64,000 bases of DNA, taken from NCBI GenBank assembly GCA_034723395.1, contig JAYEOW010000029.1, forward strand, positions 86,828 through 150,827, given 5' to 3'. A program made the position numbers and the translations under genes. Positions 1-64,000 of the stretch are shown here, piece by piece. Source of the DNA: Candidatus Margulisiibacteriota bacterium (GTDB taxonomy: Bacteria; Margulisbacteria; WOR-1; O2-12-FULL-45-9). The notes under the pieces are model-generated. The model was not told where the DNA came from, did no database searches, and worked only from the letters and a program-made list of their open reading frames with translations. Positions within the stretch are counted from its first letter, which is position 1. Every line of letters starts with the position of its first letter.

Positions 1-487
1 TGTATAATCCGCCGGCATAATCGACGTAATACATCCGCTTCTCAACATTAACCGGGACTCCGCCCAGGTCGTCGATAATATTGACGATCCCGGCTAGATC
101 GACCACAATGTGGTAGGGGATTTTGATTTCCAATAGGTTCTCGACAGTTTTTTTAGAGAGCTCTACTCCGCCGTAGGCATAAGCATGGTTTATTTTATCT
201 AACCCCCGCCCCGGCAGGACGGCAAGCGTATCTCTAGGGATCGAGATCAGGGTCGCTCTTTTGGCTGCCGGATCGGAATTTAATACCATGATCGTATCGG
301 AACGGTGTCCATAGGCGCTGTCAACTCCGAGGACTAAAATGTTCGCTTTGGAAAAAGATTGATTTGAGGGGGCAAGGCTCAAAAAAAGCTCGAACAGGGC
401 CAGTTTTGAGGCGATCGCCATAGTAAAACCGATAACTATTGAGAAGACGATGGTAATTGACAAGCTTATTATTACAAATTTCTTCAT
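1..487 (-). CDS. LytR-CpsA-Psr (LCP) family protein, 3' part runs off the window
   Basis: Manual translation from ATG at 487: N-terminal TM helix, then NILVLGVD...RSDTIMV...LISIPRDT...KINHAYAYGG, the LCP signature. ATGA overlap with the yqeK stop. Confidence 0.9.
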   Translation of the reverse strand, partial: MKKFVIISLSITIVFSIVIGFTMAIASKLALFELFLSLAPSNQSFSKANILVLGVDSAYGHRSDTIMVLNSDPAAKRATLISIPRDTLAVLPGRGLDKINHAYAYGGVELSKKTVENLLEIKIPYHIVVDLAGIVNIIDDLGGVPVNVEKRMYYVDYAGGLY

Positions 488-1047
488 GTTTTTAGTAAAT
501 AATGGTTTCGGGTCTCAACCGTGCCGGGATGGAACGGAAGCCCTTTTTTTAATAAAAAGCTGAGCATTTGTGTTGATGTCTCAACTACCGCCCGATCAAG
601 GTCTTTAAAGGCCAAGCGCCTGCTTTTATTAACGCCGGGAAGGTTTCGTCCTTCTTCGATGTGGTCGGCGAGGTAGATGATCTTCTCAATTTTGCTCATC
701 CCCGGAGCGCCGATCGTGTGCCTCCTTATCGCATCAAGGATATCTCTTGACCTTACCCCAAAATCTTTTTTTGCCAAACGCGCGCTCAGTTCGGCGTGCA
801 GGAGCTTTGGCTCGAATCGGCTGATCGGGTCGATCTTCATTTTAAACCGGCGTGCTTCCTTTAACATTCCGCTTCTTGAAAATTTTCGGGCGTAATCGTG
901 TAAAAGGGCGGCCAAACTAGCTTTTTGGATGGAGACTTTATGGCGTTTAGCAAGTGCAACGGCAGTTTTTTCTACCCTTAAACTATGTTCAAATCTATCC
1001 CGCGCAAGCGCTTCCCTTAGTTTGTTAATTATTTCTGGTTTTTTCAC
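484..1047 (-). CDS. yqeK: HD-domain bis(5'-nucleosyl)-tetraphosphatase, YqeK family
   Basis: RFEHSLRV, LLHDYA, LLHAELSA, AIRRHT, IIYLADHIE motifs; yqeK-LCP adjacency is common. Confidence 0.88.
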   Translation of the reverse strand: MKKPEIINKLREALARDRFEHSLRVEKTAVALAKRHKVSIQKASLAALLHDYARKFSRSGMLKEARRFKMKIDPISRFEPKLLHAELSARLAKKDFGVRSRDILDAIRRHTIGAPGMSKIEKIIYLADHIEEGRNLPGVNKSRRLAFKDLDRAVVETSTQMLSFLLKKGLPFHPGTVETRNHYLLKT

Positions 1048-1116
1048 AAAAAATAAACCAAGACTAGCGCCCTGGCAAGGTTGATATTATAACAGCTTTA
1101 AAGATTATCTGTCAAT

Positions 1117-1186
1117 CCCTCACCCCCTTTTTCCCCCTAGAGGGATGTTGAAGAAACGTAATCATTATGTAATAATTGGGTGAGGG
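1117..1186. repeat. Compact copy of the CCCTCACCC...GGGTGAGGG palindromic repeat family
   Basis: CCCTCACCC at 1117-1125 and its reverse complement GGGTGAGGG at 1178-1186. Confidence 0.6.
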
Positions 1187-1190
1187 CAAA

Positions 1191-1931
1191 ATGAACGATT
1201 TAGCAGTTATTATATTAGCAGCTGGTAAGGGGTCACGGATGAGATCGGACCTCCCAAAGGTGTTCCATGAGATACTGGGAGAGCCGATGCTTACCTATAC
1301 CCTGGAATCGGTAAAAAAGCTCTCTCCGCAGCGGACGTTATTGGTGGTTGGCCATAAGCGGGAGCTGATTATGGATTATTATAAGGATTGGGAGCTAAAA
1401 TTCGTCGTTCAGGATGAGCAATTGGGTACCGGACACGCGGTTATGCAGGCGAAGCCGTTCCTGGACGATTTTGATGGGAGAGTCCTGATCGTAAACGGCG
1501 ATGTTCCTTTGATCACTGATGTCACCCTCCGAAAACTGGTCGATTTTCATATCGAAAACAAGGCGGCGGCGACCGATCTTACCGCGGTTTTGGATGATGC
1601 CGGAAATTACGGGCGAATTGTTCGAAAAGAGAATGGGGAGGTTGTTAAGATCGTTGAAAAAAAGGATGCCTCGCCCGAAGAGTTAAAGATCAACGAGATC
1701 AATACGGGCACTTTCTGTTTTAATAAAAAGGCTTTATATCTCGCTTTGGCTGAAGTCCGCGCCGAAAACGCGCAAAAAGAGTATTATTTAACCGATACGA
1801 TCGAAATTTTACAGAAGAAGAACCTTCCGGTTTATGCGTTCCGTGCGGATGATCCAAATGAGACTTTGGGAGTTAATACCAAAGAAGAATTAGTTGGGAT
1901 CGAAAAGATCCTTTTAAGCCGCGAAACGTAA
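1191..1931 (+). CDS. glmU: GlmU-like sugar-1-phosphate uridyltransferase (N-terminal domain only, ~246 aa)
   Basis: LAAGKGSRM..LPKV, QLGTGHAV, GDVPL, YGRIVR, EINTG, EYYLTD motifs; no hexapeptide acetyltransferase domain. ATG 1191 follows GAGGG. Confidence 0.8.
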   Translation: MNDLAVIILAAGKGSRMRSDLPKVFHEILGEPMLTYTLESVKKLSPQRTLLVVGHKRELIMDYYKDWELKFVVQDEQLGTGHAVMQAKPFLDDFDGRVLIVNGDVPLITDVTLRKLVDFHIENKAAATDLTAVLDDAGNYGRIVRKENGEVVKIVEKKDASPEELKINEINTGTFCFNKKALYLALAEVRAENAQKEYYLTDTIEILQKKNLPVYAFRADDPNETLGVNTKEELVGIEKILLSRET

Positions 1932-1944
1932 TTTCCCCAAAAGC

Positions 1945-1972
1945 TGAAATTTTTTCCTGAACTTTCCGAAAG
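1945..1972 (+). promoter_or_regulatory. Sigma-28-like promoter motif, copy 1
   Basis: TGAAATTT-tttcctgaacttt-CCGAAAG, just upstream of ATG 1982. Confidence 0.65.
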
Positions 1973-1981
1973 TTATTTGCC

Positions 1982-4900
1982 ATGTCACGTATAACAAAAA
2001 ACAATGGTGGAAGAGCTGTGTTTCCTCGGGCAATAGCTCTTCATGCTAGAAGAGGATTGTTTAACGATCCAACTGCGCGAAAATTCCTCAAGCCGATCTT
2101 AAAATTTTGGAAAACGGGCAGAATGGAGCCTTCCTCAAAAGATCTGTTGGCGGTTGAGCGGGAGGCAATTCTTACGGTTGGAGTTGAAGCGGATTTGAGG
2201 AATCTGGCAACCTGCCGCCGAAAAGCCTTAGAAGGATTAGGGTCGAAAAACAGAGAAGAGTATATTAACTTATTAATTTCCCTTGGCGCGTGTTACAGGA
2301 AAGAGGGGGAACTTGAGGATGCACAACGTCTGCTCCAGGGAATCAGCTTAGTAGAGCCGGGGAATTGGTTGGTAAAAGCAGAGTTGGGAATTGTTTGTGG
2401 ATTGCGAGGAAAGTTAGAATTATCTGTCCGATATTTTAAAGAAGCAGACTCGGTCCTGGAAGCATATGATCGGGAATATGAGGTGGAGGTGGCGGAAAGA
2501 TGGGAGGCAGCCTCTTTTCGAGCGCGTTTTGAGGCCTTACTTGCGATAGAAAATGATAAAGGAATTAGCCAAGCGCGACTCTCCGACATCCTTGCTCCGG
2601 TTTTAACTTTTCCCGAGGGATTGGAACTTAACGGTATCAAACAATTTTTTTACCAAAAGTTTGAGCGTGCATTTATCGCTTTGCTGCAAAGCAAAGCTCC
2701 GTTCGACCTGTTTTTTAACCTGTTTTATCGAGGAATAAAAGGAGAAAAAGATGGGGTGGCCGCAATGGCCTCGGGAGAGTGGCCGGTCGATGGGAATAGG
2801 CTGCTAAAAGAGAGCCAGATGGTTGTGCTTAAGGTGTTGACAAAAAGCGAGAGGGAGATTGATGCGGTCCAGTTGAAGGATTTATTCGGCGCCGAAAAAG
2901 ATAGCAAATCGGCGATAACGGTTTATGTTCGGATGAGAGTGCGCGCACTATTAGGAAAGGGGCGGCTAGATGCCGCTTGTGTGCTTTGGCAGGAAGTCAA
3001 AAACAATAAATTGGTTTCTCCCGCCGTGTTGAAGGCCCTCCGTTCCGAATTGAGGGCTGGGGAAAAGAAGCTGCGGCAGGATGCGGTGATGGACCAGGCT
3101 TCGGAATTTCTGCGCCAATTGGAGTTTTTTCAGAAAGCCGGGAATGAAGAGAAACTGCTTAATGAGCATGGGAAGCTGGCGGACCAAGCTGCTAGATTGT
3201 TGGAGGTTGCCGAGGAAGAGACAAAGGATGCGGTAAGAGAAGCGTTGATCGAGTTTGTCGAGTTTAACCTCCGGACGGCAAAGACTTTGCAGGGAGCGGT
3301 CCTATTGGCAGACCGCCTGATCGAATTTGGAGATGAAATTGCGCAAGGAGTTAAAAAGATTTTTAATGAAAAGCTTAGCCATGATGGATCAAGAAAGCTT
3401 TTCATGGCGGGCCTGGCTAGCGCGAAGGTACAGGTGATCTCGCTTGGGACTATGCTGGCAAAGGGCAATATCCCGGTAGACGTTACATTTAAAGCTGTGA
3501 AAATTTCTAAGAAGAAGAGCCTAAAAATTCCCAATAACGCGGAGTTTAACAAAGTAAAAAGGTTCTTTGATTTCTTTTTTGTCCGTTTTAGAGAGCATCC
3601 CAGGATGCGGACAATGGCGGGAAAGATCGATGTCCCTTTTGCCGAGCCGATTAGCATGGAATCTTTCTGGTTTTGTTTTATGGCCGCTTTTGACAGCAAC
3701 ATCCATGACCGGACCCATACCTTTGAACTGGCGTTAAGGCTGGACCCAAATAATGTTGTTGCCAAAATGGAGATAGCGCGCCAATATCTTGCCCTTAAAC
3801 AGGCCGTCCGCGCTGAGAGGCAGATCGATGAGGTGTTGGAAAAACTTGATCACCCTGCCGGTGTTTTTAAGGCGCTTACCATTAAGATAATGGCGGTTTG
3901 CCAGAAGCTGGCTGCGGCTAATGTCCGGGGTGAGAGATTGGTTGGGATGGTTGGGGAAAATGAAAAGCTTTTTCAAAGAGCGGAAAGGGAATACGAAAAA
4001 ATTGCTCCGGAGTTGCGCAGCTCGCCGCTGATTGCGGATGAACTGCGGGGGCTCAACCAGACCCTTGGACAGATATATACGATGGCGCGTGATTTTGGTA
4101 AGGCAGTGGCCTATTACGACAAGACCTTGGAGAGCCGTCCGGGCGGCAAGGTCTATGAGTTGGCGATGCGGGCCAAAACCCATTCGCTTTTACTTGAAGG
4201 GAAATTTCCGCGGGCGGTCGACTTCTTGTCCCGTCAGATCGCGGAGCTGGCCAAGGACGTGAACCGCCCGATCCCGGCATCTTTGTATTTTTATTTCGCG
4301 GAGGCGATGTTCCATGTAAAATCGCACAAACACGCGCTGACCGCGATCAACCGCGCGCTCGGGATTAAAAAGAGGCTCGACCTCATACTTGCGAAGGTCC
4401 GTATATTGGCGGCGGCAGGGAAAGTTAGACAGGCGGAGATGATGCTTGATCTTTATGCCGGCCAGGATGCTCAAGAAACCGGCAAAAAGGGGGAAGAAGG
4501 TTCCAAATTTCTTAGGGGACTGCGTGCTTTAGCGGACGCGGAGATCTATCTGGCCAAGGATCGTCCGCAAGCGGCCATTAAAGCGTTTGAACTGGCGATC
4601 AAACTTTTTTCCGGTAATTACAATACGGAGTTTAGGGAGATAGAGTCGAGGTACTATCTGGTTAATCTTATTTCGCGGATGGCTGTGGAGGCCGGGAACC
4701 AAGGACTTGTCCGCCGCGCGGTCGAAGAGGGAGAGAAGCTTTTGCGAAAATATCCTTTTTTTCCGCCGGCCCGTCAAGTTATGGTTGGTCCGCTGATGAT
4801 CTTCGGTAAAGAGTCGGAGGCGTTGGGGCACATCCAATGGCTGGTAAAGCAATCTGGCCGGGGGGTATCGAGCGATATCCTGGCAAACTTGATCATCAGC

Positions 4901-5101
4901 GTATTTTCGGAGAACGAGGCAATACAAGAAAAGGCGATTGCGCTCTTTGTCCAGGTAAGGAAGGATACGGCGGATGAGGCGTTCCCGGGAATTTACAAAG
5001 CGGCTAAACAGGCGGTCAGATTAATTGCAGCGGACTGGAGCGAAATGCATGACCGGCGGCTGGACGATGTCCTGGCGGCGGATACTGCACCCAGGCAATA
5101 A
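1982..5101 (+). CDS. Large orphan TPR/alpha-solenoid protein (1039 aa)
   Basis: Long ORF with TPR-like helices (LISLGACYRKEGELEDA, ALRLDPNNVVAKMEIA, LGQIYTMARDFGKAVAYYDKTL); no signal peptide. Confidence 0.75.
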   Translation: MSRITKNNGGRAVFPRAIALHARRGLFNDPTARKFLKPILKFWKTGRMEPSSKDLLAVEREAILTVGVEADLRNLATCRRKALEGLGSKNREEYINLLISLGACYRKEGELEDAQRLLQGISLVEPGNWLVKAELGIVCGLRGKLELSVRYFKEADSVLEAYDREYEVEVAERWEAASFRARFEALLAIENDKGISQARLSDILAPVLTFPEGLELNGIKQFFYQKFERAFIALLQSKAPFDLFFNLFYRGIKGEKDGVAAMASGEWPVDGNRLLKESQMVVLKVLTKSEREIDAVQLKDLFGAEKDSKSAITVYVRMRVRALLGKGRLDAACVLWQEVKNNKLVSPAVLKALRSELRAGEKKLRQDAVMDQASEFLRQLEFFQKAGNEEKLLNEHGKLADQAARLLEVAEEETKDAVREALIEFVEFNLRTAKTLQGAVLLADRLIEFGDEIAQGVKKIFNEKLSHDGSRKLFMAGLASAKVQVISLGTMLAKGNIPVDVTFKAVKISKKKSLKIPNNAEFNKVKRFFDFFFVRFREHPRMRTMAGKIDVPFAEPISMESFWFCFMAAFDSNIHDRTHTFELALRLDPNNVVAKMEIARQYLALKQAVRAERQIDEVLEKLDHPAGVFKALTIKIMAVCQKLAAANVRGERLVGMVGENEKLFQRAEREYEKIAPELRSSPLIADELRGLNQTLGQIYTMARDFGKAVAYYDKTLESRPGGKVYELAMRAKTHSLLLEGKFPRAVDFLSRQIAELAKDVNRPIPASLYFYFAEAMFHVKSHKHALTAINRALGIKKRLDLILAKVRILAAAGKVRQAEMMLDLYAGQDAQETGKKGEEGSKFLRGLRALADAEIYLAKDRPQAAIKAFELAIKLFSGNYNTEFREIESRYYLVNLISRMAVEAGNQGLVRRAVEEGEKLLRKYPFFPPARQVMVGPLMIFGKESEALGHIQWLVKQSGRGVSSDILANLIISVFSENEAIQEKAIALFVQVRKDTADEAFPGIYKAAKQAVRLIAADWSEMHDRRLDDVLAADTAPRQ

Positions 5102-5143
5102 AGCGGCTGTTTACCTCGGGGCTCCGCTTATTTTAAAATAAAG

Positions 5144-5171
5144 TGAAATTTCCTGTGAATCAGCCCGATAA
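5144..5171 (+). promoter_or_regulatory. Sigma-28-like promoter motif, copy 2
   Basis: TGAAATTT-cctgtgaatcagc-CCGATAA, then a GGAGG SD and ATG 5193. Confidence 0.75.
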
Positions 5172-5192
5172 TAATTTGGAGGCTGTTTAAAT

Positions 5193-5600
5193 ATGAGTGT
5201 AGTTAATTTAGCTATAACCGCTACGACTATTCATAGGGCGTTAGCTAAAAGAAAAATGTCTTATCCCTATTCGTGCCTTTTGAACCATCGTCTTTCGCCG
5301 ACGATAAGGGCGCTGAAAAAATTGGCCAATATAGATCCGGTAAGATATACTGCCTATCAGGAGATGATTGATTTTCTGGTCAATATCGCGAAAAGCCAAA
5401 AAGTCAAGGTAAAGCTTACCTTGCATATTCCAGGCCTTGCCGCGTTACGGGTAATTGATGTGGAGAGATTGATGGAAGATTCGGATGCCCGCAGGGATAT
5501 TGTTAAACGTTGCTACCTCCCGACCAAAGGGATAATCGATCTCAGACCGCTGATTTTTATCAATAAATTATACACTCCAGGGATCAAGGCCGCGCTTTAA
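5193..5600 (+). CDS. Hypothetical protein (135 aa)
   Basis: ORF with GGAGG SD and upstream motif; no recognisable domain. Confidence 0.65.
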   Translation: MSVVNLAITATTIHRALAKRKMSYPYSCLLNHRLSPTIRALKKLANIDPVRYTAYQEMIDFLVNIAKSQKVKVKLTLHIPGLAALRVIDVERLMEDSDARRDIVKRCYLPTKGIIDLRPLIFINKLYTPGIKAAL

Positions 5601-5619
5601 ATATATTTGCTATTTTACC

Positions 5620-5647
5620 TGAAATTTTTGTTGTAACCCCACGATGA
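5620..5647 (+). promoter_or_regulatory. Sigma-28-like promoter motif, copy 3
   Basis: TGAAATTT-ttgttgtaacccc-ACGATGA, upstream of ATG 5655. Confidence 0.65.
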
Positions 5648-5654
5648 ATGTTAT

Positions 5655-7517
5655 ATGGCTATTTACCAGCGTCCAGTATCAAGTGTTAAATTAGATCTTG
5701 GCCTGTTAGGGGTTAAAGGAAGGCTAATTACGCGGCATCGGCTTGCCCGCATGGAGAAGGGGGCTTATCGAGGGGTAATTGATTTAGTCAACCGTTTATC
5801 CGGCCAAACCGTTGTCGATCGATTAAAACTGGACCCTCCAGGCAAGCTTTCTGCTGGGACTTTAAAAGATATTCCGTTAGCTTTAGTTGCGGAAAAATTT
5901 GTAAGTGGAAGCAATGTCCAAACATTAGATCTGCGCGGGATCGAAAAGTTCTGGGCTAGAGAAGGGGCAGAGAGAGCAAAAAAACAATATCTCGGGGTTA
6001 CTGCGGAACGGATAGAAGGGTTGTTTCCTGATCCGAAGACTTTACAGGTTGGCCACCTCTTGGATGTCCTTCTTGAAGAAAGACAGTATTTTGACCGCCT
6101 CGCTCGCGATCCGCAAGCAACGGTTGATAAAGTATTTAAAGCAATCGATCATGGAAAGGAGAAATTAGGATTCTTGAATGTTACTGTTTATCGCCCGATA
6201 GAGGATGGCAAGTGGGTGAGAACACAGCGGACCCGGCAATGGAGATCTTCTCAAACCTTAAAATATGATCCGGTAAAGGGAGGGGGTTTTCCGGAGACCA
6301 CGCTAAAAAGTGTGATTGAAGGTGATAAATTGATCTATGACGTGATGATCAATGATCCAAAAACGTTTAGGCGTGAGGGGTTGGTGCCCGATTTTAGTTC
6401 GATCCGTAATGATCTAAAACAATCCAAGGGATCGGACCGGATGCTTTTTGTAAAATTGGTTTCAAGTTCGGGAGAGGTCGAAGGGGTGGTGCAGCTTCAT
6501 AATCGGGTAAGTGTTGATGAGCCGATCGATTCGTTGCCTTTGCTGCCAAAAGAACCGCAAGACGCCCGCCGCATCAAAACAGAATTGCTACTTTATTTTG
6601 ATCAAGCGGTGCAGGCGATCGAAGCGATCAGGAATCGTGAAAGGTTAAGGGCTGCCGCTGTCTTCCCGGGCCAAGAGAGAAAAGATCCGACCGGAGAAGT
6701 TTATAGCCCGCTCCAATTTCACCGCTCAAGTGGTGACCCGGAACCGTATCTTGATCTAAAGATCGAGATCAACCGGAGCCCATCGCTAAATTTTGAAAAG
6801 ATCGAAGCCCGTGTAGTTGAACAGCTGACCGCGTTGGCCGAAGCTTGCGGCATTCTCCATATGAGTCCTGCGGAGATGCGGGAGCACGTCATACGGGTAA
6901 GCCGGGCAGAGATCGTGAGGAAAAAAGAGGAGATCGTCGGTTTTGGAACTTCACGGTATTTTGATAATTATGTTAACCATAAGGGGAAAAAAGAGACCTT
7001 AACCCTGCTTTGGGGGACGATGGTAAGGCCCGATATGCGCAGAAGGGGATTAATGATTAAGCTAAACTTTGATCTGATCAAGGCGGCCAAAGAGGCGGTC
7101 CAACTTGCGATAACCGGTTTGTTCAAGAGTATAAGGCGGCTTTTTGTCCCGGCCCCGATCACGGTAAGGACTCAAAGTGTTGCCGTCCTTAATGCTTGTT
7201 CCCGGCATTTTAGCGGAGTAGCAAGAGTGGGGCAAACACCAAAAGATAGATATGGCCATATGACCAAGTTTGTTGCCGAACGGGAGAGCTGGGTGATCGA
7301 TGGGAAGAATATCCAGCGAAATGCTTACGATCGGATGAGAGTTGATAGCAAAGGGGACCTGATCCCGGGATTGGGCCCTAATGATGCTTACGTCTTTTCG
7401 GGGGATTTTACCGCGTGGAAAGAATTTTTAACCTGGGTGGCGATTAAAATTATCTATCCAGCCAAATCTTGGTGGAAAAGGAAAGGTGGAAAAAAGAAGA
7501 TCAGTTCTATTATTTAA
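5655..7517 (+). CDS. Orphan protein with possible GAF-like middle region and C-terminal GNAT-like domain (620 aa)
   Basis: LVSSSGEVEGVVQLHNR resembles a GAF strand; GTMVRPDMRRRGLM resembles GNAT motif A. Confidence 0.55.
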   Translation: MAIYQRPVSSVKLDLGLLGVKGRLITRHRLARMEKGAYRGVIDLVNRLSGQTVVDRLKLDPPGKLSAGTLKDIPLALVAEKFVSGSNVQTLDLRGIEKFWAREGAERAKKQYLGVTAERIEGLFPDPKTLQVGHLLDVLLEERQYFDRLARDPQATVDKVFKAIDHGKEKLGFLNVTVYRPIEDGKWVRTQRTRQWRSSQTLKYDPVKGGGFPETTLKSVIEGDKLIYDVMINDPKTFRREGLVPDFSSIRNDLKQSKGSDRMLFVKLVSSSGEVEGVVQLHNRVSVDEPIDSLPLLPKEPQDARRIKTELLLYFDQAVQAIEAIRNRERLRAAAVFPGQERKDPTGEVYSPLQFHRSSGDPEPYLDLKIEINRSPSLNFEKIEARVVEQLTALAEACGILHMSPAEMREHVIRVSRAEIVRKKEEIVGFGTSRYFDNYVNHKGKKETLTLLWGTMVRPDMRRRGLMIKLNFDLIKAAKEAVQLAITGLFKSIRRLFVPAPITVRTQSVAVLNACSRHFSGVARVGQTPKDRYGHMTKFVAERESWVIDGKNIQRNAYDRMRVDSKGDLIPGLGPNDAYVFSGDFTAWKEFLTWVAIKIIYPAKSWWKRKGGKKKISSII

Positions 7518-7519
7518 CT

Positions 7520-8224
7520 ATGAAAATCAGCGGGCAAAAAATATTCTGGGGTACCTATTGGAAGATCTACCGGTCTTTGGCTGCAGTACGGCCCTATAAA
7601 AAAACGGTAGATCGGGGGATAAACCTGCTTGAGGTCAAAGATGGGGGACGTTATCTTGATCTTGCTTGCGGACCGGGGATTACCAGCCGGAAGCTGAAAG
7701 ACGCGGGCAGGAACTTGAGCGTGCTTGGCATAGATTCTTCTAAGTCGGGCCTGGCAATAGCGCGCGCGGATAATCCCGATATCCATTTTGCGGTGGCTGA
7801 TTTTAATATGCCTTTACCGATAAAATCCCGATCGATGGATGGCGTTTTTGCCAATAATGCTTTTTACCTGGTAAAAGACCCAGTAACAACGTTAGGCCGT
7901 ATTCGCGATATTTTAAGGCCGGGCGGGATGTTTGTAATGTCAACGCCAAAAGAGGGGGCCAGGCCTTTTGCGATCGTCAGGGAGCATTTAAAAGGGAGCA
8001 GGGGGATCTTCGAGCCCTTCAGGGTATTTGCCATGTTCTTAGCGTTCCTCCCGTTCCAGATCGCGCTCAAAGGCAGTGCGGGCGGAGCGGCAAATTTCTG
8101 GTCGCAAGAGAAATGGGAGGCAGTTTTAGAGGATGCCCGATTGAAGGGGATTGAATTTGAAGTTGTAGCGGCTGAACCATCGTACGCGGACCAGAATACA
8201 ACCTTTGCCTTGCGTCGCACATAA
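7520..8224 (+). CDS. Class I SAM-dependent methyltransferase
   Basis: YLDLACGPG (motif I), GIDSS, VADF, ILRPGGMF; ATG 7520 is 2 nt after the upstream stop. Confidence 0.85.
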   Translation: MKISGQKIFWGTYWKIYRSLAAVRPYKKTVDRGINLLEVKDGGRYLDLACGPGITSRKLKDAGRNLSVLGIDSSKSGLAIARADNPDIHFAVADFNMPLPIKSRSMDGVFANNAFYLVKDPVTTLGRIRDILRPGGMFVMSTPKEGARPFAIVREHLKGSRGIFEPFRVFAMFLAFLPFQIALKGSAGGAANFWSQEKWEAVLEDARLKGIEFEVVAAEPSYADQNTTFALRRT

Positions 8225-8226
8225 TG

Positions 8227-8232
8227 TATAAT
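8227..8232 (+). promoter_or_regulatory. Sigma-70 -10 box of a probable leaderless transcript
   Basis: TATAAT, 7 nt, then ATG 8240; no SD; TTGCCT at 8205-8210. Confidence 0.55.
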
Positions 8233-8239
8233 TGATTCT

Positions 8240-11200
8240 ATGCTTGAATATCTGATTCAAGTGCAAAATTTTTTACTTTTGCTTGCCCTCGTTTTAAACC
8301 TCGGGTTAAGTAGCTTTATTTTTGCTAAAAACAGCAAAAGCGAGATCAACCGCTCATTTTCTGCCATGCTTTTTTGGACGGCGGTATGGGTGGTCAGTTT
8401 GTTGGTCTTTTTAAACTTAAAAAACGGCGATTGGATACTTTTCGTCCGCCGGCTGACCCCGGTAGGCGCGTCGATCCTGGTGGGGTATTTTCTCTGCTTT
8501 GCGAAGGTATTTCCCAAAAGCGAAGGAACATGTCCCTGGCAAAAACGGATATTCATCTTAGCGCCGGGATACGTTTTTGCGGCTCTATCCGTGACCACTC
8601 CCTGGATGATCGCCGGGTTTTCCATTGGTGATCCGCGCTACCTTTTTCTGGGAAAGCCTAGCTTTGGGTTTTTGTATTTTGTCTGGGCGCTTTATTTTAT
8701 AAGTTATTTTGTCTTGGCCTCATATATTTTATATAGCAAGTTTAAAGACAGCGAAGGTCGGCAGAAACTCCAGGTTTGGTATGTGTTGTTTGGAACGGTT
8801 TTGGCCGGAGGGGGGGGCGCTTCGTTAAGCTTGTTACTGCCGCTTTTTAAGGTCCCGCAATTTTTTACAATTGGTCCGTTGGCAGCCCTGATCCTTGCCG
8901 GATTTACCGCGTATACAATTATCAAGTATAGGCTGCTCCAGATAGAGGATTTTTTGACCCGGGGAGTATATTTAATTATCGGCTTAAGCGCAATAATCGG
9001 GACAATGGTCTTTATGATGACCGGCCAGGTTGCTTTTGTGCCGACCTTTATCCTGATCTTTGTCCAGGGCGTGCTGGGGTTCTTGATATATATACGCAAC
9101 AATAAAAGCGAGATCAATCTCTCTTATTCAGCGATCGTCTTCTTCTTCGCTTTTTGGAATTACTATGCGTATCAGGTTACCCACCGGATATCGTCGGAGA
9201 TGGTCTGGGCGGACAAGCTGATTTTTGTGGTGGCCTCTTTTCTGGTCGCCTTCTTTTTGCATTTTTCGAATGTCTTTCCCCGCGCGCGCAAAGGGTTTAG
9301 CAGTTTTAACCGGGCCTTGATATTTATCTTCCCGTTAATATTATCCGCGCTGGTGCCGTTTAACCTGATCATCAAGAATATCAGCATTGTGAACAATACG
9401 ATCTTTCCGGTCTTTGGCCCGGCCTATCCGTTTTTTATGGTCTACGCGATCGCCTATGTGGGATTTGGATTATTTAACCTGATCAGAAGTTCTCTTTCTT
9501 CGACCGGGATCGAAAAACTACAGGTCCGCTATGTCCTTTTTGGACTCTTTTCAAGTTCGACCTTAATCTTAGTTTCCAACCTTATCCTCCCCTGGCTGGG
9601 AGAAGCGCGGCTGGCCCCTTTTGGTCCGTTCTTTACCCTCTTTTTTGTCTTTGCAACTTCTTATGCAATATTAAAGCACAGGTTAATGAGCATTGAGATT
9701 ATTGTGCAGCGCGGTTTTGTTTATGGGATCGTTACTGTAATTATTATGGCGCTTTATGCGCTGGCGGTGATCATATCCGAAACCTTCTTGCGGCAGATAA
9801 TGGGCTACAGCTCTCTTATAATTACTGCCGCAGCCGCGCTTTTGATCGCTGTCTTGTACCAGCCGATGATTAGGGCTTTTCAAGGGGGAACCGACCGTAT
9901 CTTTTTCCGCGGCCGTTATGATTACCGCAAAACATTACGGGAGATCAGCCAACGGATAGCGTCGGTAATTAAGCTGGAAGAGCTTACCCAGCTGATTGTC
10001 TCCTCTTTTATTGATATGATGAAGATATCGGAAATATCTTTCTTATTATCAGATAAGGAGAAAGAGCACTTTCGCTCGGTGCCAATATCGCTGCCCCGCT
10101 ACAACAAGATCGAGATTGATGTGGATAGCCCGATTGTCTCCTGGCTAAATTCGGCAAAGGATATCCTGGTGCGTGATGAGATCGAAGATGAGATCGGGAG
10201 GCAGGAGGCACTGGGAGAAGTTGGCAATATCCGCCGCCAGAGCTTGGAAGAAGTGCGGGATGAAATGGAACGGTTGGGGATTTCGGTCTGGGTCCCGATT
10301 ATTTCTAAAGAAGAGTTGATCGGAATTATCGCCCTGGGGAACAAGCTCTCCGGAGATATTTTTTCAACCGAAGACATTGGTCTTTTAAGCACCTTGGGAA
10401 ACCAGACCGCGGTCGCGCTCGATAACGCGCGCCTTTATGACGAAGTTGTGAATATGAAGGACTATAACGAAGAGATCCTGCAATCGATGGTCACCGGCGT
10501 GATGACCGTTGATACGCGCGGCAAGATTGTCACTTTTAATTCGATGGCCGAAAGGATCACGGGGAGGAACCGGGAGGAGGTATTGGCGAAGGGTTGTGAA
10601 GATATTTGGGGGAGGAGGGGGACAATCCCGAATGTTATTGCCAATTCCCTTAAGGACCGATGTTATGTTAATTTCGAATCAAGTATCGCTTCTCCGGAAA
10701 GAGGATTAGTTCCGGTCGCTTTTACCTCAACCGTCCTGCGCGATCACCTAGGCAAAAAGATCGGCGCCCTCTTGACGGTCCGCGACCTGTCCGAAGTAAA
10801 AGAGCTTGAAGAAAAGGTCCGCCGGGCGGATAAGCTGACCGCATTGGCGACGATGTCGGCGGGGATGGCGCACGAGATCAAAAATCCGCTCTCTTCGATG
10901 AAGGTCCTTTCCCAGCTGCTGCCTAAAAAATACGATGATATGGAGTTTAGAAAAAAATTCGAAGAGATTGTTCCCCGAGAAATTAACCGGATCGACCGGA
11001 TTGTCGAGAGCCTGCTTAGTTTCGCGCGGGCGACCGCGCTAACTTTTGAAAAAGCGAATGTGAATGAGCTTTTAGAAGAGAATGCAAGATATTTCCAGGA
11101 TCAAGCCAAGGCGGTTGATGTAAAGATAACAACAATTTATGCTGACCTTCCCGAGATCGAACTTGATAAAGGGCAGCTCTCCCAGGTCTTTTCGAATTTG

Positions 11201-11512
11201 ATGTTAAACGCGATCCAGGCGATGTCCGAAGGCGGAGAGCTTAAGGTCGTTAGCATGCCGGGGAAAAGGGTTATGGACCAGCTGCAAACGGTAAGCATTA
11301 AAATATCGGATACCGGGCACGGTATGCCGGGGGAAACAGTTAATAAACTCTTCGATCCCTTCTTTACTACAAAATACGGAGGGACTGGATTAGGGCTTAC
11401 CATTTCGCATAATATAGTGGATGGGCATCGCGGCTATATAGACGTCGAGAGCAAGGTTGGCAAAGGGACGAGCTTTATAATCACTTTACCGGTTTCCCAA
11501 GGATTGCTATAA
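8240..11512 (+). CDS. Sensor histidine kinase: two tandem 7TM-type membrane domains, GAF, PAS, HisKA, HATPase
   Basis: H-box MAHEIKNPL, N-box NLMLNAIQA, DTGHG, FDPFFTTK, GTGLGL; internal duplication KSEIN...KLQV.YVLFG...Y.I.K.RL. Confidence 0.92.
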   Translation: MLEYLIQVQNFLLLLALVLNLGLSSFIFAKNSKSEINRSFSAMLFWTAVWVVSLLVFLNLKNGDWILFVRRLTPVGASILVGYFLCFAKVFPKSEGTCPWQKRIFILAPGYVFAALSVTTPWMIAGFSIGDPRYLFLGKPSFGFLYFVWALYFISYFVLASYILYSKFKDSEGRQKLQVWYVLFGTVLAGGGGASLSLLLPLFKVPQFFTIGPLAALILAGFTAYTIIKYRLLQIEDFLTRGVYLIIGLSAIIGTMVFMMTGQVAFVPTFILIFVQGVLGFLIYIRNNKSEINLSYSAIVFFFAFWNYYAYQVTHRISSEMVWADKLIFVVASFLVAFFLHFSNVFPRARKGFSSFNRALIFIFPLILSALVPFNLIIKNISIVNNTIFPVFGPAYPFFMVYAIAYVGFGLFNLIRSSLSSTGIEKLQVRYVLFGLFSSSTLILVSNLILPWLGEARLAPFGPFFTLFFVFATSYAILKHRLMSIEIIVQRGFVYGIVTVIIMALYALAVIISETFLRQIMGYSSLIITAAAALLIAVLYQPMIRAFQGGTDRIFFRGRYDYRKTLREISQRIASVIKLEELTQLIVSSFIDMMKISEISFLLSDKEKEHFRSVPISLPRYNKIEIDVDSPIVSWLNSAKDILVRDEIEDEIGRQEALGEVGNIRRQSLEEVRDEMERLGISVWVPIISKEELIGIIALGNKLSGDIFSTEDIGLLSTLGNQTAVALDNARLYDEVVNMKDYNEEILQSMVTGVMTVDTRGKIVTFNSMAERITGRNREEVLAKGCEDIWGRRGTIPNVIANSLKDRCYVNFESSIASPERGLVPVAFTSTVLRDHLGKKIGALLTVRDLSEVKELEEKVRRADKLTALATMSAGMAHEIKNPLSSMKVLSQLLPKKYDDMEFRKKFEEIVPREINRIDRIVESLLSFARATALTFEKANVNELLEENARYFQDQAKAVDVKITTIYADLPEIELDKGQLSQVFSNLMLNAIQAMSEGGELKVVSMPGKRVMDQLQTVSIKISDTGHGMPGETVNKLFDPFFTTKYGGTGLGLTISHNIVDGHRGYIDVESKVGKGTSFIITLPVSQGLL

Positions 11513-11522
11513 TTATCCTGAA

Positions 11523-12749
11523 ATGATGAAAAAATTAATCCTGTTGGTCGAAGATGATCATAAGAGCGAAGCGGCGGTAAAAGATATAATTGGACGCGAT
11601 TATAATCTTAAGCTCGTAAAAGATAAAGAAGGGGCGGCCGATTTTCTCTCGTCCCATGTCCCGGACCTGATTTTGATCGATTTTGACCTCAAGAAAAAAG
11701 ATGGTTTACAGGTCTATCGTGAGCTTCGGCCAAACTTCAAGGTAATTATGCTCTCTGCTTCGGGGAATATCCCCTTAGCGGTAACCGCTACTAAACAGGG
11801 GATAGTCGATTTTCTCCGCAAGCCGATTAATGCGGATGAGCTTAGAGAGGCGATCGAAAGAAATATAGAGGAGCATGAAAAGCGGCTTTACTTTGTAAAG
11901 GACGCTGGTTGGCTTAAAGGAGAAAGTGCCGGGATAAAAGATGCCTTAAAAGGGATTGCGGATGTGGTAAGAGGAAAGAAGGATGTGGTGTTGGTTGGCG
12001 AGAGGGGGGTACCTTTGGAGGCGGTAGCGGAGTTTATCCATTTTAATGGGGCAAATAACCGCAAGAAATTGTTAACGCTCAACCTGGTTTCTTACGCAAG
12101 CGAAAATCTGGAGAGCCATTTCTGGACCAGTTTAAAGGCGATTTTGGAAATTCCCGACGCTAATTCGCTGCGGAGAGAAGCCGACCTTTGCGGGACCCTT
12201 TATCTGGAAAACCTTGATAGTTTAGGAGCGAGTTTTAAAGAGAGCGTATTGGGCTATTTTAAAAAAGCAAAAAAGGATGTTCAGCTGATTTTTGGCTCGG
12301 CATCGAAGGTAAACGGATATTCGAATATAAAAATCCCTGGTATCGCGGAAAGAAAAGAAGACCTCCCGTCCCTTTTGGAATATTTTCTAGGTAAGATATC
12401 GATAAAATACAATAAAATGGTGAGATTTATCTCATCTGATCTTTTGAAATATTTAGCAGGTTATGCTTTCCCCGGAAATTATGTTGAGCTGGAAAAGATG
12501 ATCGAAGAAGCGGTTCTGGCCGCAAAGGATGTAAATATTGGGCCAAAGAATTTTCCGCTTTCGAATAATGGCTTGATCGAATCATCCCTGAAAAGATCAT
12601 TAAACGAACAGCTCACTTTGGAGGAGGCAAGAAGGGGATATGAGAAATGCCTCTTCGGGGTCTTAATGCAGAAAACGGGAGGGGAAGAGGGCGCGGTGGC
12701 CCGGTTTATCGACCTTCCACGCTCAAGAGTCAAGGACCTGATCGATTAG
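11523..12749 (+). CDS. NtrC-like response regulator with degenerate AAA+ domain
   Basis: Receiver LLVEDD / LIDFDL / LRKP; AAA remnants GERG, GTLYLENLD, ERKEDLP, FPGNYVEL; GAFTGA and the Walker A lysine are missing. Confidence 0.8.
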   Translation: MMKKLILLVEDDHKSEAAVKDIIGRDYNLKLVKDKEGAADFLSSHVPDLILIDFDLKKKDGLQVYRELRPNFKVIMLSASGNIPLAVTATKQGIVDFLRKPINADELREAIERNIEEHEKRLYFVKDAGWLKGESAGIKDALKGIADVVRGKKDVVLVGERGVPLEAVAEFIHFNGANNRKKLLTLNLVSYASENLESHFWTSLKAILEIPDANSLRREADLCGTLYLENLDSLGASFKESVLGYFKKAKKDVQLIFGSASKVNGYSNIKIPGIAERKEDLPSLLEYFLGKISIKYNKMVRFISSDLLKYLAGYAFPGNYVELEKMIEEAVLAAKDVNIGPKNFPLSNNGLIESSLKRSLNEQLTLEEARRGYEKCLFGVLMQKTGGEEGAVARFIDLPRSRVKDLID

Positions 12750-14066
12750 ATCTTTTGCTTCCTGCTTCTTTTTTCCTTCGGCGATCAGGCGAATAACCGG
12801 TTCGGTATTCGATGCCCTCACGTGGATCCAGCTTTGCGGCAATAAGACCTTAACTCCGTCGGTTACGATCAGCTCTTCCCCCTTAAAAATGAGTTTTACC
12901 TTATTTAACATTTTTTCTACTTCATCCTGGTTTTTGCATTTAATTTTCTCTTTTACCATATGATATGCGGGGAGATCGTTGATTAATTCAGCTAAGCTTT
13001 TTCCTGAAGCAGCCATGTAGTCTAAGACCAGCGCAAGTGCGGTCTGTCCGTCACGGTTGAGGCCGATCGGGGGATAGATCACTCCGCCATTTCCTTCTCC
13101 GCCGATCAGCCCGTCCAGTTTTTCCATCTCTTCCGCGATATGGACCTCGCCAATCTTGGTGCGAATTAAGGTCCCGTTATACTCTTTTGCGATATCATCG
13201 ATCGCCTTGGTTGTAGATAGATTTGTTATTACGATGTTTTTAACCGGGCTTTTGCTGTTTTGTTTTGCAAGAATGGACTTGACCACTAGGACGAGGGTAG
13301 TCTCTTCGCCGATCGGGGTCCCGTCGCTGGATATGATAGCGAGGCGGTCAGCGTCCGAATCGAGCGCAAACCCGATATCCGCGCGCTCTTTTTTTATCAG
13401 GCTTGATAGTTCGGTAAGATTTTCGGCGATCGGTTCGGGAGGGTGGGGAAAAGGTCTTTTAACGTCGCAATTGATCGCCTTTAATTGGCAGCCCAATCCC
13501 TCAAGGAGTTTAATGCAAATCTCCGATCCGGCGCCGTTGCAGCAGTCGAGGGCGACTTTGTACTTTTTACGGCGGATCGCGGGGACATCTACGATTTTTA
13601 ATATCTTTTTTAAATGGGTCTCGATGGCGGATGGATCAGGAGTTATAGTCCCTGGCCCGCTTTTTGCAAACGCTTTGTTCTCGTATATATTGATTAACTT
13701 TTCAAGTTGTTTTTCATTGAGGAATATCCCATTCCCGCGGATAAATTTTAACCCATTCCAGGGGAGGGGGTTATGCGAAGCGGTAATGATCATCCCCCCG
13801 TCTGCTTTTAACTTTCGAACCATGATACCAACGGTTGGAGTGGGGCAGATACCAAGGTCGATAACTTTACAGCCGGTAGAAAGGAGCCCTGCAAAGACGC
13901 TCTCTTTGATGGTCTTGGAAGAGGCGCGGGGATCGGTCCCGACAATGACCAGCTTTGATCCCCCCAGGAAGGTCCCAAAGGCCTTGGCAAAATCGGCGCA
14001 GATCTCCGGAGTGAGATCCTCCGGAACATATCCACGTATACCGGAAATGCTGATTTTTAGCGACAT
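12723..14066 (-). CDS. glmM: Phosphoglucosamine mutase (phosphohexomutase family)
   Basis: SISGIRG, catalytic ITASHNP, metal loop DSDADR, GGEGNGG, VRASNTEPVIR. Confidence 0.85.
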   Translation of the reverse strand: MSLKISISGIRGYVPEDLTPEICADFAKAFGTFLGGSKLVIVGTDPRASSKTIKESVFAGLLSTGCKVIDLGICPTPTVGIMVRKLKADGGMIITASHNPLPWNGLKFIRGNGIFLNEKQLEKLINIYENKAFAKSGPGTITPDPSAIETHLKKILKIVDVPAIRRKKYKVALDCCNGAGSEICIKLLEGLGCQLKAINCDVKRPFPHPPEPIAENLTELSSLIKKERADIGFALDSDADRLAIISSDGTPIGEETTLVLVVKSILAKQNSKSPVKNIVITNLSTTKAIDDIAKEYNGTLIRTKIGEVHIAEEMEKLDGLIGGEGNGGVIYPPIGLNRDGQTALALVLDYMAASGKSLAELINDLPAYHMVKEKIKCKNQDEVEKMLNKVKLIFKGEELIVTDGVKVLLPQSWIHVRASNTEPVIRLIAEGKKKQEAKDLIDQVLDS

Positions 14067-14073
14067 GTTGACT

Positions 14074-14082
14074 ATTATAACA
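14074..14082 (-). promoter_or_regulatory. Extended -10 promoter of a probably leaderless glmM transcript
   Basis: TGtTATAAT on the minus strand, 7 nt before ATG 14066. Confidence 0.6.
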
Positions 14083-14107
14083 CAAACTGTTAAACTCTAA
14101 AAACGCC

Positions 14108-14896
14108 ATGGAAAATATTATTTTAGGGTCGATAATGCCGCATCCTCCGATACTGATCCCGGATATCGGTAAAAACCGGATCGAAGATGCGGGAGCGAGT
14201 AAGAAGGCGCTGGAAAACGTGGCAAAAAAGATAAAAGAGCTCGATTTTGACACGATCATTGTTATTACTCCTCACGGAGAGGTTGGTCGGGCGTCGGTCC
14301 CAGTATACACCGGACACATTTTTGAGGGAAGTTTTAGTATGTTCGGGATGCCCAAGCCGGTCTTTAACTTTAAGGGGGACCCGGAGCTTGGTTTGGCGAT
14401 CGTCAAGGGGTCGGAGTTGGCTTCGAACTGTGCAGAGACACTATTGGATCACGGCGCTCTGGTCCCGCTTTATTATCCATTTACGATGGGGGTAAAGAAC
14501 CCGGTCCTTCCGGTTGGAATTGGATTTATGCCGCTTACAAAGTTGTATGAGTTCGGAAAAAATATGGCCAGGACGATAAAAGAGTTAAACCGGAAGGTAG
14601 TGATTGTTGCTTCGGCAGATATGTCGCATCGATTAACTCCCGATGCCCCTTCTGGATATAGCCCGAAAGGGAGAGAATTCGACAAGGAGCTGGTTAAGCT
14701 GGTTGAGAACTATGATGTTAAGGGGATATTAAACTTTGATGAGGCATTAGCCGAAGAGGCGGGCCAGGACGCGCTCTGGTCGATCGCGATCCTTTTTGGA
14801 GCTTTGGACGGGATGGACGTAAAACAGGAGCTGTTGTCATATGAAGGTCCGTTTGGCGTCGGATATATGGTAGCCACTTTTGAGATAAAAAACTAA
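14108..14896 (+). CDS. AmmeMemoRadiSam system protein B (Memo/LigB-like)
   Basis: MPHPP, ITPHG, LDHGALVPL, ASADMSH, LSYEGPFGVGY. Confidence 0.85.
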   Translation: MENIILGSIMPHPPILIPDIGKNRIEDAGASKKALENVAKKIKELDFDTIIVITPHGEVGRASVPVYTGHIFEGSFSMFGMPKPVFNFKGDPELGLAIVKGSELASNCAETLLDHGALVPLYYPFTMGVKNPVLPVGIGFMPLTKLYEFGKNMARTIKELNRKVVIVASADMSHRLTPDAPSGYSPKGREFDKELVKLVENYDVKGILNFDEALAEEAGQDALWSIAILFGALDGMDVKQELLSYEGPFGVGYMVATFEIKN

Positions 14897-14908
14897 AAAT
14901 AAAAAACG

Positions 14909-15418
14909 ATGGAACATCTATTAGTACAACTGGCCAGGAAAACGATCGATACTTATATTAAAGAGAAAAAAGTAATCGATTTCCCGGTTGACTTAACTCC
15001 AGAGATGAAAGCTAAGGCGGGGGTATTTGTGTCTCTGCATCGACAAGGTAAATTGCGTGGTTGTATCGGTACCTTTACGCCGACGACCGAGAATGTGGCC
15101 AAAGAGATTATTCGTAATGCGATCGAATCTTCAACGCAGGATCCGCGTTTTCCGCCGGTGGAAAAGGATGAATTAGCAGATCTTGAGATCTCGGTGGATC
15201 TTTTGGGGATCCCGGAGCCGGTTAAATCGGTTAAAGAGCTTGATGCAGAAAAGTATGGCGTTATAATAAAGTCAGGAGTAAGAAGAGGGCTTCTGCTTCC
15301 CGATCTTCCCGGAGTGGATACTCCTGAGGAGCAGATCGAAATATGTCGACAAAAGGCGGGGATCGGGGACGATGAACCACTGGAATTATTTAAATTTGAA
15401 GTTAGGAGGTTTCACTGA
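14909..15418 (+). CDS. AmmeMemoRadiSam system protein A (AMMECR1 domain)
   Basis: GVFVSL, LRGCIGT, DPRFPPV, GLLLPDL. Confidence 0.9.
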   Translation: MEHLLVQLARKTIDTYIKEKKVIDFPVDLTPEMKAKAGVFVSLHRQGKLRGCIGTFTPTTENVAKEIIRNAIESSTQDPRFPPVEKDELADLEISVDLLGIPEPVKSVKELDAEKYGVIIKSGVRRGLLLPDLPGVDTPEEQIEICRQKAGIGDDEPLELFKFEVRRFH

Positions 15419-16470
15419 TGATTAAAATAGGAATAGTAGGAGCAGGGGGATACGCGGGTATCACTCTGATCCAGATATTATTACGGCATCCGGAAGCAAA
15501 GATCGTCTGGGCGATGTCTGAAGATGCACATAAGGGGAAAAAGTTGGACGAATTATATCCCCATTTGCAGGGAGAGATCGACCTTACCATCCAGACCTTA
15601 GCTGATTTAGATAAGGTTTTAAACAAGATAGATTTAGTTTTCCTGGCTCTTCCTCACGGGATCGCGCTAAATTATGTCCCACAAATGTTAAAGGCCGGCA
15701 AAAAAGTTGTCGACTTGGGGGCAGATTACCGGTTTAATGACGAAGCGGTATTTAAAAAATGGTATAACGTCGACCATAAGGACAAAGGGTTGCTAAAAGA
15801 GGCGGTCTTTGGTCTTCCCGAGTTTTACCGGAAAGAGATCAAGCAAGCGAAGCTGATCGCTAATCCGGGCTGTTATCCTACAGCGGCTATTTTAGGGTTA
15901 GCGCCGCTAATAAAGGATAAATTGATCGAGGCCGATGGTATCGTAGTTAATGCCGCATCTGGAACAACGGGAGCTGGCCGAGGAGTTTCGATCAAGACCC
16001 ATTTTTGTGAGCGCAACGAAGGGTTTGAAGCGTACAATGTTACCGGCCATCGGCATATGGGAGAGATAGATTATCAGTTGACCCGAATATCCTCCGGTCC
16101 AGTTAAGGCTACTTTTGTTCCGCATCTGCTGCCGATGAACCGCGGCATTTTATCGACAATTTATGCCGATATAAAAAATGAAAAACAAAAGATAAAAAAC
16201 AATGAATTAATTAATTTATATAAGAAATTTTATAAGAATGAGCCATTTGTTCGTATTCGAGAGGGACAATTGCCGAATACCAAGTTTGTTGCCGGGACCA
16301 ATTTCTGCGATATAGCGGTACAGGTCAATGAAGAAAAAGGGAAGGTAATCGTTATCGCCGCGATCGATAATCTGGTAAAAGGAGCTGCCGGCCAGGCGGT
16401 CCATAACATGAACCTTATGTGTGGATTTGAAGAGACTACCGGGCTGAAACAGATTGCGCTTTATCCATGA
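15418..16470 (+). CDS. argC: N-acetyl-gamma-glutamyl-phosphate reductase
   Basis: GAGGYAG, FLALPHG, DLGADYR, IANPGCYPT, DNLVKGAAGQAV. Confidence 0.96.
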   Translation: MIKIGIVGAGGYAGITLIQILLRHPEAKIVWAMSEDAHKGKKLDELYPHLQGEIDLTIQTLADLDKVLNKIDLVFLALPHGIALNYVPQMLKAGKKVVDLGADYRFNDEAVFKKWYNVDHKDKGLLKEAVFGLPEFYRKEIKQAKLIANPGCYPTAAILGLAPLIKDKLIEADGIVVNAASGTTGAGRGVSIKTHFCERNEGFEAYNVTGHRHMGEIDYQLTRISSGPVKATFVPHLLPMNRGILSTIYADIKNEKQKIKNNELINLYKKFYKNEPFVRIREGQLPNTKFVAGTNFCDIAVQVNEEKGKVIVIAAIDNLVKGAAGQAVHNMNLMCGFEETTGLKQIALYP

Positions 16471-17555
16471 GCTCTTTACCAAAGGGATTTAAGGCGGCCG
16501 GGATCGCCTGCGGGATAAAAAAATCGGGCAAGCCGGACCTTTCGTTGATATATTCCGAGGTCCCTGCAATTGCCGCCGGTGTTTTTACCTCCAATCAAGT
16601 TAAAGGGAATCCGGTAATTGTTTCCAAGGCTTTTCTGAAAAACGGGATTGCCCAGGCAATAATTTCTAATGCCGGGAACGCTAACACCTGGACGGGGAAG
16701 CAAGGTCTGGGAGATGCGTTTGAAATGACCAAACTTACCGCGGACGCTTTGGGAATTCCCCAAAACAATGTCTTGGTCACCTCAACCGGAGTTATTGCCA
16801 AGCCGTTGCCGTTGCCTAACATCCGCAAGGGGATTGAAAAGGTCACGAAAAAACTTTCTAAAACCGGATTAAAGGCGGCGGCTAAAGCGATTCTCACCAC
16901 CGATACGCGGGTGAAAATGATTTCAGTTAAAGTCGGTAGGATCACAATCTCAGGGATTGCTAAAGGGTCGGGGATGATCGAGCCGAATATGTGCACCATG
17001 CACGCCTTTATTGCTACCGATGCCAAGATCGGTAAACGATCGTTGAATAAGCTTCTGAGGAATGCGGTAAACAAAAGTTTTAATCTGGTGTCGGTAGATG
17101 GTTGTATGTCGACCAGTGATTGTGTGATCGTATTGGCAAACGGAGAATCAGGAAAACCCGCAGGGAAAGAATTCATTAAGGCATTCGAAAAAATTTGCGA
17201 GTATTTGGCTAAAGAGATCGCTCGCGATGGGGAGGGAGCTTCAAAGTTGATGACGATAAAGGTTAAGAATGCCTGTAATGATAAAGATGCAAAGGCTGTG
17301 GTAAAGGCGATCGTTAACAATCATCTCTTAAAGGCGGCAGTTTATGGGCGGGATAAAAATGTCGGGCGAATTCTTCAGGCAGTTGGCGCAACCAAGGCAA
17401 AGGTTAATTGGAAAAAATTTAAATTCGATTGGAAAATCGGGAAGAAAGAAGATACTATAATGGTTGACCTTAAAGCCGGAAAAAAATCGGCTGCCGGCTG
17501 GGGATGCGATCTGACCGAAGGATACGTTAAGATCAATGCGAGGTACCATACTTAG
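16467..17555 (+). CDS. argJ: Ornithine acetyltransferase / N-acetylglutamate synthase
   Basis: AGVFTSN, NAGNAN, STGVI, ILTTDT, AKGSGMIEPNMCTM, ARDGEGASK, WGCDLTEGYVKINA. Confidence 0.94.
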   Translation: MSSLPKGFKAAGIACGIKKSGKPDLSLIYSEVPAIAAGVFTSNQVKGNPVIVSKAFLKNGIAQAIISNAGNANTWTGKQGLGDAFEMTKLTADALGIPQNNVLVTSTGVIAKPLPLPNIRKGIEKVTKKLSKTGLKAAAKAILTTDTRVKMISVKVGRITISGIAKGSGMIEPNMCTMHAFIATDAKIGKRSLNKLLRNAVNKSFNLVSVDGCMSTSDCVIVLANGESGKPAGKEFIKAFEKICEYLAKEIARDGEGASKLMTIKVKNACNDKDAKAVVKAIVNNHLLKAAVYGRDKNVGRILQAVGATKAKVNWKKFKFDWKIGKKEDTIMVDLKAGKKSAAGWGCDLTEGYVKINARYHT

Positions 17556-18424
17556 TGTTTAAAAAAGAGATCAAACGCGCCAAAACGGTAATTGAAGCTC
17601 TCCCTTACCTGCGTGAGTTCCACAACAAGATTGTCGTCATAAAATATGGCGGTTCAGCGATGATCGATCCAGAGCTGAAAACCAATCTTTTACGGGATGT
17701 GGTTTTTTTGAAATTGGCGGGGATGCATCCGGTGATCGTCCACGGCGGCGGCCCGGAGATCAGCAAACGCCTAAAACGAAAAAAGATCGAATCGCATTTT
17801 GTCCAGGGATTGCGGGTAACCACCAAAGAGGTCATGAAAATTGTCGAATATGTCCTCGGTAATCGAGTTAATCGCGAGATCTGTTCTTTAATTAAAAAAC
17901 ATGGCGGTAAAGCCAAGGGGTTTTATGGTGCGAAGGGGTGTGTGATCAAAGCCCATAAGCATATGGTTAAAGCCGAAAATGGGAATTATATCGATTTAGG
18001 ATATACCGGGAGTGTAGCCGGCATACGCTATCGATTGTTAAATAAATGGATAAAAAAGGGTTATATTCCCGTTCTATCTCCGATCGGAGTAGGGCCAAGA
18101 GGAAAGTCTTATAATATAAATGCCGATAGCGCCGCCGCGGCGATCGCTTCTCATCTTAACGCGGTAAAACTGATCCTGCTAACCGACGTCCGTGGGGTTA
18201 TGGACAAAGAGGGTGAATTGGTCTCGGAGATTGATGCCAGCCATATTAAACGGATGATCAAGCGTAAAGTAATTAAAGGGGGGATGATCCCCAAGGTCCA
18301 ATGCTGCCTGCAGGCTTTGGGCCATGGAGTGGAACAGGTCCACATTTTAGATGGCCAAATTCCTCACGTCTTACTCCTAGAATTATTTACCAACCGTGGT
18401 ATCGGCACCATGGTAGTTAAATAA
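17555..18424 (+). CDS. argB: Acetylglutamate kinase
   Basis: VIKYGGSAM, VHGGGPEI, GLRVT, NINAD, GGMIPKV, ELFTNRGIGT. Confidence 0.96.
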   Translation: MFKKEIKRAKTVIEALPYLREFHNKIVVIKYGGSAMIDPELKTNLLRDVVFLKLAGMHPVIVHGGGPEISKRLKRKKIESHFVQGLRVTTKEVMKIVEYVLGNRVNREICSLIKKHGGKAKGFYGAKGCVIKAHKHMVKAENGNYIDLGYTGSVAGIRYRLLNKWIKKGYIPVLSPIGVGPRGKSYNINADSAAAAIASHLNAVKLILLTDVRGVMDKEGELVSEIDASHIKRMIKRKVIKGGMIPKVQCCLQALGHGVEQVHILDGQIPHVLLLELFTNRGIGTMVVK

Positions 18425-20791
18425 CTAGCCCATTATCACTTCAATGTGGTGCTCGTTCCCTCCCTTATCCGGTGGGATAAGGTTTGAGCCGAGGCGCTTG
18501 TTGTCCATCGTTACCGACTTGACACCTTTCGAAACATTTTCTGGATTTCTTACCGTTATATAATAGGTGGACCCTCTAAATACTCGTTTAACCTGGAATC
18601 CTTTCCACGTTTTCGGGATACAAGGATCGACCAAAAGACCGTTATAATCTGGCCGAATACCGAGGATCCAGTTCGATACCGCTACAAAGTTCCAGCAGGC
18701 AGCGCCGGTTAACCAGGAGTTTTTTCCTTCTCCGAAATCTTTGTGATGTTTACCTGCGATCATCTGGCAGTAGATATAAGGCTCGGTCTTGTGGGTGTCG
18801 GCGATCTCATTCCTTGCCGCTGGCTGGATCGCTTTATAATATTCATAAGCGATATCACCGCGTCCGATAATACACTCGGCGATCATTGCCCACGGATTAG
18901 GGTGGCAAAAGATCCCGCCGTTCTCTTTTAATCCTGGAGGATAGACACAGATCGATCCGTATTTTGGGATAAAGTTTGCATAGGGCGGGGTCATGAGGAT
19001 AATCCCATGTTTGGTCCAGAGATGTTTGCGGACAGCATCCATGCATTTTAATGCCTGGTCGTCTTCTGCGGTTCCCGACATAACTCCCCACGATTGGGTT
19101 TCAAGATAAATTTGTCCCTCTTTGTTTTTGCTGGACCCCATCGGTTCTTCATCCTCGTCAAAGGAGCGCATATACCAACTGCCGTCCCAGGCGACCTTGT
19201 TGATCCGTTTTTTCATGTCTTCGGCGATATCGTTATATTTTTTAACATCCTCTTTCTTATCGATCAATTCGGCCATCTTAGCCATCTCTCTAGCCCCATA
19301 GACAACCATTTGGGCGACCATGACCGATTCGGCCTTCTCCTTGCCGTGGGTCAGGTTTAAGCAATCGTTCCAGTCGGCGAAATAGATCTTAGGGAGGTTG
19401 TGCGGACCGCAATGGTTAAGCGAAAAGTCGATCGCGCGCGCCATATGGTCATAGATCGTCCCTTTTTCTCCACCGACATAAGGGACCTCGGTCTCCAAAA
19501 ATCGGATGTCTCCAGCCTCTTTAATATAAGCGGGGATCGAAACAGTTAACCAGAGATGATCGTCCGAATAGCCGGAACCATTTCCCTTCTTAGTTAACGG
19601 CGAATATTGGTGGTAAGCGGACCCATCTTCAAATTGATTAGATGCCAGGTCAATTATCCGCTCTTTTACTTTTTCGGGGATCATATGGACAAAACCGAGC
19701 GTATCCTGGTTTGAGTCCCTAAATCCCATGCCGCGGCCGATCCCTGATTCATAATAGGAGGCAGAGCGCGACCAGTTAAAAGTGGTGCGGCATTGGTACT
19801 GGTTCCAGGTGTTTACCATAAGGTCTAATTCGGGATCTTCGGATTGTACGGAGAAATTGCTGAGCCCATCATCCCAATGTTTTTTTAACTTTTCCAGCTC
19901 GGATTTTACAATTTCCGGATCTTTAAATTGTGCGATCTTTTTTGGTGGATCGTCGATATCTTCGCTAAAACCTAGAACAAAGATAAAGGTTTTAGTCTCG
20001 CCCGCTTTAAGTTTAAAATTAAACATCTGCGATCCGATCGGCGACCAGCCGCAAGCGATCGAGCCGTTCATTTTTCCTTCGATAACATTCTTTGGGGCAG
20101 AAAAGTCTCCGTAGTTGCCAAGAAAATCCCTGCGTTGGGTATCAAATCCTTTGGCGGTAATGTTGCTGCATCCAAAATAGCCGACCAGATTCTTTTCTAC
20201 CCGATATCTTGAGAGATGGTAGATAATATTGTCTTTATAGTCGGTCTGGCCGATGTTTAGATTATATTGGTAGTCGGTCATGTCGTTAAGCGCGTCCCAG
20301 AGGCAGAATTCGACAAAAGAAAAAAGCGAGAGATCTTTGCTCTTTACTCCGATTGCTCCTTTGGCCGGCTCATATTTCAATTCGACCATCCAAACTTCTA
20401 GATTCTCACCAAGGGGGACAAAGTAAGTAGTTTTGCTCTGGACGCCGGAATATTCGGATGAGATAACAGTATAACCCATTCCGTGGCGGCACTCGTATTT
20501 ATAATCTTTCAGATCTTTTAAGACCGGCTGCCAGGAGAGTGACCAGTAGTCTTTGGTCGTGTTATCACGAAGGTAGAGATACCTTCCCCCGCGGTCCATC
20601 GGGACATTGTTGTAGCGGTAGCGTAAAATTCTTCTCTCGCGGGGATCTTTGTAAAAGCTGTATCCTCCTGCAGTATTGCTCATCAGAGCGCAGTACTCTT
20701 CGGATCCCAGATAGTTGATCCATGGTAGTGGAGTTTTGGGACTGGTAACCACATACTCCTTATTTTCTTTATCAAAATATCCATATTTCAT
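18425..20791 (-). CDS. GH94 glycoside phosphorylase, cellobiose-phosphorylase-like
   Basis: PWINYLG, SRSASYYESGIGRGMGFRDSNQD, DWNDCL, ENGGIFCHPNPW, GEGKNSWLTG. Confidence 0.9.
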   Translation of the reverse strand: MKYGYFDKENKEYVVTSPKTPLPWINYLGSEEYCALMSNTAGGYSFYKDPRERRILRYRYNNVPMDRGGRYLYLRDNTTKDYWSLSWQPVLKDLKDYKYECRHGMGYTVISSEYSGVQSKTTYFVPLGENLEVWMVELKYEPAKGAIGVKSKDLSLFSFVEFCLWDALNDMTDYQYNLNIGQTDYKDNIIYHLSRYRVEKNLVGYFGCSNITAKGFDTQRRDFLGNYGDFSAPKNVIEGKMNGSIACGWSPIGSQMFNFKLKAGETKTFIFVLGFSEDIDDPPKKIAQFKDPEIVKSELEKLKKHWDDGLSNFSVQSEDPELDLMVNTWNQYQCRTTFNWSRSASYYESGIGRGMGFRDSNQDTLGFVHMIPEKVKERIIDLASNQFEDGSAYHQYSPLTKKGNGSGYSDDHLWLTVSIPAYIKEAGDIRFLETEVPYVGGEKGTIYDHMARAIDFSLNHCGPHNLPKIYFADWNDCLNLTHGKEKAESVMVAQMVVYGAREMAKMAELIDKKEDVKKYNDIAEDMKKRINKVAWDGSWYMRSFDEDEEPMGSSKNKEGQIYLETQSWGVMSGTAEDDQALKCMDAVRKHLWTKHGIILMTPPYANFIPKYGSICVYPPGLKENGGIFCHPNPWAMIAECIIGRGDIAYEYYKAIQPAARNEIADTHKTEPYIYCQMIAGKHHKDFGEGKNSWLTGAACWNFVAVSNWILGIRPDYNGLLVDPCIPKTWKGFQVKRVFRGSTYYITVRNPENVSKGVKSVTMDNKRLGSNLIPPDKGGNEHHIEVIMG

Positions 20792-20811
20792 CTTATCTTC
20801 TCCTTCCTGAC

Positions 20812-20898
20812 GGAACCTGCGAATGAAATTCGCGGTTCCCCGGGAAATCGGAACCGAGACTTTCAGCCTGCCTGCCGGCAGGTCTCAGGTTTCGATTT
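20812..20898. repeat. Cluster of nested REP-like palindromes
   Basis: GGAACC-TGCGAAT-GAA-ATTCGC-GGTTCC hairpin, then AAATCGGAACCGAGAC...GTCTCAGGTTTCGATTT enclosing CCTGCCGGCAGG. Confidence 0.5.
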
Positions 20899-20979
20899 TA
20901 CATTCTAATTTTTACCGTCCAAAGGCTATATTTTAGCATAAAATTAGTAGAGATGCGAGATGCGATATGTGGAATGTGA

Positions 20980-22743
20980 TTATATAGATTTTCTAACGAA
21001 TTGGAGCCACTTCTTGCTCCCTTTTCGGATCGCTAAGAAGATTGAAAAGTTGGCATAAATTACTTTACCTTTGCCGATCTTTTTGGTAATAATTTGTTCT
21101 TTTTTAGGCTTGTCTTTTAGCCCATCGATTAGACCATTTATAGTTGGTTCGGTATATTCGTATTTGACTCCTAGCAAATCTTCCATTAAAGCATTAGCAT
21201 AAAGATGCCCGTTCTCGTCTTTTACTCCAAAGCGGGCTTCGGTGATCAACTTGCCTCCCGATTTGATCCATTTCTTAACATTACTATATTGTTTTTTTGA
21301 TAATAGATAAGGATTTGGCATAAGGATCGTTTTATAAGGGAGTTTTCCAGAATCGATGTCTTGTTCGAAAATAAAATCGATCGGTTCTCCTTTTTTGTGA
21401 ATTGCCATATGCGCAGCGGCGGTCGAATCCATGGTATGCACTAAACCTATATCTCCGCGAACACTTTCCCATTGGCCAGAAACACCGCGGGCGGGGCCCT
21501 GTTCCTGGTAGCTTTGGATCTCGCTTGAGCGGAGGTAGGCGATTGCAATATTAGAGCGGGTAATGCGTAATGGGTAATGCGTAATGAGTTTTTTTGCTAA
21601 CTTTTTGATTGTCTCCAGCCTGGGAGTCGAGCTGCCATCGGATTTTAGGATGCCAAAGCCCTGGGTTTCGGCGCCGAACAAGGGCGGCAGCCAGTTGTGG
21701 TAGAGGATTGCCTCCGCGCCGTGCTTGACTGCCATCTCGGTCCATCCTTTGATCTCGGGCCCTTTTACATATTTAGGGTTCCCCCAGCGGACATTCTGCC
21801 CCCCCTGGAGTTCAGTAATATGGAATTCAGCCTTATTTGACCGGCAATAACTTCTCCACAGATCGTAAGTGTAAGCGAGATGCTGATCGCTCATATTTCC
21901 GCCAGCTGGATACACATCGAGACCGAAGAAATCTAAATTTTCTGCAATCATGCTATGATCGGGAACACGGGTACAGATACCGATAAAGCCATTAGTACCG
22001 ACCTTATGTTTTTTATCGATTGCTTTTACAACCTTTGCCAGACGGCTGACCCAATCTTTAATACTATCAGTTTTAAACCTGAACCAGTCGAGAAAGATAT
22101 GCGGCGAAACCGCGTCCCAGATACCAGCCTTTGGTGTTGTAATATCTTCAAAGCGGGAAAAGGTCGTCGTCCAGAACTTTGCTCCCCATACTTCGTTTAA
22201 TTTATCGATTGTTTTATATCTCTCTTTTGCCCATTTAATAAATGCTTTTTTGCTGTGATCGCAGTGGCAGAAATCGTTTGAGGTTGTGCTGTCGAGCGGC
22301 GGGTAGACCGGTTCGTTATCGACTTGCCAGTAAAGCACTGCTGGATGATCTTTGTAGCGCGCAACCATTTTCCTGGCCACAATTTCTGCGTGTTTACGGT
22401 AGTTAGGGTTATCTTTACAAACATTCGGCCGCGGGCCGTAATCCGGATAGAGCGTTCCGTCGTTAGCGACGGAGCGGCTGTCAGGATAGAGCCTAAAAAA
22501 CCAGGTGGGGACCTGCGAGGTTGGGATGCCGAGAAGGACTTTGATCTTATGCTTGGCGCAGAGATCAAGCGCCTCGTCGAGCTCTTCAAACTTGAAGTTT
22601 CCCGGTTCCGGCTCGATCCAATCCCAGGCCATCTCGCCGAAGCGGACGATATTGAGCCCCGCCTGTTTTATCTCCTTAAAGGTTTTATCCCAGGTTTCTT
22701 TGGGCCATTGGTCAGGATAATATGTTACGCCAAATGGAAACAT
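20980..22743 (-). CDS. GH42-family beta-galactosidase-like glycoside hydrolase
   Basis: GVTYYPDQW, VRFGEMAW, WQVDNEP (acid/base), ITELQGG (nucleophile); start reassigned to ATG 22743. Confidence 0.88.
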   Translation of the reverse strand: MFPFGVTYYPDQWPKETWDKTFKEIKQAGLNIVRFGEMAWDWIEPEPGNFKFEELDEALDLCAKHKIKVLLGIPTSQVPTWFFRLYPDSRSVANDGTLYPDYGPRPNVCKDNPNYRKHAEIVARKMVARYKDHPAVLYWQVDNEPVYPPLDSTTSNDFCHCDHSKKAFIKWAKERYKTIDKLNEVWGAKFWTTTFSRFEDITTPKAGIWDAVSPHIFLDWFRFKTDSIKDWVSRLAKVVKAIDKKHKVGTNGFIGICTRVPDHSMIAENLDFFGLDVYPAGGNMSDQHLAYTYDLWRSYCRSNKAEFHITELQGGQNVRWGNPKYVKGPEIKGWTEMAVKHGAEAILYHNWLPPLFGAETQGFGILKSDGSSTPRLETIKKLAKKLITHYPLRITRSNIAIAYLRSSEIQSYQEQGPARGVSGQWESVRGDIGLVHTMDSTAAAHMAIHKKGEPIDFIFEQDIDSGKLPYKTILMPNPYLLSKKQYSNVKKWIKSGGKLITEARFGVKDENGHLYANALMEDLLGVKYEYTEPTINGLIDGLKDKPKKEQIITKKIGKGKVIYANFSIFLAIRKGSKKWLQFVRKSI

Positions 22744-22750
22744 GGTTGGG

Positions 22751-22759
22751 ATTATAACA
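22751..22759 (-). promoter_or_regulatory. Extended -10 promoter of a probably leaderless GH42 transcript
   Basis: TGtTATAAT, 7 nt before ATG 22743. Confidence 0.6.
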
Positions 22760-22771
22760 TAATTATTATAA

Positions 22772-22898
22772 GCCCTCACCCCCTTTGTCCCCCTCTCCCA
22801 GAGGTAGAGGGGGAGTGTGTATAAAAGCCTTTCCCTCTCCCTTTGGGAGAGGGACGCTAAAAAAAAGGTAAAGGATAGAAAAATACCAGGGTGAGGGT
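22772..22898. repeat. Palindromic intergenic repeat (CCCTCACCC / CCCTCTCCC family)
   Basis: Terminal CCCTCACC...GGGTGAGGG with internal hairpin CCCTCTCCC-ttt-GGGAGAGGG; 3' half similar to 29668-29775. Confidence 0.75.
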
Positions 22899-22900
22899 TG

Positions 22901-25900
22901 TTAACCTAGGGTTACAATTATCTTTTTAACTTTGCGCTCGCGGATCATTTTGGAATACGGTTCGGGAATATACGGCTTGGTTAGCTCGATCTCCTGGCTG
23001 TCAAAAATGATCTTATAAGAGACCGGTCTTAACCCATCGAAAGTATTCTTCTTGGTTTTATTAATATAAGTTACCTCGATCGAGCCGAGCAGGTTAAAAC
23101 TGAATTTATCTTTTTTAAAGAGCCATTTTGGGAGGATGGGGGAGAGGGTAAAAACAAGCTTTCCGTTATCGTCGAGAGAAAAGACCTTTTTGCCGGTGGT
23201 CATGATGATCCAGATATCGATGAATTCGGCGGAGGCGCCCGAAAGCCGGGCGACAAAGCCGCGGCCGTGGTCGTCCTTGTTAGGATGCGCGCTGCTGACC
23301 AGGAACGACGAGTTTTCGAGGATGCTCCTTCGATATTTTTTCGGATCGAGGAACGGGATAAGGACATTTTTGAAATCACCGAAGAATTCTTTGTATAATC
23401 CGGCTTTTAATAACTCCAGCATATACTTATATTCCATATGGAGCCAGACCGATTCGTTCTCCAGCCAGCCGGGGGTAAATATCCGGGCGCGGCCGATCTC
23501 GATCGGTTCCCCTTCAAGCGGTGAATTAACTTTATACATCTTAAGTGCCTTATCGTAAAGAGTGCTTTTTTTGACCAGACCGTAGATCTTCTTGTCATGC
23601 TCAACCTTTAGCGCGTGCACAAACCCTTCGAGGAATAGAGGAAGCGGCTTTTGGGCGAACTTTTTAACTTCGATCTTATCTTTATGTTTTTCGTAATCGG
23701 TTACTTCGTTGATGAAATAAGTATAATAATTCTTGTACTTACTGAGACACTTTCTAATCCCCCGGTCGCATTTGTTAATAATATTTCCGAGAAAAGCCAG
23801 AAGGTCCTTCGCGCTTAACCTTTCTTCCTTCCCGCTGACGCCGAACCGGGTCTTTTTACGGTACGCTTCCTTTAACTTGTAGCTGTTCTCCCAGTATTTA
23901 AAGGGATCGGCGGCATGAGAAAGCTCATTGTTAAGCAGATTGATAAACTCCATTACTTCTGCCGGCAAGGATACTTCGCTTTTGTCACTAATTTTTGTTT
24001 TGAAGTATTGGGCGAGACGTTTTAATTCTAAGGTTTCAGATAAAGATGAACCGAAAAGGGCGGGGAGGCCGTTTAACGCATCGTACCAGTCGGGTTTTTC
24101 TGCCTCCATCTCGAGGCCGATCCCTTCCGCGTCGAAGGAGGCGGCTTTATTGACCAGAATGGTCAAGATCTTAGCGGCGAGGGTAGTTTTATATTTTTGC
24201 GGCCCGGCCGCTTTGTCGGATTTTCTTACCGACCGGTATTGCCGGACATTGCCTTTATTCAGGCAGTATTTTTCTTTCCGGTCGGCGACGTAGTGGTCAT
24301 TCTGGAAAAAAGAAAATATCTTCTTATCAAAGAACAGGCCTTTGACCCTTTCAGGGTAGATCGCTTCAAAACTTTCGAGCAGGTCGGTATTATATGAGAA
24401 ATGATCGATCCAGAATCCTTCTCCGTGGCAGGCGCTATCTTCGATTTCGGAGGCTTCGATGATCTCTTCGGCCGCTTTTTTTGGGGAAGCGGTGAGTTTT
24501 AGCAGTGGGCCGAGCAGGAATGGTTTGCTTAGATCGATTTCTTTCCCTTTGAAATATTTAGCGGCAATATCGCCTGCTTTACTTTTGGATTTTATATAAA
24601 GTTGTGATCCGAGGACGACTAACGGATTAAACCCGTCAAGCTGGACAAGGTTATAGAAGCGCTTGATGTTGTCATCTGCCACGGTTGGATTAAAAAAGAT
24701 GTCGTTCCGGCGGTTCTGGTTGATGTCGCGGTAATTCCCGTTCCCCTGCGAATAGAAGGTCGGCATTAGTTTAAAATTGTTGTAGTCGCGCTCCATATCG
24801 CCGTGTTTGCGGTAATACAGGTAGATTATCTTTCCGTCGATATTTACGGGGAAGCCGCCGCGCATAACGTTATCAAGAAAGTTTTGGCGGCAGTAGAGGT
24901 CGAATTGTTTGGATGCGCTTTGGGTCCCCGCTGATCCACAGAGGCTGTCGACCAGCTTTTTGTTCTCTTCCGCTTTTTTAGCAAAGAAACCGGCTTCGCC
25001 GCTATTTTTCTTGATCTGATTGAGGGCGGCAATGCTGTCGGCTTGCCCGAGGAGCGACCCTAACGAAAAACTGTCTTTTGCTTTAATGTTCAACTTTTTA
25101 TAGGCAAAAGCGCACGGAGTAAATCCCTGGGTATGCTGTTTTTTTGGGATAGAGAAGTTCTTTTGGCCGATAAAAACCGAAGGGGAACCAAAGCTCCGGG
25201 TTTCGCCAAAGACAAGCTTTGGTTCAACAATAACCGCTGAACTGTCAGGTGAAACAAAGAAATTACCTTTGCTGATAAGCTGGGTTTCCGAGACATCGGC
25301 TGGCGATACCTTTAGTTTGCAGAAGGCGGTCCCGCTATCAAGGTTTTTCACGACACACCACGATTCGATGGTGCGGCTGATCCTTTTTAAAAGGTCATCG
25401 GCAAAACCGTATGGGATAATGACCGGGATCCCGTCCAGCAGCTCAACCTTTTTGCTTTTGCCCGAAAGGTTAATGATCTTTATTGTGCGAGCGAGCGCCG
25501 GATAAGGCTCGTTGGCGATGGTGAAAAAATTTACTTCAACCCTGATCTTGAGTTTTTGATTTTCTTCAACTAGTGTAAGGTCGTGTGGAGTAATGCGCAT
25601 TTCGTTTTTATTGCCGGAATTTTCGAGGAATGGTTCATAGAATTTTCCGTCGATCTTAATAAATGTCCGAAAGCCGGTGAGGGAAACGGTGCGGTAAGCC
25701 TTATTTGCCGGTAGAAATTCCATGATCGCCCCATCTTTGTCATTTACTCCCGCGGAGGTAATGCACTGTCCGCGGTTAGCATAAAAGACCCACATTGGAC
25801 AGCCAAAGACGCCGGCGATCCCGGGGAAAAAACTCGAAAAGGCAGGGGATAAATTATAGTTTTCGATTACGAACCCATCGTTTGCCGATATATGGTATTT

Positions 25901-25912
25901 GGGCTTTTTCAT
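22901..25912 (-). CDS. GH161-like beta-1,3-glucan phosphorylase
   Basis: RKHGDMERDYN, SQGNGNYRDINQNRR, HGEGFWIDH, WYDALNGLP, GWLENESVWLHMEYKY, GRGFVARLSG. Confidence 0.8.
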   Translation of the reverse strand: MKKPKYHISANDGFVIENYNLSPAFSSFFPGIAGVFGCPMWVFYANRGQCITSAGVNDKDGAIMEFLPANKAYRTVSLTGFRTFIKIDGKFYEPFLENSGNKNEMRITPHDLTLVEENQKLKIRVEVNFFTIANEPYPALARTIKIINLSGKSKKVELLDGIPVIIPYGFADDLLKRISRTIESWCVVKNLDSGTAFCKLKVSPADVSETQLISKGNFFVSPDSSAVIVEPKLVFGETRSFGSPSVFIGQKNFSIPKKQHTQGFTPCAFAYKKLNIKAKDSFSLGSLLGQADSIAALNQIKKNSGEAGFFAKKAEENKKLVDSLCGSAGTQSASKQFDLYCRQNFLDNVMRGGFPVNIDGKIIYLYYRKHGDMERDYNNFKLMPTFYSQGNGNYRDINQNRRNDIFFNPTVADDNIKRFYNLVQLDGFNPLVVLGSQLYIKSKSKAGDIAAKYFKGKEIDLSKPFLLGPLLKLTASPKKAAEEIIEASEIEDSACHGEGFWIDHFSYNTDLLESFEAIYPERVKGLFFDKKIFSFFQNDHYVADRKEKYCLNKGNVRQYRSVRKSDKAAGPQKYKTTLAAKILTILVNKAASFDAEGIGLEMEAEKPDWYDALNGLPALFGSSLSETLELKRLAQYFKTKISDKSEVSLPAEVMEFINLLNNELSHAADPFKYWENSYKLKEAYRKKTRFGVSGKEERLSAKDLLAFLGNIINKCDRGIRKCLSKYKNYYTYFINEVTDYEKHKDKIEVKKFAQKPLPLFLEGFVHALKVEHDKKIYGLVKKSTLYDKALKMYKVNSPLEGEPIEIGRARIFTPGWLENESVWLHMEYKYMLELLKAGLYKEFFGDFKNVLIPFLDPKKYRRSILENSSFLVSSAHPNKDDHGRGFVARLSGASAEFIDIWIIMTTGKKVFSLDDNGKLVFTLSPILPKWLFKKDKFSFNLLGSIEVTYINKTKKNTFDGLRPVSYKIIFDSQEIELTKPYIPEPYSKMIRERKVKKIIVTLG

Positions 25913-25916
25913 TTAA

Positions 25917-27746
25917 CTATTCTACAGTTACGCTCTTTGCCAGATTTCTCGGCTGGTCCACATGACAGCCTCGTTTTACCGCAATGTAATAAGCTAATAA
26001 TTGAAGCGGGACCGCGGCTAAAATTGGCGAGAGCATCTCGGAGCTCTTGGGGATAGTTACGATCCCGTCCGCTTTTTCTGACAAGGAGTTGTTTCCCTCG
26101 GTAGCGACCGCGATCACGATCCCCCCGCGTGCTTTTACCTCTTCAATATTACCTAATATCTTCTCATATCTCCTGCCGGCCAGGGCCAGGACTACTACCG
26201 GCATGTTTTTGTCGATCAGGGCGATCGGGCCATGTTTCATCTCGGCGGCGGGATAGCCCTCGGCATGAATATATGAGACCTCTTTGAGTTTTAACGCCCC
26301 TTCCAGTGCGACCGGAAATCCTTTGCCGCGGCCGAGATAGAGCGCATTGTTAGCTTTGTATAATTTTTCAGCGATCTTTTCGACCTCTTTTTCCCGAAGG
26401 AGGGCTTGTTCGAGCTTTTCCGGGATCCCGATCAGGTCATTGACCAGTTTTAGCGATTCCGGTTCGCTAATTATCCCTTTCCTTTTTCCGAAAAGGATTG
26501 CCAGCAGGTAGATAACAGTCAATTGGGTGGTAAATGCTTTGGTCGAAGCGACCCCGATCTCCGGCCCGGCATTGGTATAAACCACGCCATGTGATTCACG
26601 GGCGATCGAGGAATCGATCACATTGCAGATCGAAATAACTTTGGCGTTCTGTGCTTTTGCCTCCCAGACCGCGCCTAAGGTATCGGCAGTTTCTCCTGAC
26701 TGGGTAATAGCGATTACCAGGGTGTTCTCGTCGATGATCGGATGCCGGTACCTGAATTCGGCCGCGTACTCGACCTCTGCCGGGATTTTAGCAAATTGTT
26801 CGAACAGATATTCACCGACTAATCCGGCATGCCAGGATGTCCCGCAGGCGGTAAAGACGATGCGGTTAATCTTTCTGATCTCTTCATCGGTTAAATTTAA
26901 TTCGTCAAAATGGATCTTGTGGCTTTCGGCGGTAATCCTCCCTTTGATAGTTTTGCGAATAGCGTTGGGCTGTTCGTGGATCTCTTTGAGCATGAAGTGT
27001 GTGTATCCGCCCTTTTCGGCCGATTCCGGGTCCCAGGAAATCAGCTCAACGTTAACGTCTGCGTTCTTCCCCTCGTGGTCAAAGATCTCAGCCTCATTAG
27101 CGCTTATGATCCCCATCTGGCCGTTATCAAGCTTTACGATCTTGCTGGTATACTTGAGAAGGGCGGGGATATCGGACGAGATAAAGGTCTCTTTTTCGCC
27201 AAAGCCGATGATCAGCGGGCTGCCGTGGCGGGCGATGAAGATCTTTTCCGGATCATGCTCTGAAATAACCGCTAAAGCATACGATCCGCGGATCCGGTTT
27301 AATGTTTTAGCAATTGCTTTAAATAAGTTGCCGTCAAAGTTCTCCTCGATCAAATGGGCAACAACTTCGGTATCGGTAGCCGAATCAAACTTGTGTCCTT
27401 TGTTGGCCAGTTCACGGCGAAGTTCCAGGTAATTTTCAATGATCCCGTTATGGACAACGGTGATCTTGCCGGTACAGTCCTGGTGGGGGTGAGAGTTAAG
27501 GTGGGACGGCCTTCCATGAGTTGCCCAGCGGGTGTGGCCGATCCCGATCCCGCCGCCGATCGGTTTTTGTTTGAGGATCTCTTCGAGGTCGACGATTTTC
27601 CCTGCGCATTTTGAAACAAACAGTTTTTTATTGTCCAGGGTCGCGACGCCGGCAGAATCGTAGCCGCGGTATTCGAGCTTCTTCAGCCCTTCGACGATAA
27701 AGGGGACCGCCTCTTTGTTTCCAATATATCCGAAGATTCCGCACAT
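25917..27746 (-). CDS. glmS: Glutamine-fructose-6-phosphate aminotransferase
   Basis: MCGIFG, LEYRGYDSAG, GHTRWATHG, SGETADT, GVASTKAFT, PRNLAKSVTVE. Confidence 0.98.
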   Translation of the reverse strand: MCGIFGYIGNKEAVPFIVEGLKKLEYRGYDSAGVATLDNKKLFVSKCAGKIVDLEEILKQKPIGGGIGIGHTRWATHGRPSHLNSHPHQDCTGKITVVHNGIIENYLELRRELANKGHKFDSATDTEVVAHLIEENFDGNLFKAIAKTLNRIRGSYALAVISEHDPEKIFIARHGSPLIIGFGEKETFISSDIPALLKYTSKIVKLDNGQMGIISANEAEIFDHEGKNADVNVELISWDPESAEKGGYTHFMLKEIHEQPNAIRKTIKGRITAESHKIHFDELNLTDEEIRKINRIVFTACGTSWHAGLVGEYLFEQFAKIPAEVEYAAEFRYRHPIIDENTLVIAITQSGETADTLGAVWEAKAQNAKVISICNVIDSSIARESHGVVYTNAGPEIGVASTKAFTTQLTVIYLLAILFGKRKGIISEPESLKLVNDLIGIPEKLEQALLREKEVEKIAEKLYKANNALYLGRGKGFPVALEGALKLKEVSYIHAEGYPAAEMKHGPIALIDKNMPVVVLALAGRRYEKILGNIEEVKARGGIVIAVATEGNNSLSEKADGIVTIPKSSEMLSPILAAVPLQLLAYYIAVKRGCHVDQPRNLAKSVTVE

Positions 27747-27747
27747 G

Positions 27748-29091
27748 TTACTGGTTTAATATCGCTTCTACCTCTTTCTTGGCAAGTTGAAGCTGTTTCC
27801 TTATTTTTTCCGGTTTATAATCGGATCCCGAAGTTACATAATCCCACATGATCCCGAACCTTCGGGTCAAGATCGGCTCAAGCAATCCCCAGCTTGGCAC
27901 CGGCGGATAGGTACGGCCGATGAGCACCGCTTTTTTAAATATTTTTCGATGAGGATCCCTGGCGAAGAAGGGATCGTCAAAAGCATCCATTCTGGCGGGT
28001 AAGAATCCAGACACTTTTGTGTATGCGATCTGGGCTTTTCTGGAGGTCAAATATTTTATGACCTTAAAGGCCCCCGCCTTATTTTTAGCATGTTTAAAGA
28101 TGGCCAGGTTCGATCCGCCGACAAAAGTATACCTTCCCTTGGGCCCTCTCGGATATTCGGTGACCGCGAAATTCCTGGAAGTGAGCGAGCCGGCCGCGCC
28201 CCCTTCGGCAGCGGGGCGGGTCAGGGTCTTAACCTCGTATGGCCCGTCGAAATACATCGCACAGGTACCGTCGTTAAAGTTGCCGGAGACCTGGGCGGTG
28301 TTTAGCTCGAGGTATGATATTGGGACAAAACTGTCGCGGACCAGGCTGATATAAAAAGAGATCCCGTTAAATACCGCATCACTGTCCAAGACGCAGGTCT
28401 TTCGGTCGGCCCCTAAAAAATCTCCGCCAGCCATCCAGATCCATGGGGCAAGCGAGTGGATAACGTTCCAGTCGTTCTTTCCCGACATGCCGAGCGGAGC
28501 GATCGATTGGTCATCGATCACCACATCTGCATCGTAGATCTTCTTGAGTGAACGTTTAAATGAATTCCAGGTGTTTAATTCGTAGGGACGGACACCTGCC
28601 TTCCTTAAAACGTCCCTCCTATAGTAGAGGGCGCGGGCGTCTACGATCCAGGGGATTGCGGTAGTCTTGCCCGAGTTTTCGATCCCGGTCGTTTTCCAGG
28701 CTACCGGGACAAAGGTCTTTCTTCCGCCAAGGTCAGCAATCGCTTCTTTGGAAAGGACTTCAAGCGCCCCCATTCCGGTAATTGCCGAGACCCAGGTCGA
28801 GCCCAACTGAACTACATCTGGAACGTCTCCGGAAGTCGCGGCGGTGGTTATTTTTGACCAGGCGGCACCCCAGTCGACCGAGGTGATCTTAACTTTGATA
28901 CCGGTCTCTTTCTCAAATGGTTCCAGGAGCTCTTTGAGATCGCTGACCGGATCGAGTGAGTTGGGCATGACCCACATTTCGACAACTTTGCTGTCACTTT
29001 TTTTGGCGCCGTTATTGCAGCCGGTGATATTGAGAAGTAGGATGGTAGTTAGTAGTATAGCGGGAAGCAGAATTAGCAGTCTCTTTTTCAT
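27748..29091 (-). CDS. Carbohydrate ABC-transporter substrate-binding lipoprotein
   Basis: Signal MKKRLL...ITGC (lipobox), PDVVQLGSTWV, IPWIVDARALYYR, FVGGSNLAIF; start reassigned to ATG 29091, which has an SD. Confidence 0.88.
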   Translation of the reverse strand: MKKRLLILLPAILLTTILLLNITGCNNGAKKSDSKVVEMWVMPNSLDPVSDLKELLEPFEKETGIKVKITSVDWGAAWSKITTAATSGDVPDVVQLGSTWVSAITGMGALEVLSKEAIADLGGRKTFVPVAWKTTGIENSGKTTAIPWIVDARALYYRRDVLRKAGVRPYELNTWNSFKRSLKKIYDADVVIDDQSIAPLGMSGKNDWNVIHSLAPWIWMAGGDFLGADRKTCVLDSDAVFNGISFYISLVRDSFVPISYLELNTAQVSGNFNDGTCAMYFDGPYEVKTLTRPAAEGGAAGSLTSRNFAVTEYPRGPKGRYTFVGGSNLAIFKHAKNKAGAFKVIKYLTSRKAQIAYTKVSGFLPARMDAFDDPFFARDPHRKIFKKAVLIGRTYPPVPSWGLLEPILTRRFGIMWDYVTSGSDYKPEKIRKQLQLAKKEVEAILNQ

Positions 29092-29188
29092 GTATAGGCT
29101 CCTCTCAGTTTTATAGCGAACACAAAACGTAATTATACCATAAATAGGGGGGATTTTCAAGGTAAGACAGCAAAAAAATAACGTCAAA

Positions 29189-29278
29189 CCCTCACCCAGA
29201 GATTTCTCTAATGCCCTCATCCAAGTCATTCTAAACGTTTGGTTTATTCTAAACTTCCCTCTCCCGAAGGGAGAGGGA
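29189..29278. repeat. Partial palindromic repeat upstream of the DUF559 gene
   Basis: CCCTCACCC at 29189 and hairpin CCCTCTCCC-gaa-GGGAGAGGG ending near 29277. Confidence 0.65.
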
Positions 29279-29309
29279 GTTAATGGTATAATAATAGTAT
29301 TAAATAGAT

Positions 29310-29690
29310 ATGAGAGAAAAGAAGAAGATATTTGCCAGAAGATTGAGAAAAGAGCAAACGAAAGTGGAGAAGGTTGTTTGGGAGCTTATAAGAAATCGCA
29401 AGTTTATGGGTTTAAAATTTAGAAGACAGCATGTTATTGAAGGATTTGTAGTAGATTTTTATTGTAACAATCTAAGGCTTGGAATTGAAATCGATGGAGG
29501 TATTCATTTAAGGCAGAAGGAATACGATCGATTGCGACAAGAAATTATTGAATCAGAAGATATTAAAATAGTCAGAATAACCAATAAAGAAATCAAAGCA
29601 AATAAGAGAATAATCCTTAAAAAGATAAAGCAATTTATCGATAACCATATTGCCCCTCTCCCTTTTAGCCCTCACCCAAGCGCTCATTAA
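29310..29690 (+). CDS. DUF559 / Vsr-like endonuclease domain protein
   Basis: ARRLRKEQT..E..VW..IRNRK..GLKFRRQH.I..FVVDFYC...LGIEIDGGIH. Confidence 0.88.
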   Translation: MREKKKIFARRLRKEQTKVEKVVWELIRNRKFMGLKFRRQHVIEGFVVDFYCNNLRLGIEIDGGIHLRQKEYDRLRQEIIESEDIKIVRITNKEIKANKRIILKKIKQFIDNHIAPLPFSPHPSAH

Positions 29691-29775
29691 CCAATAGTTT
29701 TTTAATCACTCCCTCTCCCATGGGGAGAGGGACGTTTAAGAAGATTGAGCAGTAAGGAATACCTTGGGTGAGGGC
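29668..29775 (+). repeat. 108-bp palindromic MITE/REPIN-like element, copy A
   Basis: GCCCTCACCCAAG...CTTGGGTGAGGGC terminal inverted repeats with internal CCCTCTCCC hairpin; reverse-complement match to 33941-34048. Confidence 0.8.
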
Positions 29776-29790
29776 TGTTGCCCCTCCCAA

Positions 29791-29826
29791 AAAAAAATAA
29801 CGCCGGAAACAGGCGTCCGGCGTTAT
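29791..29826 (-). terminator. Rho-independent terminator for 29853-32120
   Basis: TAACGCCGGA/TCCGGCGTTA stem followed by a T-run on the minus strand. Confidence 0.7.
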
Positions 29827-29852
29827 ATAAAACACTAAACTATTGAACTAGG

Positions 29853-32120
29853 TTATTTCGAAGTTGGCAATAACTTTAATACATCTATCCCCACGATACC
29901 CCGGCCAAAGTGTTTTCCGGCAACACTATCGTATTGAATTTCGCCAAAGAGGGCCTGCCTTAGGATTGGCAGGTTATACCTCAGGGAGACTGAGTGAGAC
30001 TGTTCTCCATAATGGAGGGTAGGGTTATCAGTATATGTATAGCGCAAGTCAAACCTTCCCAGCTTTTTGCTGTCCAAGCCGACGATCGCCTGGTACTGGG
30101 TCCTAAGGTCCCATCCCTGCTGGTGGAGACCGCTTGACCTAAATCCGGCAAACGGTTTGAAGTCAGGGATATTTAACCACTGTGCGGTCAAAAGGATGTT
30201 CCATCCCATAACGTTTTCCGGGGTTGTTCCGGTAAGGCCGACCCCTTCTGAATATTCAGGGACCGAGCGTTTTCCGGCAACTGTTCCGCCGGCTTCGAGC
30301 CAGATGTTTGGAACGCCTTTATTCTTGAATTTGCGGTTTAGCGAAAGCGCCAGTTGTAATCCTGTGTTTACCGCATAATCACCGCCGCCATTGTTGAATG
30401 AGAACCCATAAGTATCGTTGCTATAATTTCTCCATGAGTTCTCAAATTCGGCATATGCTTTTAAATAAGCGAATTTGGTAGCCAGGTTGCTGCCGAAAGC
30501 GATCCCGCCGGTTAATACGTTGTCCATCCCGCTGAACAGGAGGCGGTTTGGATCTATGTAGTTGGTCCCGCGGAAGGCAAAGTGTCCGTAGGCATCGATA
30601 TCAAGTTGAGAAATAGGGGAGAAGATAAAATTTGTACCAATTCCCGCCATTCCCAGTATGGTGTCTTTTGGGTTGTAGTCGAATGCCAACTGCAGGTTCG
30701 CACCGACGGTCAGCCAGCTTGGGAAACTTTTGTACTTTTTACCGGAGAGGGCGTTAACGAGAGTGTTTTCTCTGCCCATGACCGGGGTTGGATGGTGCCG
30801 ATCTCCCAAAGTGATCCTTCCTGAAAGAAGTGATATCCGTTCGGTGGTCGCCCTTAAATTAGCCGGAACGTTATCCCGCTGTGATTCTAAAGCAGAGCTT
30901 GAGAATCCACCGGTGAATTTAGCGGTTAATGCTTCACTTCCGGCGATCGGCCCGTATCTTAACGGAAAAGCGGTTGCCGGATTGGTATATGCAAAGTCTC
31001 CGATTCTTTGCGCCGTAGTTTTGTCATCCGCGACTTCGGCAATATTAAAACTTCCTTGCGCCAGAACCCTGTTTCCGTCCATGACCTTGATGGTCCTGTT
31101 CCCTGCCGTTGCGTCATTAGGCGCGCTGGCGGTAAATTTAAGTGTAGTATCATTGATCCGCCTAACGTTGCTTACACTGACTCCGGCTGGAGAAACGAGG
31201 ATCGCCGGATTTGCCGGCAGCTTGCGGCAATCAACTGTGACGGTAACTTCCTTAGTTTCACCTTTCTTGAGGGAGCTGGGGGACACGCTAAGAGTTGGTG
31301 AACATTGAGGGGGAACGATGGTCAATGCGTTCGCCTTGGTAGTAGCGAGCTTTGGATACCGCTGCACATGTGTTTTATGGGCGATACGGAGATCGCGTGC
31401 GCCAAGCTTGGCGTCTGAAGCGATCTTTATCTTAAAGGTCACGGTTTTTCCGTCAGCCTTGACATCCACCGAGTTGGGGACGATCGTAATTTTACCATCA
31501 ACATCGCTTCCGTTTAGAAAACTGATCTGAAGATCTTTAACTTTAGGGATATGCTTACCTTTAACGGTTACCGTAATTTCTCCGCCCTGGGTAGCGTCTG
31601 CGGAAGTGGTGACTGTGCTGATAATTGGAATGAATATTTTCTTTAATGCACAGCGTTTAAAAACTACTCTTTTCTCGGCAGCCACGTAAGCATAGAATGC
31701 CTTTGCGTTTTGAGTTTTTAGTTTATAGACTAATCTGCTAAGTCGGGCAATCTCTCTCCTGGCAGTAATATTTGTTCTGCCGGTAAGGGCTTTGCCGGTA
31801 TTTTTGTTTTTATAGGCACCATTTTTGATCATCTCAATGGCTTTAGCGAAGATCTTCTTAAGGAGGGCTCTTTTTGGCGGTCTCAGGCTGCACTGTTCGG
31901 CTACAACCACTTTTTGAGCAGCTTGGAAGGCATAAAACGCATCTGGATTTTTGGTCTTTAGCTTGTAGATCGCGCGGGTGATCTTGCTAAGTTCCCCGGT
32001 AGTTGAACTAACATCCGAACCGCCAGATGTCCGCACATCCGTAATGGCAGTGCCGAAGATCTCTTTAAGCAGAGCTCTTTTTGGGTCGCTGACTTGTACT
32101 GTTAATGATGCATCTGGCAT
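29853..32120 (-). CDS. Orphan protein: two helical repeats, two Ig-like domains, C-terminal predicted beta-barrel (755 aa)
   Basis: PKRALLK.IF..AI...YKLKT.N..AFYA occurs twice; Ig-like IKIASDAKLGARDLRI and ASAPNDATAGNRTIKV; alternating aromatic/Gly strands in the C-terminal ~330 aa. Confidence 0.6.
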   Translation of the reverse strand: MPDASLTVQVSDPKRALLKEIFGTAITDVRTSGGSDVSSTTGELSKITRAIYKLKTKNPDAFYAFQAAQKVVVAEQCSLRPPKRALLKKIFAKAIEMIKNGAYKNKNTGKALTGRTNITARREIARLSRLVYKLKTQNAKAFYAYVAAEKRVVFKRCALKKIFIPIISTVTTSADATQGGEITVTVKGKHIPKVKDLQISFLNGSDVDGKITIVPNSVDVKADGKTVTFKIKIASDAKLGARDLRIAHKTHVQRYPKLATTKANALTIVPPQCSPTLSVSPSSLKKGETKEVTVTVDCRKLPANPAILVSPAGVSVSNVRRINDTTLKFTASAPNDATAGNRTIKVMDGNRVLAQGSFNIAEVADDKTTAQRIGDFAYTNPATAFPLRYGPIAGSEALTAKFTGGFSSSALESQRDNVPANLRATTERISLLSGRITLGDRHHPTPVMGRENTLVNALSGKKYKSFPSWLTVGANLQLAFDYNPKDTILGMAGIGTNFIFSPISQLDIDAYGHFAFRGTNYIDPNRLLFSGMDNVLTGGIAFGSNLATKFAYLKAYAEFENSWRNYSNDTYGFSFNNGGGDYAVNTGLQLALSLNRKFKNKGVPNIWLEAGGTVAGKRSVPEYSEGVGLTGTTPENVMGWNILLTAQWLNIPDFKPFAGFRSSGLHQQGWDLRTQYQAIVGLDSKKLGRFDLRYTYTDNPTLHYGEQSHSVSLRYNLPILRQALFGEIQYDSVAGKHFGRGIVGIDVLKLLPTSK

Positions 32121-32141
32121 AATTTTATCGCCTTCCTTTTA

Positions 32142-32780
32142 TTATTGGTCTATGACGAAAGTCCTCCCGGTCATTCCGGTCATCCCAGAGCGAATAACTC
32201 TTGTTCGCTTCTTAACGACCCTAAAATAATTTTTTACAGTTACCGTTTTTCCCTTAATTGTTACTGCTAAATCTCTTGATCCAGGAGTAGCGCTGGCTGA
32301 AATCGAGATATCTCCTCTGATTACTCCATTAGTAATAGTTAGATTGCTAACGGTGATCCCCGATCCCAGCGAAATGGAGAGGTCGCCGGTTTGAGCTAAG
32401 GCCGTTGGAGAAGAGAGCTTACAATTTGCTTTCTGCTCGATCTCTTGTACTGAAATGCCAAGGATTTTACCTGCAAATGACTGGCCTTGAGTAGCGCCTT
32501 TTAGAACTTCAATGCGAGTGCCATTGCGTGTGATCCTTTTAATGATAGGAGCAACGCTTACTGATATGGCATGAAGAGTTGTTGGCTTACAGCTAGCTGC
32601 AGTCGCCATGGTCGGAGTCATCGGCGAAGGCCGTGTCCCTTGCGCCTTTTTGATCAACGCATTGCAATCCTTTTTTGAAATGCTGTCCGCTACAGGCTTT
32701 GGGGCCTTTTTTGCTCCGCAAGCCGCCAGGAAACCCACTCCTATTAAAGATGCTAATCTAACCATTCTTCCTAATCTCAT
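32142..32780 (-). CDS. Lipoprotein with Ig-like domain
   Basis: Signal ending in LAAC lipobox; ISISASATPGSRDLAVT resembles the Ig repeats of the neighbouring gene. Confidence 0.7.
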   Translation of the reverse strand: MRLGRMVRLASLIGVGFLAACGAKKAPKPVADSISKKDCNALIKKAQGTRPSPMTPTMATAASCKPTTLHAISVSVAPIIKRITRNGTRIEVLKGATQGQSFAGKILGISVQEIEQKANCKLSSPTALAQTGDLSISLGSGITVSNLTITNGVIRGDISISASATPGSRDLAVTIKGKTVTVKNYFRVVKKRTRVIRSGMTGMTGRTFVIDQ

Positions 32781-32809
32781 TTTTTCCCTCCTAATTATTT
32801 CCTATATTA

Positions 32810-32837
32810 TTATCGGCACTTTAAGTGATAAATTTCA
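32810..32837 (-). promoter_or_regulatory. Sigma-28-like promoter motif, copy 4
   Basis: TGAAATTT-atcacttaaagtg-CCGATAA, then GGAGG SD and ATG 32780. Confidence 0.78.
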
Positions 32838-32849
32838 CTTTTTTACAAA

Positions 32850-33782
32850 TTATTGCGGGATCTCAAAAATCGGCTTTTTCCTCGGCGGCTTTCTCTTCAT
32901 GGGAGGCTTCCGCTTCATCGGCGGTTTTTTCTTCATGGGAGGTTTCCGCTTCATTGGTGATCTCCGCGGAGTTTCTCTCATCGGAGCCTTCATTGCTGGT
33001 CTTGGCGCAGGTGCTGTCCTGGTAGTAGGCTTGCCGCATTTATCTATGGTTTTTTCTATCTCATTAGCAACTTTAAGCAGAAATTCTGGCGTAAGCCCTT
33101 TTAAAACGACCTTTGAGGAGTTTAATCCAAGGTATTTAACCCGAAAATCGCCAACACCTTTAACGACCCGGTTGCAAGCTTTCTTTTGGGATTCGGTTAA
33201 GATGCCGGATAAACCGGAAACCACGTCAAACAGAGGGTTGTGGACAGCTTTCTCCCCGATCGTAATAGTTTCAGATGAAAGCATTGTGATCATTGCTTCG
33301 CGTTGAGCAGGGGAGAGGGAAGCTATTTTGTTCTGCAGAGCCTTATGGGCAGAGCCGATTAAAAACTCTCGCTTGTTTTGGGATGGATCAGCATAGATAG
33401 TATTAACTAATCTTTTCGCAAAAGACCTGGCTAAAACAGGCTTTCTTTGGTTGTCTTTGTTGGTATTCAATCCCAGTCGATTATCAATCAGCAGATTCTT
33501 GGGGTTACATATCTCATTGCTAACTTTAGGGCTTGCGTCGGAGATTATCGCTGTCAGGTCCGCAAAGGAGATCTCAACAAACTTGCCTGCTTTGTTTTTG
33601 CTTCCCGCAACCTCAACTTGTTTAGGCCCGCAAGAAGAAAGGATTCCAAGGCCCGATAAAGCCAGGGCAGCCGTTGCGCCCGCTGCGGCGCTCTGTTTTA
33701 AAAATCCACGTCTTTGTTCTAAGGTGACCGTTTGTCTTTGCTGGGGACGGAAAAACGATCTTATTCTGGTTAGTAATTTCAT
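32850..33782 (-). CDS. Tat-exported lipoprotein with basic Pro/Met-rich repeat tail
   Basis: QRRGFLK twin-arginine motif, hydrophobic stretch, LSSC lipobox; C-terminal PPMKRK repeats. Confidence 0.75.
   Translation of the reverse strand: MKLLTRIRSFFRPQQRQTVTLEQRRGFLKQSAAAGATAALALSGLGILSSCGPKQVEVAGSKNKAGKFVEISFADLTAIISDASPKVSNEICNPKNLLIDNRLGLNTNKDNQRKPVLARSFAKRLVNTIYADPSQNKREFLIGSAHKALQNKIASLSPAQREAMITMLSSETITIGEKAVHNPLFDVVSGLSGILTESQKKACNRVVKGVGDFRVKYLGLNSSKVVLKGLTPEFLLKVANEIEKTIDKCGKPTTRTAPAPRPAMKAPMRETPRRSPMKRKPPMKKKPPMKRKPPMKRKPPRKKPIFEIPQ
32870..32960 (-). repeat. 18-bp coding tandem repeat (PPMKRK)n
   Basis: Encodes SPMKRKPPMKKKPPMKRKPPMKRKPPRKKP. Confidence 0.8.
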
Positions 33783-33813
33783 CTCATAATCCTCCCTATT
33801 TTCTCCTATATAT

Positions 33814-33841
33814 ATATCGGCACTTTTTTAGGTAAATTTCA
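33814..33841 (-). promoter_or_regulatory. Sigma-28-like promoter motif, copy 5
   Basis: TGAAATTT-acctaaaaaagtg-CCGATAT, then GGAGG and ATG 33782. Confidence 0.78.
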
Positions 33842-33890
33842 CTATTTTTAAAGATTTGTCCGGGCCGTTTTGGCCCTTTCAGCTATCTTA

Positions 33891-33918
33891 TTATCGGGAG
33901 GATTTGGGAGAAATTTCA
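33891..33918 (-). promoter_or_regulatory. Sigma-28-like promoter motif, copy 6 (tandem with copy 5)
   Basis: TGAAATTT-ctcccaaatcctc-CCGATAA. Confidence 0.72.
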
Positions 33919-33928
33919 GGTTATTTTT

Positions 33929-34060
33929 CCTCACTCCGGAACTCTCACCCAAACAATTCCCTACTGTACAAACTTCTTAAACGGCCCTCTCCCTATGGGA
34001 GAGGGAGCGATAGAAAAGCTGTTGGTTAATGAGCGCTTGGGTGAGAGTTCCGGGGTGAGG
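33929..34060 (-). repeat. 108-bp palindromic element, copy B (core 33941-34048), with extended 22-bp inverted repeats
   Basis: Core is a diverged reverse complement of 29668-29775; arms CCTCACTCCGGAACTCTCACCC / GGGTGAGAGTTCCGGGGTGAGG differ by one mismatch. Confidence 0.8.
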
Positions 34061-34062
34061 AC

Positions 34063-34097
34063 AAAAAAATAGGGCTAACCAATTAAGGTTAGCCCTA
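34063..34097 (-). terminator. Rho-independent terminator of the SLH/PorV operon
   Basis: TAGGGCTAACC-aattaa-GGTTAGCCCTA perfect stem followed by a T-run on the minus strand. Confidence 0.85.
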
Positions 34098-34119
34098 AGT
34101 TAAGTCTAACTAAACTAGA

Positions 34120-36075
34120 TTACAGTGAAGCGACCGGCAATGAACCTCGCAGCTGCGGCCGGGTTGGGATGTTTTCCCTGCGGAATCCCTTTTCCCAGGT
34201 ATAAAGATCTTTGATCTTTCCGCCAGCCAGCGCGGTGGTTGAGAGCATCTCTACCGATTCGGACCTGGGCAGATTGGTCTTCGGATGGAGATAGTTTCTC
34301 TTTACGAACTTTAACATTCCGGCTCCCTTAGCCGCCTGGATATATTTGGACGCCCAGTAGTTGGCCGGCACGTCCCAGTAAGGTTTTTCAAATACTTCAG
34401 AAGCGACTTTTAAGTTGTCAAAGCGGACCAGGACCGCGATCCCTTCAGCCTTGTTGATCTTGTTGTTCGGCCTAAAGGTCTTGTCCGGATAACCTTTTAC
34501 CAACCCTTCGCGTTTGGCAACTTCGATATATTTAGCTGCCCAGAAGGTAGGTTTAACATCCTTGAAGACTTTTCTGGCAGAGCGATTAGGGAGCTTGAGC
34601 CCTTTGGCACGGACCAGCAGGGTAGCTAATTCGGCGCGGGTAAGCGCTCTTTCCGGTTTGAATGTACCGTCAGGGTATCCTTCGACCAGCCCGACTGTTC
34701 CGGTATTTTCGATTGGAGCCTGCGCCCAGTAGCCTTCCGGAACGTCGTCAAAGTTGACCAGCCTTACCATCCGGAAATCCTTAGCGGTATAATCCCCCGC
34801 GGTATCGGTAGCTTCGAAAACAACTAATTTCTTTCCGACCTTGTCTACCGGGATATCAGCGGAAAACTTAAGATCTTTGCCAAGCGGAATGCTCACGCCG
34901 TTGGCTTTAATCGCGATCCTGCCCGGGGCAGCCTGGGTCTCATCTCCGGCGATAACTTCGACATACCCTGAAACCTCGACGTGATCATCATAAATGACCG
35001 ATTTGTCTTTCGGGCTGTCGATATGCACCCGTAATTCACGCTTTCTCGCTTCTCCCATATAGCTGATCGAGAAGAAAGAGGTGGCGTTATCAGGTATCCC
35101 CGAATAAGGGTGATAAGCGTAGTTAAATTCGATCCCGGCCAACCTGACACCTATGCCGGCGGTGATATCCTGTCCGTCAACCCCGGTGCGGAAAGCGAGA
35201 TTGCTTACCGGCCAGAACTCCAGCCCGTAATGCATCCTGTCATTATCGTTGATGTTTGCTCCGGTATCGTAGTCGAGGTTCAGATAAAGCCTTCGGGTGT
35301 TGTGGGTGGTGTAAGATTCTCCTTCTCTGCCTAAGACATTGAATTTAGCGCCCAGCTTCAGGTTTGACGGAATATCTTCGTTTCTCCCGGTTGAACGGGT
35401 CAGCTTACTGGCTAAAACGTTTTGATAGTTAAGTCCCAGGGTCAGGTAATCGGTTGCTGGATAAAGCAGTCCGAGGTCCGCGCTGTAGCCGGTACCGGCG
35501 GCGTCGCCTAGGCTCGCAACGTCGTTTGATCCCGATCCGCCAACGCTATGGTACTTAAAGCTTCCACCGATAAGGACGTCCTTATCGACGTTCCTTAAGG
35601 CCGGGAAAGTATTGAGGTAGGTAGCTCCGGAGATAAAAAGGACCGTACTGCTCCAGGCTCCGTCTCCAGCCAGGGTCCCGTCTGAATCGGTCAACGAGAT
35701 CCCGCCGGTATAAGAATTGATAATCCCGGCTCCGATCGCGCTCTTGTCGCCGTAAGGATAAACTCCGCCGACGACCGCGTAATTTACATCATTTAAGAGT
35801 GAGCAGTACATGCTGGATAGCTTTGGGTTTACCGCCCGGGCGATGCCAGCCGGATTCATGAAGAGAGCGTCACTCCCCTCGGCGACACCGACATAGGACC
35901 TGCCCATGCCGATACTGCGGGCGCCGACGCCGATCGACATCGGGTCCGACACCATTCCGCCCTGGGCCAGCGCCCCGGGAATGACAAATGTCAAATAACA
36001 AATGACAAATAAAATTCCAATAATAAATTTTGGATTTTGGATTTTGGATTTTGGTTTTTTCATAATGGTTTTCAC
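34120..36075 (-). CDS. PorV/PorQ-like beta-barrel fused to an Ig-like domain and three SLH domains
   Basis: Signal peptide; IGVGARSIGMG...ALFMNPAGIA (PorV/FadL-type N-terminus); SLH motifs FDDVPEGYWA...GYPDGTFKPERALTRAE, FKDVKPTFWA, YWDVPANYWA. Start may be ATG 36063. Confidence 0.8.
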   Translation of the reverse strand: MKTIMKKPKSKIQNPKFIIGILFVICYLTFVIPGALAQGGMVSDPMSIGVGARSIGMGRSYVGVAEGSDALFMNPAGIARAVNPKLSSMYCSLLNDVNYAVVGGVYPYGDKSAIGAGIINSYTGGISLTDSDGTLAGDGAWSSTVLFISGATYLNTFPALRNVDKDVLIGGSFKYHSVGGSGSNDVASLGDAAGTGYSADLGLLYPATDYLTLGLNYQNVLASKLTRSTGRNEDIPSNLKLGAKFNVLGREGESYTTHNTRRLYLNLDYDTGANINDNDRMHYGLEFWPVSNLAFRTGVDGQDITAGIGVRLAGIEFNYAYHPYSGIPDNATSFFSISYMGEARKRELRVHIDSPKDKSVIYDDHVEVSGYVEVIAGDETQAAPGRIAIKANGVSIPLGKDLKFSADIPVDKVGKKLVVFEATDTAGDYTAKDFRMVRLVNFDDVPEGYWAQAPIENTGTVGLVEGYPDGTFKPERALTRAELATLLVRAKGLKLPNRSARKVFKDVKPTFWAAKYIEVAKREGLVKGYPDKTFRPNNKINKAEGIAVLVRFDNLKVASEVFEKPYWDVPANYWASKYIQAAKGAGMLKFVKRNYLHPKTNLPRSESVEMLSTTALAGGKIKDLYTWEKGFRRENIPTRPQLRGSLPVASL

Positions 36076-36079
36076 TCCT

Positions 36080-38470
36080 TTACTGTTTGATCACGAGGAT
36101 CTTACCTTTGGATATTAAGCTCTTGTTTTCCTCGTTAACGACTCTTAAGATATAGAGGCCATCGGCCACATGGTTACCGTTCATATCCTTTCCGTCCCAG
36201 GTTGTACTTACCTGATCGGAAGTTGTCTGGTGGTAGGCCAGGCGGGCGGTCGCATCGTAGATATAGATACCGATGACGGTTGCGTTAGTGTTGTAACCGA
36301 TAGTCGCGGTATTATGGGTCGGATCTGCAGATCGCGGATTGAACGGGTTTGGATAGATGGTTGCGTTCCCGGTCGAAGACGAACCTGAGGTCACCTTAAA
36401 GGCGGCCGGGTTCGATTCGTAAGCCTGGATAGTTCCCTGCGCGATCGCTAATCTGATTACTTTCAGCGTATAGTCGCCAGCCGGCGCCAGTCTTGGGACG
36501 ATCGCTTCGATCGAAGTATCGCTCCACGAAAGGACGTCGCACTGGTAACTGGTATGGGTAGTATTGTTTTCGAAGACCAGGACACTCTGGCCTTGAGAAT
36601 TGCCGAATCCGGAACCGATACCGGTGAACTTGGTCCCTGCCGGTCCGGCATTCGGTTCGATCTGGGTAATGACCACTTCACTTTCGCCGGTCGGAACAAC
36701 CGGTCCATCAGGGAAGTTTACAGTTCCCGCGTAGAAACTGTCGATATTCTGGTAGTTTGCGTTGGTCCCCTGCGACGGGTAGGAGAAACCGTAAGATACG
36801 ATTTGGCTCCAATCGAGGGTTCCCTGGACGTTTGCAGGATCGTCGGCATCCCAAACGAGGGATGATCCGGCAACCTGGATGGCGTGATAGCCAGCCTGGT
36901 TTAATGACATGTTAGAGACGCTCGCGGCGTAAACCACGTCGTTGGCATCTTTTAAGCTGAGCTTAATGACGTTAGACGATCCGTCCCAGTTTACATAGAA
37001 GGTAAGGGTGTCGCTCGCGTAAGCGCTCAGGTCCAATCTATTTGATACCGAAGCTCCCCATCCGCCTCCCCAATCACTGGTGTAAGAGTAGAGGATATTC
37101 ATCCCTCTTGACCCGTGAGAGGCTGCGGAGGCCTGCGGCCCGTCCGCGTTAATCGTGCTGTTATCCGGAGTTATTCCGGTCCCGTAGGTGTAGTATCCAG
37201 AGTCAGCCATCCCCTGGGCATAGCTGCCTACTGAACCGCCTTCGAAGTCATCGATGATAACTCCTCCGGCTGTAATAGTAATTGCTCCGTCGTCTGCCCC
37301 GATAACAACATTTCCAGAGGTTGCTCCGGATGGGACAGCGCAGGTGACAGAATTGTCGCTCCACGCGGTCGGGTTGGCAGTCGCGCCGCCGACGGTGATC
37401 GTTCCCGGATTTGCGCCAAAGCCTGATCCGGTGACGACGATAGTCTGGCCGACATAGGCATTGCTTGGTGTTACGGTAATTCCGCCGCCGCCGTTTTGGT
37501 TAACGGTAAAGGTTGCCGAACCTTGGGCGCCAGAAACTGTTATGGTTCTAGCGGTTAATGGAGCGGTTGCGTCGATAACAAAGTCGGCAGTTAGAGACGT
37601 TCCCGATCCACCCACGTTGCTAACAGTTATTCCGGTATCAGGGGCAACCGTTATAGTTTCGCCTCCGGTCCAAGTGGTGTTTGATCCGCTGATAGTTACA
37701 GGGACAGTAGCTCCCTGGTTTCCGCTGGTCGGGCTGATGCCGGTAACGGTAGGTTGAGCAGCAGTACCAATATTTATTGATAATGCTTGAGTATCGGTTT
37801 GTGCTCCAGAATCTGAACACTGAACAGTAAAGTTTGATGTTCCAGTTCCGGTCGGTGTTCCAGAGATCAATCCGCTAGAAGCATTTAAGCTTAATCCGGC
37901 CGGCAGAGATCCAGCAGAAATTGACCATGTATAAGGAGCTGTTCCGCCAGTTGCTGAAACGGAACGACTATAGGATACTCCCTGAGTTCCGCCAGCTAAG
38001 CTGGTGGTAGTAATGTTAAGCGTAGTAACTCCGTATTGAGTAGTGGTTGAGAAAGCTGGGGGATTGTATCCACTCGGCAGCATGATAAATCCTGTGCCGA
38101 CATTTTCTGGCGTACTTGTGCCATAATAGGCCCCGACGGGTGGAGTTCCGGTGCCATCCCAGTTTTCCCAGACGCGAATATAAACATAATTACCAGCGGT
38201 TATGTTTCTTATGCCCGAAAAACCGCCGCTAATTGTAACTCCGACTGGTGGTTCAATAACAGTATCTCCTTGTGGAAGTCCGTTTGCGTCTGGTGCTCCA
38301 GCGTTTGCGTCAGCAGAGTCAATAACTTGTACATATGCCCCGGGTGCAATTGGCGTTCCAGAGTGGTTTGTTACATCGGTGGCAGTTACTGTAACAGAAG
38401 TCGCAAATGCCGCGCTTGCACAAAGGACCAACCCGACTGCAATCAATATTTTTGAGAATCTTTTTAACAT
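36080..38470 (-). CDS. Secreted multi-Ig protein (putative Ig, IPT/TIG, CBM11-like) with FlgD-Ig/T9SS-CTD-like C-terminus
   Basis: Sec signal; GGTAPYTWSISAGSLPAGLSL; IDDFEG..WGGGWG; C-terminal IYPNPFNP...IYDATARL...WDGKDMNG..VADGLYILRV...KGKILVIKQ. Confidence 0.8.
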   Translation of the reverse strand: MLKRFSKILIAVGLVLCASAAFATSVTVTATDVTNHSGTPIAPGAYVQVIDSADANAGAPDANGLPQGDTVIEPPVGVTISGGFSGIRNITAGNYVYIRVWENWDGTGTPPVGAYYGTSTPENVGTGFIMLPSGYNPPAFSTTTQYGVTTLNITTTSLAGGTQGVSYSRSVSATGGTAPYTWSISAGSLPAGLSLNASSGLISGTPTGTGTSNFTVQCSDSGAQTDTQALSINIGTAAQPTVTGISPTSGNQGATVPVTISGSNTTWTGGETITVAPDTGITVSNVGGSGTSLTADFVIDATAPLTARTITVSGAQGSATFTVNQNGGGGITVTPSNAYVGQTIVVTGSGFGANPGTITVGGATANPTAWSDNSVTCAVPSGATSGNVVIGADDGAITITAGGVIIDDFEGGSVGSYAQGMADSGYYTYGTGITPDNSTINADGPQASAASHGSRGMNILYSYTSDWGGGWGASVSNRLDLSAYASDTLTFYVNWDGSSNVIKLSLKDANDVVYAASVSNMSLNQAGYHAIQVAGSSLVWDADDPANVQGTLDWSQIVSYGFSYPSQGTNANYQNIDSFYAGTVNFPDGPVVPTGESEVVITQIEPNAGPAGTKFTGIGSGFGNSQGQSVLVFENNTTHTSYQCDVLSWSDTSIEAIVPRLAPAGDYTLKVIRLAIAQGTIQAYESNPAAFKVTSGSSSTGNATIYPNPFNPRSADPTHNTATIGYNTNATVIGIYIYDATARLAYHQTTSDQVSTTWDGKDMNGNHVADGLYILRVVNEENKSLISKGKILVIKQ

Positions 38471-38486
38471 TTCTATTTCCTCCCTT

Positions 38487-41400
38487 TTAGTATGGTCTTA
38501 CCATGTTCCAATTGATTGAGCTCTGAACAGGTTCGGTTAGCATGTAACCTTTACCTGGGATCAACTGTAATGTCGTTGGAGCAGCCAATGTTCCATCTAA
38601 CCATGTTGCTGATTCGGTATGGACAGCGACGCCATCTACGCCGCCAATTGTGTCGGCGTTTGCGTCGAAATGATAAGCCATAGCTGCGACTGTCGGACTT
38701 GGGGCATAGGATGAGGCATTTAATCCAGCATTAACAATATCAACTGGTATTGGATAAGGGTTAGCCATCCAGTTGGCAGGCATGGAGGCCCCGCCATCTA
38801 AGGTGCGGTCGTAATCGGCTTCTCGGACCATACCTACAAGAGTGATAAATCTACTGGTCATCGTGAAATAACCATAGGTGTAACCAATTTCAATATCGGT
38901 AATTGGGCCTGTGGCGCCAGGATAAGTATCCCAAACACCACCAGAAAAGATCGATCCTTCGGTTACGTTTTTGCCGATGTCGAAAGACATGATCATATCC
39001 GTATCCGCGGCCTGATTTCCTATTACGTTTTCAAGCGTGGTATCACTTAGCTCTAAAGGACTTGAGATGAAAAATCTTTCAATTTCGGTCCCAACCGCAA
39101 TATCAAACTTCCCGGCCACATTGGTCTCCAGGTCGCTATCTTGCAGTGTATTTCCGGTAGGTATAATTTTGTAGTATTCTGCGGTTCCTTGTCCAACCTG
39201 GTTTTGGATCGTTATGGAGCCAATTGTAACATTGGCCTGTTCCAAAGTCCAATCCGCGGCGGCAGTCGTAAAATACGAAGTATAGTTGCCATCCGTGTCG
39301 GTAGGGCAGGTCAATTTATAAACATCCACGCCGAGTCCCGGAGGGATCGTGTCCCAGGTAATAGTTATTCCAGAACCTGGATCATCGCCATCGCGGGTGA
39401 TCTCGATATTTACGATCGGATCTCCGGCAGTAGAGCCGGTTTCAAAAGTAAACGGATTTGGCTGGGTGCCGGGGATCAAGGCGTGTCCGTTAGCCCCGTC
39501 TGCCGCAGTCACGTCAAATTCATATAAAGTATCGATAGCAAAAGGAGTATCGTGGACCAGCGTTACCTGGGTAGGTGAATTCCACTCGGCAGCTCTCCAT
39601 CCTGTTGGATCCGGATTGATCGAATAGGTAAAGGTTGCCGGGTTAATATCCTGGTTAAAGGTGATAATAACTTCCTGGTTTAAGGTTACATCGGTTGAAG
39701 ATTCAACCGGAGTAGTATTAATTATGTATGGAGCTAACTTGCTGGGATCGGTTGACGCCGTAAAAGTAAACTGGGTTGTGCCAGTTAAAGTTTCTGCCAG
39801 GGTGCTTTGCGCGCCGACATCAAATGTATATTCTGTGCCGACAGTGAATAGTTCACCGGCGTGAGGCAGGCTTGCCCGCGTATTCCCTTCGGTCCAGATA
39901 ATGCCGTCAAAGTTCACGTTTGGCGTAATGTTCATGCTGAATGTGCTGGTGTCGACCGCGCGGTTGAACTTGATCGTGACCGGCGCGTTTAACGCGACAT
40001 CCGTTTCGTTATTAGTCGGATAAGTCTCGGTGACCTGGAACTCTCCGCCGCCGGTGTTAATTACAAAGTCGGCAGGCCCGGTCCCCCCATTTCCGAGGCC
40101 GTCACCACCATAAGGGGTGGTAGGGACCATAAGGTTCCCATCATCGGCTACGGCCATCCATTCGTATGCGCCGTCCGCTAGTCCGTCAAAAGTGATCCTT
40201 ACCGTGGTCCCTGAAGGGACGGGATCGATAGAAATTCTGGTCGGGGGGTCCATCGTCTCCGCTATCCGGTATCCGGCGCTTGGAATAATTTCGTCTCCAT
40301 CCGGATCGATAACTGTGAACTCGACGATTACCGTATTATTATCTGTCTCTTCCCCTTTTTGGAGCACAGTTGTCCCGTCATGCGCGTACTGCACCAGGTT
40401 TGTCGGATTATTGGGATATTGATTTCCGGCATAGATACTATAATCTTCAAAATTCCCGTCCGGGCTGTTGCTTAATCCCGCGTATTCCCCATTGTTGTCA
40501 ACAGAGAGCCCGTCGGCCTTAATGGCGCTGGTTATCTCGGTCCCTGCTCCAGGGATACTGGAGGTATTGATCCTGTATATTTTAGTGGTGTTTTCGCCGG
40601 CATCCTGCGCCTTTTTGAATACCACTTTGCTGCCGTCCCGGGTAACGTCAAAGGCATTCCATCCGTACGACCCGGAGACATCACAGGTGACATTTCCGAC
40701 CAATGATTCGTCGGATGTGTTGTAAGCCTTCACGACAACATCATCGTAACCGTTGACCGCGGCATAGAGCCGGTCGTTGCTGAACTTAAGATAAGTAGGG
40801 TAGGTAAGATCGGTGTTAATGACCTTCTCGTAAACCACAGTGTCGTTTACGTCTCCGTAGGTAAAGACGTAGATCTCTCCAGCCGAAACTTTACGGGAAA
40901 GATATACCTTGTACGAAGTGGCGCTGGTCGAAGTGACCGCGATATCATAAAGATTGGTCTTTCCAGCGAGATTAGTGATAACCGCTTTAACATAGGTGTC
41001 GTTTAAGGTATCGAAGATAAGCATTCTGCCGATACCCTGATCAGCGACAAAGAGGCGGTTGTTGCCGCCAACAGCCATTCCGGCAGGAGAAGATGCGGAC
41101 GCCCAATAGGCGCCGGTCATCTCATTGACGGTCCCGGTAGGAATACCGGTAGAAGGGGTTAACCCATGAGCCTGGACGGCAGAGTTTTTACCGTTGCTGA
41201 TGCTTATATATAATGTATCCCCGTTTGGTGAAACGGCGAGCCCGTAACATTTGGAACCGGCCGGAAGTGGGATCGTGCCCGCGACAGTACCTTTCCATTC
41301 GTAAGGAATGGTCGCGGATTTCGCGTATATTTTAATTTGCGGGACTGAGTTGTCGACGATATAAAGCGTATCGGAGATCGGGTTGATCGCGCTTTTGGCG

Positions 41401-41495
41401 GGGGTAACCGCGGTAATTGCGTGAGCTGAAGCGCTAAGGCCGATCAGCAGGGCCGTTAAAAAGAGCAGATATTTAAAATACTTTTTTATCTTCAT
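38487..41495 (-). CDS. Secreted beta-propeller plus Big_5-type Ig-domain protein (1002 aa)
   Basis: Sec signal; GLAVSPNGDTLYI and PAGMAVGGNNRLFVAD blades; two TYP.....DV.LN..V.I.FN Ig repeats. Confidence 0.75.
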   Translation of the reverse strand: MKIKKYFKYLLFLTALLIGLSASAHAITAVTPAKSAINPISDTLYIVDNSVPQIKIYAKSATIPYEWKGTVAGTIPLPAGSKCYGLAVSPNGDTLYISISNGKNSAVQAHGLTPSTGIPTGTVNEMTGAYWASASSPAGMAVGGNNRLFVADQGIGRMLIFDTLNDTYVKAVITNLAGKTNLYDIAVTSTSATSYKVYLSRKVSAGEIYVFTYGDVNDTVVYEKVINTDLTYPTYLKFSNDRLYAAVNGYDDVVVKAYNTSDESLVGNVTCDVSGSYGWNAFDVTRDGSKVVFKKAQDAGENTTKIYRINTSSIPGAGTEITSAIKADGLSVDNNGEYAGLSNSPDGNFEDYSIYAGNQYPNNPTNLVQYAHDGTTVLQKGEETDNNTVIVEFTVIDPDGDEIIPSAGYRIAETMDPPTRISIDPVPSGTTVRITFDGLADGAYEWMAVADDGNLMVPTTPYGGDGLGNGGTGPADFVINTGGGEFQVTETYPTNNETDVALNAPVTIKFNRAVDTSTFSMNITPNVNFDGIIWTEGNTRASLPHAGELFTVGTEYTFDVGAQSTLAETLTGTTQFTFTASTDPSKLAPYIINTTPVESSTDVTLNQEVIITFNQDINPATFTYSINPDPTGWRAAEWNSPTQVTLVHDTPFAIDTLYEFDVTAADGANGHALIPGTQPNPFTFETGSTAGDPIVNIEITRDGDDPGSGITITWDTIPPGLGVDVYKLTCPTDTDGNYTSYFTTAAADWTLEQANVTIGSITIQNQVGQGTAEYYKIIPTGNTLQDSDLETNVAGKFDIAVGTEIERFFISSPLELSDTTLENVIGNQAADTDMIMSFDIGKNVTEGSIFSGGVWDTYPGATGPITDIEIGYTYGYFTMTSRFITLVGMVREADYDRTLDGGASMPANWMANPYPIPVDIVNAGLNASSYAPSPTVAAMAYHFDANADTIGGVDGVAVHTESATWLDGTLAAPTTLQLIPGKGYMLTEPVQSSINWNMVRPY

Positions 41496-41498
41496 CGA

Positions 41499-42536
41499 TT
41501 ATTCCCCCTGCGACAGATTGAGCGTGACCGACACCGGCGCGTAATAGGTGGCGTCGACCGCTGATCTGGCGTCGATATAAACTTTGTAGCCGAACTCGAC
41601 ACCGGTCTCTCCGGTTTCGTTGCATACCGGAGGGATGTCAATGACATACGGAGCCATATTGCTCGCGTCTTCGGTGCAAACCGTGCCGATTCTTTGAGAA
41701 TTCGAAGGGTCAAAACCTGGGTTGAGTAAGTCTTCCGGGCTGAAGTACCGGTTATCTTCGAAGTGTGTGGGTTCTCCATCAGCATAACATATCAGGTAGT
41801 AATATGCCAGGTATAGGGGGAGCCGGTTGTTGGCGTCATCCGGGCAAGACCAAAGCTTATCGTATTCCGGGGTTTCGCATCCCGAAATTCCCCAGAGCTC
41901 ACGGTTTTCATACTCTTCGGCGGTTAACATGCCGAGATTGATCAAACCGTCAAAACAACCCATCACGATGTCAGGGCTGTCGATGATCCCGTTGCCGTCC
42001 CAGTCGATCTGGATAGCGAGCGGGTTGCTAGCGACCCTGATCTCGAGGTCAACACTTTGCAGGCCGGAGCCGACTAGACGGCCGGACCTTACTGCAAGTA
42101 ATCCAGTTCCCTGGATAAGATCGGTTCCTGAACTTTCGATATGATCGACAAAACCGCTCCCGATAAATAAGTTGCCGCCATCATCGGTCGGGTGGGGGAT
42201 CGATCCATCCATGACACCGCCGTCGCTGGGGTCCATTACATGTCCGTCGCCAATATGGTCGACAATGTTGTCCCCTGACGCTCCGCCGCATCCCACGGCG
42301 CTGATCTCAGATTTGCTGGACCATATATCACTGACCCAGTTGATCGCTCTTTTGTAAAAGGGCTCTTCAGCCTTAAGTTTAAACGCGATAGAAGGCAGAT
42401 CAATATTGGCGGCTGGTTTCGGCTCTGCGGCCGGCTCGTTTGCGATACACATTCCTTCGTCAGCGCTGTACTGCCCGACGACATCTCCGCTCCTTTTGCT
42501 CACCACATTGTAATTCATTGATAGATCGAAACTCAT
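41499..42536 (-). CDS. Orphan acidic protein with AVGCG-type N-terminal leader (345 aa)
   Basis: ORF with GGAGG SD and motif copy 7; first ~85 aa similar to 47932-49533. Confidence 0.7.
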   Translation of the reverse strand: MSFDLSMNYNVVSKRSGDVVGQYSADEGMCIANEPAAEPKPAANIDLPSIAFKLKAEEPFYKRAINWVSDIWSSKSEISAVGCGGASGDNIVDHIGDGHVMDPSDGGVMDGSIPHPTDDGGNLFIGSGFVDHIESSGTDLIQGTGLLAVRSGRLVGSGLQSVDLEIRVASNPLAIQIDWDGNGIIDSPDIVMGCFDGLINLGMLTAEEYENRELWGISGCETPEYDKLWSCPDDANNRLPLYLAYYYLICYADGEPTHFEDNRYFSPEDLLNPGFDPSNSQRIGTVCTEDASNMAPYVIDIPPVCNETGETGVEFGYKVYIDARSAVDATYYAPVSVTLNLSQGE

Positions 42537-42583
42537 TTTGTTTCCTCCTTAATTAGGCCGTATGGCCGTTCTTACCTAATGTA

Positions 42584-42611
42584 TTATCGATACCTTTTGG
42601 CAATAATTTCA
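42584..42611 (-). promoter_or_regulatory. Sigma-28-like promoter motif, copy 7
   Basis: TGAAATTA-ttgccaaaaggta-TCGATAA. Confidence 0.72.
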
Positions 42612-42629
42612 CTTTTCGGGCAAATCGTA

Positions 42630-44801
42630 TCAGGTCTTTTTTCCGGCATTCGGGTTTAATGTGTTTATGTCATTTACTCCCAGGTAATCGAGTATATCTT
42701 TTGCCCCTTTTGCAAGCCTTAGCGCCGTTTGCTGCATATCCCAGGCTGTTTGCCCGAGCCGCGCGTCGATCTTATCGGCATTAGCGATTATTTTTTCCGC
42801 TTGTGCTGAAACTTTTTCGGTCTCCAAAGATAACATCCGCATACCGTCTTTAACGCTGCCGGGTTTGCTGGCCGGATCGATATCCTGAAGAATGGTTGCC
42901 ATGTCTGTAAAAATTCGCTTTTTTTCTGCCTCGTATTTGGAGCTAAGCGATGCACGGCTGCTGTCTAATAATCTTTGGGTTATTCCCAATCGTTTTTCTT
43001 TCATGGTTATGAGTCGGGAATTTTTGTCTGGATCGGAGCTCAGTTCAGCGATCTCTTTTTTAAGGCTGTCCACGGTTTGCCCTAGTTCCGGTATGTTTTC
43101 GTCTTTGGCTAAAGCATTTTTATACCATTTATCTAACTGGTCAAGCTGGAATTTAAAAGACATCCTTGCGCCTTCGATGGTCTCTTTTAGGGCGTCGGTT
43201 TCGGAGGCAAGGTTACCAAGGGCATGGGCTCGGGCCATAAGGTCCCGGTTTTTTGCCCTGAGCGCATCAGCAGTTTTGCCTTCGGCGGCTTCTTTTGCGG
43301 CAGTTGCCTGACCAAGATCATGTTCGGCGACCTGCAGAGCGGTTTTGAGGTCGACGACTTGATTGCGGGCAATTTTTAGTTTCGCTTCCAGCGAAGCGGT
43401 CGCCTCTCTAATAGCCGCCTGCGTATCTACTATTTTTGCCGCTTCGTTTATTGCTCCTGACGGAAACGTCTTTGTCGCGCTCGATCCTGTTTCTACCTTG
43501 ATACCCATTTCATCGACTCCATGAATCTTTTCCTTTTCGAAAAGGAAAAGGGTAATATTATCTTTTGAGGTTAAAACTGCTTTATTCATTAATTCTCGCG
43601 CGGTTTCGGCGACCGGCGATAATTTATTTTCGGTCAATATTTCTTTTATCCTTTTAAACGTCATTTCCTGCAGGCCGTCAGAAAGGACCAGGAAACGGTC
43701 CCCTTCCTTGATTGCCACTTCTGTGACAGTGATATCAATTTCATCCTTTCCCAGGGATTGAAGAATAACGTTAGCCCTGAGGTTGTTTTTTCCGGCATCG
43801 AGCTTTTTAAGATAATCCTCTCCGTATGGGGCTCTTGTATCTTTTTCTCCGCTCTTTTCCTCTACTTCGAGGCGTGCTAATCCTCCTATTACTGAATCGG
43901 GGGCGGTCAGGAGCTCCAATTCCCCGCCATATTTCGAACGAACGATCAAGCTGTCCCCGATATGCGCGACGCGGGCGCTCTTTTCGCCGATCTCAAGGAT
44001 CGCCAATGTGGTATCGGGACAATGTGCTTCATGCGGAGCATAGCCGTACTCAGTTTTATATGAGGTTTTAAAATCAGAAATGTATTTTCTTAGTCCTTTG
44101 CTGGCGGCATCGACAATATTGGGCAGATCTAATCCATTTTCGATCGCGAGCATGGCCGCGGAAAGGGCGATATCCGAAGCGACCTCTCCATTTGCCGCTC
44201 CGCCCACGCCGTCGGCGACCAGGAGATATTTTTTTCCGTTCGCTTCAACATAAGCCATTCCATCCTGATTATTTTTCCTTCCGCCTACATTAGTGATGCC
44301 GTATATTCCTTTGTCCGATAGGTCTATCTCTCCGTTTTTTATGCCGCCGGAGCGGATGTCACAGTTGGGAAGGCGGGCATATAGTTCACCTATCAGTTCC
44401 TCTATTGCCTTATCTTCATGTCCGATCCAGTTTCGGGCGGCCACAAAGATATGCACGGGTTGCTCATAACTCTCCTGCGCAAGCAATGCCCTTAGGGCTT
44501 TTTTGGTGCTTTCCGGATTACCGTTTTCAAGTACCTTTATTTGCGCTTCTTCGGGGCGGGGAGGGGGAATGTTCGCAGGTTTTTCCGCGGGCAGCTTCAT
44601 TAATGCTAATGTGAGTTGTCCTTGTAATGCAAGGGCCTCCATTTTTATTTTCCCGTCAACTTGCGCCTGTCCCAATGCGATCGGCTGGATAACATTTTGT
44701 AGAAGTTTTGCGAGAGGGCCCCTCCACCTTGCTTGTGGTATTGTTTTTTTCCTGATGTTGCGCAAGTGGGCTAAAGTTATTTTTCCAAAATTAACAGGCA
44801 T
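42630..44801 (-). CDS. PP2C-family Ser/Thr phosphatase with long C-terminal coiled coil
   Basis: GGRKNNQDG, LVADGVGG, AHIGDS, LSDGL, KDNIT motifs; heptad-rich C-terminal ~270 aa. Confidence 0.85.
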   Translation of the reverse strand: MPVNFGKITLAHLRNIRKKTIPQARWRGPLAKLLQNVIQPIALGQAQVDGKIKMEALALQGQLTLALMKLPAEKPANIPPPRPEEAQIKVLENGNPESTKKALRALLAQESYEQPVHIFVAARNWIGHEDKAIEELIGELYARLPNCDIRSGGIKNGEIDLSDKGIYGITNVGGRKNNQDGMAYVEANGKKYLLVADGVGGAANGEVASDIALSAAMLAIENGLDLPNIVDAASKGLRKYISDFKTSYKTEYGYAPHEAHCPDTTLAILEIGEKSARVAHIGDSLIVRSKYGGELELLTAPDSVIGGLARLEVEEKSGEKDTRAPYGEDYLKKLDAGKNNLRANVILQSLGKDEIDITVTEVAIKEGDRFLVLSDGLQEMTFKRIKEILTENKLSPVAETARELMNKAVLTSKDNITLFLFEKEKIHGVDEMGIKVETGSSATKTFPSGAINEAAKIVDTQAAIREATASLEAKLKIARNQVVDLKTALQVAEHDLGQATAAKEAAEGKTADALRAKNRDLMARAHALGNLASETDALKETIEGARMSFKFQLDQLDKWYKNALAKDENIPELGQTVDSLKKEIAELSSDPDKNSRLITMKEKRLGITQRLLDSSRASLSSKYEAEKKRIFTDMATILQDIDPASKPGSVKDGMRMLSLETEKVSAQAEKIIANADKIDARLGQTAWDMQQTALRLAKGAKDILDYLGVNDINTLNPNAGKKT

Positions 44802-47128
44802 TATACTGGACCTCCCTTGAGAACAAGGCTGGATACTTTGGCCATTAGCATAGGATATTGTAATTGGACATCCGGATCGGATGAATATTCGGCAAGTATC
44901 CTGCTGAGATTTTGCACGACAGTTTGTAGGTCTTTTGCAGTTAACATGTCAGGTTTTGTGAATAGATCCTGCTGGACAGTTAACATATAAGTGATCACGC
45001 TTGCCCGGTTTTGGAGATCAAATTCGCCAGCTTTAGGCAGTAACGTTACATCATCAAGCGTGCTCTCGGGTATTTCCGGCGCCTTGGGGGCGGCAGGCTT
45101 GAATGATGGCTGAAGGGTTCTTTTTGCGATCGCCGCTCCACTTGGCCTTGGTTCCACCCCTTTTTTTGCCGGTTTTTGGCCAGCCAGGGCATCTTCTTCA
45201 GGGACCTTTTGCATCGCAGTCGGCTCAAATGCCGCCGGAGCAAAGGATCCCGGGGTTCTTGGGGTAGCTTCGGTTTTTGTTTTACCATTTGAACCGCTCA
45301 GGGGTTTAAAGGCGGATGAGACGTCGGCCATAGAGTGGAAGTTGTGTTCCGGATCGTGCGATATCATCTTGGTTACGATCTTGCGCAATCCCTCATGAGG
45401 AATGTCTTCTAGAGGAATGTCTTCTAGGGCTTTTTGAAGCATTGCCTGATATTTTGGCTCACCCGGATTTACCAAATATTTCATGTAGAATTCAGATTGT
45501 TTCAGGCTTTTTAACGGATTTTCTCCGGTTATACATTCGAGCATGGTAATTCCAAGCTCGTAGATGTCAATTAAAGCGTTCAATCCTTTTTGGGTCTTTG
45601 CTATTACAGAGTAGGCGTAAGGGGCCATATAGTACGGGCTCCCGACGACATGCTGTCCGGCGGTCAGGGTCGCTTCGGTAGTATCTTTGGCAATACCAAA
45701 ATCGATAATAACCACTTTTTCTTTGCCTTGAGCGTCTTTGGTGAGCACCAGGTTTTTTGGTTTAATATCCCGGTGATAAATGTCGTGTTGATGGGCATAA
45801 CTTAAGGCGTCGATTACCGGAGCAAAGAGCTTGATGGCGCGTTTGTGGGTAAGGCCGGTTTTGGCGATGCCATCGAGGTTTGGCGCCGGATCGTCTGAAC
45901 CGGGCTTATCAGGGACAAACTCGGTTACGATAAAAATATCCCCCGCCTCCTTGAGCTGGCTGATCTCGAAGGTGTGTTTAAATTTTTCCGGTCTAGTAAT
46001 GTTTGGAAATTTAACGTCTATATTTGTGTCTACGGTCGAACAGATATTAGGATGCTTTATTTTCTTGCCAGAGGTGAATTCGAGCCATGCGCGCTGTAAA
46101 AATGCCATGACCGTGTTTTTTGATTCTTCGGATTCCGAAATAGCCCCTTTTGCGGCAGTTGATACCTTTAGCGCGTATTTGTGCCCGGTTACGTTTTCAA
46201 CCAGAAGGACTTCGCCCATTCCGCCTTTTCCAATAACGCCTAACTCTTTATAATGGGAGAGGGTCCCCGAATAATCGAAAGCGGCCTGGTCAACGCCTCC
46301 AGTTTGAGGCAGGTCCATGCTATCAAGCGGGATAATTTCATCCGCAGCAGTTTTTCCGCCGGTAACCGCCCTGTCGACTGCGGCATCCAGTTTTTCTCTA
46401 TGCTCAGGAATAAACAGTTCGGTTACTTTGGTCCCTGCTTCGGTTGTTTTTGGTCTTCCATCAGCTCTGGTATAAGGGAGAAGCGCCTTCGCGAGAATAT
46501 CCTCGTTATCAGTAAATGCATCATAAATTACTTTTTCTGCTTTTGATTTGATAATTTTTGTCGCGGCAAAATGGGTTATTCCGCCCAGGATAGCGCCAAG
46601 AAGCGCGTTGCTTCCAACAAGAACTCCAGCTGCGGCGGCCGCGCTTTTTCCTAATATTAACGGAAAGAATATTCCAACGCTGGCAAAAACGCTGACAAAA
46701 GGGAGGGCCGCCCCGATCGCGATCGGAAGGGCATATATTAAGGCTTTCCATTTTCCCGCCAACTTCGGTCCTGAAAAATTAGTGATCGCCTGGTCTATTT
46801 CTGCTACTTTTGCTTCTTGTCCGGGTGGGGGGAGGGGATCCACTTTCATAGTAGTTTTTGCGGGCGGATGTGGTGCTGTTGTAGTTGCGCCGGTTTTGGT
46901 GTTTATCTCTCCGCTTACCGATATGTTTGGGTTGCCTTTTAAAAGCGAATCAGGAGCTTTTGGACCGCCGGATGAAGGAACGGTTCCCATTATCATCCAA
47001 AGCGGAGCGGTTAATAGCTGAAATAATTTTGGGTGGCGCTGAGAAAAAGGATTTCTCTGTTGTTTTGGCGGCGCCATTTTCTTTTGCAACTGATTTAATC
47101 TTACCGGGCTAATATATCTTCCGATCAT
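44801..47128 (-). CDS. Hanks-type Ser/Thr protein kinase with N-terminal hydrophobic hairpin
   Basis: GKGGMGEV, YALKV, HRDIKPKN, IDFG, GSPYYMAP, DIYELG; two TM-like segments before the kinase domain; start reassigned to ATG 47128 (GGGAGG SD). Confidence 0.88.
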   Translation of the reverse strand: MIGRYISPVRLNQLQKKMAPPKQQRNPFSQRHPKLFQLLTAPLWMIMGTVPSSGGPKAPDSLLKGNPNISVSGEINTKTGATTTAPHPPAKTTMKVDPLPPPGQEAKVAEIDQAITNFSGPKLAGKWKALIYALPIAIGAALPFVSVFASVGIFFPLILGKSAAAAAGVLVGSNALLGAILGGITHFAATKIIKSKAEKVIYDAFTDNEDILAKALLPYTRADGRPKTTEAGTKVTELFIPEHREKLDAAVDRAVTGGKTAADEIIPLDSMDLPQTGGVDQAAFDYSGTLSHYKELGVIGKGGMGEVLLVENVTGHKYALKVSTAAKGAISESEESKNTVMAFLQRAWLEFTSGKKIKHPNICSTVDTNIDVKFPNITRPEKFKHTFEISQLKEAGDIFIVTEFVPDKPGSDDPAPNLDGIAKTGLTHKRAIKLFAPVIDALSYAHQHDIYHRDIKPKNLVLTKDAQGKEKVVIIDFGIAKDTTEATLTAGQHVVGSPYYMAPYAYSVIAKTQKGLNALIDIYELGITMLECITGENPLKSLKQSEFYMKYLVNPGEPKYQAMLQKALEDIPLEDIPHEGLRKIVTKMISHDPEHNFHSMADVSSAFKPLSGSNGKTKTEATPRTPGSFAPAAFEPTAMQKVPEEDALAGQKPAKKGVEPRPSGAAIAKRTLQPSFKPAAPKAPEIPESTLDDVTLLPKAGEFDLQNRASVITYMLTVQQDLFTKPDMLTAKDLQTVVQNLSRILAEYSSDPDVQLQYPMLMAKVSSLVLKGGPV

Positions 47129-47188
47129 TCTAATTATTCCTCCCAATCTATATTGTTCTTGCCCTAAAGGCACACTATCTCTATGTAT

Positions 47189-47216
47189 TTATCGGTAAGT
47201 TATCCATATAATTTCA
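47189..47216 (-). promoter_or_regulatory. Sigma-28-like promoter motif, copy 8
   Basis: TGAAATTA-tatggataactta-CCGATAA. Confidence 0.72.
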
Positions 47217-47321
47217 CTTTTTCGTCAAATTCTTTTTGGAAATTTTCCCGCGTTCATTATATATGTTGATGTTACGCGGGATCCCGCAGAGCGGGACACT
47301 TTTATGGGAAATAATTGTTAA

Positions 47322-47353
47322 GTAGTTTTGTAGTATTGTAGTGTTGTAGTTTT
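47322..47353 (+). repeat. 8-bp tandem repeats (GTAGTNTT)x4 upstream of the four-helix-bundle gene
   Basis: gtagtttt gtagtatt gtagtgtt gtagtttt. Confidence 0.8.
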
Positions 47354-47473
47354 GGGGGTAATTGTCGAGATATTTTAGGTTTCAGCTGTGTTTGTGAGGG
47401 GGCAATGGGATTGCTATTCTATTCTTAAGTAGGATCGTAGTGTTGCAGTTAATAGTATAGGAGGAGATGGGAG

Positions 47474-47809
47474 ATGAATGGTTTTAAGGATTTGATAGTG
47501 TGGCAGAAGGGGTATGAGTTGTCGTTGTTGGTATATAAAATAACTAATAATTATCCAATGCGCTCCTGTTCAATTTCGGTTCCTGCTAACATTTCCGAGG
47601 GTTATGAGAGAAGAAGTAAAAAGGAGTATCTCTATTTTCTAAATGTAGCTAAGGGATCATTAGGTGAGCTGGAAACCTATTTATTGCTTTCTCGGGATTT
47701 GAATTTTATTAATGAGAATGAATGGAGAGAGCTAGAAGATCTGCGAGAAATAACTCTGCGCCTCCTAAGGGGTTTGATGAGGTCCGTTAGAGACAAGCTT
47801 AACCTTTAA
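47474..47809 (+). CDS. Four-helix-bundle protein (23S rRNA IVP family), apparently with an internal deletion
   Basis: FKDLIVWQKG, SVPANISEG, FLNVAKGSLGELET; the usual E.YGLTSQ segment between NYP and MR is absent. Confidence 0.8.
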   Translation: MNGFKDLIVWQKGYELSLLVYKITNNYPMRSCSISVPANISEGYERRSKKEYLYFLNVAKGSLGELETYLLLSRDLNFINENEWRELEDLREITLRLLRGLMRSVRDKLNL

Positions 47810-47861
47810 CCGGTACTTTTCCATACTGAGTTTTACATTATATATAAGTGGGGGCGGGGAT

Positions 47862-47923
47862 GTAGTCTTGTAGTGTTGTAGTGTAGGAACCAATACTACG
47901 ATACTACCACACTACAGCACTAC
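47862..47923. repeat. 8-bp repeats in direct then inverted orientation downstream of the four-helix-bundle gene
   Basis: gtagtctt gtagtgtt gtagtgta ... aatactac gatactac cacactac agcactac. Confidence 0.8.
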
Positions 47924-47931
47924 TAAATCGC

Positions 47932-49533
47932 TCAGTCCCCCCAAAGCGAGATTGGGATCGAAGTGGTGTTTGTCTGATAGTTCTCGTCGGTAATTGTTAA
48001 GTATGCGGTGTGGGCAGCGTTGTTTCCCGCTCCCGGATTAGGATAGGCGTGAGAAAATAGTCCGGTTGCGTTGGATTCGGCCGGTGACCCGTCGCCGTAG
48101 AATAGCTCATAATTAATGATGCCGGCGCCAATTGGCGAGTAACTGTGGGTGGCGTCAAAATCGATGTTATAGCCGGAACCAGGGCCGCTGGCTGGATTAT
48201 GGGCAGCGGTGATGGCCGGCATAGGGACAGACTGACCATATACTTCTAATGTCCTGATATAATAATTTGTTGTTTCATTATCTCCGGCAGTAACCAGACA
48301 TTTAAAAGCGTAATTTCCCAGAAGATCAAAAGTATATGGAAGGAGAGTTGCTCCTGCGAAATTTTCGATCGTCTGTCCGTTGCCGTTTGGCCCCGGACGG
48401 GTAATTGTCCAGGAAAAGGTCGCCGCTGGATCGTCGGAATTACAGATAATATTCGGGTTCTCTGCTGTATCATCCAAACCGTAGGAATAGTTTAAATAAC
48501 CGATGGTAACTGATGGTATTTCGGTATTAGTTGAAGGGTTGTTAATAACCAAACCTGCAGCGGCCGATTCGGGAATTAGAAAGGCGTTGGTGGATTTATC
48601 CTTAACTTTGATCCCGATCGGATAGTATCCGGGATTCCATTCGTTAGTGGTATTAATATCCGCATAAAATGTGTTTAGCCCGGGAGTGGCTTCGTACGAC
48701 TGATTATTAATAATGAAAAAGACCTGGAGATGGCCAGCTTCGGCCACTGGTGTATCATTGCAGTCAAAGATCGCTTCCATCGGGAAGAAGAGAGAGGCCG
48801 ATTCTCCGGGAATGACTTCAGAGGGATCAACCTGAACTCTATATCCGGGGGTGACCTTTGGTTTTGGATAAAGATCGCAGGTATCTTGAGGCGGAGTAGA
48901 AAACTCAAGCTGAGTATAAATGAATTTTTCCAATAGCAGCTCTCCGCTTGAGTCTCTGATCTCAGCCCTGATCGGCGGGCCCCAGATCTCATTGGCAACG
49001 ATCGATGCGGAGAAGATTTTCGTATCGGTATCATAGGCCATGGGGACGCCAACCGCAGTATCGCCGGAATCTAATGAAGAGTTTGCAAATAGGGTAACGG
49101 TAAGCGCAGCAGGATCATCAACACATTCGGGCTTGGTAATCGCGAGATCAAAGGAGACGGTTGAACCCAGCTCTATCTTTCCCGAAGAGTTGAAGCTTGA
49201 AGCGTTGACCGTCAGGTTGCCGAAGGCGGAGTCTAAAGAGGTACAGCTTTCGTTAACATTCCCGCCGGTGATCCATTCCCCGCAGCCGACGGCTCCATCG
49301 GACTTTGAGGTCCAGAGATTCTTAACACCATTTACCAGGCGCTTGTACCAGGCCGGTTTGGCATTTGATTCGATCGCGGCGTGGAACTCGATCGCGAGCG
49401 GAGAGGCATATTTAACGTCTTCCGGAGCGCTCGGTTCTGGAGAAACGCACTGCTGGGAATTCATGTCGTAGGCGCTGACTAATTCCCCGTTTCTGTAAAT
49501 ATTGTATATTCCATTATCTCCAGCGATATCCAT
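47932..49533 (-). CDS. Orphan Ig/PKD-domain protein with AVGCG-type N-terminal leader (533 aa)
   Basis: C-terminal PKD-like FDATHSYSP...YGDGS...HAYPNPG...LTITDE; leader shared with 41499-42536. Confidence 0.72.
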   Translation of the reverse strand: MDIAGDNGIYNIYRNGELVSAYDMNSQQCVSPEPSAPEDVKYASPLAIEFHAAIESNAKPAWYKRLVNGVKNLWTSKSDGAVGCGEWITGGNVNESCTSLDSAFGNLTVNASSFNSSGKIELGSTVSFDLAITKPECVDDPAALTVTLFANSSLDSGDTAVGVPMAYDTDTKIFSASIVANEIWGPPIRAEIRDSSGELLLEKFIYTQLEFSTPPQDTCDLYPKPKVTPGYRVQVDPSEVIPGESASLFFPMEAIFDCNDTPVAEAGHLQVFFIINNQSYEATPGLNTFYADINTTNEWNPGYYPIGIKVKDKSTNAFLIPESAAAGLVINNPSTNTEIPSVTIGYLNYSYGLDDTAENPNIICNSDDPAATFSWTITRPGPNGNGQTIENFAGATLLPYTFDLLGNYAFKCLVTAGDNETTNYYIRTLEVYGQSVPMPAITAAHNPASGPGSGYNIDFDATHSYSPIGAGIINYELFYGDGSPAESNATGLFSHAYPNPGAGNNAAHTAYLTITDENYQTNTTSIPISLWGD

Positions 49534-50088
49534 TTATACCACGACCTCTCCAATCTTTAACTTTTTTAACAGTTTTACTTGTAATTTATGCGGAACCTTT
49601 TGGGCATCCAGTTCTCTTTTTAACGCTGTAATATCATCATCATTTTTTACGAGCGATTTCAGTTGATTTATACTTTTTCGTTTTTTTACAAAACGGACCA
49701 GTTTTTCGACCCCCAGGGTCAAGAACCCTCCAACTACGCCGATCGTCCCAATCGCGGCGGCGGCAAAGCTCGAAGCTGCCAGGAGCAATGCTCCGCCAAC
49801 GGCGACCCCGGCGGCGCCGATGGCTTTGGCGGTTGAAAACCTGACTTCGGGTTTCTTAGATGGCTCTACGATGTTTTTTGCGTCCACAATTACTTCGATG
49901 CCGGAGAGAACGGTTAAAATAGCGCCTGGAGCGATCGCTCCCAATCCCCAGATACCTACGGCGGCGGTTGGGATAACAAAGCCGGGTCTTTTCCTGGCAA
50001 AACGTACAGTCGCATAAGGAGAACGCGCGCTGTTATTATACTTCCGGACGGCAGTTCTTACTCGTGATGGTAATGTTGTTGCGATCAT
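49534..50088 (-). CDS. Orphan membrane protein (184 aa)
   Basis: Gly/Ala-rich hydrophobic segments; GGAGG SD; motif copy 9 upstream. Confidence 0.68.
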   Translation of the reverse strand: MIATTLPSRVRTAVRKYNNSARSPYATVRFARKRPGFVIPTAAVGIWGLGAIAPGAILTVLSGIEVIVDAKNIVEPSKKPEVRFSTAKAIGAAGVAVGGALLLAASSFAAAAIGTIGVVGGFLTLGVEKLVRFVKKRKSINQLKSLVKNDDDITALKRELDAQKVPHKLQVKLLKKLKIGEVVV

Positions 50089-50107
50089 GCTGTTTCCTCC
50101 TAATACA

Positions 50108-50135
50108 TTATCGACACTTTTCGGGTAAAATTTCA
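50108..50135 (-). promoter_or_regulatory. Sigma-28-like promoter motif, copy 9
   Basis: TGAAATTT-tacccgaaaagtg-TCGATAA. Confidence 0.75.
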
Positions 50136-50143
50136 GCTAAAAT

Positions 50144-53100
50144 TTAAAAGCGGAGCAGCCAATTGAAACCGAGTCCCCAGCTCCAATACTTGAAGGTAGT
50201 AGTGTTCTGGTGAGATACGTTGCCGGTAAGCTGGATCCTGCCGTATTTTCCCATGTTATACTCAAGCCCAAGCCCCCACTGCCACGGGCCGGTGCCAATG
50301 GTGCGATGGGTGGTTATCCCTTGTGCCGGGTTATATTCCCGCTCATAAATTGGAATATTTACAAAGGCGCGTATTTTTAGCAAATTATGGCTGATTCTCG
50401 GCTTGAGGAGTTCGGCTAAGTCGAGTTCGTAATTTAAGCCGAGGGCCAAGGAGCGCCGATTGCGGGTCTCTTCGTTCCCGGTGTTGTTTAAGAAGACAAA
50501 ATTATATAAATTCAGAATGAGCCCAACTTTGATCTGGGCAAACGGATTCTTGGTCGCCCCAATATTACCCATAATACTTAGATAGTGGGTGTCAAGCAGC
50601 TTGTTTTCGATGTTCTTGTTCCAGGAATACGCGGCGGTAAAATATTTGCCCCAGTAGCTGAGGGATAGGCCGATATCGGGCCTTCTGAAATAGAGCGGTT
50701 TAACCGCGGCAGCGTTTTCTGATCCTCCTGATCTCAATGGTAGATACTTGGGAATCAAAGCCTTCCATTTAAAATCGAGGGTAACCCGTTTTTTAAGAAA
50801 ATCGGGTTTAAGTTTTAAGCCAAGATAGGTGTTGTTGACGGTCGAGCGGCCCCGGATGTCGGTGCGGTGGTCGGTAAAGTTTTGGGCATACAGGGTTAAT
50901 TGGTCCCGCCAAACCGGAAGTCTTAACGTAATTCCAAGGCGGGTTTCGATAGCGCTCACGTCGTTAAACATTTCAAAACCGGTCGTGATATGCGGTTCAT
51001 AAACATCCTGCTTCATTCTTAAAAGCGGCCCTTTTAATTCTTCCGGCGGGACCAGGATCCGCTTGTAAAGTTTCAGCGCTTTGGAGAGCCGGACCCAGGC
51101 CAAACTATTGTTCCCTTCCTGCTGCTCGAGTTTGGCTAACCCAAAATTGAGTTTGGTCATTAAAACATCACGGTCTTCGTTAAGCACCGGAAGTTTTAAC
51201 GCCCATCCCTCCGCCTTTTCGTAATTTGTTTTGGAAAGCTGATAATCTCTCTTTCCTTTAGCGAAGCGGTAGAGTTCGCCTAAGCCGAAGAAGGTGGAGG
51301 TCATGGCGATCTTGGCATCTTTTGAATATTCGGTTAACCCTTCAAGGGTGGTTCGAGCCTGGTTGTACCATTTTTCGGAGAGATCGTATTTTTCGGTCTT
51401 CCATGCTTTGCCTTTGCTTGGTTGGAACTTAGGATTTTTCCAGTCGGCCAAGTAGATATCTCCACGGCTGACGTAAACCTGCCCTTGAAAGATCTTCTTT
51501 AGATCTCCATAAGGAAGAGTGTCGGGGATATTCTTGGTGGCTTTAAGAATTCTAGTTAATTCCCTTAGTGACAACCGATAGAATTTTGTACTTTGTGCTG
51601 CTTTTCCTTTACGCCCTAATTTCCCGGCAAGCCAGCTGTAAGCGTTAGCGATCTTTAACCAGAGTTTGTATTTGAATTTTAAGAAGCTGATCGGCCGCCC
51701 TTTTAAGGTAAACAGTTTTTTTATCTTCCCCAGGTGGTATTTTTGATACTTGAGGCCAAGCTCGACCATCTTTTTAAACCTCTTTTCGTAAGATAATCCT
51801 TCCATTTGGTCGAGGATCAGCCGGGTATAAAGGTTGGGATCGAGATCTTCTTGGCGAGCCTGGAAGATCGCTCTTTGTAATGAGAGTTTCATTACCGAAC
51901 CCGAAGTGCGGGTTTTTCTCATGGTTAGTTCGGCCTTAACTAAAAGATATGCAGGATAAAGCTCGCTGTCTTTCTTAATTACTTGATCAAGCAGGGCTTT
52001 GGGGATCCCGTCCCCATTTGATACTTTTGACGCTTCAGCAAACTTTTTCCTCCAGATCAGCGTTTCGGCCAGCTTGAGATAGAGGATTGCCCTAAATCGG
52101 GGATAAACATTAGCGACGTCCTTTATCTTGGTAAGGGAATCCTTTAACGCCTTTGGCAGCGATCCGTTTTCAACTTTCTGCCCAAGGAGATATTTGGTGA
52201 TAAAGATGATCTTATCGTGCCAATCTTCGTTGGTGCCGTAGGCTTCGATCAGGGCGCTGATCGCACGGGTAATAAGGAAGGATCCCACGGCCTGGTTGTT
52301 AAGCACGTCGGGGACGGCAAGCTCTAGAGCGGCAACATTTTTGTTCGAATAGTTTTCGCCCTTGCGCATCTTAGCTTCGGCGATCCCCAGTTTAATGCGT
52401 GCTTTGAGATCAGGGTGGGGGAAGGACTTTCTGATCGCCGCTAAAAGCGCGTTATATTTATCGATCGCTAATTGATGGTGTCCCTGCTGACTATAAATAT
52501 CGGCGCGAATTGCGCGGGCGCCATAATTTTGCGGGAAGATGTTGATCGCCTTATTAATTTCGACCAGGGCTTTGGACAGTTTTTTCTGTAATAAGTAGAT
52601 CTCGCCCTGGGTTTGCAGCGCGTACGAAAGTTGAGGGCCCCTTAAGATATCCGGGCCGAGAGCTTTGGAGATATGTTTTTGGGCAATAACCAGGATTCTT
52701 CTTCTTGCTTGGGTGGTATCTGAATTGCCGGCTTCGATGTATAAGATCTTTGCCAGCCAGAGGTTGATATCGGCCCTGGTCTGCGGGCTGGCGTTTTTAA
52801 GCGCTTTTATAAGATAAGCTTTGGCGCTGGTTAAGAATTTAGCAGAAGCGGTCCTACTACCAAGATTTAGGGTGATAAATGCCTGCTGGGCAAGGGCTTC
52901 AGAAAGGGCGGTAAGCACATCCGATAAGATATCGGGATCGATCCCGATTTTTGCTACGATCCGCAGCATCCTTTCGATGATTTTGATCTTTTGTTTTTGG
53001 ATCTTGAGGTATTGGTTGGGGTGTCCCTTTCTCTGTTCCTGAAGGTTCACCAGTTCCAATTTGGCCAGCCAGATCCTGGTATACGCATTGATCTGCTTAA

Positions 53101-55264
53101 GCCAGGCGGATTGGTTAGAAGGTTTAGGGACCTGTTTATTGTAGGCGGCGATCCAGTTGAGGACACTTTCGTTAGGGAGCCCCCTGGTTAAGACCTTAGC
53201 GGCGCGGAAGAAGGCGGTGTAGCTTCTTTTCCCGACTTTATTTCTCCCGTAAACTTCCAGCTCCCATTTACGGAGCTGCCTAAACACTTTATCTGTGCCG
53301 AGTTTAAGGATATTTGTCCCCTCCAGATCCTTGGCAATAAAACCCATCTGGATCAAACAGGCGGCGGCCATCCTTTTTACCTGCTGGTAATGGATCCCTT
53401 GCAGATAAGGGACGGAGGCTTGAAGCATTTTATAGGCTTTCTGTAGTTTCTTAAATACCTCAGTCTGTTTGTTGAGTCTCCCCGCCTGATACTGGAGGAT
53501 CTGGGCCCTTAACATGCGGACCTGGCCGCGGCTGAAGAGGATCTCAGAGACGATCTGGTCCTGGACCGGGACCCCCCGCTCTTTTCCGAAAAGGAAGCGT
53601 TTCTTAATAGCAAGGAAGAAGGGGTTGCGGATCTTCATGAACTTTCTTTTGGTTCTAAGCTGATCGAAAATATCTTTAAGATTGGTCTGCAGCGCGCTGA
53701 TCGCGTCATCGGCTAATTTAAAATATTTTTTAGTGGCAGCTTTGTCGGGAGCGGTTAAGGCCAATTGGACCATGATCTCGGCGCGGAGGAGGGCATCGAC
53801 CCCTTCGGCGCGCTGTATCCTGGTTTGGGCTTTTTTAGGATATTTTGCGAGAATTTGGAAAAGGAGCTTATGCCGCTGGTTTCTGGTAAGCGGAGGAGTA
53901 AGCTTTAACCCTCTGCCAAAACCTAATTTTTGAATGTGTCTTATTTGTTTCCGGTCGGGACTGCCCGAGACGATAAGCAGGGCAACCTTTGTCCTCCAAT
54001 AGGGAGACCTTATCTTATAATTGAGGCTCCGGCTTAACAGGTAACTTTTTGGGTTGCCGTTTTCGCGGTGGAGCATCCATTGGATAATATGCTCGCCAAA
54101 GATTGCCGCGGTATATATCTGGACCTTAAAGTACTCGTGCATAAAAGCTATTCCGGCGTTTATTCGATCCATCTTTCTGGTATGCTGAGCCCGGTTTGTT
54201 CTCATCCGCGTTTCTGAATCTTTGATCTTTTTGCTGTTTTCCTCGATCAGGCCGCCGGGCGAAAGGATATGCGGCCGGGTAAAACCGTAGGGGAGAAAGC
54301 GAGTCTCCTTATGGGTGGTTATGGGGGCAAGCGTAATCTTACCCGAGCGGATGTTGGAGCTAAAGAGACTGGTATATTTGGAGAGGGCAGCTTTATAGGC
54401 GCTTTTTTCCAGCTTGGTCTTAATCCCCCATTTTTCCTCTTTGTTCATATTAAAGTAGACATAACCTTTTATCTTGTTTTTTGGATTGGTAGCGTAGTTT
54501 ACAAAATCGGTCAGACAGGCGGTGTTGTTTTTGGCGCAGCCGAATTCACCGATCATCATCGGGTGGCCCAGGGTTTTTAGATACTGGAGGGTCCCGTCAA
54601 ATATATCGGAGGCCTTATAAGTTCCGGTCCAGTTGTAGCCGTCGGGGGCTACCCAGTCGACATATTTTCTCCCCGGGTAATACTTGTCGGGACGCGAGCT
54701 GACGTCCGGGTTCCAAACCCAGGTAATGTTGCAGGCGCCGGCCTTCTTCATTACCGCGTGGACATGGCGCCAGGCCTTGATGTAGAGTGCAGGATTTCCC
54801 GCCCATGGGTACCAGTCGCTGTTCATTTCATGGGCAAAAGAGACAAAGACCGGTTTGCCGAATGCCTTTGCCCCTTTGGCGAATTTTATCAATAGCTGGT
54901 CAAATTTGCCGGCCACAATATCTTCGAGGCTGTATTTATTTAATAATTTAGTCAGTTTTTGGATAACGTAAAGCCGTTTTTTTGCCTTACTTAGCCGCTT
55001 CCATTTTTTGGGATTAAATGGCTCAAGTTTAATAAAAAGGGCCCTCCCTTTTGCCGCGGCGGTTTTTGCCCTGGCGGTCGGGAAGTTGAGCCCGGTGGAA
55101 AAAGCGATAAAGTTTGCTTCGATATCGACCCCTGTCCCCGACATTGCGGCAAAGGTATCTGCGGTTTTCCCGCTCTTTGGCGTATTATCCCCGGGGAATA
55201 TCCCTTGATAGACTCCCCCATTAGGAGCGGGCGTTATTTTTTTACACATTAATGGTTCGCTCAT
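50144..55264 (-). CDS. GH26 catalytic domain, long TPR region and C-terminal predicted outer-membrane beta-barrel (1706 aa)
   Basis: GH26 motifs FAHEMNSDWYPW, WVWNPD, YYPG..YVDWVAPDGYN, MMIGEFG; TPR-like helices; C-terminal amphipathic strands ending WSWGLGFNWLLRF. Confidence 0.8.
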   Translation of the reverse strand: MSEPLMCKKITPAPNGGVYQGIFPGDNTPKSGKTADTFAAMSGTGVDIEANFIAFSTGLNFPTARAKTAAAKGRALFIKLEPFNPKKWKRLSKAKKRLYVIQKLTKLLNKYSLEDIVAGKFDQLLIKFAKGAKAFGKPVFVSFAHEMNSDWYPWAGNPALYIKAWRHVHAVMKKAGACNITWVWNPDVSSRPDKYYPGRKYVDWVAPDGYNWTGTYKASDIFDGTLQYLKTLGHPMMIGEFGCAKNNTACLTDFVNYATNPKNKIKGYVYFNMNKEEKWGIKTKLEKSAYKAALSKYTSLFSSNIRSGKITLAPITTHKETRFLPYGFTRPHILSPGGLIEENSKKIKDSETRMRTNRAQHTRKMDRINAGIAFMHEYFKVQIYTAAIFGEHIIQWMLHRENGNPKSYLLSRSLNYKIRSPYWRTKVALLIVSGSPDRKQIRHIQKLGFGRGLKLTPPLTRNQRHKLLFQILAKYPKKAQTRIQRAEGVDALLRAEIMVQLALTAPDKAATKKYFKLADDAISALQTNLKDIFDQLRTKRKFMKIRNPFFLAIKKRFLFGKERGVPVQDQIVSEILFSRGQVRMLRAQILQYQAGRLNKQTEVFKKLQKAYKMLQASVPYLQGIHYQQVKRMAAACLIQMGFIAKDLEGTNILKLGTDKVFRQLRKWELEVYGRNKVGKRSYTAFFRAAKVLTRGLPNESVLNWIAAYNKQVPKPSNQSAWLKQINAYTRIWLAKLELVNLQEQRKGHPNQYLKIQKQKIKIIERMLRIVAKIGIDPDILSDVLTALSEALAQQAFITLNLGSRTASAKFLTSAKAYLIKALKNASPQTRADINLWLAKILYIEAGNSDTTQARRRILVIAQKHISKALGPDILRGPQLSYALQTQGEIYLLQKKLSKALVEINKAINIFPQNYGARAIRADIYSQQGHHQLAIDKYNALLAAIRKSFPHPDLKARIKLGIAEAKMRKGENYSNKNVAALELAVPDVLNNQAVGSFLITRAISALIEAYGTNEDWHDKIIFITKYLLGQKVENGSLPKALKDSLTKIKDVANVYPRFRAILYLKLAETLIWRKKFAEASKVSNGDGIPKALLDQVIKKDSELYPAYLLVKAELTMRKTRTSGSVMKLSLQRAIFQARQEDLDPNLYTRLILDQMEGLSYEKRFKKMVELGLKYQKYHLGKIKKLFTLKGRPISFLKFKYKLWLKIANAYSWLAGKLGRKGKAAQSTKFYRLSLRELTRILKATKNIPDTLPYGDLKKIFQGQVYVSRGDIYLADWKNPKFQPSKGKAWKTEKYDLSEKWYNQARTTLEGLTEYSKDAKIAMTSTFFGLGELYRFAKGKRDYQLSKTNYEKAEGWALKLPVLNEDRDVLMTKLNFGLAKLEQQEGNNSLAWVRLSKALKLYKRILVPPEELKGPLLRMKQDVYEPHITTGFEMFNDVSAIETRLGITLRLPVWRDQLTLYAQNFTDHRTDIRGRSTVNNTYLGLKLKPDFLKKRVTLDFKWKALIPKYLPLRSGGSENAAAVKPLYFRRPDIGLSLSYWGKYFTAAYSWNKNIENKLLDTHYLSIMGNIGATKNPFAQIKVGLILNLYNFVFLNNTGNEETRNRRSLALGLNYELDLAELLKPRISHNLLKIRAFVNIPIYEREYNPAQGITTHRTIGTGPWQWGLGLEYNMGKYGRIQLTGNVSHQNTTTFKYWSWGLGFNWLLRF

Positions 55265-58200
55265 TGCCGTCTCCTATATTGTTGTAATCGCAGCTCTCGC
55301 TGTTGTACGCTAAGTTTTAACATAGGGACATCGGTGTCTTCTCCGATATTGGTGCTTTCCAAGATAAAGGCGGCCCGATGTTCCACGTCGTAGAGCGAAG
55401 AGGATCGGGCGGCGGCCATGTAGGCGCTTTGGGCGTACTGGTACATCCGGTGCGGTTTCCGGAGGATCCCGTAGATGGTGGTCAAAGTATGATAAATCTC
55501 TGCCTGCAGGGTATTCATATCCCAGGCATTGATATCGGCATAGGAGGCGATAAAATTCTTTGAATTAGCATCCAATTTCTTGACCGCCTTGATAAAAACA
55601 GCTAAGGCTGCAAGGCTTTTTGTTTTGTTTCTTCTTCTGACTTGAAGCAGCAGGGCGCGGAATTTGGTCTTTATCTCTTTGTAGCTTGCGGGATGATAGA
55701 CTTTGACATTATTTTTAATAAATACCTTTAAGACGCGAGTAATTCTCCCGATTTTATAAAAGTTTCTCTTTTGCAGATGCTTACGAAATGTTACGTTAAC
55801 ATTGTACATAAGATAAGGAGGAAGCATGGGGGCGGTCCGTTTTTCGATCTTCCTTAGTAGCCAGAGGGCGTATTCGGCCAATTTCATTTTTTTGCCGCTC
55901 TTTTTAAGGATCCGGTTTAGGACTACCGGATGTTTGCGAAGATGCGCAAGCTTATAGTCTTGCTTGATCTGGATAAAAACTGCCGCTTCTTTAAGGGTGG
56001 CGTTAATTTCAAGAGGGATCCCTGATACACTAGGGATCATCGGAGTATTCGTCTCTACCTGTTCGATAAGCTGGATCGTTCGCAGCGGATTGTAATGTCT
56101 TACTCGGGTAAATTTGTATTTCCCGTTCTTATGTCTAGGGGCGATTCCGGTTAATTGCAGGGTTGCCTCTAAATAATCGAATTCGATCTTTATATATTCG
56201 GGAATGATCTTATCTTTTGCCAAGGCTTCGATCCTTGGCCGATGCTTTGCACAGAAAGCGAGCAGTGCTCCGGCATCAACAAGTGGAATTTGTCTATTGC
56301 CTCGTTTGAGGTAGTGAACAAATTCACCGCTGCGGATGGCGATCTCCAGCTCTTTTACGACCGACTGGGCGTAGAGATAGCGGTAATATTTTGGGATGCC
56401 GGTGAAATAGTAGTTCCGGGCGGTCTTGATCAGCTGATTTGCCTCTAATACCGGGATCTCGTTCCTTAATGCGGTAAATCTATCTAGCTCAGGGAAATGA
56501 ACTTTTGCTGCGTCTAACGCAGTTAGCAGCGCAGTTGGTTCCGGGATAACCGGTCGGCCCAACCCAAAATGAAAATAATTGACCCGGTCGGCTAAAAGCA
56601 TTAATAGTTCACCTTGTACAATTTTTGCCTGGTTATAGAAGAAGCGGTTTTTTATATCAGGGAGATCGGCCATCGCGGAAGCTTCCCGAAGTTCGATCAT
56701 CCCGTAAATCGTTTGGGAAAATTGATTAAAAATATCATCGATGCTTTTGTAGATCGGGCGGGCGGCGTAGAAAGCGGCCGATTTTAACAGTGCGATGCCG
56801 CGAAGCTGTTTATAAATTCCAACCAGGGCCAATCTTTTATCATCAACGGTGATATAGCTCTGATCAATATTAAAATCGAGGCCGTCTTCGATATCCTGCG
56901 GATAGATATTGATTGCTAGGTCGTGTTCTGGAAGATCGATACTAAATAAGCTGTTGTCGCTTTGGTTAAGGTCGATGACCTTGTTGTAGAGGTTGGCGGC
57001 CATTTGATAATGTCCCGGATCCTGGGTCAGGTTAGAGAGCCGATTGTATAGATCACCTAATAAAACGATCCCTTTGATGATGGAGTAGTAGTCGGGCTTT
57101 GAAGGATTAATGGTGTCAAATTGTACTGAGCGAAAATCTTTGATTGCCTCAACCGCGAGTTCGATGCCGGTCTCATAAAAATGTTCATCGCGATTTTCGA
57201 TTTGAGCATGCAGTTCAGCCTGGGTAAGCTTTAGGGCGGCCATATTGTAGCCCGAAGGGGCGCGGGACTTGCCGGTCGCCTGGTCGGCCAGGTATTGCTG
57301 GTCGATCCTTTGTTTAAAGATCTTGGCCATTCTTAATGCGCGGGCAAGTTTTAGCTGTTTATCAGGACTGGTGCTCTCGGTGATCTTTTGGACGTAGATC
57401 GAAAAGAGCATGATCGTGTTGTCCCAGTAGGTGCGGAAATCTCTAAGACAGGCATAGAGTTTGAACTTATGGTTTTTGTCGATCTGCTTTATCGCAGCTA
57501 GTTCTGGATACCGTTCCATCAATTTGTCGGTAGATAAAAGATGGATATCGGGATCAAGGACCCGGTTTACCGGCAGGCTGGCAACGGCATAAAGTATTTT
57601 CTCTAATTGGGTCAGAGTGGTCCTGGCTTCAACCTTGGTCCGGTTGAGCAGCGGCCGTCCGTAGGCATCGGTTTTTCCGAGTTCAGGATCGGGCACACCA
57701 AAGACGGGTGGAGGAAGGACACGCGACTTAATAGGAGTAGGAATAGGAGTAGGAGTAGGAGTAGGAGTAGGAGTAGGAGTAGGCGCTGGAGCTTTTGGTA
57801 ATCCAGTTGCCGGCAGACGCTTTGCCGGTATATATCTTACCCAATCGTATTGAGCTCTGAGCTGGCCGGTATATCTAAAATGCCCGAGCCAGCCGTCAAC
57901 ACCGACCCCCGGCCAAAGGTTCATCATAATTTTTCCCGGCTTACTCGGCAAGTTTTGAGGAGAACCGGTTACTTTATGAACGAGTTTTCGGTCTACGTAC
58001 CACTCGATCGAATTCTTTGTCCATTTTATTCCGTAGGTATGAAAGCCTTTTGAGGCGTCGAATCCGAGGTCGATTATTTTTTCATGATTCCCTTTTCCCC
58101 GGGTATAGTAGTTGAGCTGCATTTTGGTAGGATCTTTACCGAAGATCTCGATATCAATCTCATGGTGGCTCCTTTTTCCATATACACCGGTGTAGAAGAA

Positions 58201-58545
58201 AAGGGTAGAGGTGGTCCCAAATCCTTTGGCCGCTTTGAGCCGTGCTTCAAGCAGTCCGTAGCCGTAAGGGCGCAGGGTCCGCAGCTCGCCGGAGACATAA
58301 GGTTTATTAGAACACATAATGGGGCAGCCCTGATTATCAAGCACGAGGGACATGAACCCGTTCCGGTAAACGACCTTATCTGAGCGCCAGCCGTTATTAA
58401 AAGGGTTTCCGTTTGCCCAGCCGTGGGCTTTTTCCCATACGGAGATATCAAAGCTGTCCATATTATCATCTATGGATGAAGGACCAGGCTGTGCTGGAAT
58501 TAGGGTATTAATTGCCTCTGATATTACGGAAAAATTAAGTGACAT
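55261..58545 (-). CDS. GH16 (licheninase-like) domain, PT linker and large helical domain (1094 aa)
   Basis: SGELRT..YGYG, HEIDIEI (ExDxE), FDASKGFHTY, KIMMNLWPG; (PT)n linker; ATGA overlap with the downstream gene. Confidence 0.82.
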   Translation of the reverse strand: MSLNFSVISEAINTLIPAQPGPSSIDDNMDSFDISVWEKAHGWANGNPFNNGWRSDKVVYRNGFMSLVLDNQGCPIMCSNKPYVSGELRTLRPYGYGLLEARLKAAKGFGTTSTLFFYTGVYGKRSHHEIDIEIFGKDPTKMQLNYYTRGKGNHEKIIDLGFDASKGFHTYGIKWTKNSIEWYVDRKLVHKVTGSPQNLPSKPGKIMMNLWPGVGVDGWLGHFRYTGQLRAQYDWVRYIPAKRLPATGLPKAPAPTPTPTPTPTPTPIPTPIKSRVLPPPVFGVPDPELGKTDAYGRPLLNRTKVEARTTLTQLEKILYAVASLPVNRVLDPDIHLLSTDKLMERYPELAAIKQIDKNHKFKLYACLRDFRTYWDNTIMLFSIYVQKITESTSPDKQLKLARALRMAKIFKQRIDQQYLADQATGKSRAPSGYNMAALKLTQAELHAQIENRDEHFYETGIELAVEAIKDFRSVQFDTINPSKPDYYSIIKGIVLLGDLYNRLSNLTQDPGHYQMAANLYNKVIDLNQSDNSLFSIDLPEHDLAINIYPQDIEDGLDFNIDQSYITVDDKRLALVGIYKQLRGIALLKSAAFYAARPIYKSIDDIFNQFSQTIYGMIELREASAMADLPDIKNRFFYNQAKIVQGELLMLLADRVNYFHFGLGRPVIPEPTALLTALDAAKVHFPELDRFTALRNEIPVLEANQLIKTARNYYFTGIPKYYRYLYAQSVVKELEIAIRSGEFVHYLKRGNRQIPLVDAGALLAFCAKHRPRIEALAKDKIIPEYIKIEFDYLEATLQLTGIAPRHKNGKYKFTRVRHYNPLRTIQLIEQVETNTPMIPSVSGIPLEINATLKEAAVFIQIKQDYKLAHLRKHPVVLNRILKKSGKKMKLAEYALWLLRKIEKRTAPMLPPYLMYNVNVTFRKHLQKRNFYKIGRITRVLKVFIKNNVKVYHPASYKEIKTKFRALLLQVRRRNKTKSLAALAVFIKAVKKLDANSKNFIASYADINAWDMNTLQAEIYHTLTTIYGILRKPHRMYQYAQSAYMAAARSSSLYDVEHRAAFILESTNIGEDTDVPMLKLSVQQRELRLQQYRRRQ
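57731..57784 (-). repeat. 6-bp repeat encoding a Pro-Thr linker
   Basis: (GGAGTA)n on the plus strand encodes PTPTPTPTPTPTPIPTPI. Confidence 0.85.
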
Positions 58546-58569
58546 TTCACCTCTCCTTTCTATATATAT

Positions 58570-58597
58570 ATATCGTCACTTTTTGCCTAAAATTTCA
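58570..58597 (-). promoter_or_regulatory. Sigma-28-like promoter motif, copy 10
   Basis: TGAAATTT-taggcaaaaagtg-ACGATAT, then AGGAGAGG SD and ATG 58545. Confidence 0.75.
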
Positions 58598-58625
58598 GGT
58601 AATTTTGGGGGTTGGAAAGGGTAAA

Positions 58626-59420
58626 TTAGGGCGTAATACGCGATCCCTTTACCGGACATTTTGCGGGAGGTTTTCGTAGCCCGCTTGCCGGTGTATATTT
58701 TAACCAATCGTATTGGGCGGTGACAGGTTTTAGGTACTGAAAAGCGCCAAGCCAGGCATTTACTCCGGTTCCCGGCCAGAGATTCATCATGATTTTTGCC
58801 GGTTTGCTGGGAAGGGTTTTTGGCGTCCCCGTAACGCAATGGACCGATTTTCCGTCGACATACCAGATCAGCATCTTCTTTGCCCAGCGCATGCTGTAGG
58901 TGTGGAATCCTTTGGACGAATCAAAACCGAGGTTAATGATCTTTTCGTGTTTTCCTGCCCCGAAAGCGTAGTAATTGAGCTGCATCTTGCGGGGATTTTT
59001 ACCAAAGATTTCAATGTCGATCTCGTGATGGCTCGGTTTTCCCCATTTGCCGGTATAGAAGAAAAGAGTGGTGGTGGTTCCAGAGGCCTTGGCTGATTTA
59101 ATGCGGCTTCGGAGCAGGCCGTATTTATAAGATTTGTTGGATCGAAGCTCACCGGATACATAAGGTTTGCGGGAGCATCTTCCGGGGCAGCCGCGGTTAT
59201 CAAGCCGCAGATGCATTTTGCCATTTCGATAAAAAACCTTGTCGGATCTCCATCCATTATTAAATGGATTTCCATTGGTCCAGCCGTTTGCTTTGTGCCA
59301 GGTCCTGGAGTTGAATCGACTGAAGTTGTCGTCGATATTTCCGGCAGTTTTTCGCGGGCCGGGGGCCGACACAATGGCTCCGGTAATAGTATCTGAAGCT
59401 AGAGAAACTAGGTTCATCAT
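58626..59420 (-). CDS. Stand-alone GH16 beta-glucanase, paralog of the 55261-58545 N-terminal domain
   Basis: HHEIDIEIFG, KIMMNLWPG; NGNPFNNGWRSDKV shared with the neighbour. Confidence 0.88.
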   Translation of the reverse strand: MMNLVSLASDTITGAIVSAPGPRKTAGNIDDNFSRFNSRTWHKANGWTNGNPFNNGWRSDKVFYRNGKMHLRLDNRGCPGRCSRKPYVSGELRSNKSYKYGLLRSRIKSAKASGTTTTLFFYTGKWGKPSHHEIDIEIFGKNPRKMQLNYYAFGAGKHEKIINLGFDSSKGFHTYSMRWAKKMLIWYVDGKSVHCVTGTPKTLPSKPAKIMMNLWPGTGVNAWLGAFQYLKPVTAQYDWLKYTPASGLRKPPAKCPVKGSRITP

Positions 59421-59437
59421 TTTGTTAATCCCTTTTT

Positions 59438-59629
59438 TTATTTTTCCGGCGGAAGAATAAGGTTGCTGAATCTGGTTTCTGATACCACTTTTTGTTTGGC
59501 ATCATAAAATATGATTCTCGCGTATTCTTTACTCTTTCCATCAAGCGTATGGTGCAGGAAGCCTTTAAGCGTAACGCTTTTACTTCCGAGTCTGCGGCAG
59601 CTTTCTTGGCCTGGCGAGGTTCTTTGCAT
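59438..59629 (-). CDS. Small hypothetical protein (63 aa) or gene remnant
   Basis: ATG 59629 after GGGAG, downstream of motif copy 11; no recognisable domain. Confidence 0.35.
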   Translation of the reverse strand: MQRTSPGQESCRRLGSKSVTLKGFLHHTLDGKSKEYARIIFYDAKQKVVSETRFSNLILPPEK

Positions 59630-59687
59630 CCGACTCCCAGCTTTAGAGCTACTGCCGCTGCTGCCTCCTTGAAACTCTTCTAAATCG

Positions 59688-59715
59688 GTTTCGGCACCTT
59701 TTCTGGGAAATTTCA
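59688..59715 (-). promoter_or_regulatory. Sigma-28-like promoter motif, copy 11
   Basis: TGAAATTT-cccagaaaaggtg-CCGAAAC. Confidence 0.68.
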
Positions 59716-59793
59716 CTGTTTCGCAAAATAATTAGAAAAGATAATTTTATGGATAGATGAATATGATGAGTAAAATGCGTAAAAATAACGATC

Positions 59794-59822
59794 TTGACCA
59801 TTCTGTAGTACTGGTATATAAT
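59794..59822 (+). promoter_or_regulatory. Near-consensus sigma-70 promoter of a probable leaderless transcript
   Basis: TTGACC-17 nt-TATAAT, then 7 nt to ATG 59830. Confidence 0.75.
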
Positions 59823-59829
59823 GGTCAGT

Positions 59830-61020
59830 ATGGAAATAAAGAGAGATACTATAAATAGTTTAAATAAAGATATAGATGAGAGTTATGTAACTATTTTAGT
59901 TGGGTCCCGCCAGGTGGGGAAGACCTTCCTGTTGAGAAAAATTGCGGATTTTGCGAAAGCGAGAGGGTTAAAGACAGCTTTCTTTGACCTTGAGCAGCCT
60001 GATGTGTTAAACCGGTTTAATAAAAAAGACGCGGAAATTGTTAAATTTATTATGAGTGCGGGAGATGTGGTATTTCTGGATGAGTTCCATTATTTGAAAA
60101 ATGCTTCCCGTATTTTTAAAGCAATTTATGATAGCGGTAAAAAAATAAAAATATTTGCGTCAGGGTCTTCATCACTGGAGATCCATAAGCATCTTAAAGA
60201 ATCCCTGGCAGGGAGGAAGATGATCTATAGGATATATCCTTGTTCATTTGGAGAAATTTCTCAGGTTATTTCAGGAGATCCTTTGGATTATTATTTTAAA
60301 TATGGGGGGCTTCCCGGTCTCATCCATATCAAAGACGCGGAAAAACGAAAAAAACTTTTACTTGACATACTGCAATCTTATATATTAAAAGATATTAAGT
60401 CGCTTATAAAAGAAGAGAACATAAGGGCTTTTAACAATTTACTTTATTTATTAGCTCAATATCAGGGAGCGGTTGTTACCGTTGCTAGCCTGGCAAATGA
60501 GGTTGGGCTTACTGCCAAGAGCATAGAGGCCTACCTGGAAATATTATCGCAAACTTATATCAATTTTCCTCTGCATAGCTTTAGCCGGAATTATGGGAAT
60601 GAGTTGAAAAAATCAAAAAAATATTATCTGTATGATTTAGGGATCAGAAACGTGTTGCTGAAGAATTTTTCAGCTTTAACAGAAAGAGAAGATAAGGGAA
60701 TTATGGCCGAGAGTTTTGTCTTTTCCGAACTTAATTTCCAATTAACCCCGGAAACGGAGTTGAGGTTCTGGCGATTGAAAGATGGCACTGAAATTGATTT
60801 TATCTGGGTAAAGAATCAGAAACCTTTTCCTATCGAAGTGAAAACTAAATGCGGGAAAGGCGAGATCCCGGGAGGTTTAAAGGGATTTATAAATAGATAC
60901 CCAAAGACTGAAAAAGCCTTTATTCTTAATAAGAATTATAGAGGGAGCACAAGCTATAAGGATACGCCGATTTTTTATAGAAAATGGACAGATGCCACTT
61001 CAATCCCCGCGGAAGTTTAA
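59830..61020 (+). CDS. AAA_14 ATPase with DUF4143 C-terminal domain
   Basis: GSRQVGKT, FLDEFH, SGSSS, ESLAGR, YGGLP, KYYLYDLG, EIDF...IEVK. Confidence 0.9.
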   Translation: MEIKRDTINSLNKDIDESYVTILVGSRQVGKTFLLRKIADFAKARGLKTAFFDLEQPDVLNRFNKKDAEIVKFIMSAGDVVFLDEFHYLKNASRIFKAIYDSGKKIKIFASGSSSLEIHKHLKESLAGRKMIYRIYPCSFGEISQVISGDPLDYYFKYGGLPGLIHIKDAEKRKKLLLDILQSYILKDIKSLIKEENIRAFNNLLYLLAQYQGAVVTVASLANEVGLTAKSIEAYLEILSQTYINFPLHSFSRNYGNELKKSKKYYLYDLGIRNVLLKNFSALTEREDKGIMAESFVFSELNFQLTPETELRFWRLKDGTEIDFIWVKNQKPFPIEVKTKCGKGEIPGGLKGFINRYPKTEKAFILNKNYRGSTSYKDTPIFYRKWTDATSIPAEV

Positions 61021-63812
61021 TTCCTAAAAAATCTCCATCCAGCTGGGGACATGGTGACGGTATTAGCTTCATCAGTTTCGACAACATAGCGAGTGATCAT
61101 CGATTCGGATTCGCCCTCGGGTGAACCTGACATACAAGCAAACCTGGTATTATATCCGACCAGGTTTAACGGCTTTGGTGAATAGATATCAAAAGGCATC
61201 TGGTTGTTTTTTATCGCGGCATAAACTGCCCAGATTGCTAGAGCGCGCATATATTTAGGAGCTCGTCCAGATTCCATACCGTATCTCTTCTTTTTATTGT
61301 TATAACGGAAGTCATCGGGATTAACATAACCTTCAGGAGTCCGTCCGAACCAATGTTGGCTATCGGGGCTGTTACTGTAGACGACATTATAGAAGCCGTG
61401 GACAATTTTCCAGCCATTCTCGACCAGTTGCTGATTATTGGTCTCTTTTCCTAGACGAATCTGATAGGCAGCGTTTAAAAGCATCGCACCGGTCCACCCT
61501 TCGTCGCCCTGTTCGGTTTTGTTCTGAGCTCCATCAAATCCACGAAGGTTTACCAAACCTAATGGACCATGGTTGCCGACGTTGCTCCAAGCCTCTCCAT
61601 TAATACTATATATGGTATTAAGAGCGTAAGCTGCCCGATCATTTGGAACTACTGGATCAAGATCGGTTATTCGTGCATAAAAGTCGCCAAAAAGCATATC
61701 GGAGTGGATATTAGTGTTTGGCTCCGAATTGTCCAGTGCACTAAAAGCATTGTAATAGCCATTATCATTCCAAAGTTTTGCCAAGACTTTTTTCCCAGCA
61801 TCATACCAAGCTATATATTTATCGAGGGTCTTATCGTCCCCTACTAGAGCGGCCATTTTCTGGGCGGCTTCTAGTGCTCCTAACCACTGAGTTACGACGT
61901 TAGGAGTATATCCTTTTCCCGAAATGGTATCGTAGGTCCAATCGGGAATCCCTTTTGATTTTGGAACATGAGTAATTTTATCGGCCCATCTATTTTCTAA
62001 TGTATCCAGCGACATCTTTACCGAAGGATAGATCGTTTTAATAAAATCGATATCACGCTTTCCGGTCTGATCGAAAACAAACATATAATAACGCCAGGTC
62101 CTTAAGGCGAATTTGGGGGCGAGATCGATCCACATATTGGCGTTTGACCAATTAAAACCGTTACAGGTGTTGGTAAATGGGAAGAGTCCGTTGTCTTGGA
62201 AGCCGCCTAGATCGTGACAGACTGTTCCGGCTTCTTTAGCTGGACCCCAATAAAGGTCTTTATAATGACTAGGGACAGTATTGGTCCAGCGATCGGTCCC
62301 CTTCCAGTGGCGGGTGGGATCGTGAAGGGGAACTAGACGACCGAATTCTAAAAGATCGCTCTTTTCTAGTTTTGGAAAGAGCGCCAAGATTGCCCAGGTG
62401 TAGGAATTGACGTCCGAAGTGTTGTACATCTTATAATCAATACTTTCGAGATAAGCAAAGCGTCCCTGATCGGCCTCCCAAATGCCGGTTTCAGGGAGGA
62501 TATAGAGCTCGTTCAGTAGAGCTTGTTTGAAAAAGTTTGGCAGTGCTGGATCGTTAATAATGGTATCTTGAAAGTCGTCGATCTGTCCTTTCCAGCTAGC
62601 AAAATTATTTAGTGCATCCTGTGCGATATCTTTTGCATTTTGTCCAGATGCGCTATAAAAATTTGTATAAAACTTTGGCATGCGGATTGCATGGCTTTTT
62701 GGGTCGGTTACTTTCTTTTGGAATAAATAAAATGGATTGTCATAAGCTACAACTACCGGGTGTTTGATCGTCTCTCCAGGTTGAAGTGTAAGCGTTATAT
62801 TTAAGGTGCCGACATTTCCACTAGTGTTCTCAGAAACAAATGCTTGTCCTGGAATACTATTAGAAACCAGCGCAATTTGCCCAGCCAATCCCATGCCATC
62901 CCTTACTAGCTTTCTTTGGTCTCCTTTTTGTTTGAAAACAATTCCGGTGGTGTTTCCTGTATTAAAACTTTCGCTATAATTATTTTTACTATCCCTTACC
63001 CAGGCGAGTTTAGCATTTGGATTTTTGGGATTGTTCTTCCCGTCTTTTACCCGCCAGCCCAAGATATTTTCGCGGGATACAGTAAAAGTTACATCAATTG
63101 GTTTATTAGTAGGATTATGAGCGATTAATTCGATCATCTCTACCGGCATGCTTGAAGAAATATAATTGCCAGGGATAACTGGGGAGAACTGCATAACCGA
63201 GATAGGGATGTCGAGGTTATAAGATCTTTCAGAATACGGATAGAGGGCATAATAGGTACCTTCGGTGTTAGCAAGATCGTATGAGTTGTTGCCAATACTT
63301 ACCGTGATGTTGTTTGATTCGATCGGATCTTGGATCATGTGTCCAGTTCTAAGGTAAAAGGTTGTATTATCGATTTCATAAAGCGGTGCGCCGAGTCCAC
63401 CTACTGGTAGATAGCTTAATTGATCGTAATCGGACATAGGATAGGGGACCTTCTCGTGGCCAAAGTTTTGAGGAGAGACGATATCGGGCATTGCTCGCTC
63501 GTAAGCGGGGCCGGTGGCTAATCCGCCGAGCGTGGTTTGGCAGAAATTATAGTTTAATCTTCTTAGGGCGTTCCTGATAACGGCGCGGGCAAACGGTTCT
63601 CCGGCTTGCTGATTTTCCTGGGCGTCGGCGGAGGCACGTTGGATCAGGCCTTTTAAACGGCCGTGGATCTCTTCTCCATCGGTATCAATTACTACTCGTT
63701 CTACTAATAGCTCGCTGTAGTTGTCTAATAGATAATGATAAGGATCTGTGCCGATGATCGCACTTGAAAGTTCCTGATTTGACTGGGCGGGGCAGGTTAT
63801 TGGATTTACCAT
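61017..63812 (-). CDS. GH116 (GBA2-like) beta-glucosidase with N-terminal extension
   Basis: PVGGLGA, YALYP, FSPVIPGNY..SSMPV, ALLNELY, FAYLESIDY..YNTSDV, GIPDWTYD, RTPE, YMRALAIW. Confidence 0.85.
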   Translation of the reverse strand: MVNPITCPAQSNQELSSAIIGTDPYHYLLDNYSELLVERVVIDTDGEEIHGRLKGLIQRASADAQENQQAGEPFARAVIRNALRRLNYNFCQTTLGGLATGPAYERAMPDIVSPQNFGHEKVPYPMSDYDQLSYLPVGGLGAPLYEIDNTTFYLRTGHMIQDPIESNNITVSIGNNSYDLANTEGTYYALYPYSERSYNLDIPISVMQFSPVIPGNYISSSMPVEMIELIAHNPTNKPIDVTFTVSRENILGWRVKDGKNNPKNPNAKLAWVRDSKNNYSESFNTGNTTGIVFKQKGDQRKLVRDGMGLAGQIALVSNSIPGQAFVSENTSGNVGTLNITLTLQPGETIKHPVVVAYDNPFYLFQKKVTDPKSHAIRMPKFYTNFYSASGQNAKDIAQDALNNFASWKGQIDDFQDTIINDPALPNFFKQALLNELYILPETGIWEADQGRFAYLESIDYKMYNTSDVNSYTWAILALFPKLEKSDLLEFGRLVPLHDPTRHWKGTDRWTNTVPSHYKDLYWGPAKEAGTVCHDLGGFQDNGLFPFTNTCNGFNWSNANMWIDLAPKFALRTWRYYMFVFDQTGKRDIDFIKTIYPSVKMSLDTLENRWADKITHVPKSKGIPDWTYDTISGKGYTPNVVTQWLGALEAAQKMAALVGDDKTLDKYIAWYDAGKKVLAKLWNDNGYYNAFSALDNSEPNTNIHSDMLFGDFYARITDLDPVVPNDRAAYALNTIYSINGEAWSNVGNHGPLGLVNLRGFDGAQNKTEQGDEGWTGAMLLNAAYQIRLGKETNNQQLVENGWKIVHGFYNVVYSNSPDSQHWFGRTPEGYVNPDDFRYNNKKKRYGMESGRAPKYMRALAIWAVYAAIKNNQMPFDIYSPKPLNLVGYNTRFACMSGSPEGESESMITRYVVETDEANTVTMSPAGWRFFRN

Positions 63813-63841
63813 GATATTTCCTCCTGATATGTTCTATATCA

Positions 63842-63869
63842 TTATCGGTGGTAAAAATAGGAAATTTCA
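63842..63869 (-). promoter_or_regulatory. Sigma-28-like promoter motif, copy 12
   Basis: TGAAATTT-cctatttttacca-CCGATAA, then GGAGG SD and ATG 63812. Confidence 0.78.
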
Positions 63870-63886
63870 CTTTCGGAGGAAATTAT

Positions 63887-63987
63887 CCTCACCCCGTCCC
63901 TCGACTCGCTCCGCTCGCTCGGGACACCCCTCTCCATCTTTGATGGAGAGGGGAATGAATTCGCCGAAGGCGAAGAAAGGGGTGAGG
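63887..63987. repeat. Palindromic intergenic repeat (CCTCACCCC / CCCCTCTCC family) with nested hairpins
   Basis: CCTCACCCC...GGGGTGAGG termini; CCCCTCTCCATC-ttt-GATGGAGAGGGG; TTCGCC-gaa-GGCGAA. Confidence 0.72.
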
Positions 63988-64000
63988 TGAGTGAGGTCAG

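Follow-up and report, generated by a model that had tools for sequence, protein, structure and literature searches.

A probable sigma-28-type promoter class and its candidate sigma factor in Saganbacteria

The closest precedent for the promoters described here is the FliA regulon of Bdellovibrio bacteriovorus, where a sigma-28-type consensus, TTAAG-N16-CCGATA, is reported at 92 of 140 experimentally mapped attack-phase promoters, and where FliA is described as a global regulator that controls many non-flagellar or uncharacterised genes, regulators and sRNAs (PMC3627812). The principle of FliA as a global regulator is therefore already known from this organism, which is flagellated and still has its flagellar genes in the regulon (PMC3627812). 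In E. coli, Salmonella and P. aeruginosa, the class-3 promoters used by FliA have the -10 element CGATAA, with A at -11 (PMC12784957; bioRxiv 10.1101/2020.01.02.893370), and AAA at -33 to -31 (PMC12784957). The fliC promoter of P. aeruginosa is given as (-36)TCTAAAG(-30) and (-15)GCCGATAA(-8) (PMC12784957). Streptomyces WhiG and Chlamydia sigma-28 are sigma-28-family factors that serve non-motility programmes, with regulons that are reported to be developmental or late-gene sets (PMC12871210, PMC12282069).

The organism studied here is a Saganbacterium (WOR-1, Margulisiibacteriota), and no paper describing the motif was found in the literature on Saganbacteria promoters and flagella or on Margulisbacteria sigma factors. 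The window is a stretch of 64,000 nucleotides, in which the initial annotation listed twelve copies of a bipartite motif, every one intergenic, on the coding strand and with 13 nt between its boxes. A pattern search for TGAAATTW-N13-HCGAW returned exactly these twelve positions in the window (Table 1), against a chance expectation of 0.11 (100 shuffles, maximum 2). All twelve lie between ORFs and on the strand of the next ORF, as had been claimed, and the distance from CGATA to the start codon is 8–109 nt. At promoters 1 and 3 the arrangement is of the leaderless type, with the ATG of the TPR gene 10 nt past CGAAA in the first case and an ATG 8 nt past CGATG in the second. The tie between promoter 11 and unit 10 is the least secure of the twelve: the first ORF downstream encodes 63 aa, and the GH16 gene starts about 270 nt downstream. 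Hairpin repeats found beside the sites at 33918 and 63869 were considered as partners of the motif and rejected, as genome-wide only 1/10 and 2/16 of their copies lie near a site.

Table 1. Putative promoters and the transcription units downstream of them in the window.
Feature	Position	Strand	Description
Promoter 1	1945..1971	+	TGAAATTT-N13-CCGAAA, 1 mismatch in CGATA
Unit 1	1982..5101	+	1039-aa TPR protein
Promoter 2	5144..5170	+	exact motif; GGAGG then ATG at 5193
Unit 2	5193..5600	+	135-aa protein, no Pfam match
Promoter 3	5620..5646	+	TGAAATTT-N13-ACGATG, 1 mismatch
Unit 3	5655..8224	+	620-aa protein, no Pfam match, and methyltransferase; presumed operon, extent from gene spacing
Unit 4	29853..32780	-	212-aa lipoprotein-like and 755-aa proteins, neither with a Pfam match
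Promoter 4	32811..32837	-	exact motif
Unit 5	32850..33782	-	310-aa protein, twin-arginine-like signal and lipobox Cys, no Pfam match
Promoter 5	33815..33841	-	exact motif; proximal to gene 33782-32850
Promoter 6	33892..33918	-	exact motif; 77 nt upstream of promoter 5, same gene
Unit 6	34120..42536	-	345-aa protein without Pfam match, then Big_5, TIG/He_PIG and SLH proteins; presumed operon, intergenic gaps 3–16 nt
Promoter 7	42585..42611	-	exact motif
Unit 7	42630..47173	-	Ser/Thr kinase and PP2C phosphatase
Promoter 8	47190..47216	-	exact motif
Unit 8	47932..50088	-	184-aa and 533-aa proteins, neither with a Pfam match
Promoter 9	50109..50135	-	exact motif
Unit 9	50144..58545	-	1094-aa GH16 and 1706-aa GH26 proteins, genes overlapping by 4 nt
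Promoter 10	58571..58597	-	exact motif
Unit 10	58626..59420	-	264-aa GH16 protein
Promoter 11	59689..59715	-	TGAAATTT-N13-CCGAAA, 1 mismatch
Unit 11	61017..63812	-	931-aa GH116 glycosidase
Promoter 12	63843..63869	-	exact motif

The gene content read from the sequence agrees with Pfam, which identifies the TPR, methyltransferase, kinase/PP2C, GH16, GH26 and GH116 domains. It had also been noted that the motif is missing ahead of certain familiar genes, and indeed the arg, glmM/glmS, two-component and transporter genes of the window have no site, while sigma-70-like boxes occur upstream of several of them, in line with the TATAAT boxes reported there. The units headed by the motif sit in islands that are not conserved in 15 relatives of the same family, and for the TPR protein of unit 1 a comparison with 30 other genomes from the order gave no homolog at E<=1e-30.

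The 1.68 Mb assembly contains about 100 copies of the motif. TGAAATT-N15-CGATA occurs at 52 exact and 65 one-mismatch sites, against 0–3 exact and 8–19 one-mismatch sites for six control spacings; sites with two mismatches show no genome-wide excess over the control spacings. The spacing is rigid, as first proposed, with 71 matches to TGAAATT-N(sp+2)-CGAW at a spacer of 13 and between 1 and 7 at each of nine other spacers. Of the 117 sites, 81 fall in intergenic DNA, which makes up 7.7% of the genome; 74 of these 81 point toward the next gene, 4 do not and 3 are at contig ends, gene positions being crude ORF calls made with no trained gene finder. The sites thus show a strong preference for one orientation and for positions ahead of genes, the opposite of the random or antisense placement that the initial annotation had named as evidence against a promoter. 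At 30 of 89 credible sites a start codon follows CGATA by 5–12 nt, the range in which a sigma-28 start is expected, and about a third of the motif-headed genes look leaderless.

The arrangement of the boxes is that of a sigma-28 promoter. The putative -35 box TGAAATTT occupies -35 to -28 and the -10 box CGATA(A/T) occupies -13 to -8, the spacer between them being rigid, and the register of the motif matrix is identical to that of the P. aeruginosa fliC promoter (PMC12784957). The -10 box has the CGATAA form with A at -11, its T being present in 47/58 sites and its A in 52/58, in a matrix for which CGA was fixed by the search pattern before counting. In the -35 box, AAA at -33 to -31 matches, while G at -34 and T at -30 differ from TAAAG. 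The extended -10 GC at -15/-14 is weak: G is at -15 in 24/58 sites, and at -14, where the pattern allowed A, C or T, the base varies across the relaxed set. The fixed spacing is also that of flagellin promoters in sister classes. The flagellin genes there carry CTAAAGTT-N13-CCGATAA, with CTAAAGTT in the same -35 register, and at 7 of 30 flagellin loci the best 12-mer match was (C/T)TAAAG..-N13-CCGA.AA with the same spacing. The likeness to FliA/SigD/WhiG promoters, first put forward from the motif itself, is supported by register and by sister-class spacing. Compared with the class-3 promoters of E. coli, Salmonella and P. aeruginosa, the Saganbacteria motif shares CGATAA, AAA and spacing, but has a weak extended -10, other bases at -34 and -30, and targets that are not late flagellar genes. 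Transcription would be expected to initiate at the motif, with a start predicted about 8 nt past the -10 hexamer.

A search for sigma factors found that group-3 FliA/WhiG-like members are present in the genome, as an alternative-sigma reading of the motif had anticipated. The best candidate is a 246-aa protein encoded inside a flagellar basal-body operon (G000 C55:4553-5293; here the C55 sigma), in the gene order flgF/G, flgA, flgH, flgI, flgJ-like, C55 sigma, flgB, flgC, fliE, fliF, fliI, fliJ. Its best-scoring family is FliA_WhiG (TIGR02479), matched over positions 2-224 of 224, with a score of 135.3–135.6 bits that lies under the NCBIfam cut-off of 189.6. The top relatives of solved structure are 6pfv/6pfj (entries titled only 'RNA polymerase sigma factor'), 1rp3 (FliA), 6pmi (FliA) and 9wsf (FliA); the best of them are WhiG and FliA, and RpoD chains rank lower. 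The C55 sigma has a Tyr in place of the FliA Arg that reads the extended -10 GC (R91 in E. coli, R97 in P. aeruginosa), and in the alignment it lacks E. coli R94 and R95. The segment concerned, PVPYR, is invariant in 10 orthologs from the class. Orthologs occur in 45 of the 47 other class genomes at 60–78% identity, whereas the best matches outside the class have 25–38%. None was found in the two remaining genomes, G097 (95% complete, with 132 strict sites) and G027, where the linked flgI and fliF are absent too although flhA is kept; a missing contig is therefore likely. The flagellar operons and both FliA-like sigma genes of this genome have no site with 0–1 mismatches, so that neither a known target nor autoregulation links the factor to the motif. 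A FlgM anti-sigma factor gave no Pfam match in a six-frame search, and a 100-aa ORF before the C55 sigma gene, considered for this role, was set aside since by eye it resembles the FlgJ rod-binding domain, with no family match. The idea that the motif has GAAAT and not TAAAG on account of a Q-to-R change at P. aeruginosa Q228, in the helix that recognises the -35 box, was also rejected, because flagellated sister-class sigmas with CTAAAG promoters carry Arg there too. On balance the C55 sigma is the likely reader of the motif.

The main rival is that the promoter is of the same type but is read by a second, short FliA-like sigma of 196 aa (C46:681-1271), which we consider unlikely, though with an appreciable chance. 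Region 4 of this protein scores best against FliA models, and in the alignment it retains residues equivalent to D81 and R84 of the E. coli factor. Its gene adjoins flhA, the classical fliA position, in G013 and G027, and was found in each of the five class genomes looked at, G097 and G027 among them. A sigma that, like this one, has no domain 3 would fit the weak extended -10 signal, although sigma-28-type -10 recognition is described as normally using that domain (PMC12784957). The whole-protein FliA_WhiG score is just 75 bits and is split in two pieces. A motif copy with leaderless geometry lies upstream of the two-gene operon, but it has three mismatches, and we estimate a chance of about 6% of such an accident in a region of this kind.

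Other alternative sigma factors are encoded as well, namely an ECF sigma (C53), a 222-aa RpoH/RpoS-like protein (C31) and a 777-aa protein with a C-terminal sigma domain (C33); that one of them reads the motif is distinctly improbable. Some ECF promoters are of the kind TGAAAC-N16-CGTA, to which TGAAAT-N16-CGAT has a superficial likeness, and ECF promoters such as those of B. subtilis SigW share with the motif a rigid spacing, a GAAA-containing -35 and a CG-containing -10. However, where ECF promoters have C at -30 and T at -11, the motif invariably has T and A, so that AAT and CGA replace the AAC and CGT hallmarks. No autoregulated sigma/anti-sigma operon was seen, the ECF gene (C53:13034) having no upstream site with 0–1 mismatches, and ECF regulons tend to be small. 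The motif also heads the C31 and C33 genes, which is as expected of members of the regulon, although it could also mean autoregulation.

A still smaller chance is given to the motif being the housekeeping promoter of the lineage, read by RpoD. It does have many copies, one of them upstream of rpoD throughout the class. Against this, the genome has a separate sigma-70 class. The 16S rRNA gene has a perfect TTGACA-N18-TATAAT promoter and that of the flagellar basal-body operon is perfect and canonical; of 639 upstream regions, 145 have boxes with 0–2 mismatches compared with 22 after shuffling, an enrichment of about 6-fold; and RpoD passes the RpoD_Cterm model (390.7 against a cut-off of 354). 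The motif does not have the TTGACA-N17-TATAAT form read by RpoD. It heads none of 83 control unit-first genes, which were chosen for lacking it and include genes for translation, cell division and purines. Least probable of all is that the motif serves as the operator of some DNA-binding regulator or belongs to a dispersed repeat, which its bipartite form and fixed spacing would allow, but its two boxes are asymmetric, 74 of 78 testable intergenic sites face a gene, start codons follow at a short, fixed distance and cluster 5–12 nt downstream, spacers and flanks are not conserved, and the hairpin repeats by two window sites have no genome-wide association with it.

The preferred reading, a sigma-28-type promoter used throughout the class by an alternative sigma other than RpoD, most likely the C55 sigma, is held with reasonable confidence from sequence comparison. 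The initial proposal of an alternative sigma factor gains support from the group-3 sigma genes, the sigma-28 geometry, the separate sigma-70 class and the enrichment in proteins without a Pfam match. These make up 47 of 76 motif-headed genes and 14 of 83 controls, so that the description of the targets as orphans holds statistically. It does not hold for every unit, as known genes such as rpoD are also headed by the motif. The other non-orphan targets are two further sigma-like genes, histidine kinases, RelA/SpoT and CheR, together with paralogs of PGK, PFK and PGM. CheR is the only target related to late flagellar (class 3) genes. The GC content of the regulon is 45.3% and that of the rest of the genome 45.1%, and composition therefore gives no sign of foreign origin.

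The motif is conserved across the class. Strict counts are 11–196 in all 47 other class genomes, which as relatives are not independent samples, against 0–4 for the reversed pattern; across 73 genomes from other classes they are 0–67. Ahead of rpoD, 26 of 30 class genomes have a perfect match to the 12 core bases, whereas spacer and flanks vary. A CofD-like gene gives a mixed picture: of the eight loci scored in relatives, two have 0–1 mismatches, three have 2 and three have 4, and the leaderless geometry is present in this genome and G097 only.

Flagellin was not found in the class, with no Flagellin_N match, while FlhA is kept. Four rod/hook-type matches were obtained, three above the cut-off and one weak and hook-like, together with one 153-aa frame of the MotA_ExbB family. 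Saganbacteria differ from Bdellovibrio, as described in PMC3627812, in having no detected flagellin, flagellar operons without the motif, rpoD as a conserved target, GAAAT rather than TAAAG at -35, and starts that are predicted rather than mapped.

Given the perfect sigma-70 promoter of the basal-body operon, we hypothesise a cascade in which RpoD transcribes this operon with its sigma-28-like C55 factor, which would then activate some 90–100 promoters. The set driven in this way would comprise rpoD, two more sigma-like genes, signalling proteins, sugar-enzyme paralogs and a majority of lineage-specific proteins, and the arrangement would be common to the class Saganbacteria, with the flagellar export apparatus kept and no flagellin. 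A flagellar sigma factor would then have persisted after flagellin was lost, acting as a global regulator with even rpoD among its targets. By analogy with Bdellovibrio alone, the programme is perhaps one of attack or development, as the initial annotation suggested.

A wider joint reading is doubtful as a whole. In it, a basal body and type-III export gate derived from the flagellum, without filament or recognisable stator, would act as a secretion and checkpoint device, and the sigma-28 factor would have been recruited as the master switch of a fast-turnover accessory proteome. Its roughly 100 units would include kinases and phosphatases, glycosidases, paralogs of enzymes, and numerous orphans. 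The Arg-rich, acid-poor N-terminal extensions of these proteins would serve as a common signal for export or targeting, and the whole would form an effector-like programme comparable to the Bdellovibrio attack phase.

For this uncultured lineage, a sister of the Cyanobacteria, the analysis provides a usable promoter model, with two clean classes of promoter and leaderless starts that are frequent, and identifies about 100 putatively co-regulated units per genome. Since the regulon would mark unknown proteins as belonging to one programme, it offers a starting point for the biology of these organisms. It may be added that a multi-copy site at contig ends (C2, C44), considered as a possible rRNA promoter, heads a repeated protein gene instead.

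The strict form of the motif, TGAAATTW-N13-HCGAW, has 12 matches in the window, exactly at the positions reported in the initial annotation, against a chance expectation of 0.11 (dinucleotide-preserving shuffle). There are 58 across the whole source genome, a Saganbacterium assembly of 1.68 Mb in 55 contigs (97% complete, 45% G+C), in which the window occupies positions 86828-150827 of contig C29. The invariant spacing noted in the window extends to the genome, where a spacer of 13 nt gives 71 matches and each of nine other spacers only 1-7. In the form TGAAATT-N15-CGATA, 52 exact and 65 one-mismatch sites are present genome-wide, compared with 0-3 and 8-19 respectively at six control spacings, while copies with two mismatches in the 12 core bases show no surplus over control spacings. 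Because the excess is seen at 0-1 mismatches and not at two, the motif is sharply defined, with around 100 genuine sites. Placement on the coding strand between genes, as described for the window, is also seen genome-wide: 81 of the 117 sites are intergenic (intergenic DNA being 7.7% of the genome by crude ORF calls), and 74 of these face the following gene, with four not doing so and three at contig ends. A plausible start codon first appears a median of 21 nt beyond CGATA.

The extended consensus runs from an A-rich stretch through (G/C)TGAAATTT, an A-rich spacer centre and a weak TG to CGATA(A/T) and AT-rich sequence. Since the spacers vary between sites, these are not copies of one repeat. 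The strict pattern occurs 11-196 times in every one of the 47 other genomes of the class Saganbacteria sampled (reversed control, 0-4), and its class-wide presence is clear, even though relatives are non-independent samples. In 73 genomes from the other classes of the phylum the count is 0-67, mostly below 25. Judged from its sequence, the motif is a real and conserved class of alternative-sigma promoter.

It is not the housekeeping promoter. Perfect sigma-70 promoters precede the 16S rRNA gene (TTGACA-N18-TATAAT) and the flagellar basal-body operon, and RpoD (351 aa) scores above the cut-off of the RpoD_Cterm model. Of 639 upstream regions, 145 hold sigma-70 boxes at 0-2 mismatches, against 22 in shuffled sequence, and 63 hold the sigma-28-like motif. 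As the initial annotation had observed for genes outside the motif's reach, sigma-70-like boxes lie ahead of the window's HD, histidine kinase, glmM-like, solute-binding protein and AAA genes.

The fliC promoter of P. aeruginosa has the elements (-36)TCTAAAG(-30) and (-15)GCCGATAA(-8), with the A at -11 flipped out, according to the accessible text of PMC12784957. When the A of CGA in the Saganbacterial motif is set at -11, AAA occupies -33 to -31 and CGATAA -13 to -8, so that both promoters share one register. The Saganbacterial motif differs in having G for T at -34 and T for G at -30, and its extended -10 GC is weak. The 12-mer's best match was located in each of 30 flagellin loci from other classes of the phylum, and at seven of them it reads (C/T)TAAAG..-N13-CCGA.AA. 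Because these related boxes have exactly the motif's spacing, we read the motif as derived from the flagellin-type promoter of the phylum. We infer that transcription starts at the motif sites. At 30 of 89 credible sites, a start codon lies 5-12 nt past CGATA, most often at 7 or 10; a sigma-28 transcription start would fall at those start codons, pointing to leaderless mRNAs. In the window, sites 1945 and 5620 belong to this type. Leaderless starts apparently occur at sigma-70 promoters as well, because the ATG of the basal-body operon is 9 nt past TATAAT.

The alternative sigma factor proposed in the initial annotation has two candidates. The sigma-type proteins of the genome are RpoD, one ECF, a 222-aa RpoH/RpoS-like protein, a 777-aa protein with a C-terminal sigma domain, and two FliA-like proteins. 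The FliA-like protein of contig C55 (246 aa) aligns end to end with FliA_WhiG, at 135 bits (below the 189.6-bit cut-off), and the solved structures closest to it are those of WhiG and FliA. It lies in the operon flgF/G-flgA-flgH-flgI-flgJ-like-sigma-flgB-flgC-fliE-fliF...fliI-fliJ. Of 47 other class genomes, 45 have an ortholog at 60-78% identity; the best matches outside the class have 25-38%. In the two genomes without it, flgI and fliF are absent as well, whereas flhA is retained, and a contig is probably missing. In the alignment it has Tyr where the family Arg reads the extended -10 GC, which fits the motif's weak GC, yet departs from the family. This protein is probably the reader of the motif. 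The second protein, on C46 (196 aa), has domains 2 and 4 only; it adjoins flhA in two relatives and occurs in each of five class genomes examined, and we consider it a possible, though less likely, reader. Neither FliA-like gene, nor any flagellar operon in the genome, is preceded by the motif at 0-1 mismatches.

FlhA is kept in 59 of 61 class genomes, whereas Flagellin_N matches only one of 47 other class genomes and, by Pfam profile search, none in the source genome. A Pfam search for the anti-sigma FlgM also found none there, and neither a FlgK/L-type protein nor a full-length MotA was found; the MotA_ExbB family is represented by one 153-aa frame. Only four rod/hook-type matches are present (three above cut-off, one weak and hook-like).

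Non-flagellar relatives of sigma-28 exist in Streptomyces and Chlamydia, as indicated in the accessible text of PMC12871210 and PMC12282069. The closest precedent is the FliA regulon of Bdellovibrio, where the available part of PMC3627812 gives TTAAG-N16-CCGATA at 92 of 140 mapped attack-phase promoters and proposes FliA as a global regulator. No description of the Saganbacterial motif was found in the literature searched. New here are a register matched base for base to solved sigma-28 promoters, the tie to sister-class flagellin promoters, the placing of a candidate sigma within a basal-body operon, the recognition of rpoD as a target throughout the class, a test of the orphan claim against controls, and the contrast over the class between flagellin absence and FlhA retention.

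The description of the motif-headed genes as orphans stood up to this test. Among first genes behind 76 sites outside the window, 47 have no Pfam match (E<=1e-6), compared with 14 of 83 motif-less unit-first genes from four large contigs (odds ratio 8.0, p = 6e-9). The 29 matched targets include rpoD and two sigma-like genes, three histidine-kinase-type, three HD-domain and two RelA/SpoT proteins, a Ser/Thr kinase, a PP2C phosphatase, CheR, an ADP-ribosylglycohydrolase, an RRM protein, a nucleotidyl transferase, and paralogs or relatives of PGK, PFK, PGM and PPDK. The control set holds an aldolase, an enolase and two higher-scoring PFK genes, which makes the motif-headed PFK seem an additional copy.

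The regulon has a conserved core too. Of 30 class genomes, 26 match all 12 core bases upstream of rpoD (of the remainder, two have one mismatch, one a one-base longer spacer and one two mismatches), and the spacers and flanks have diverged. Conservation at a CofD-like gene is patchier. In the window, the motif-less genes at 1-1970 and 9618-20000 have 64-78% DNA similarity in 15 family relatives, whereas 1982-9600 has no DNA match in them, and 38487-59420 and the GH116 gene almost none. The SLH/PorV-like gene closing unit 6 is conserved in family relatives; for the TPR protein, a search of 30 genomes of the order gave no homolog at E<=1e-30.

Regulon genes have the same G+C content as the remaining genome. 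The N-terminal 30 residues of the motif-headed proteins (residues 2-31) are Arg-rich and acid-poor, with a mean net charge of +4.2 against +1.6 in controls and a charge of at least +5 in 55% against 11%; Arg is doubled there. These figures hinge on our own start-codon choices. The remainder of the proteins is no more basic than in controls. Enzyme paralogs, those of PGK, PFK and CofD among them, have 20-40 extra N-terminal residues ahead of the Pfam domain, which again hinges on start-codon calls.

Coordinates of features in the window and on other contigs (C) of the source genome
Location	Feature	Observation
C55:4553-5293	FliA-like sigma, 246 aa	
C55:137-177	TTGACA-N17-TATAAT	ahead of basal-body operon
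C55:175-10789; C46:20422-28236	basal-body, rod, L/P-ring, C-ring and export-gate genes	complete; conserved class-wide
C46:681-1746	111-aa ORF directly upstream of, and co-oriented with, short FliA-like sigma	ORF has no family match, could be a partner or anti-sigma; 3-mismatch motif copy ahead of the pair, leaderless geometry
C33:3291-5624	777-aa protein	N-terminal region long and internally repetitive, sigma region 3-4 domain at the C-terminus; motif ahead (1 mismatch), ATG 10 nt past it; apparent ortholog in another class genome (G097)
C7:5734-15268	740-aa, PGK paralog, 474-aa and 1405-aa PPDK_N proteins	four consecutive genes, each with its own motif copy
C19:4791-27105	eight further motif sites	
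C2:1-207; C44:1-207	multi-copy protein gene (MAITGARLTF...)	two contig ends; identical motif copy ahead
Window 1945-8224	three motif-headed units	island of ~6 kb between blocks syntenic in family relatives (nucleotidyl transferase ... histidine kinase/response regulator ... glmM-arg)
Window 50088-49534, 47173-, 1982-	examples of Arg-rich N-termini	
Window 29667-29780, 33940-34045	palindromic repeat, ~105 nt	long hairpin (about -47 to -55 kcal/mol); ~10-15 genome copies, not associated with the motif
Window 63885-63988; C19:1-107 (identical)	second hairpin repeat family	~16 genome copies, also in relatives; sits at contig ends and so breaks the assembly
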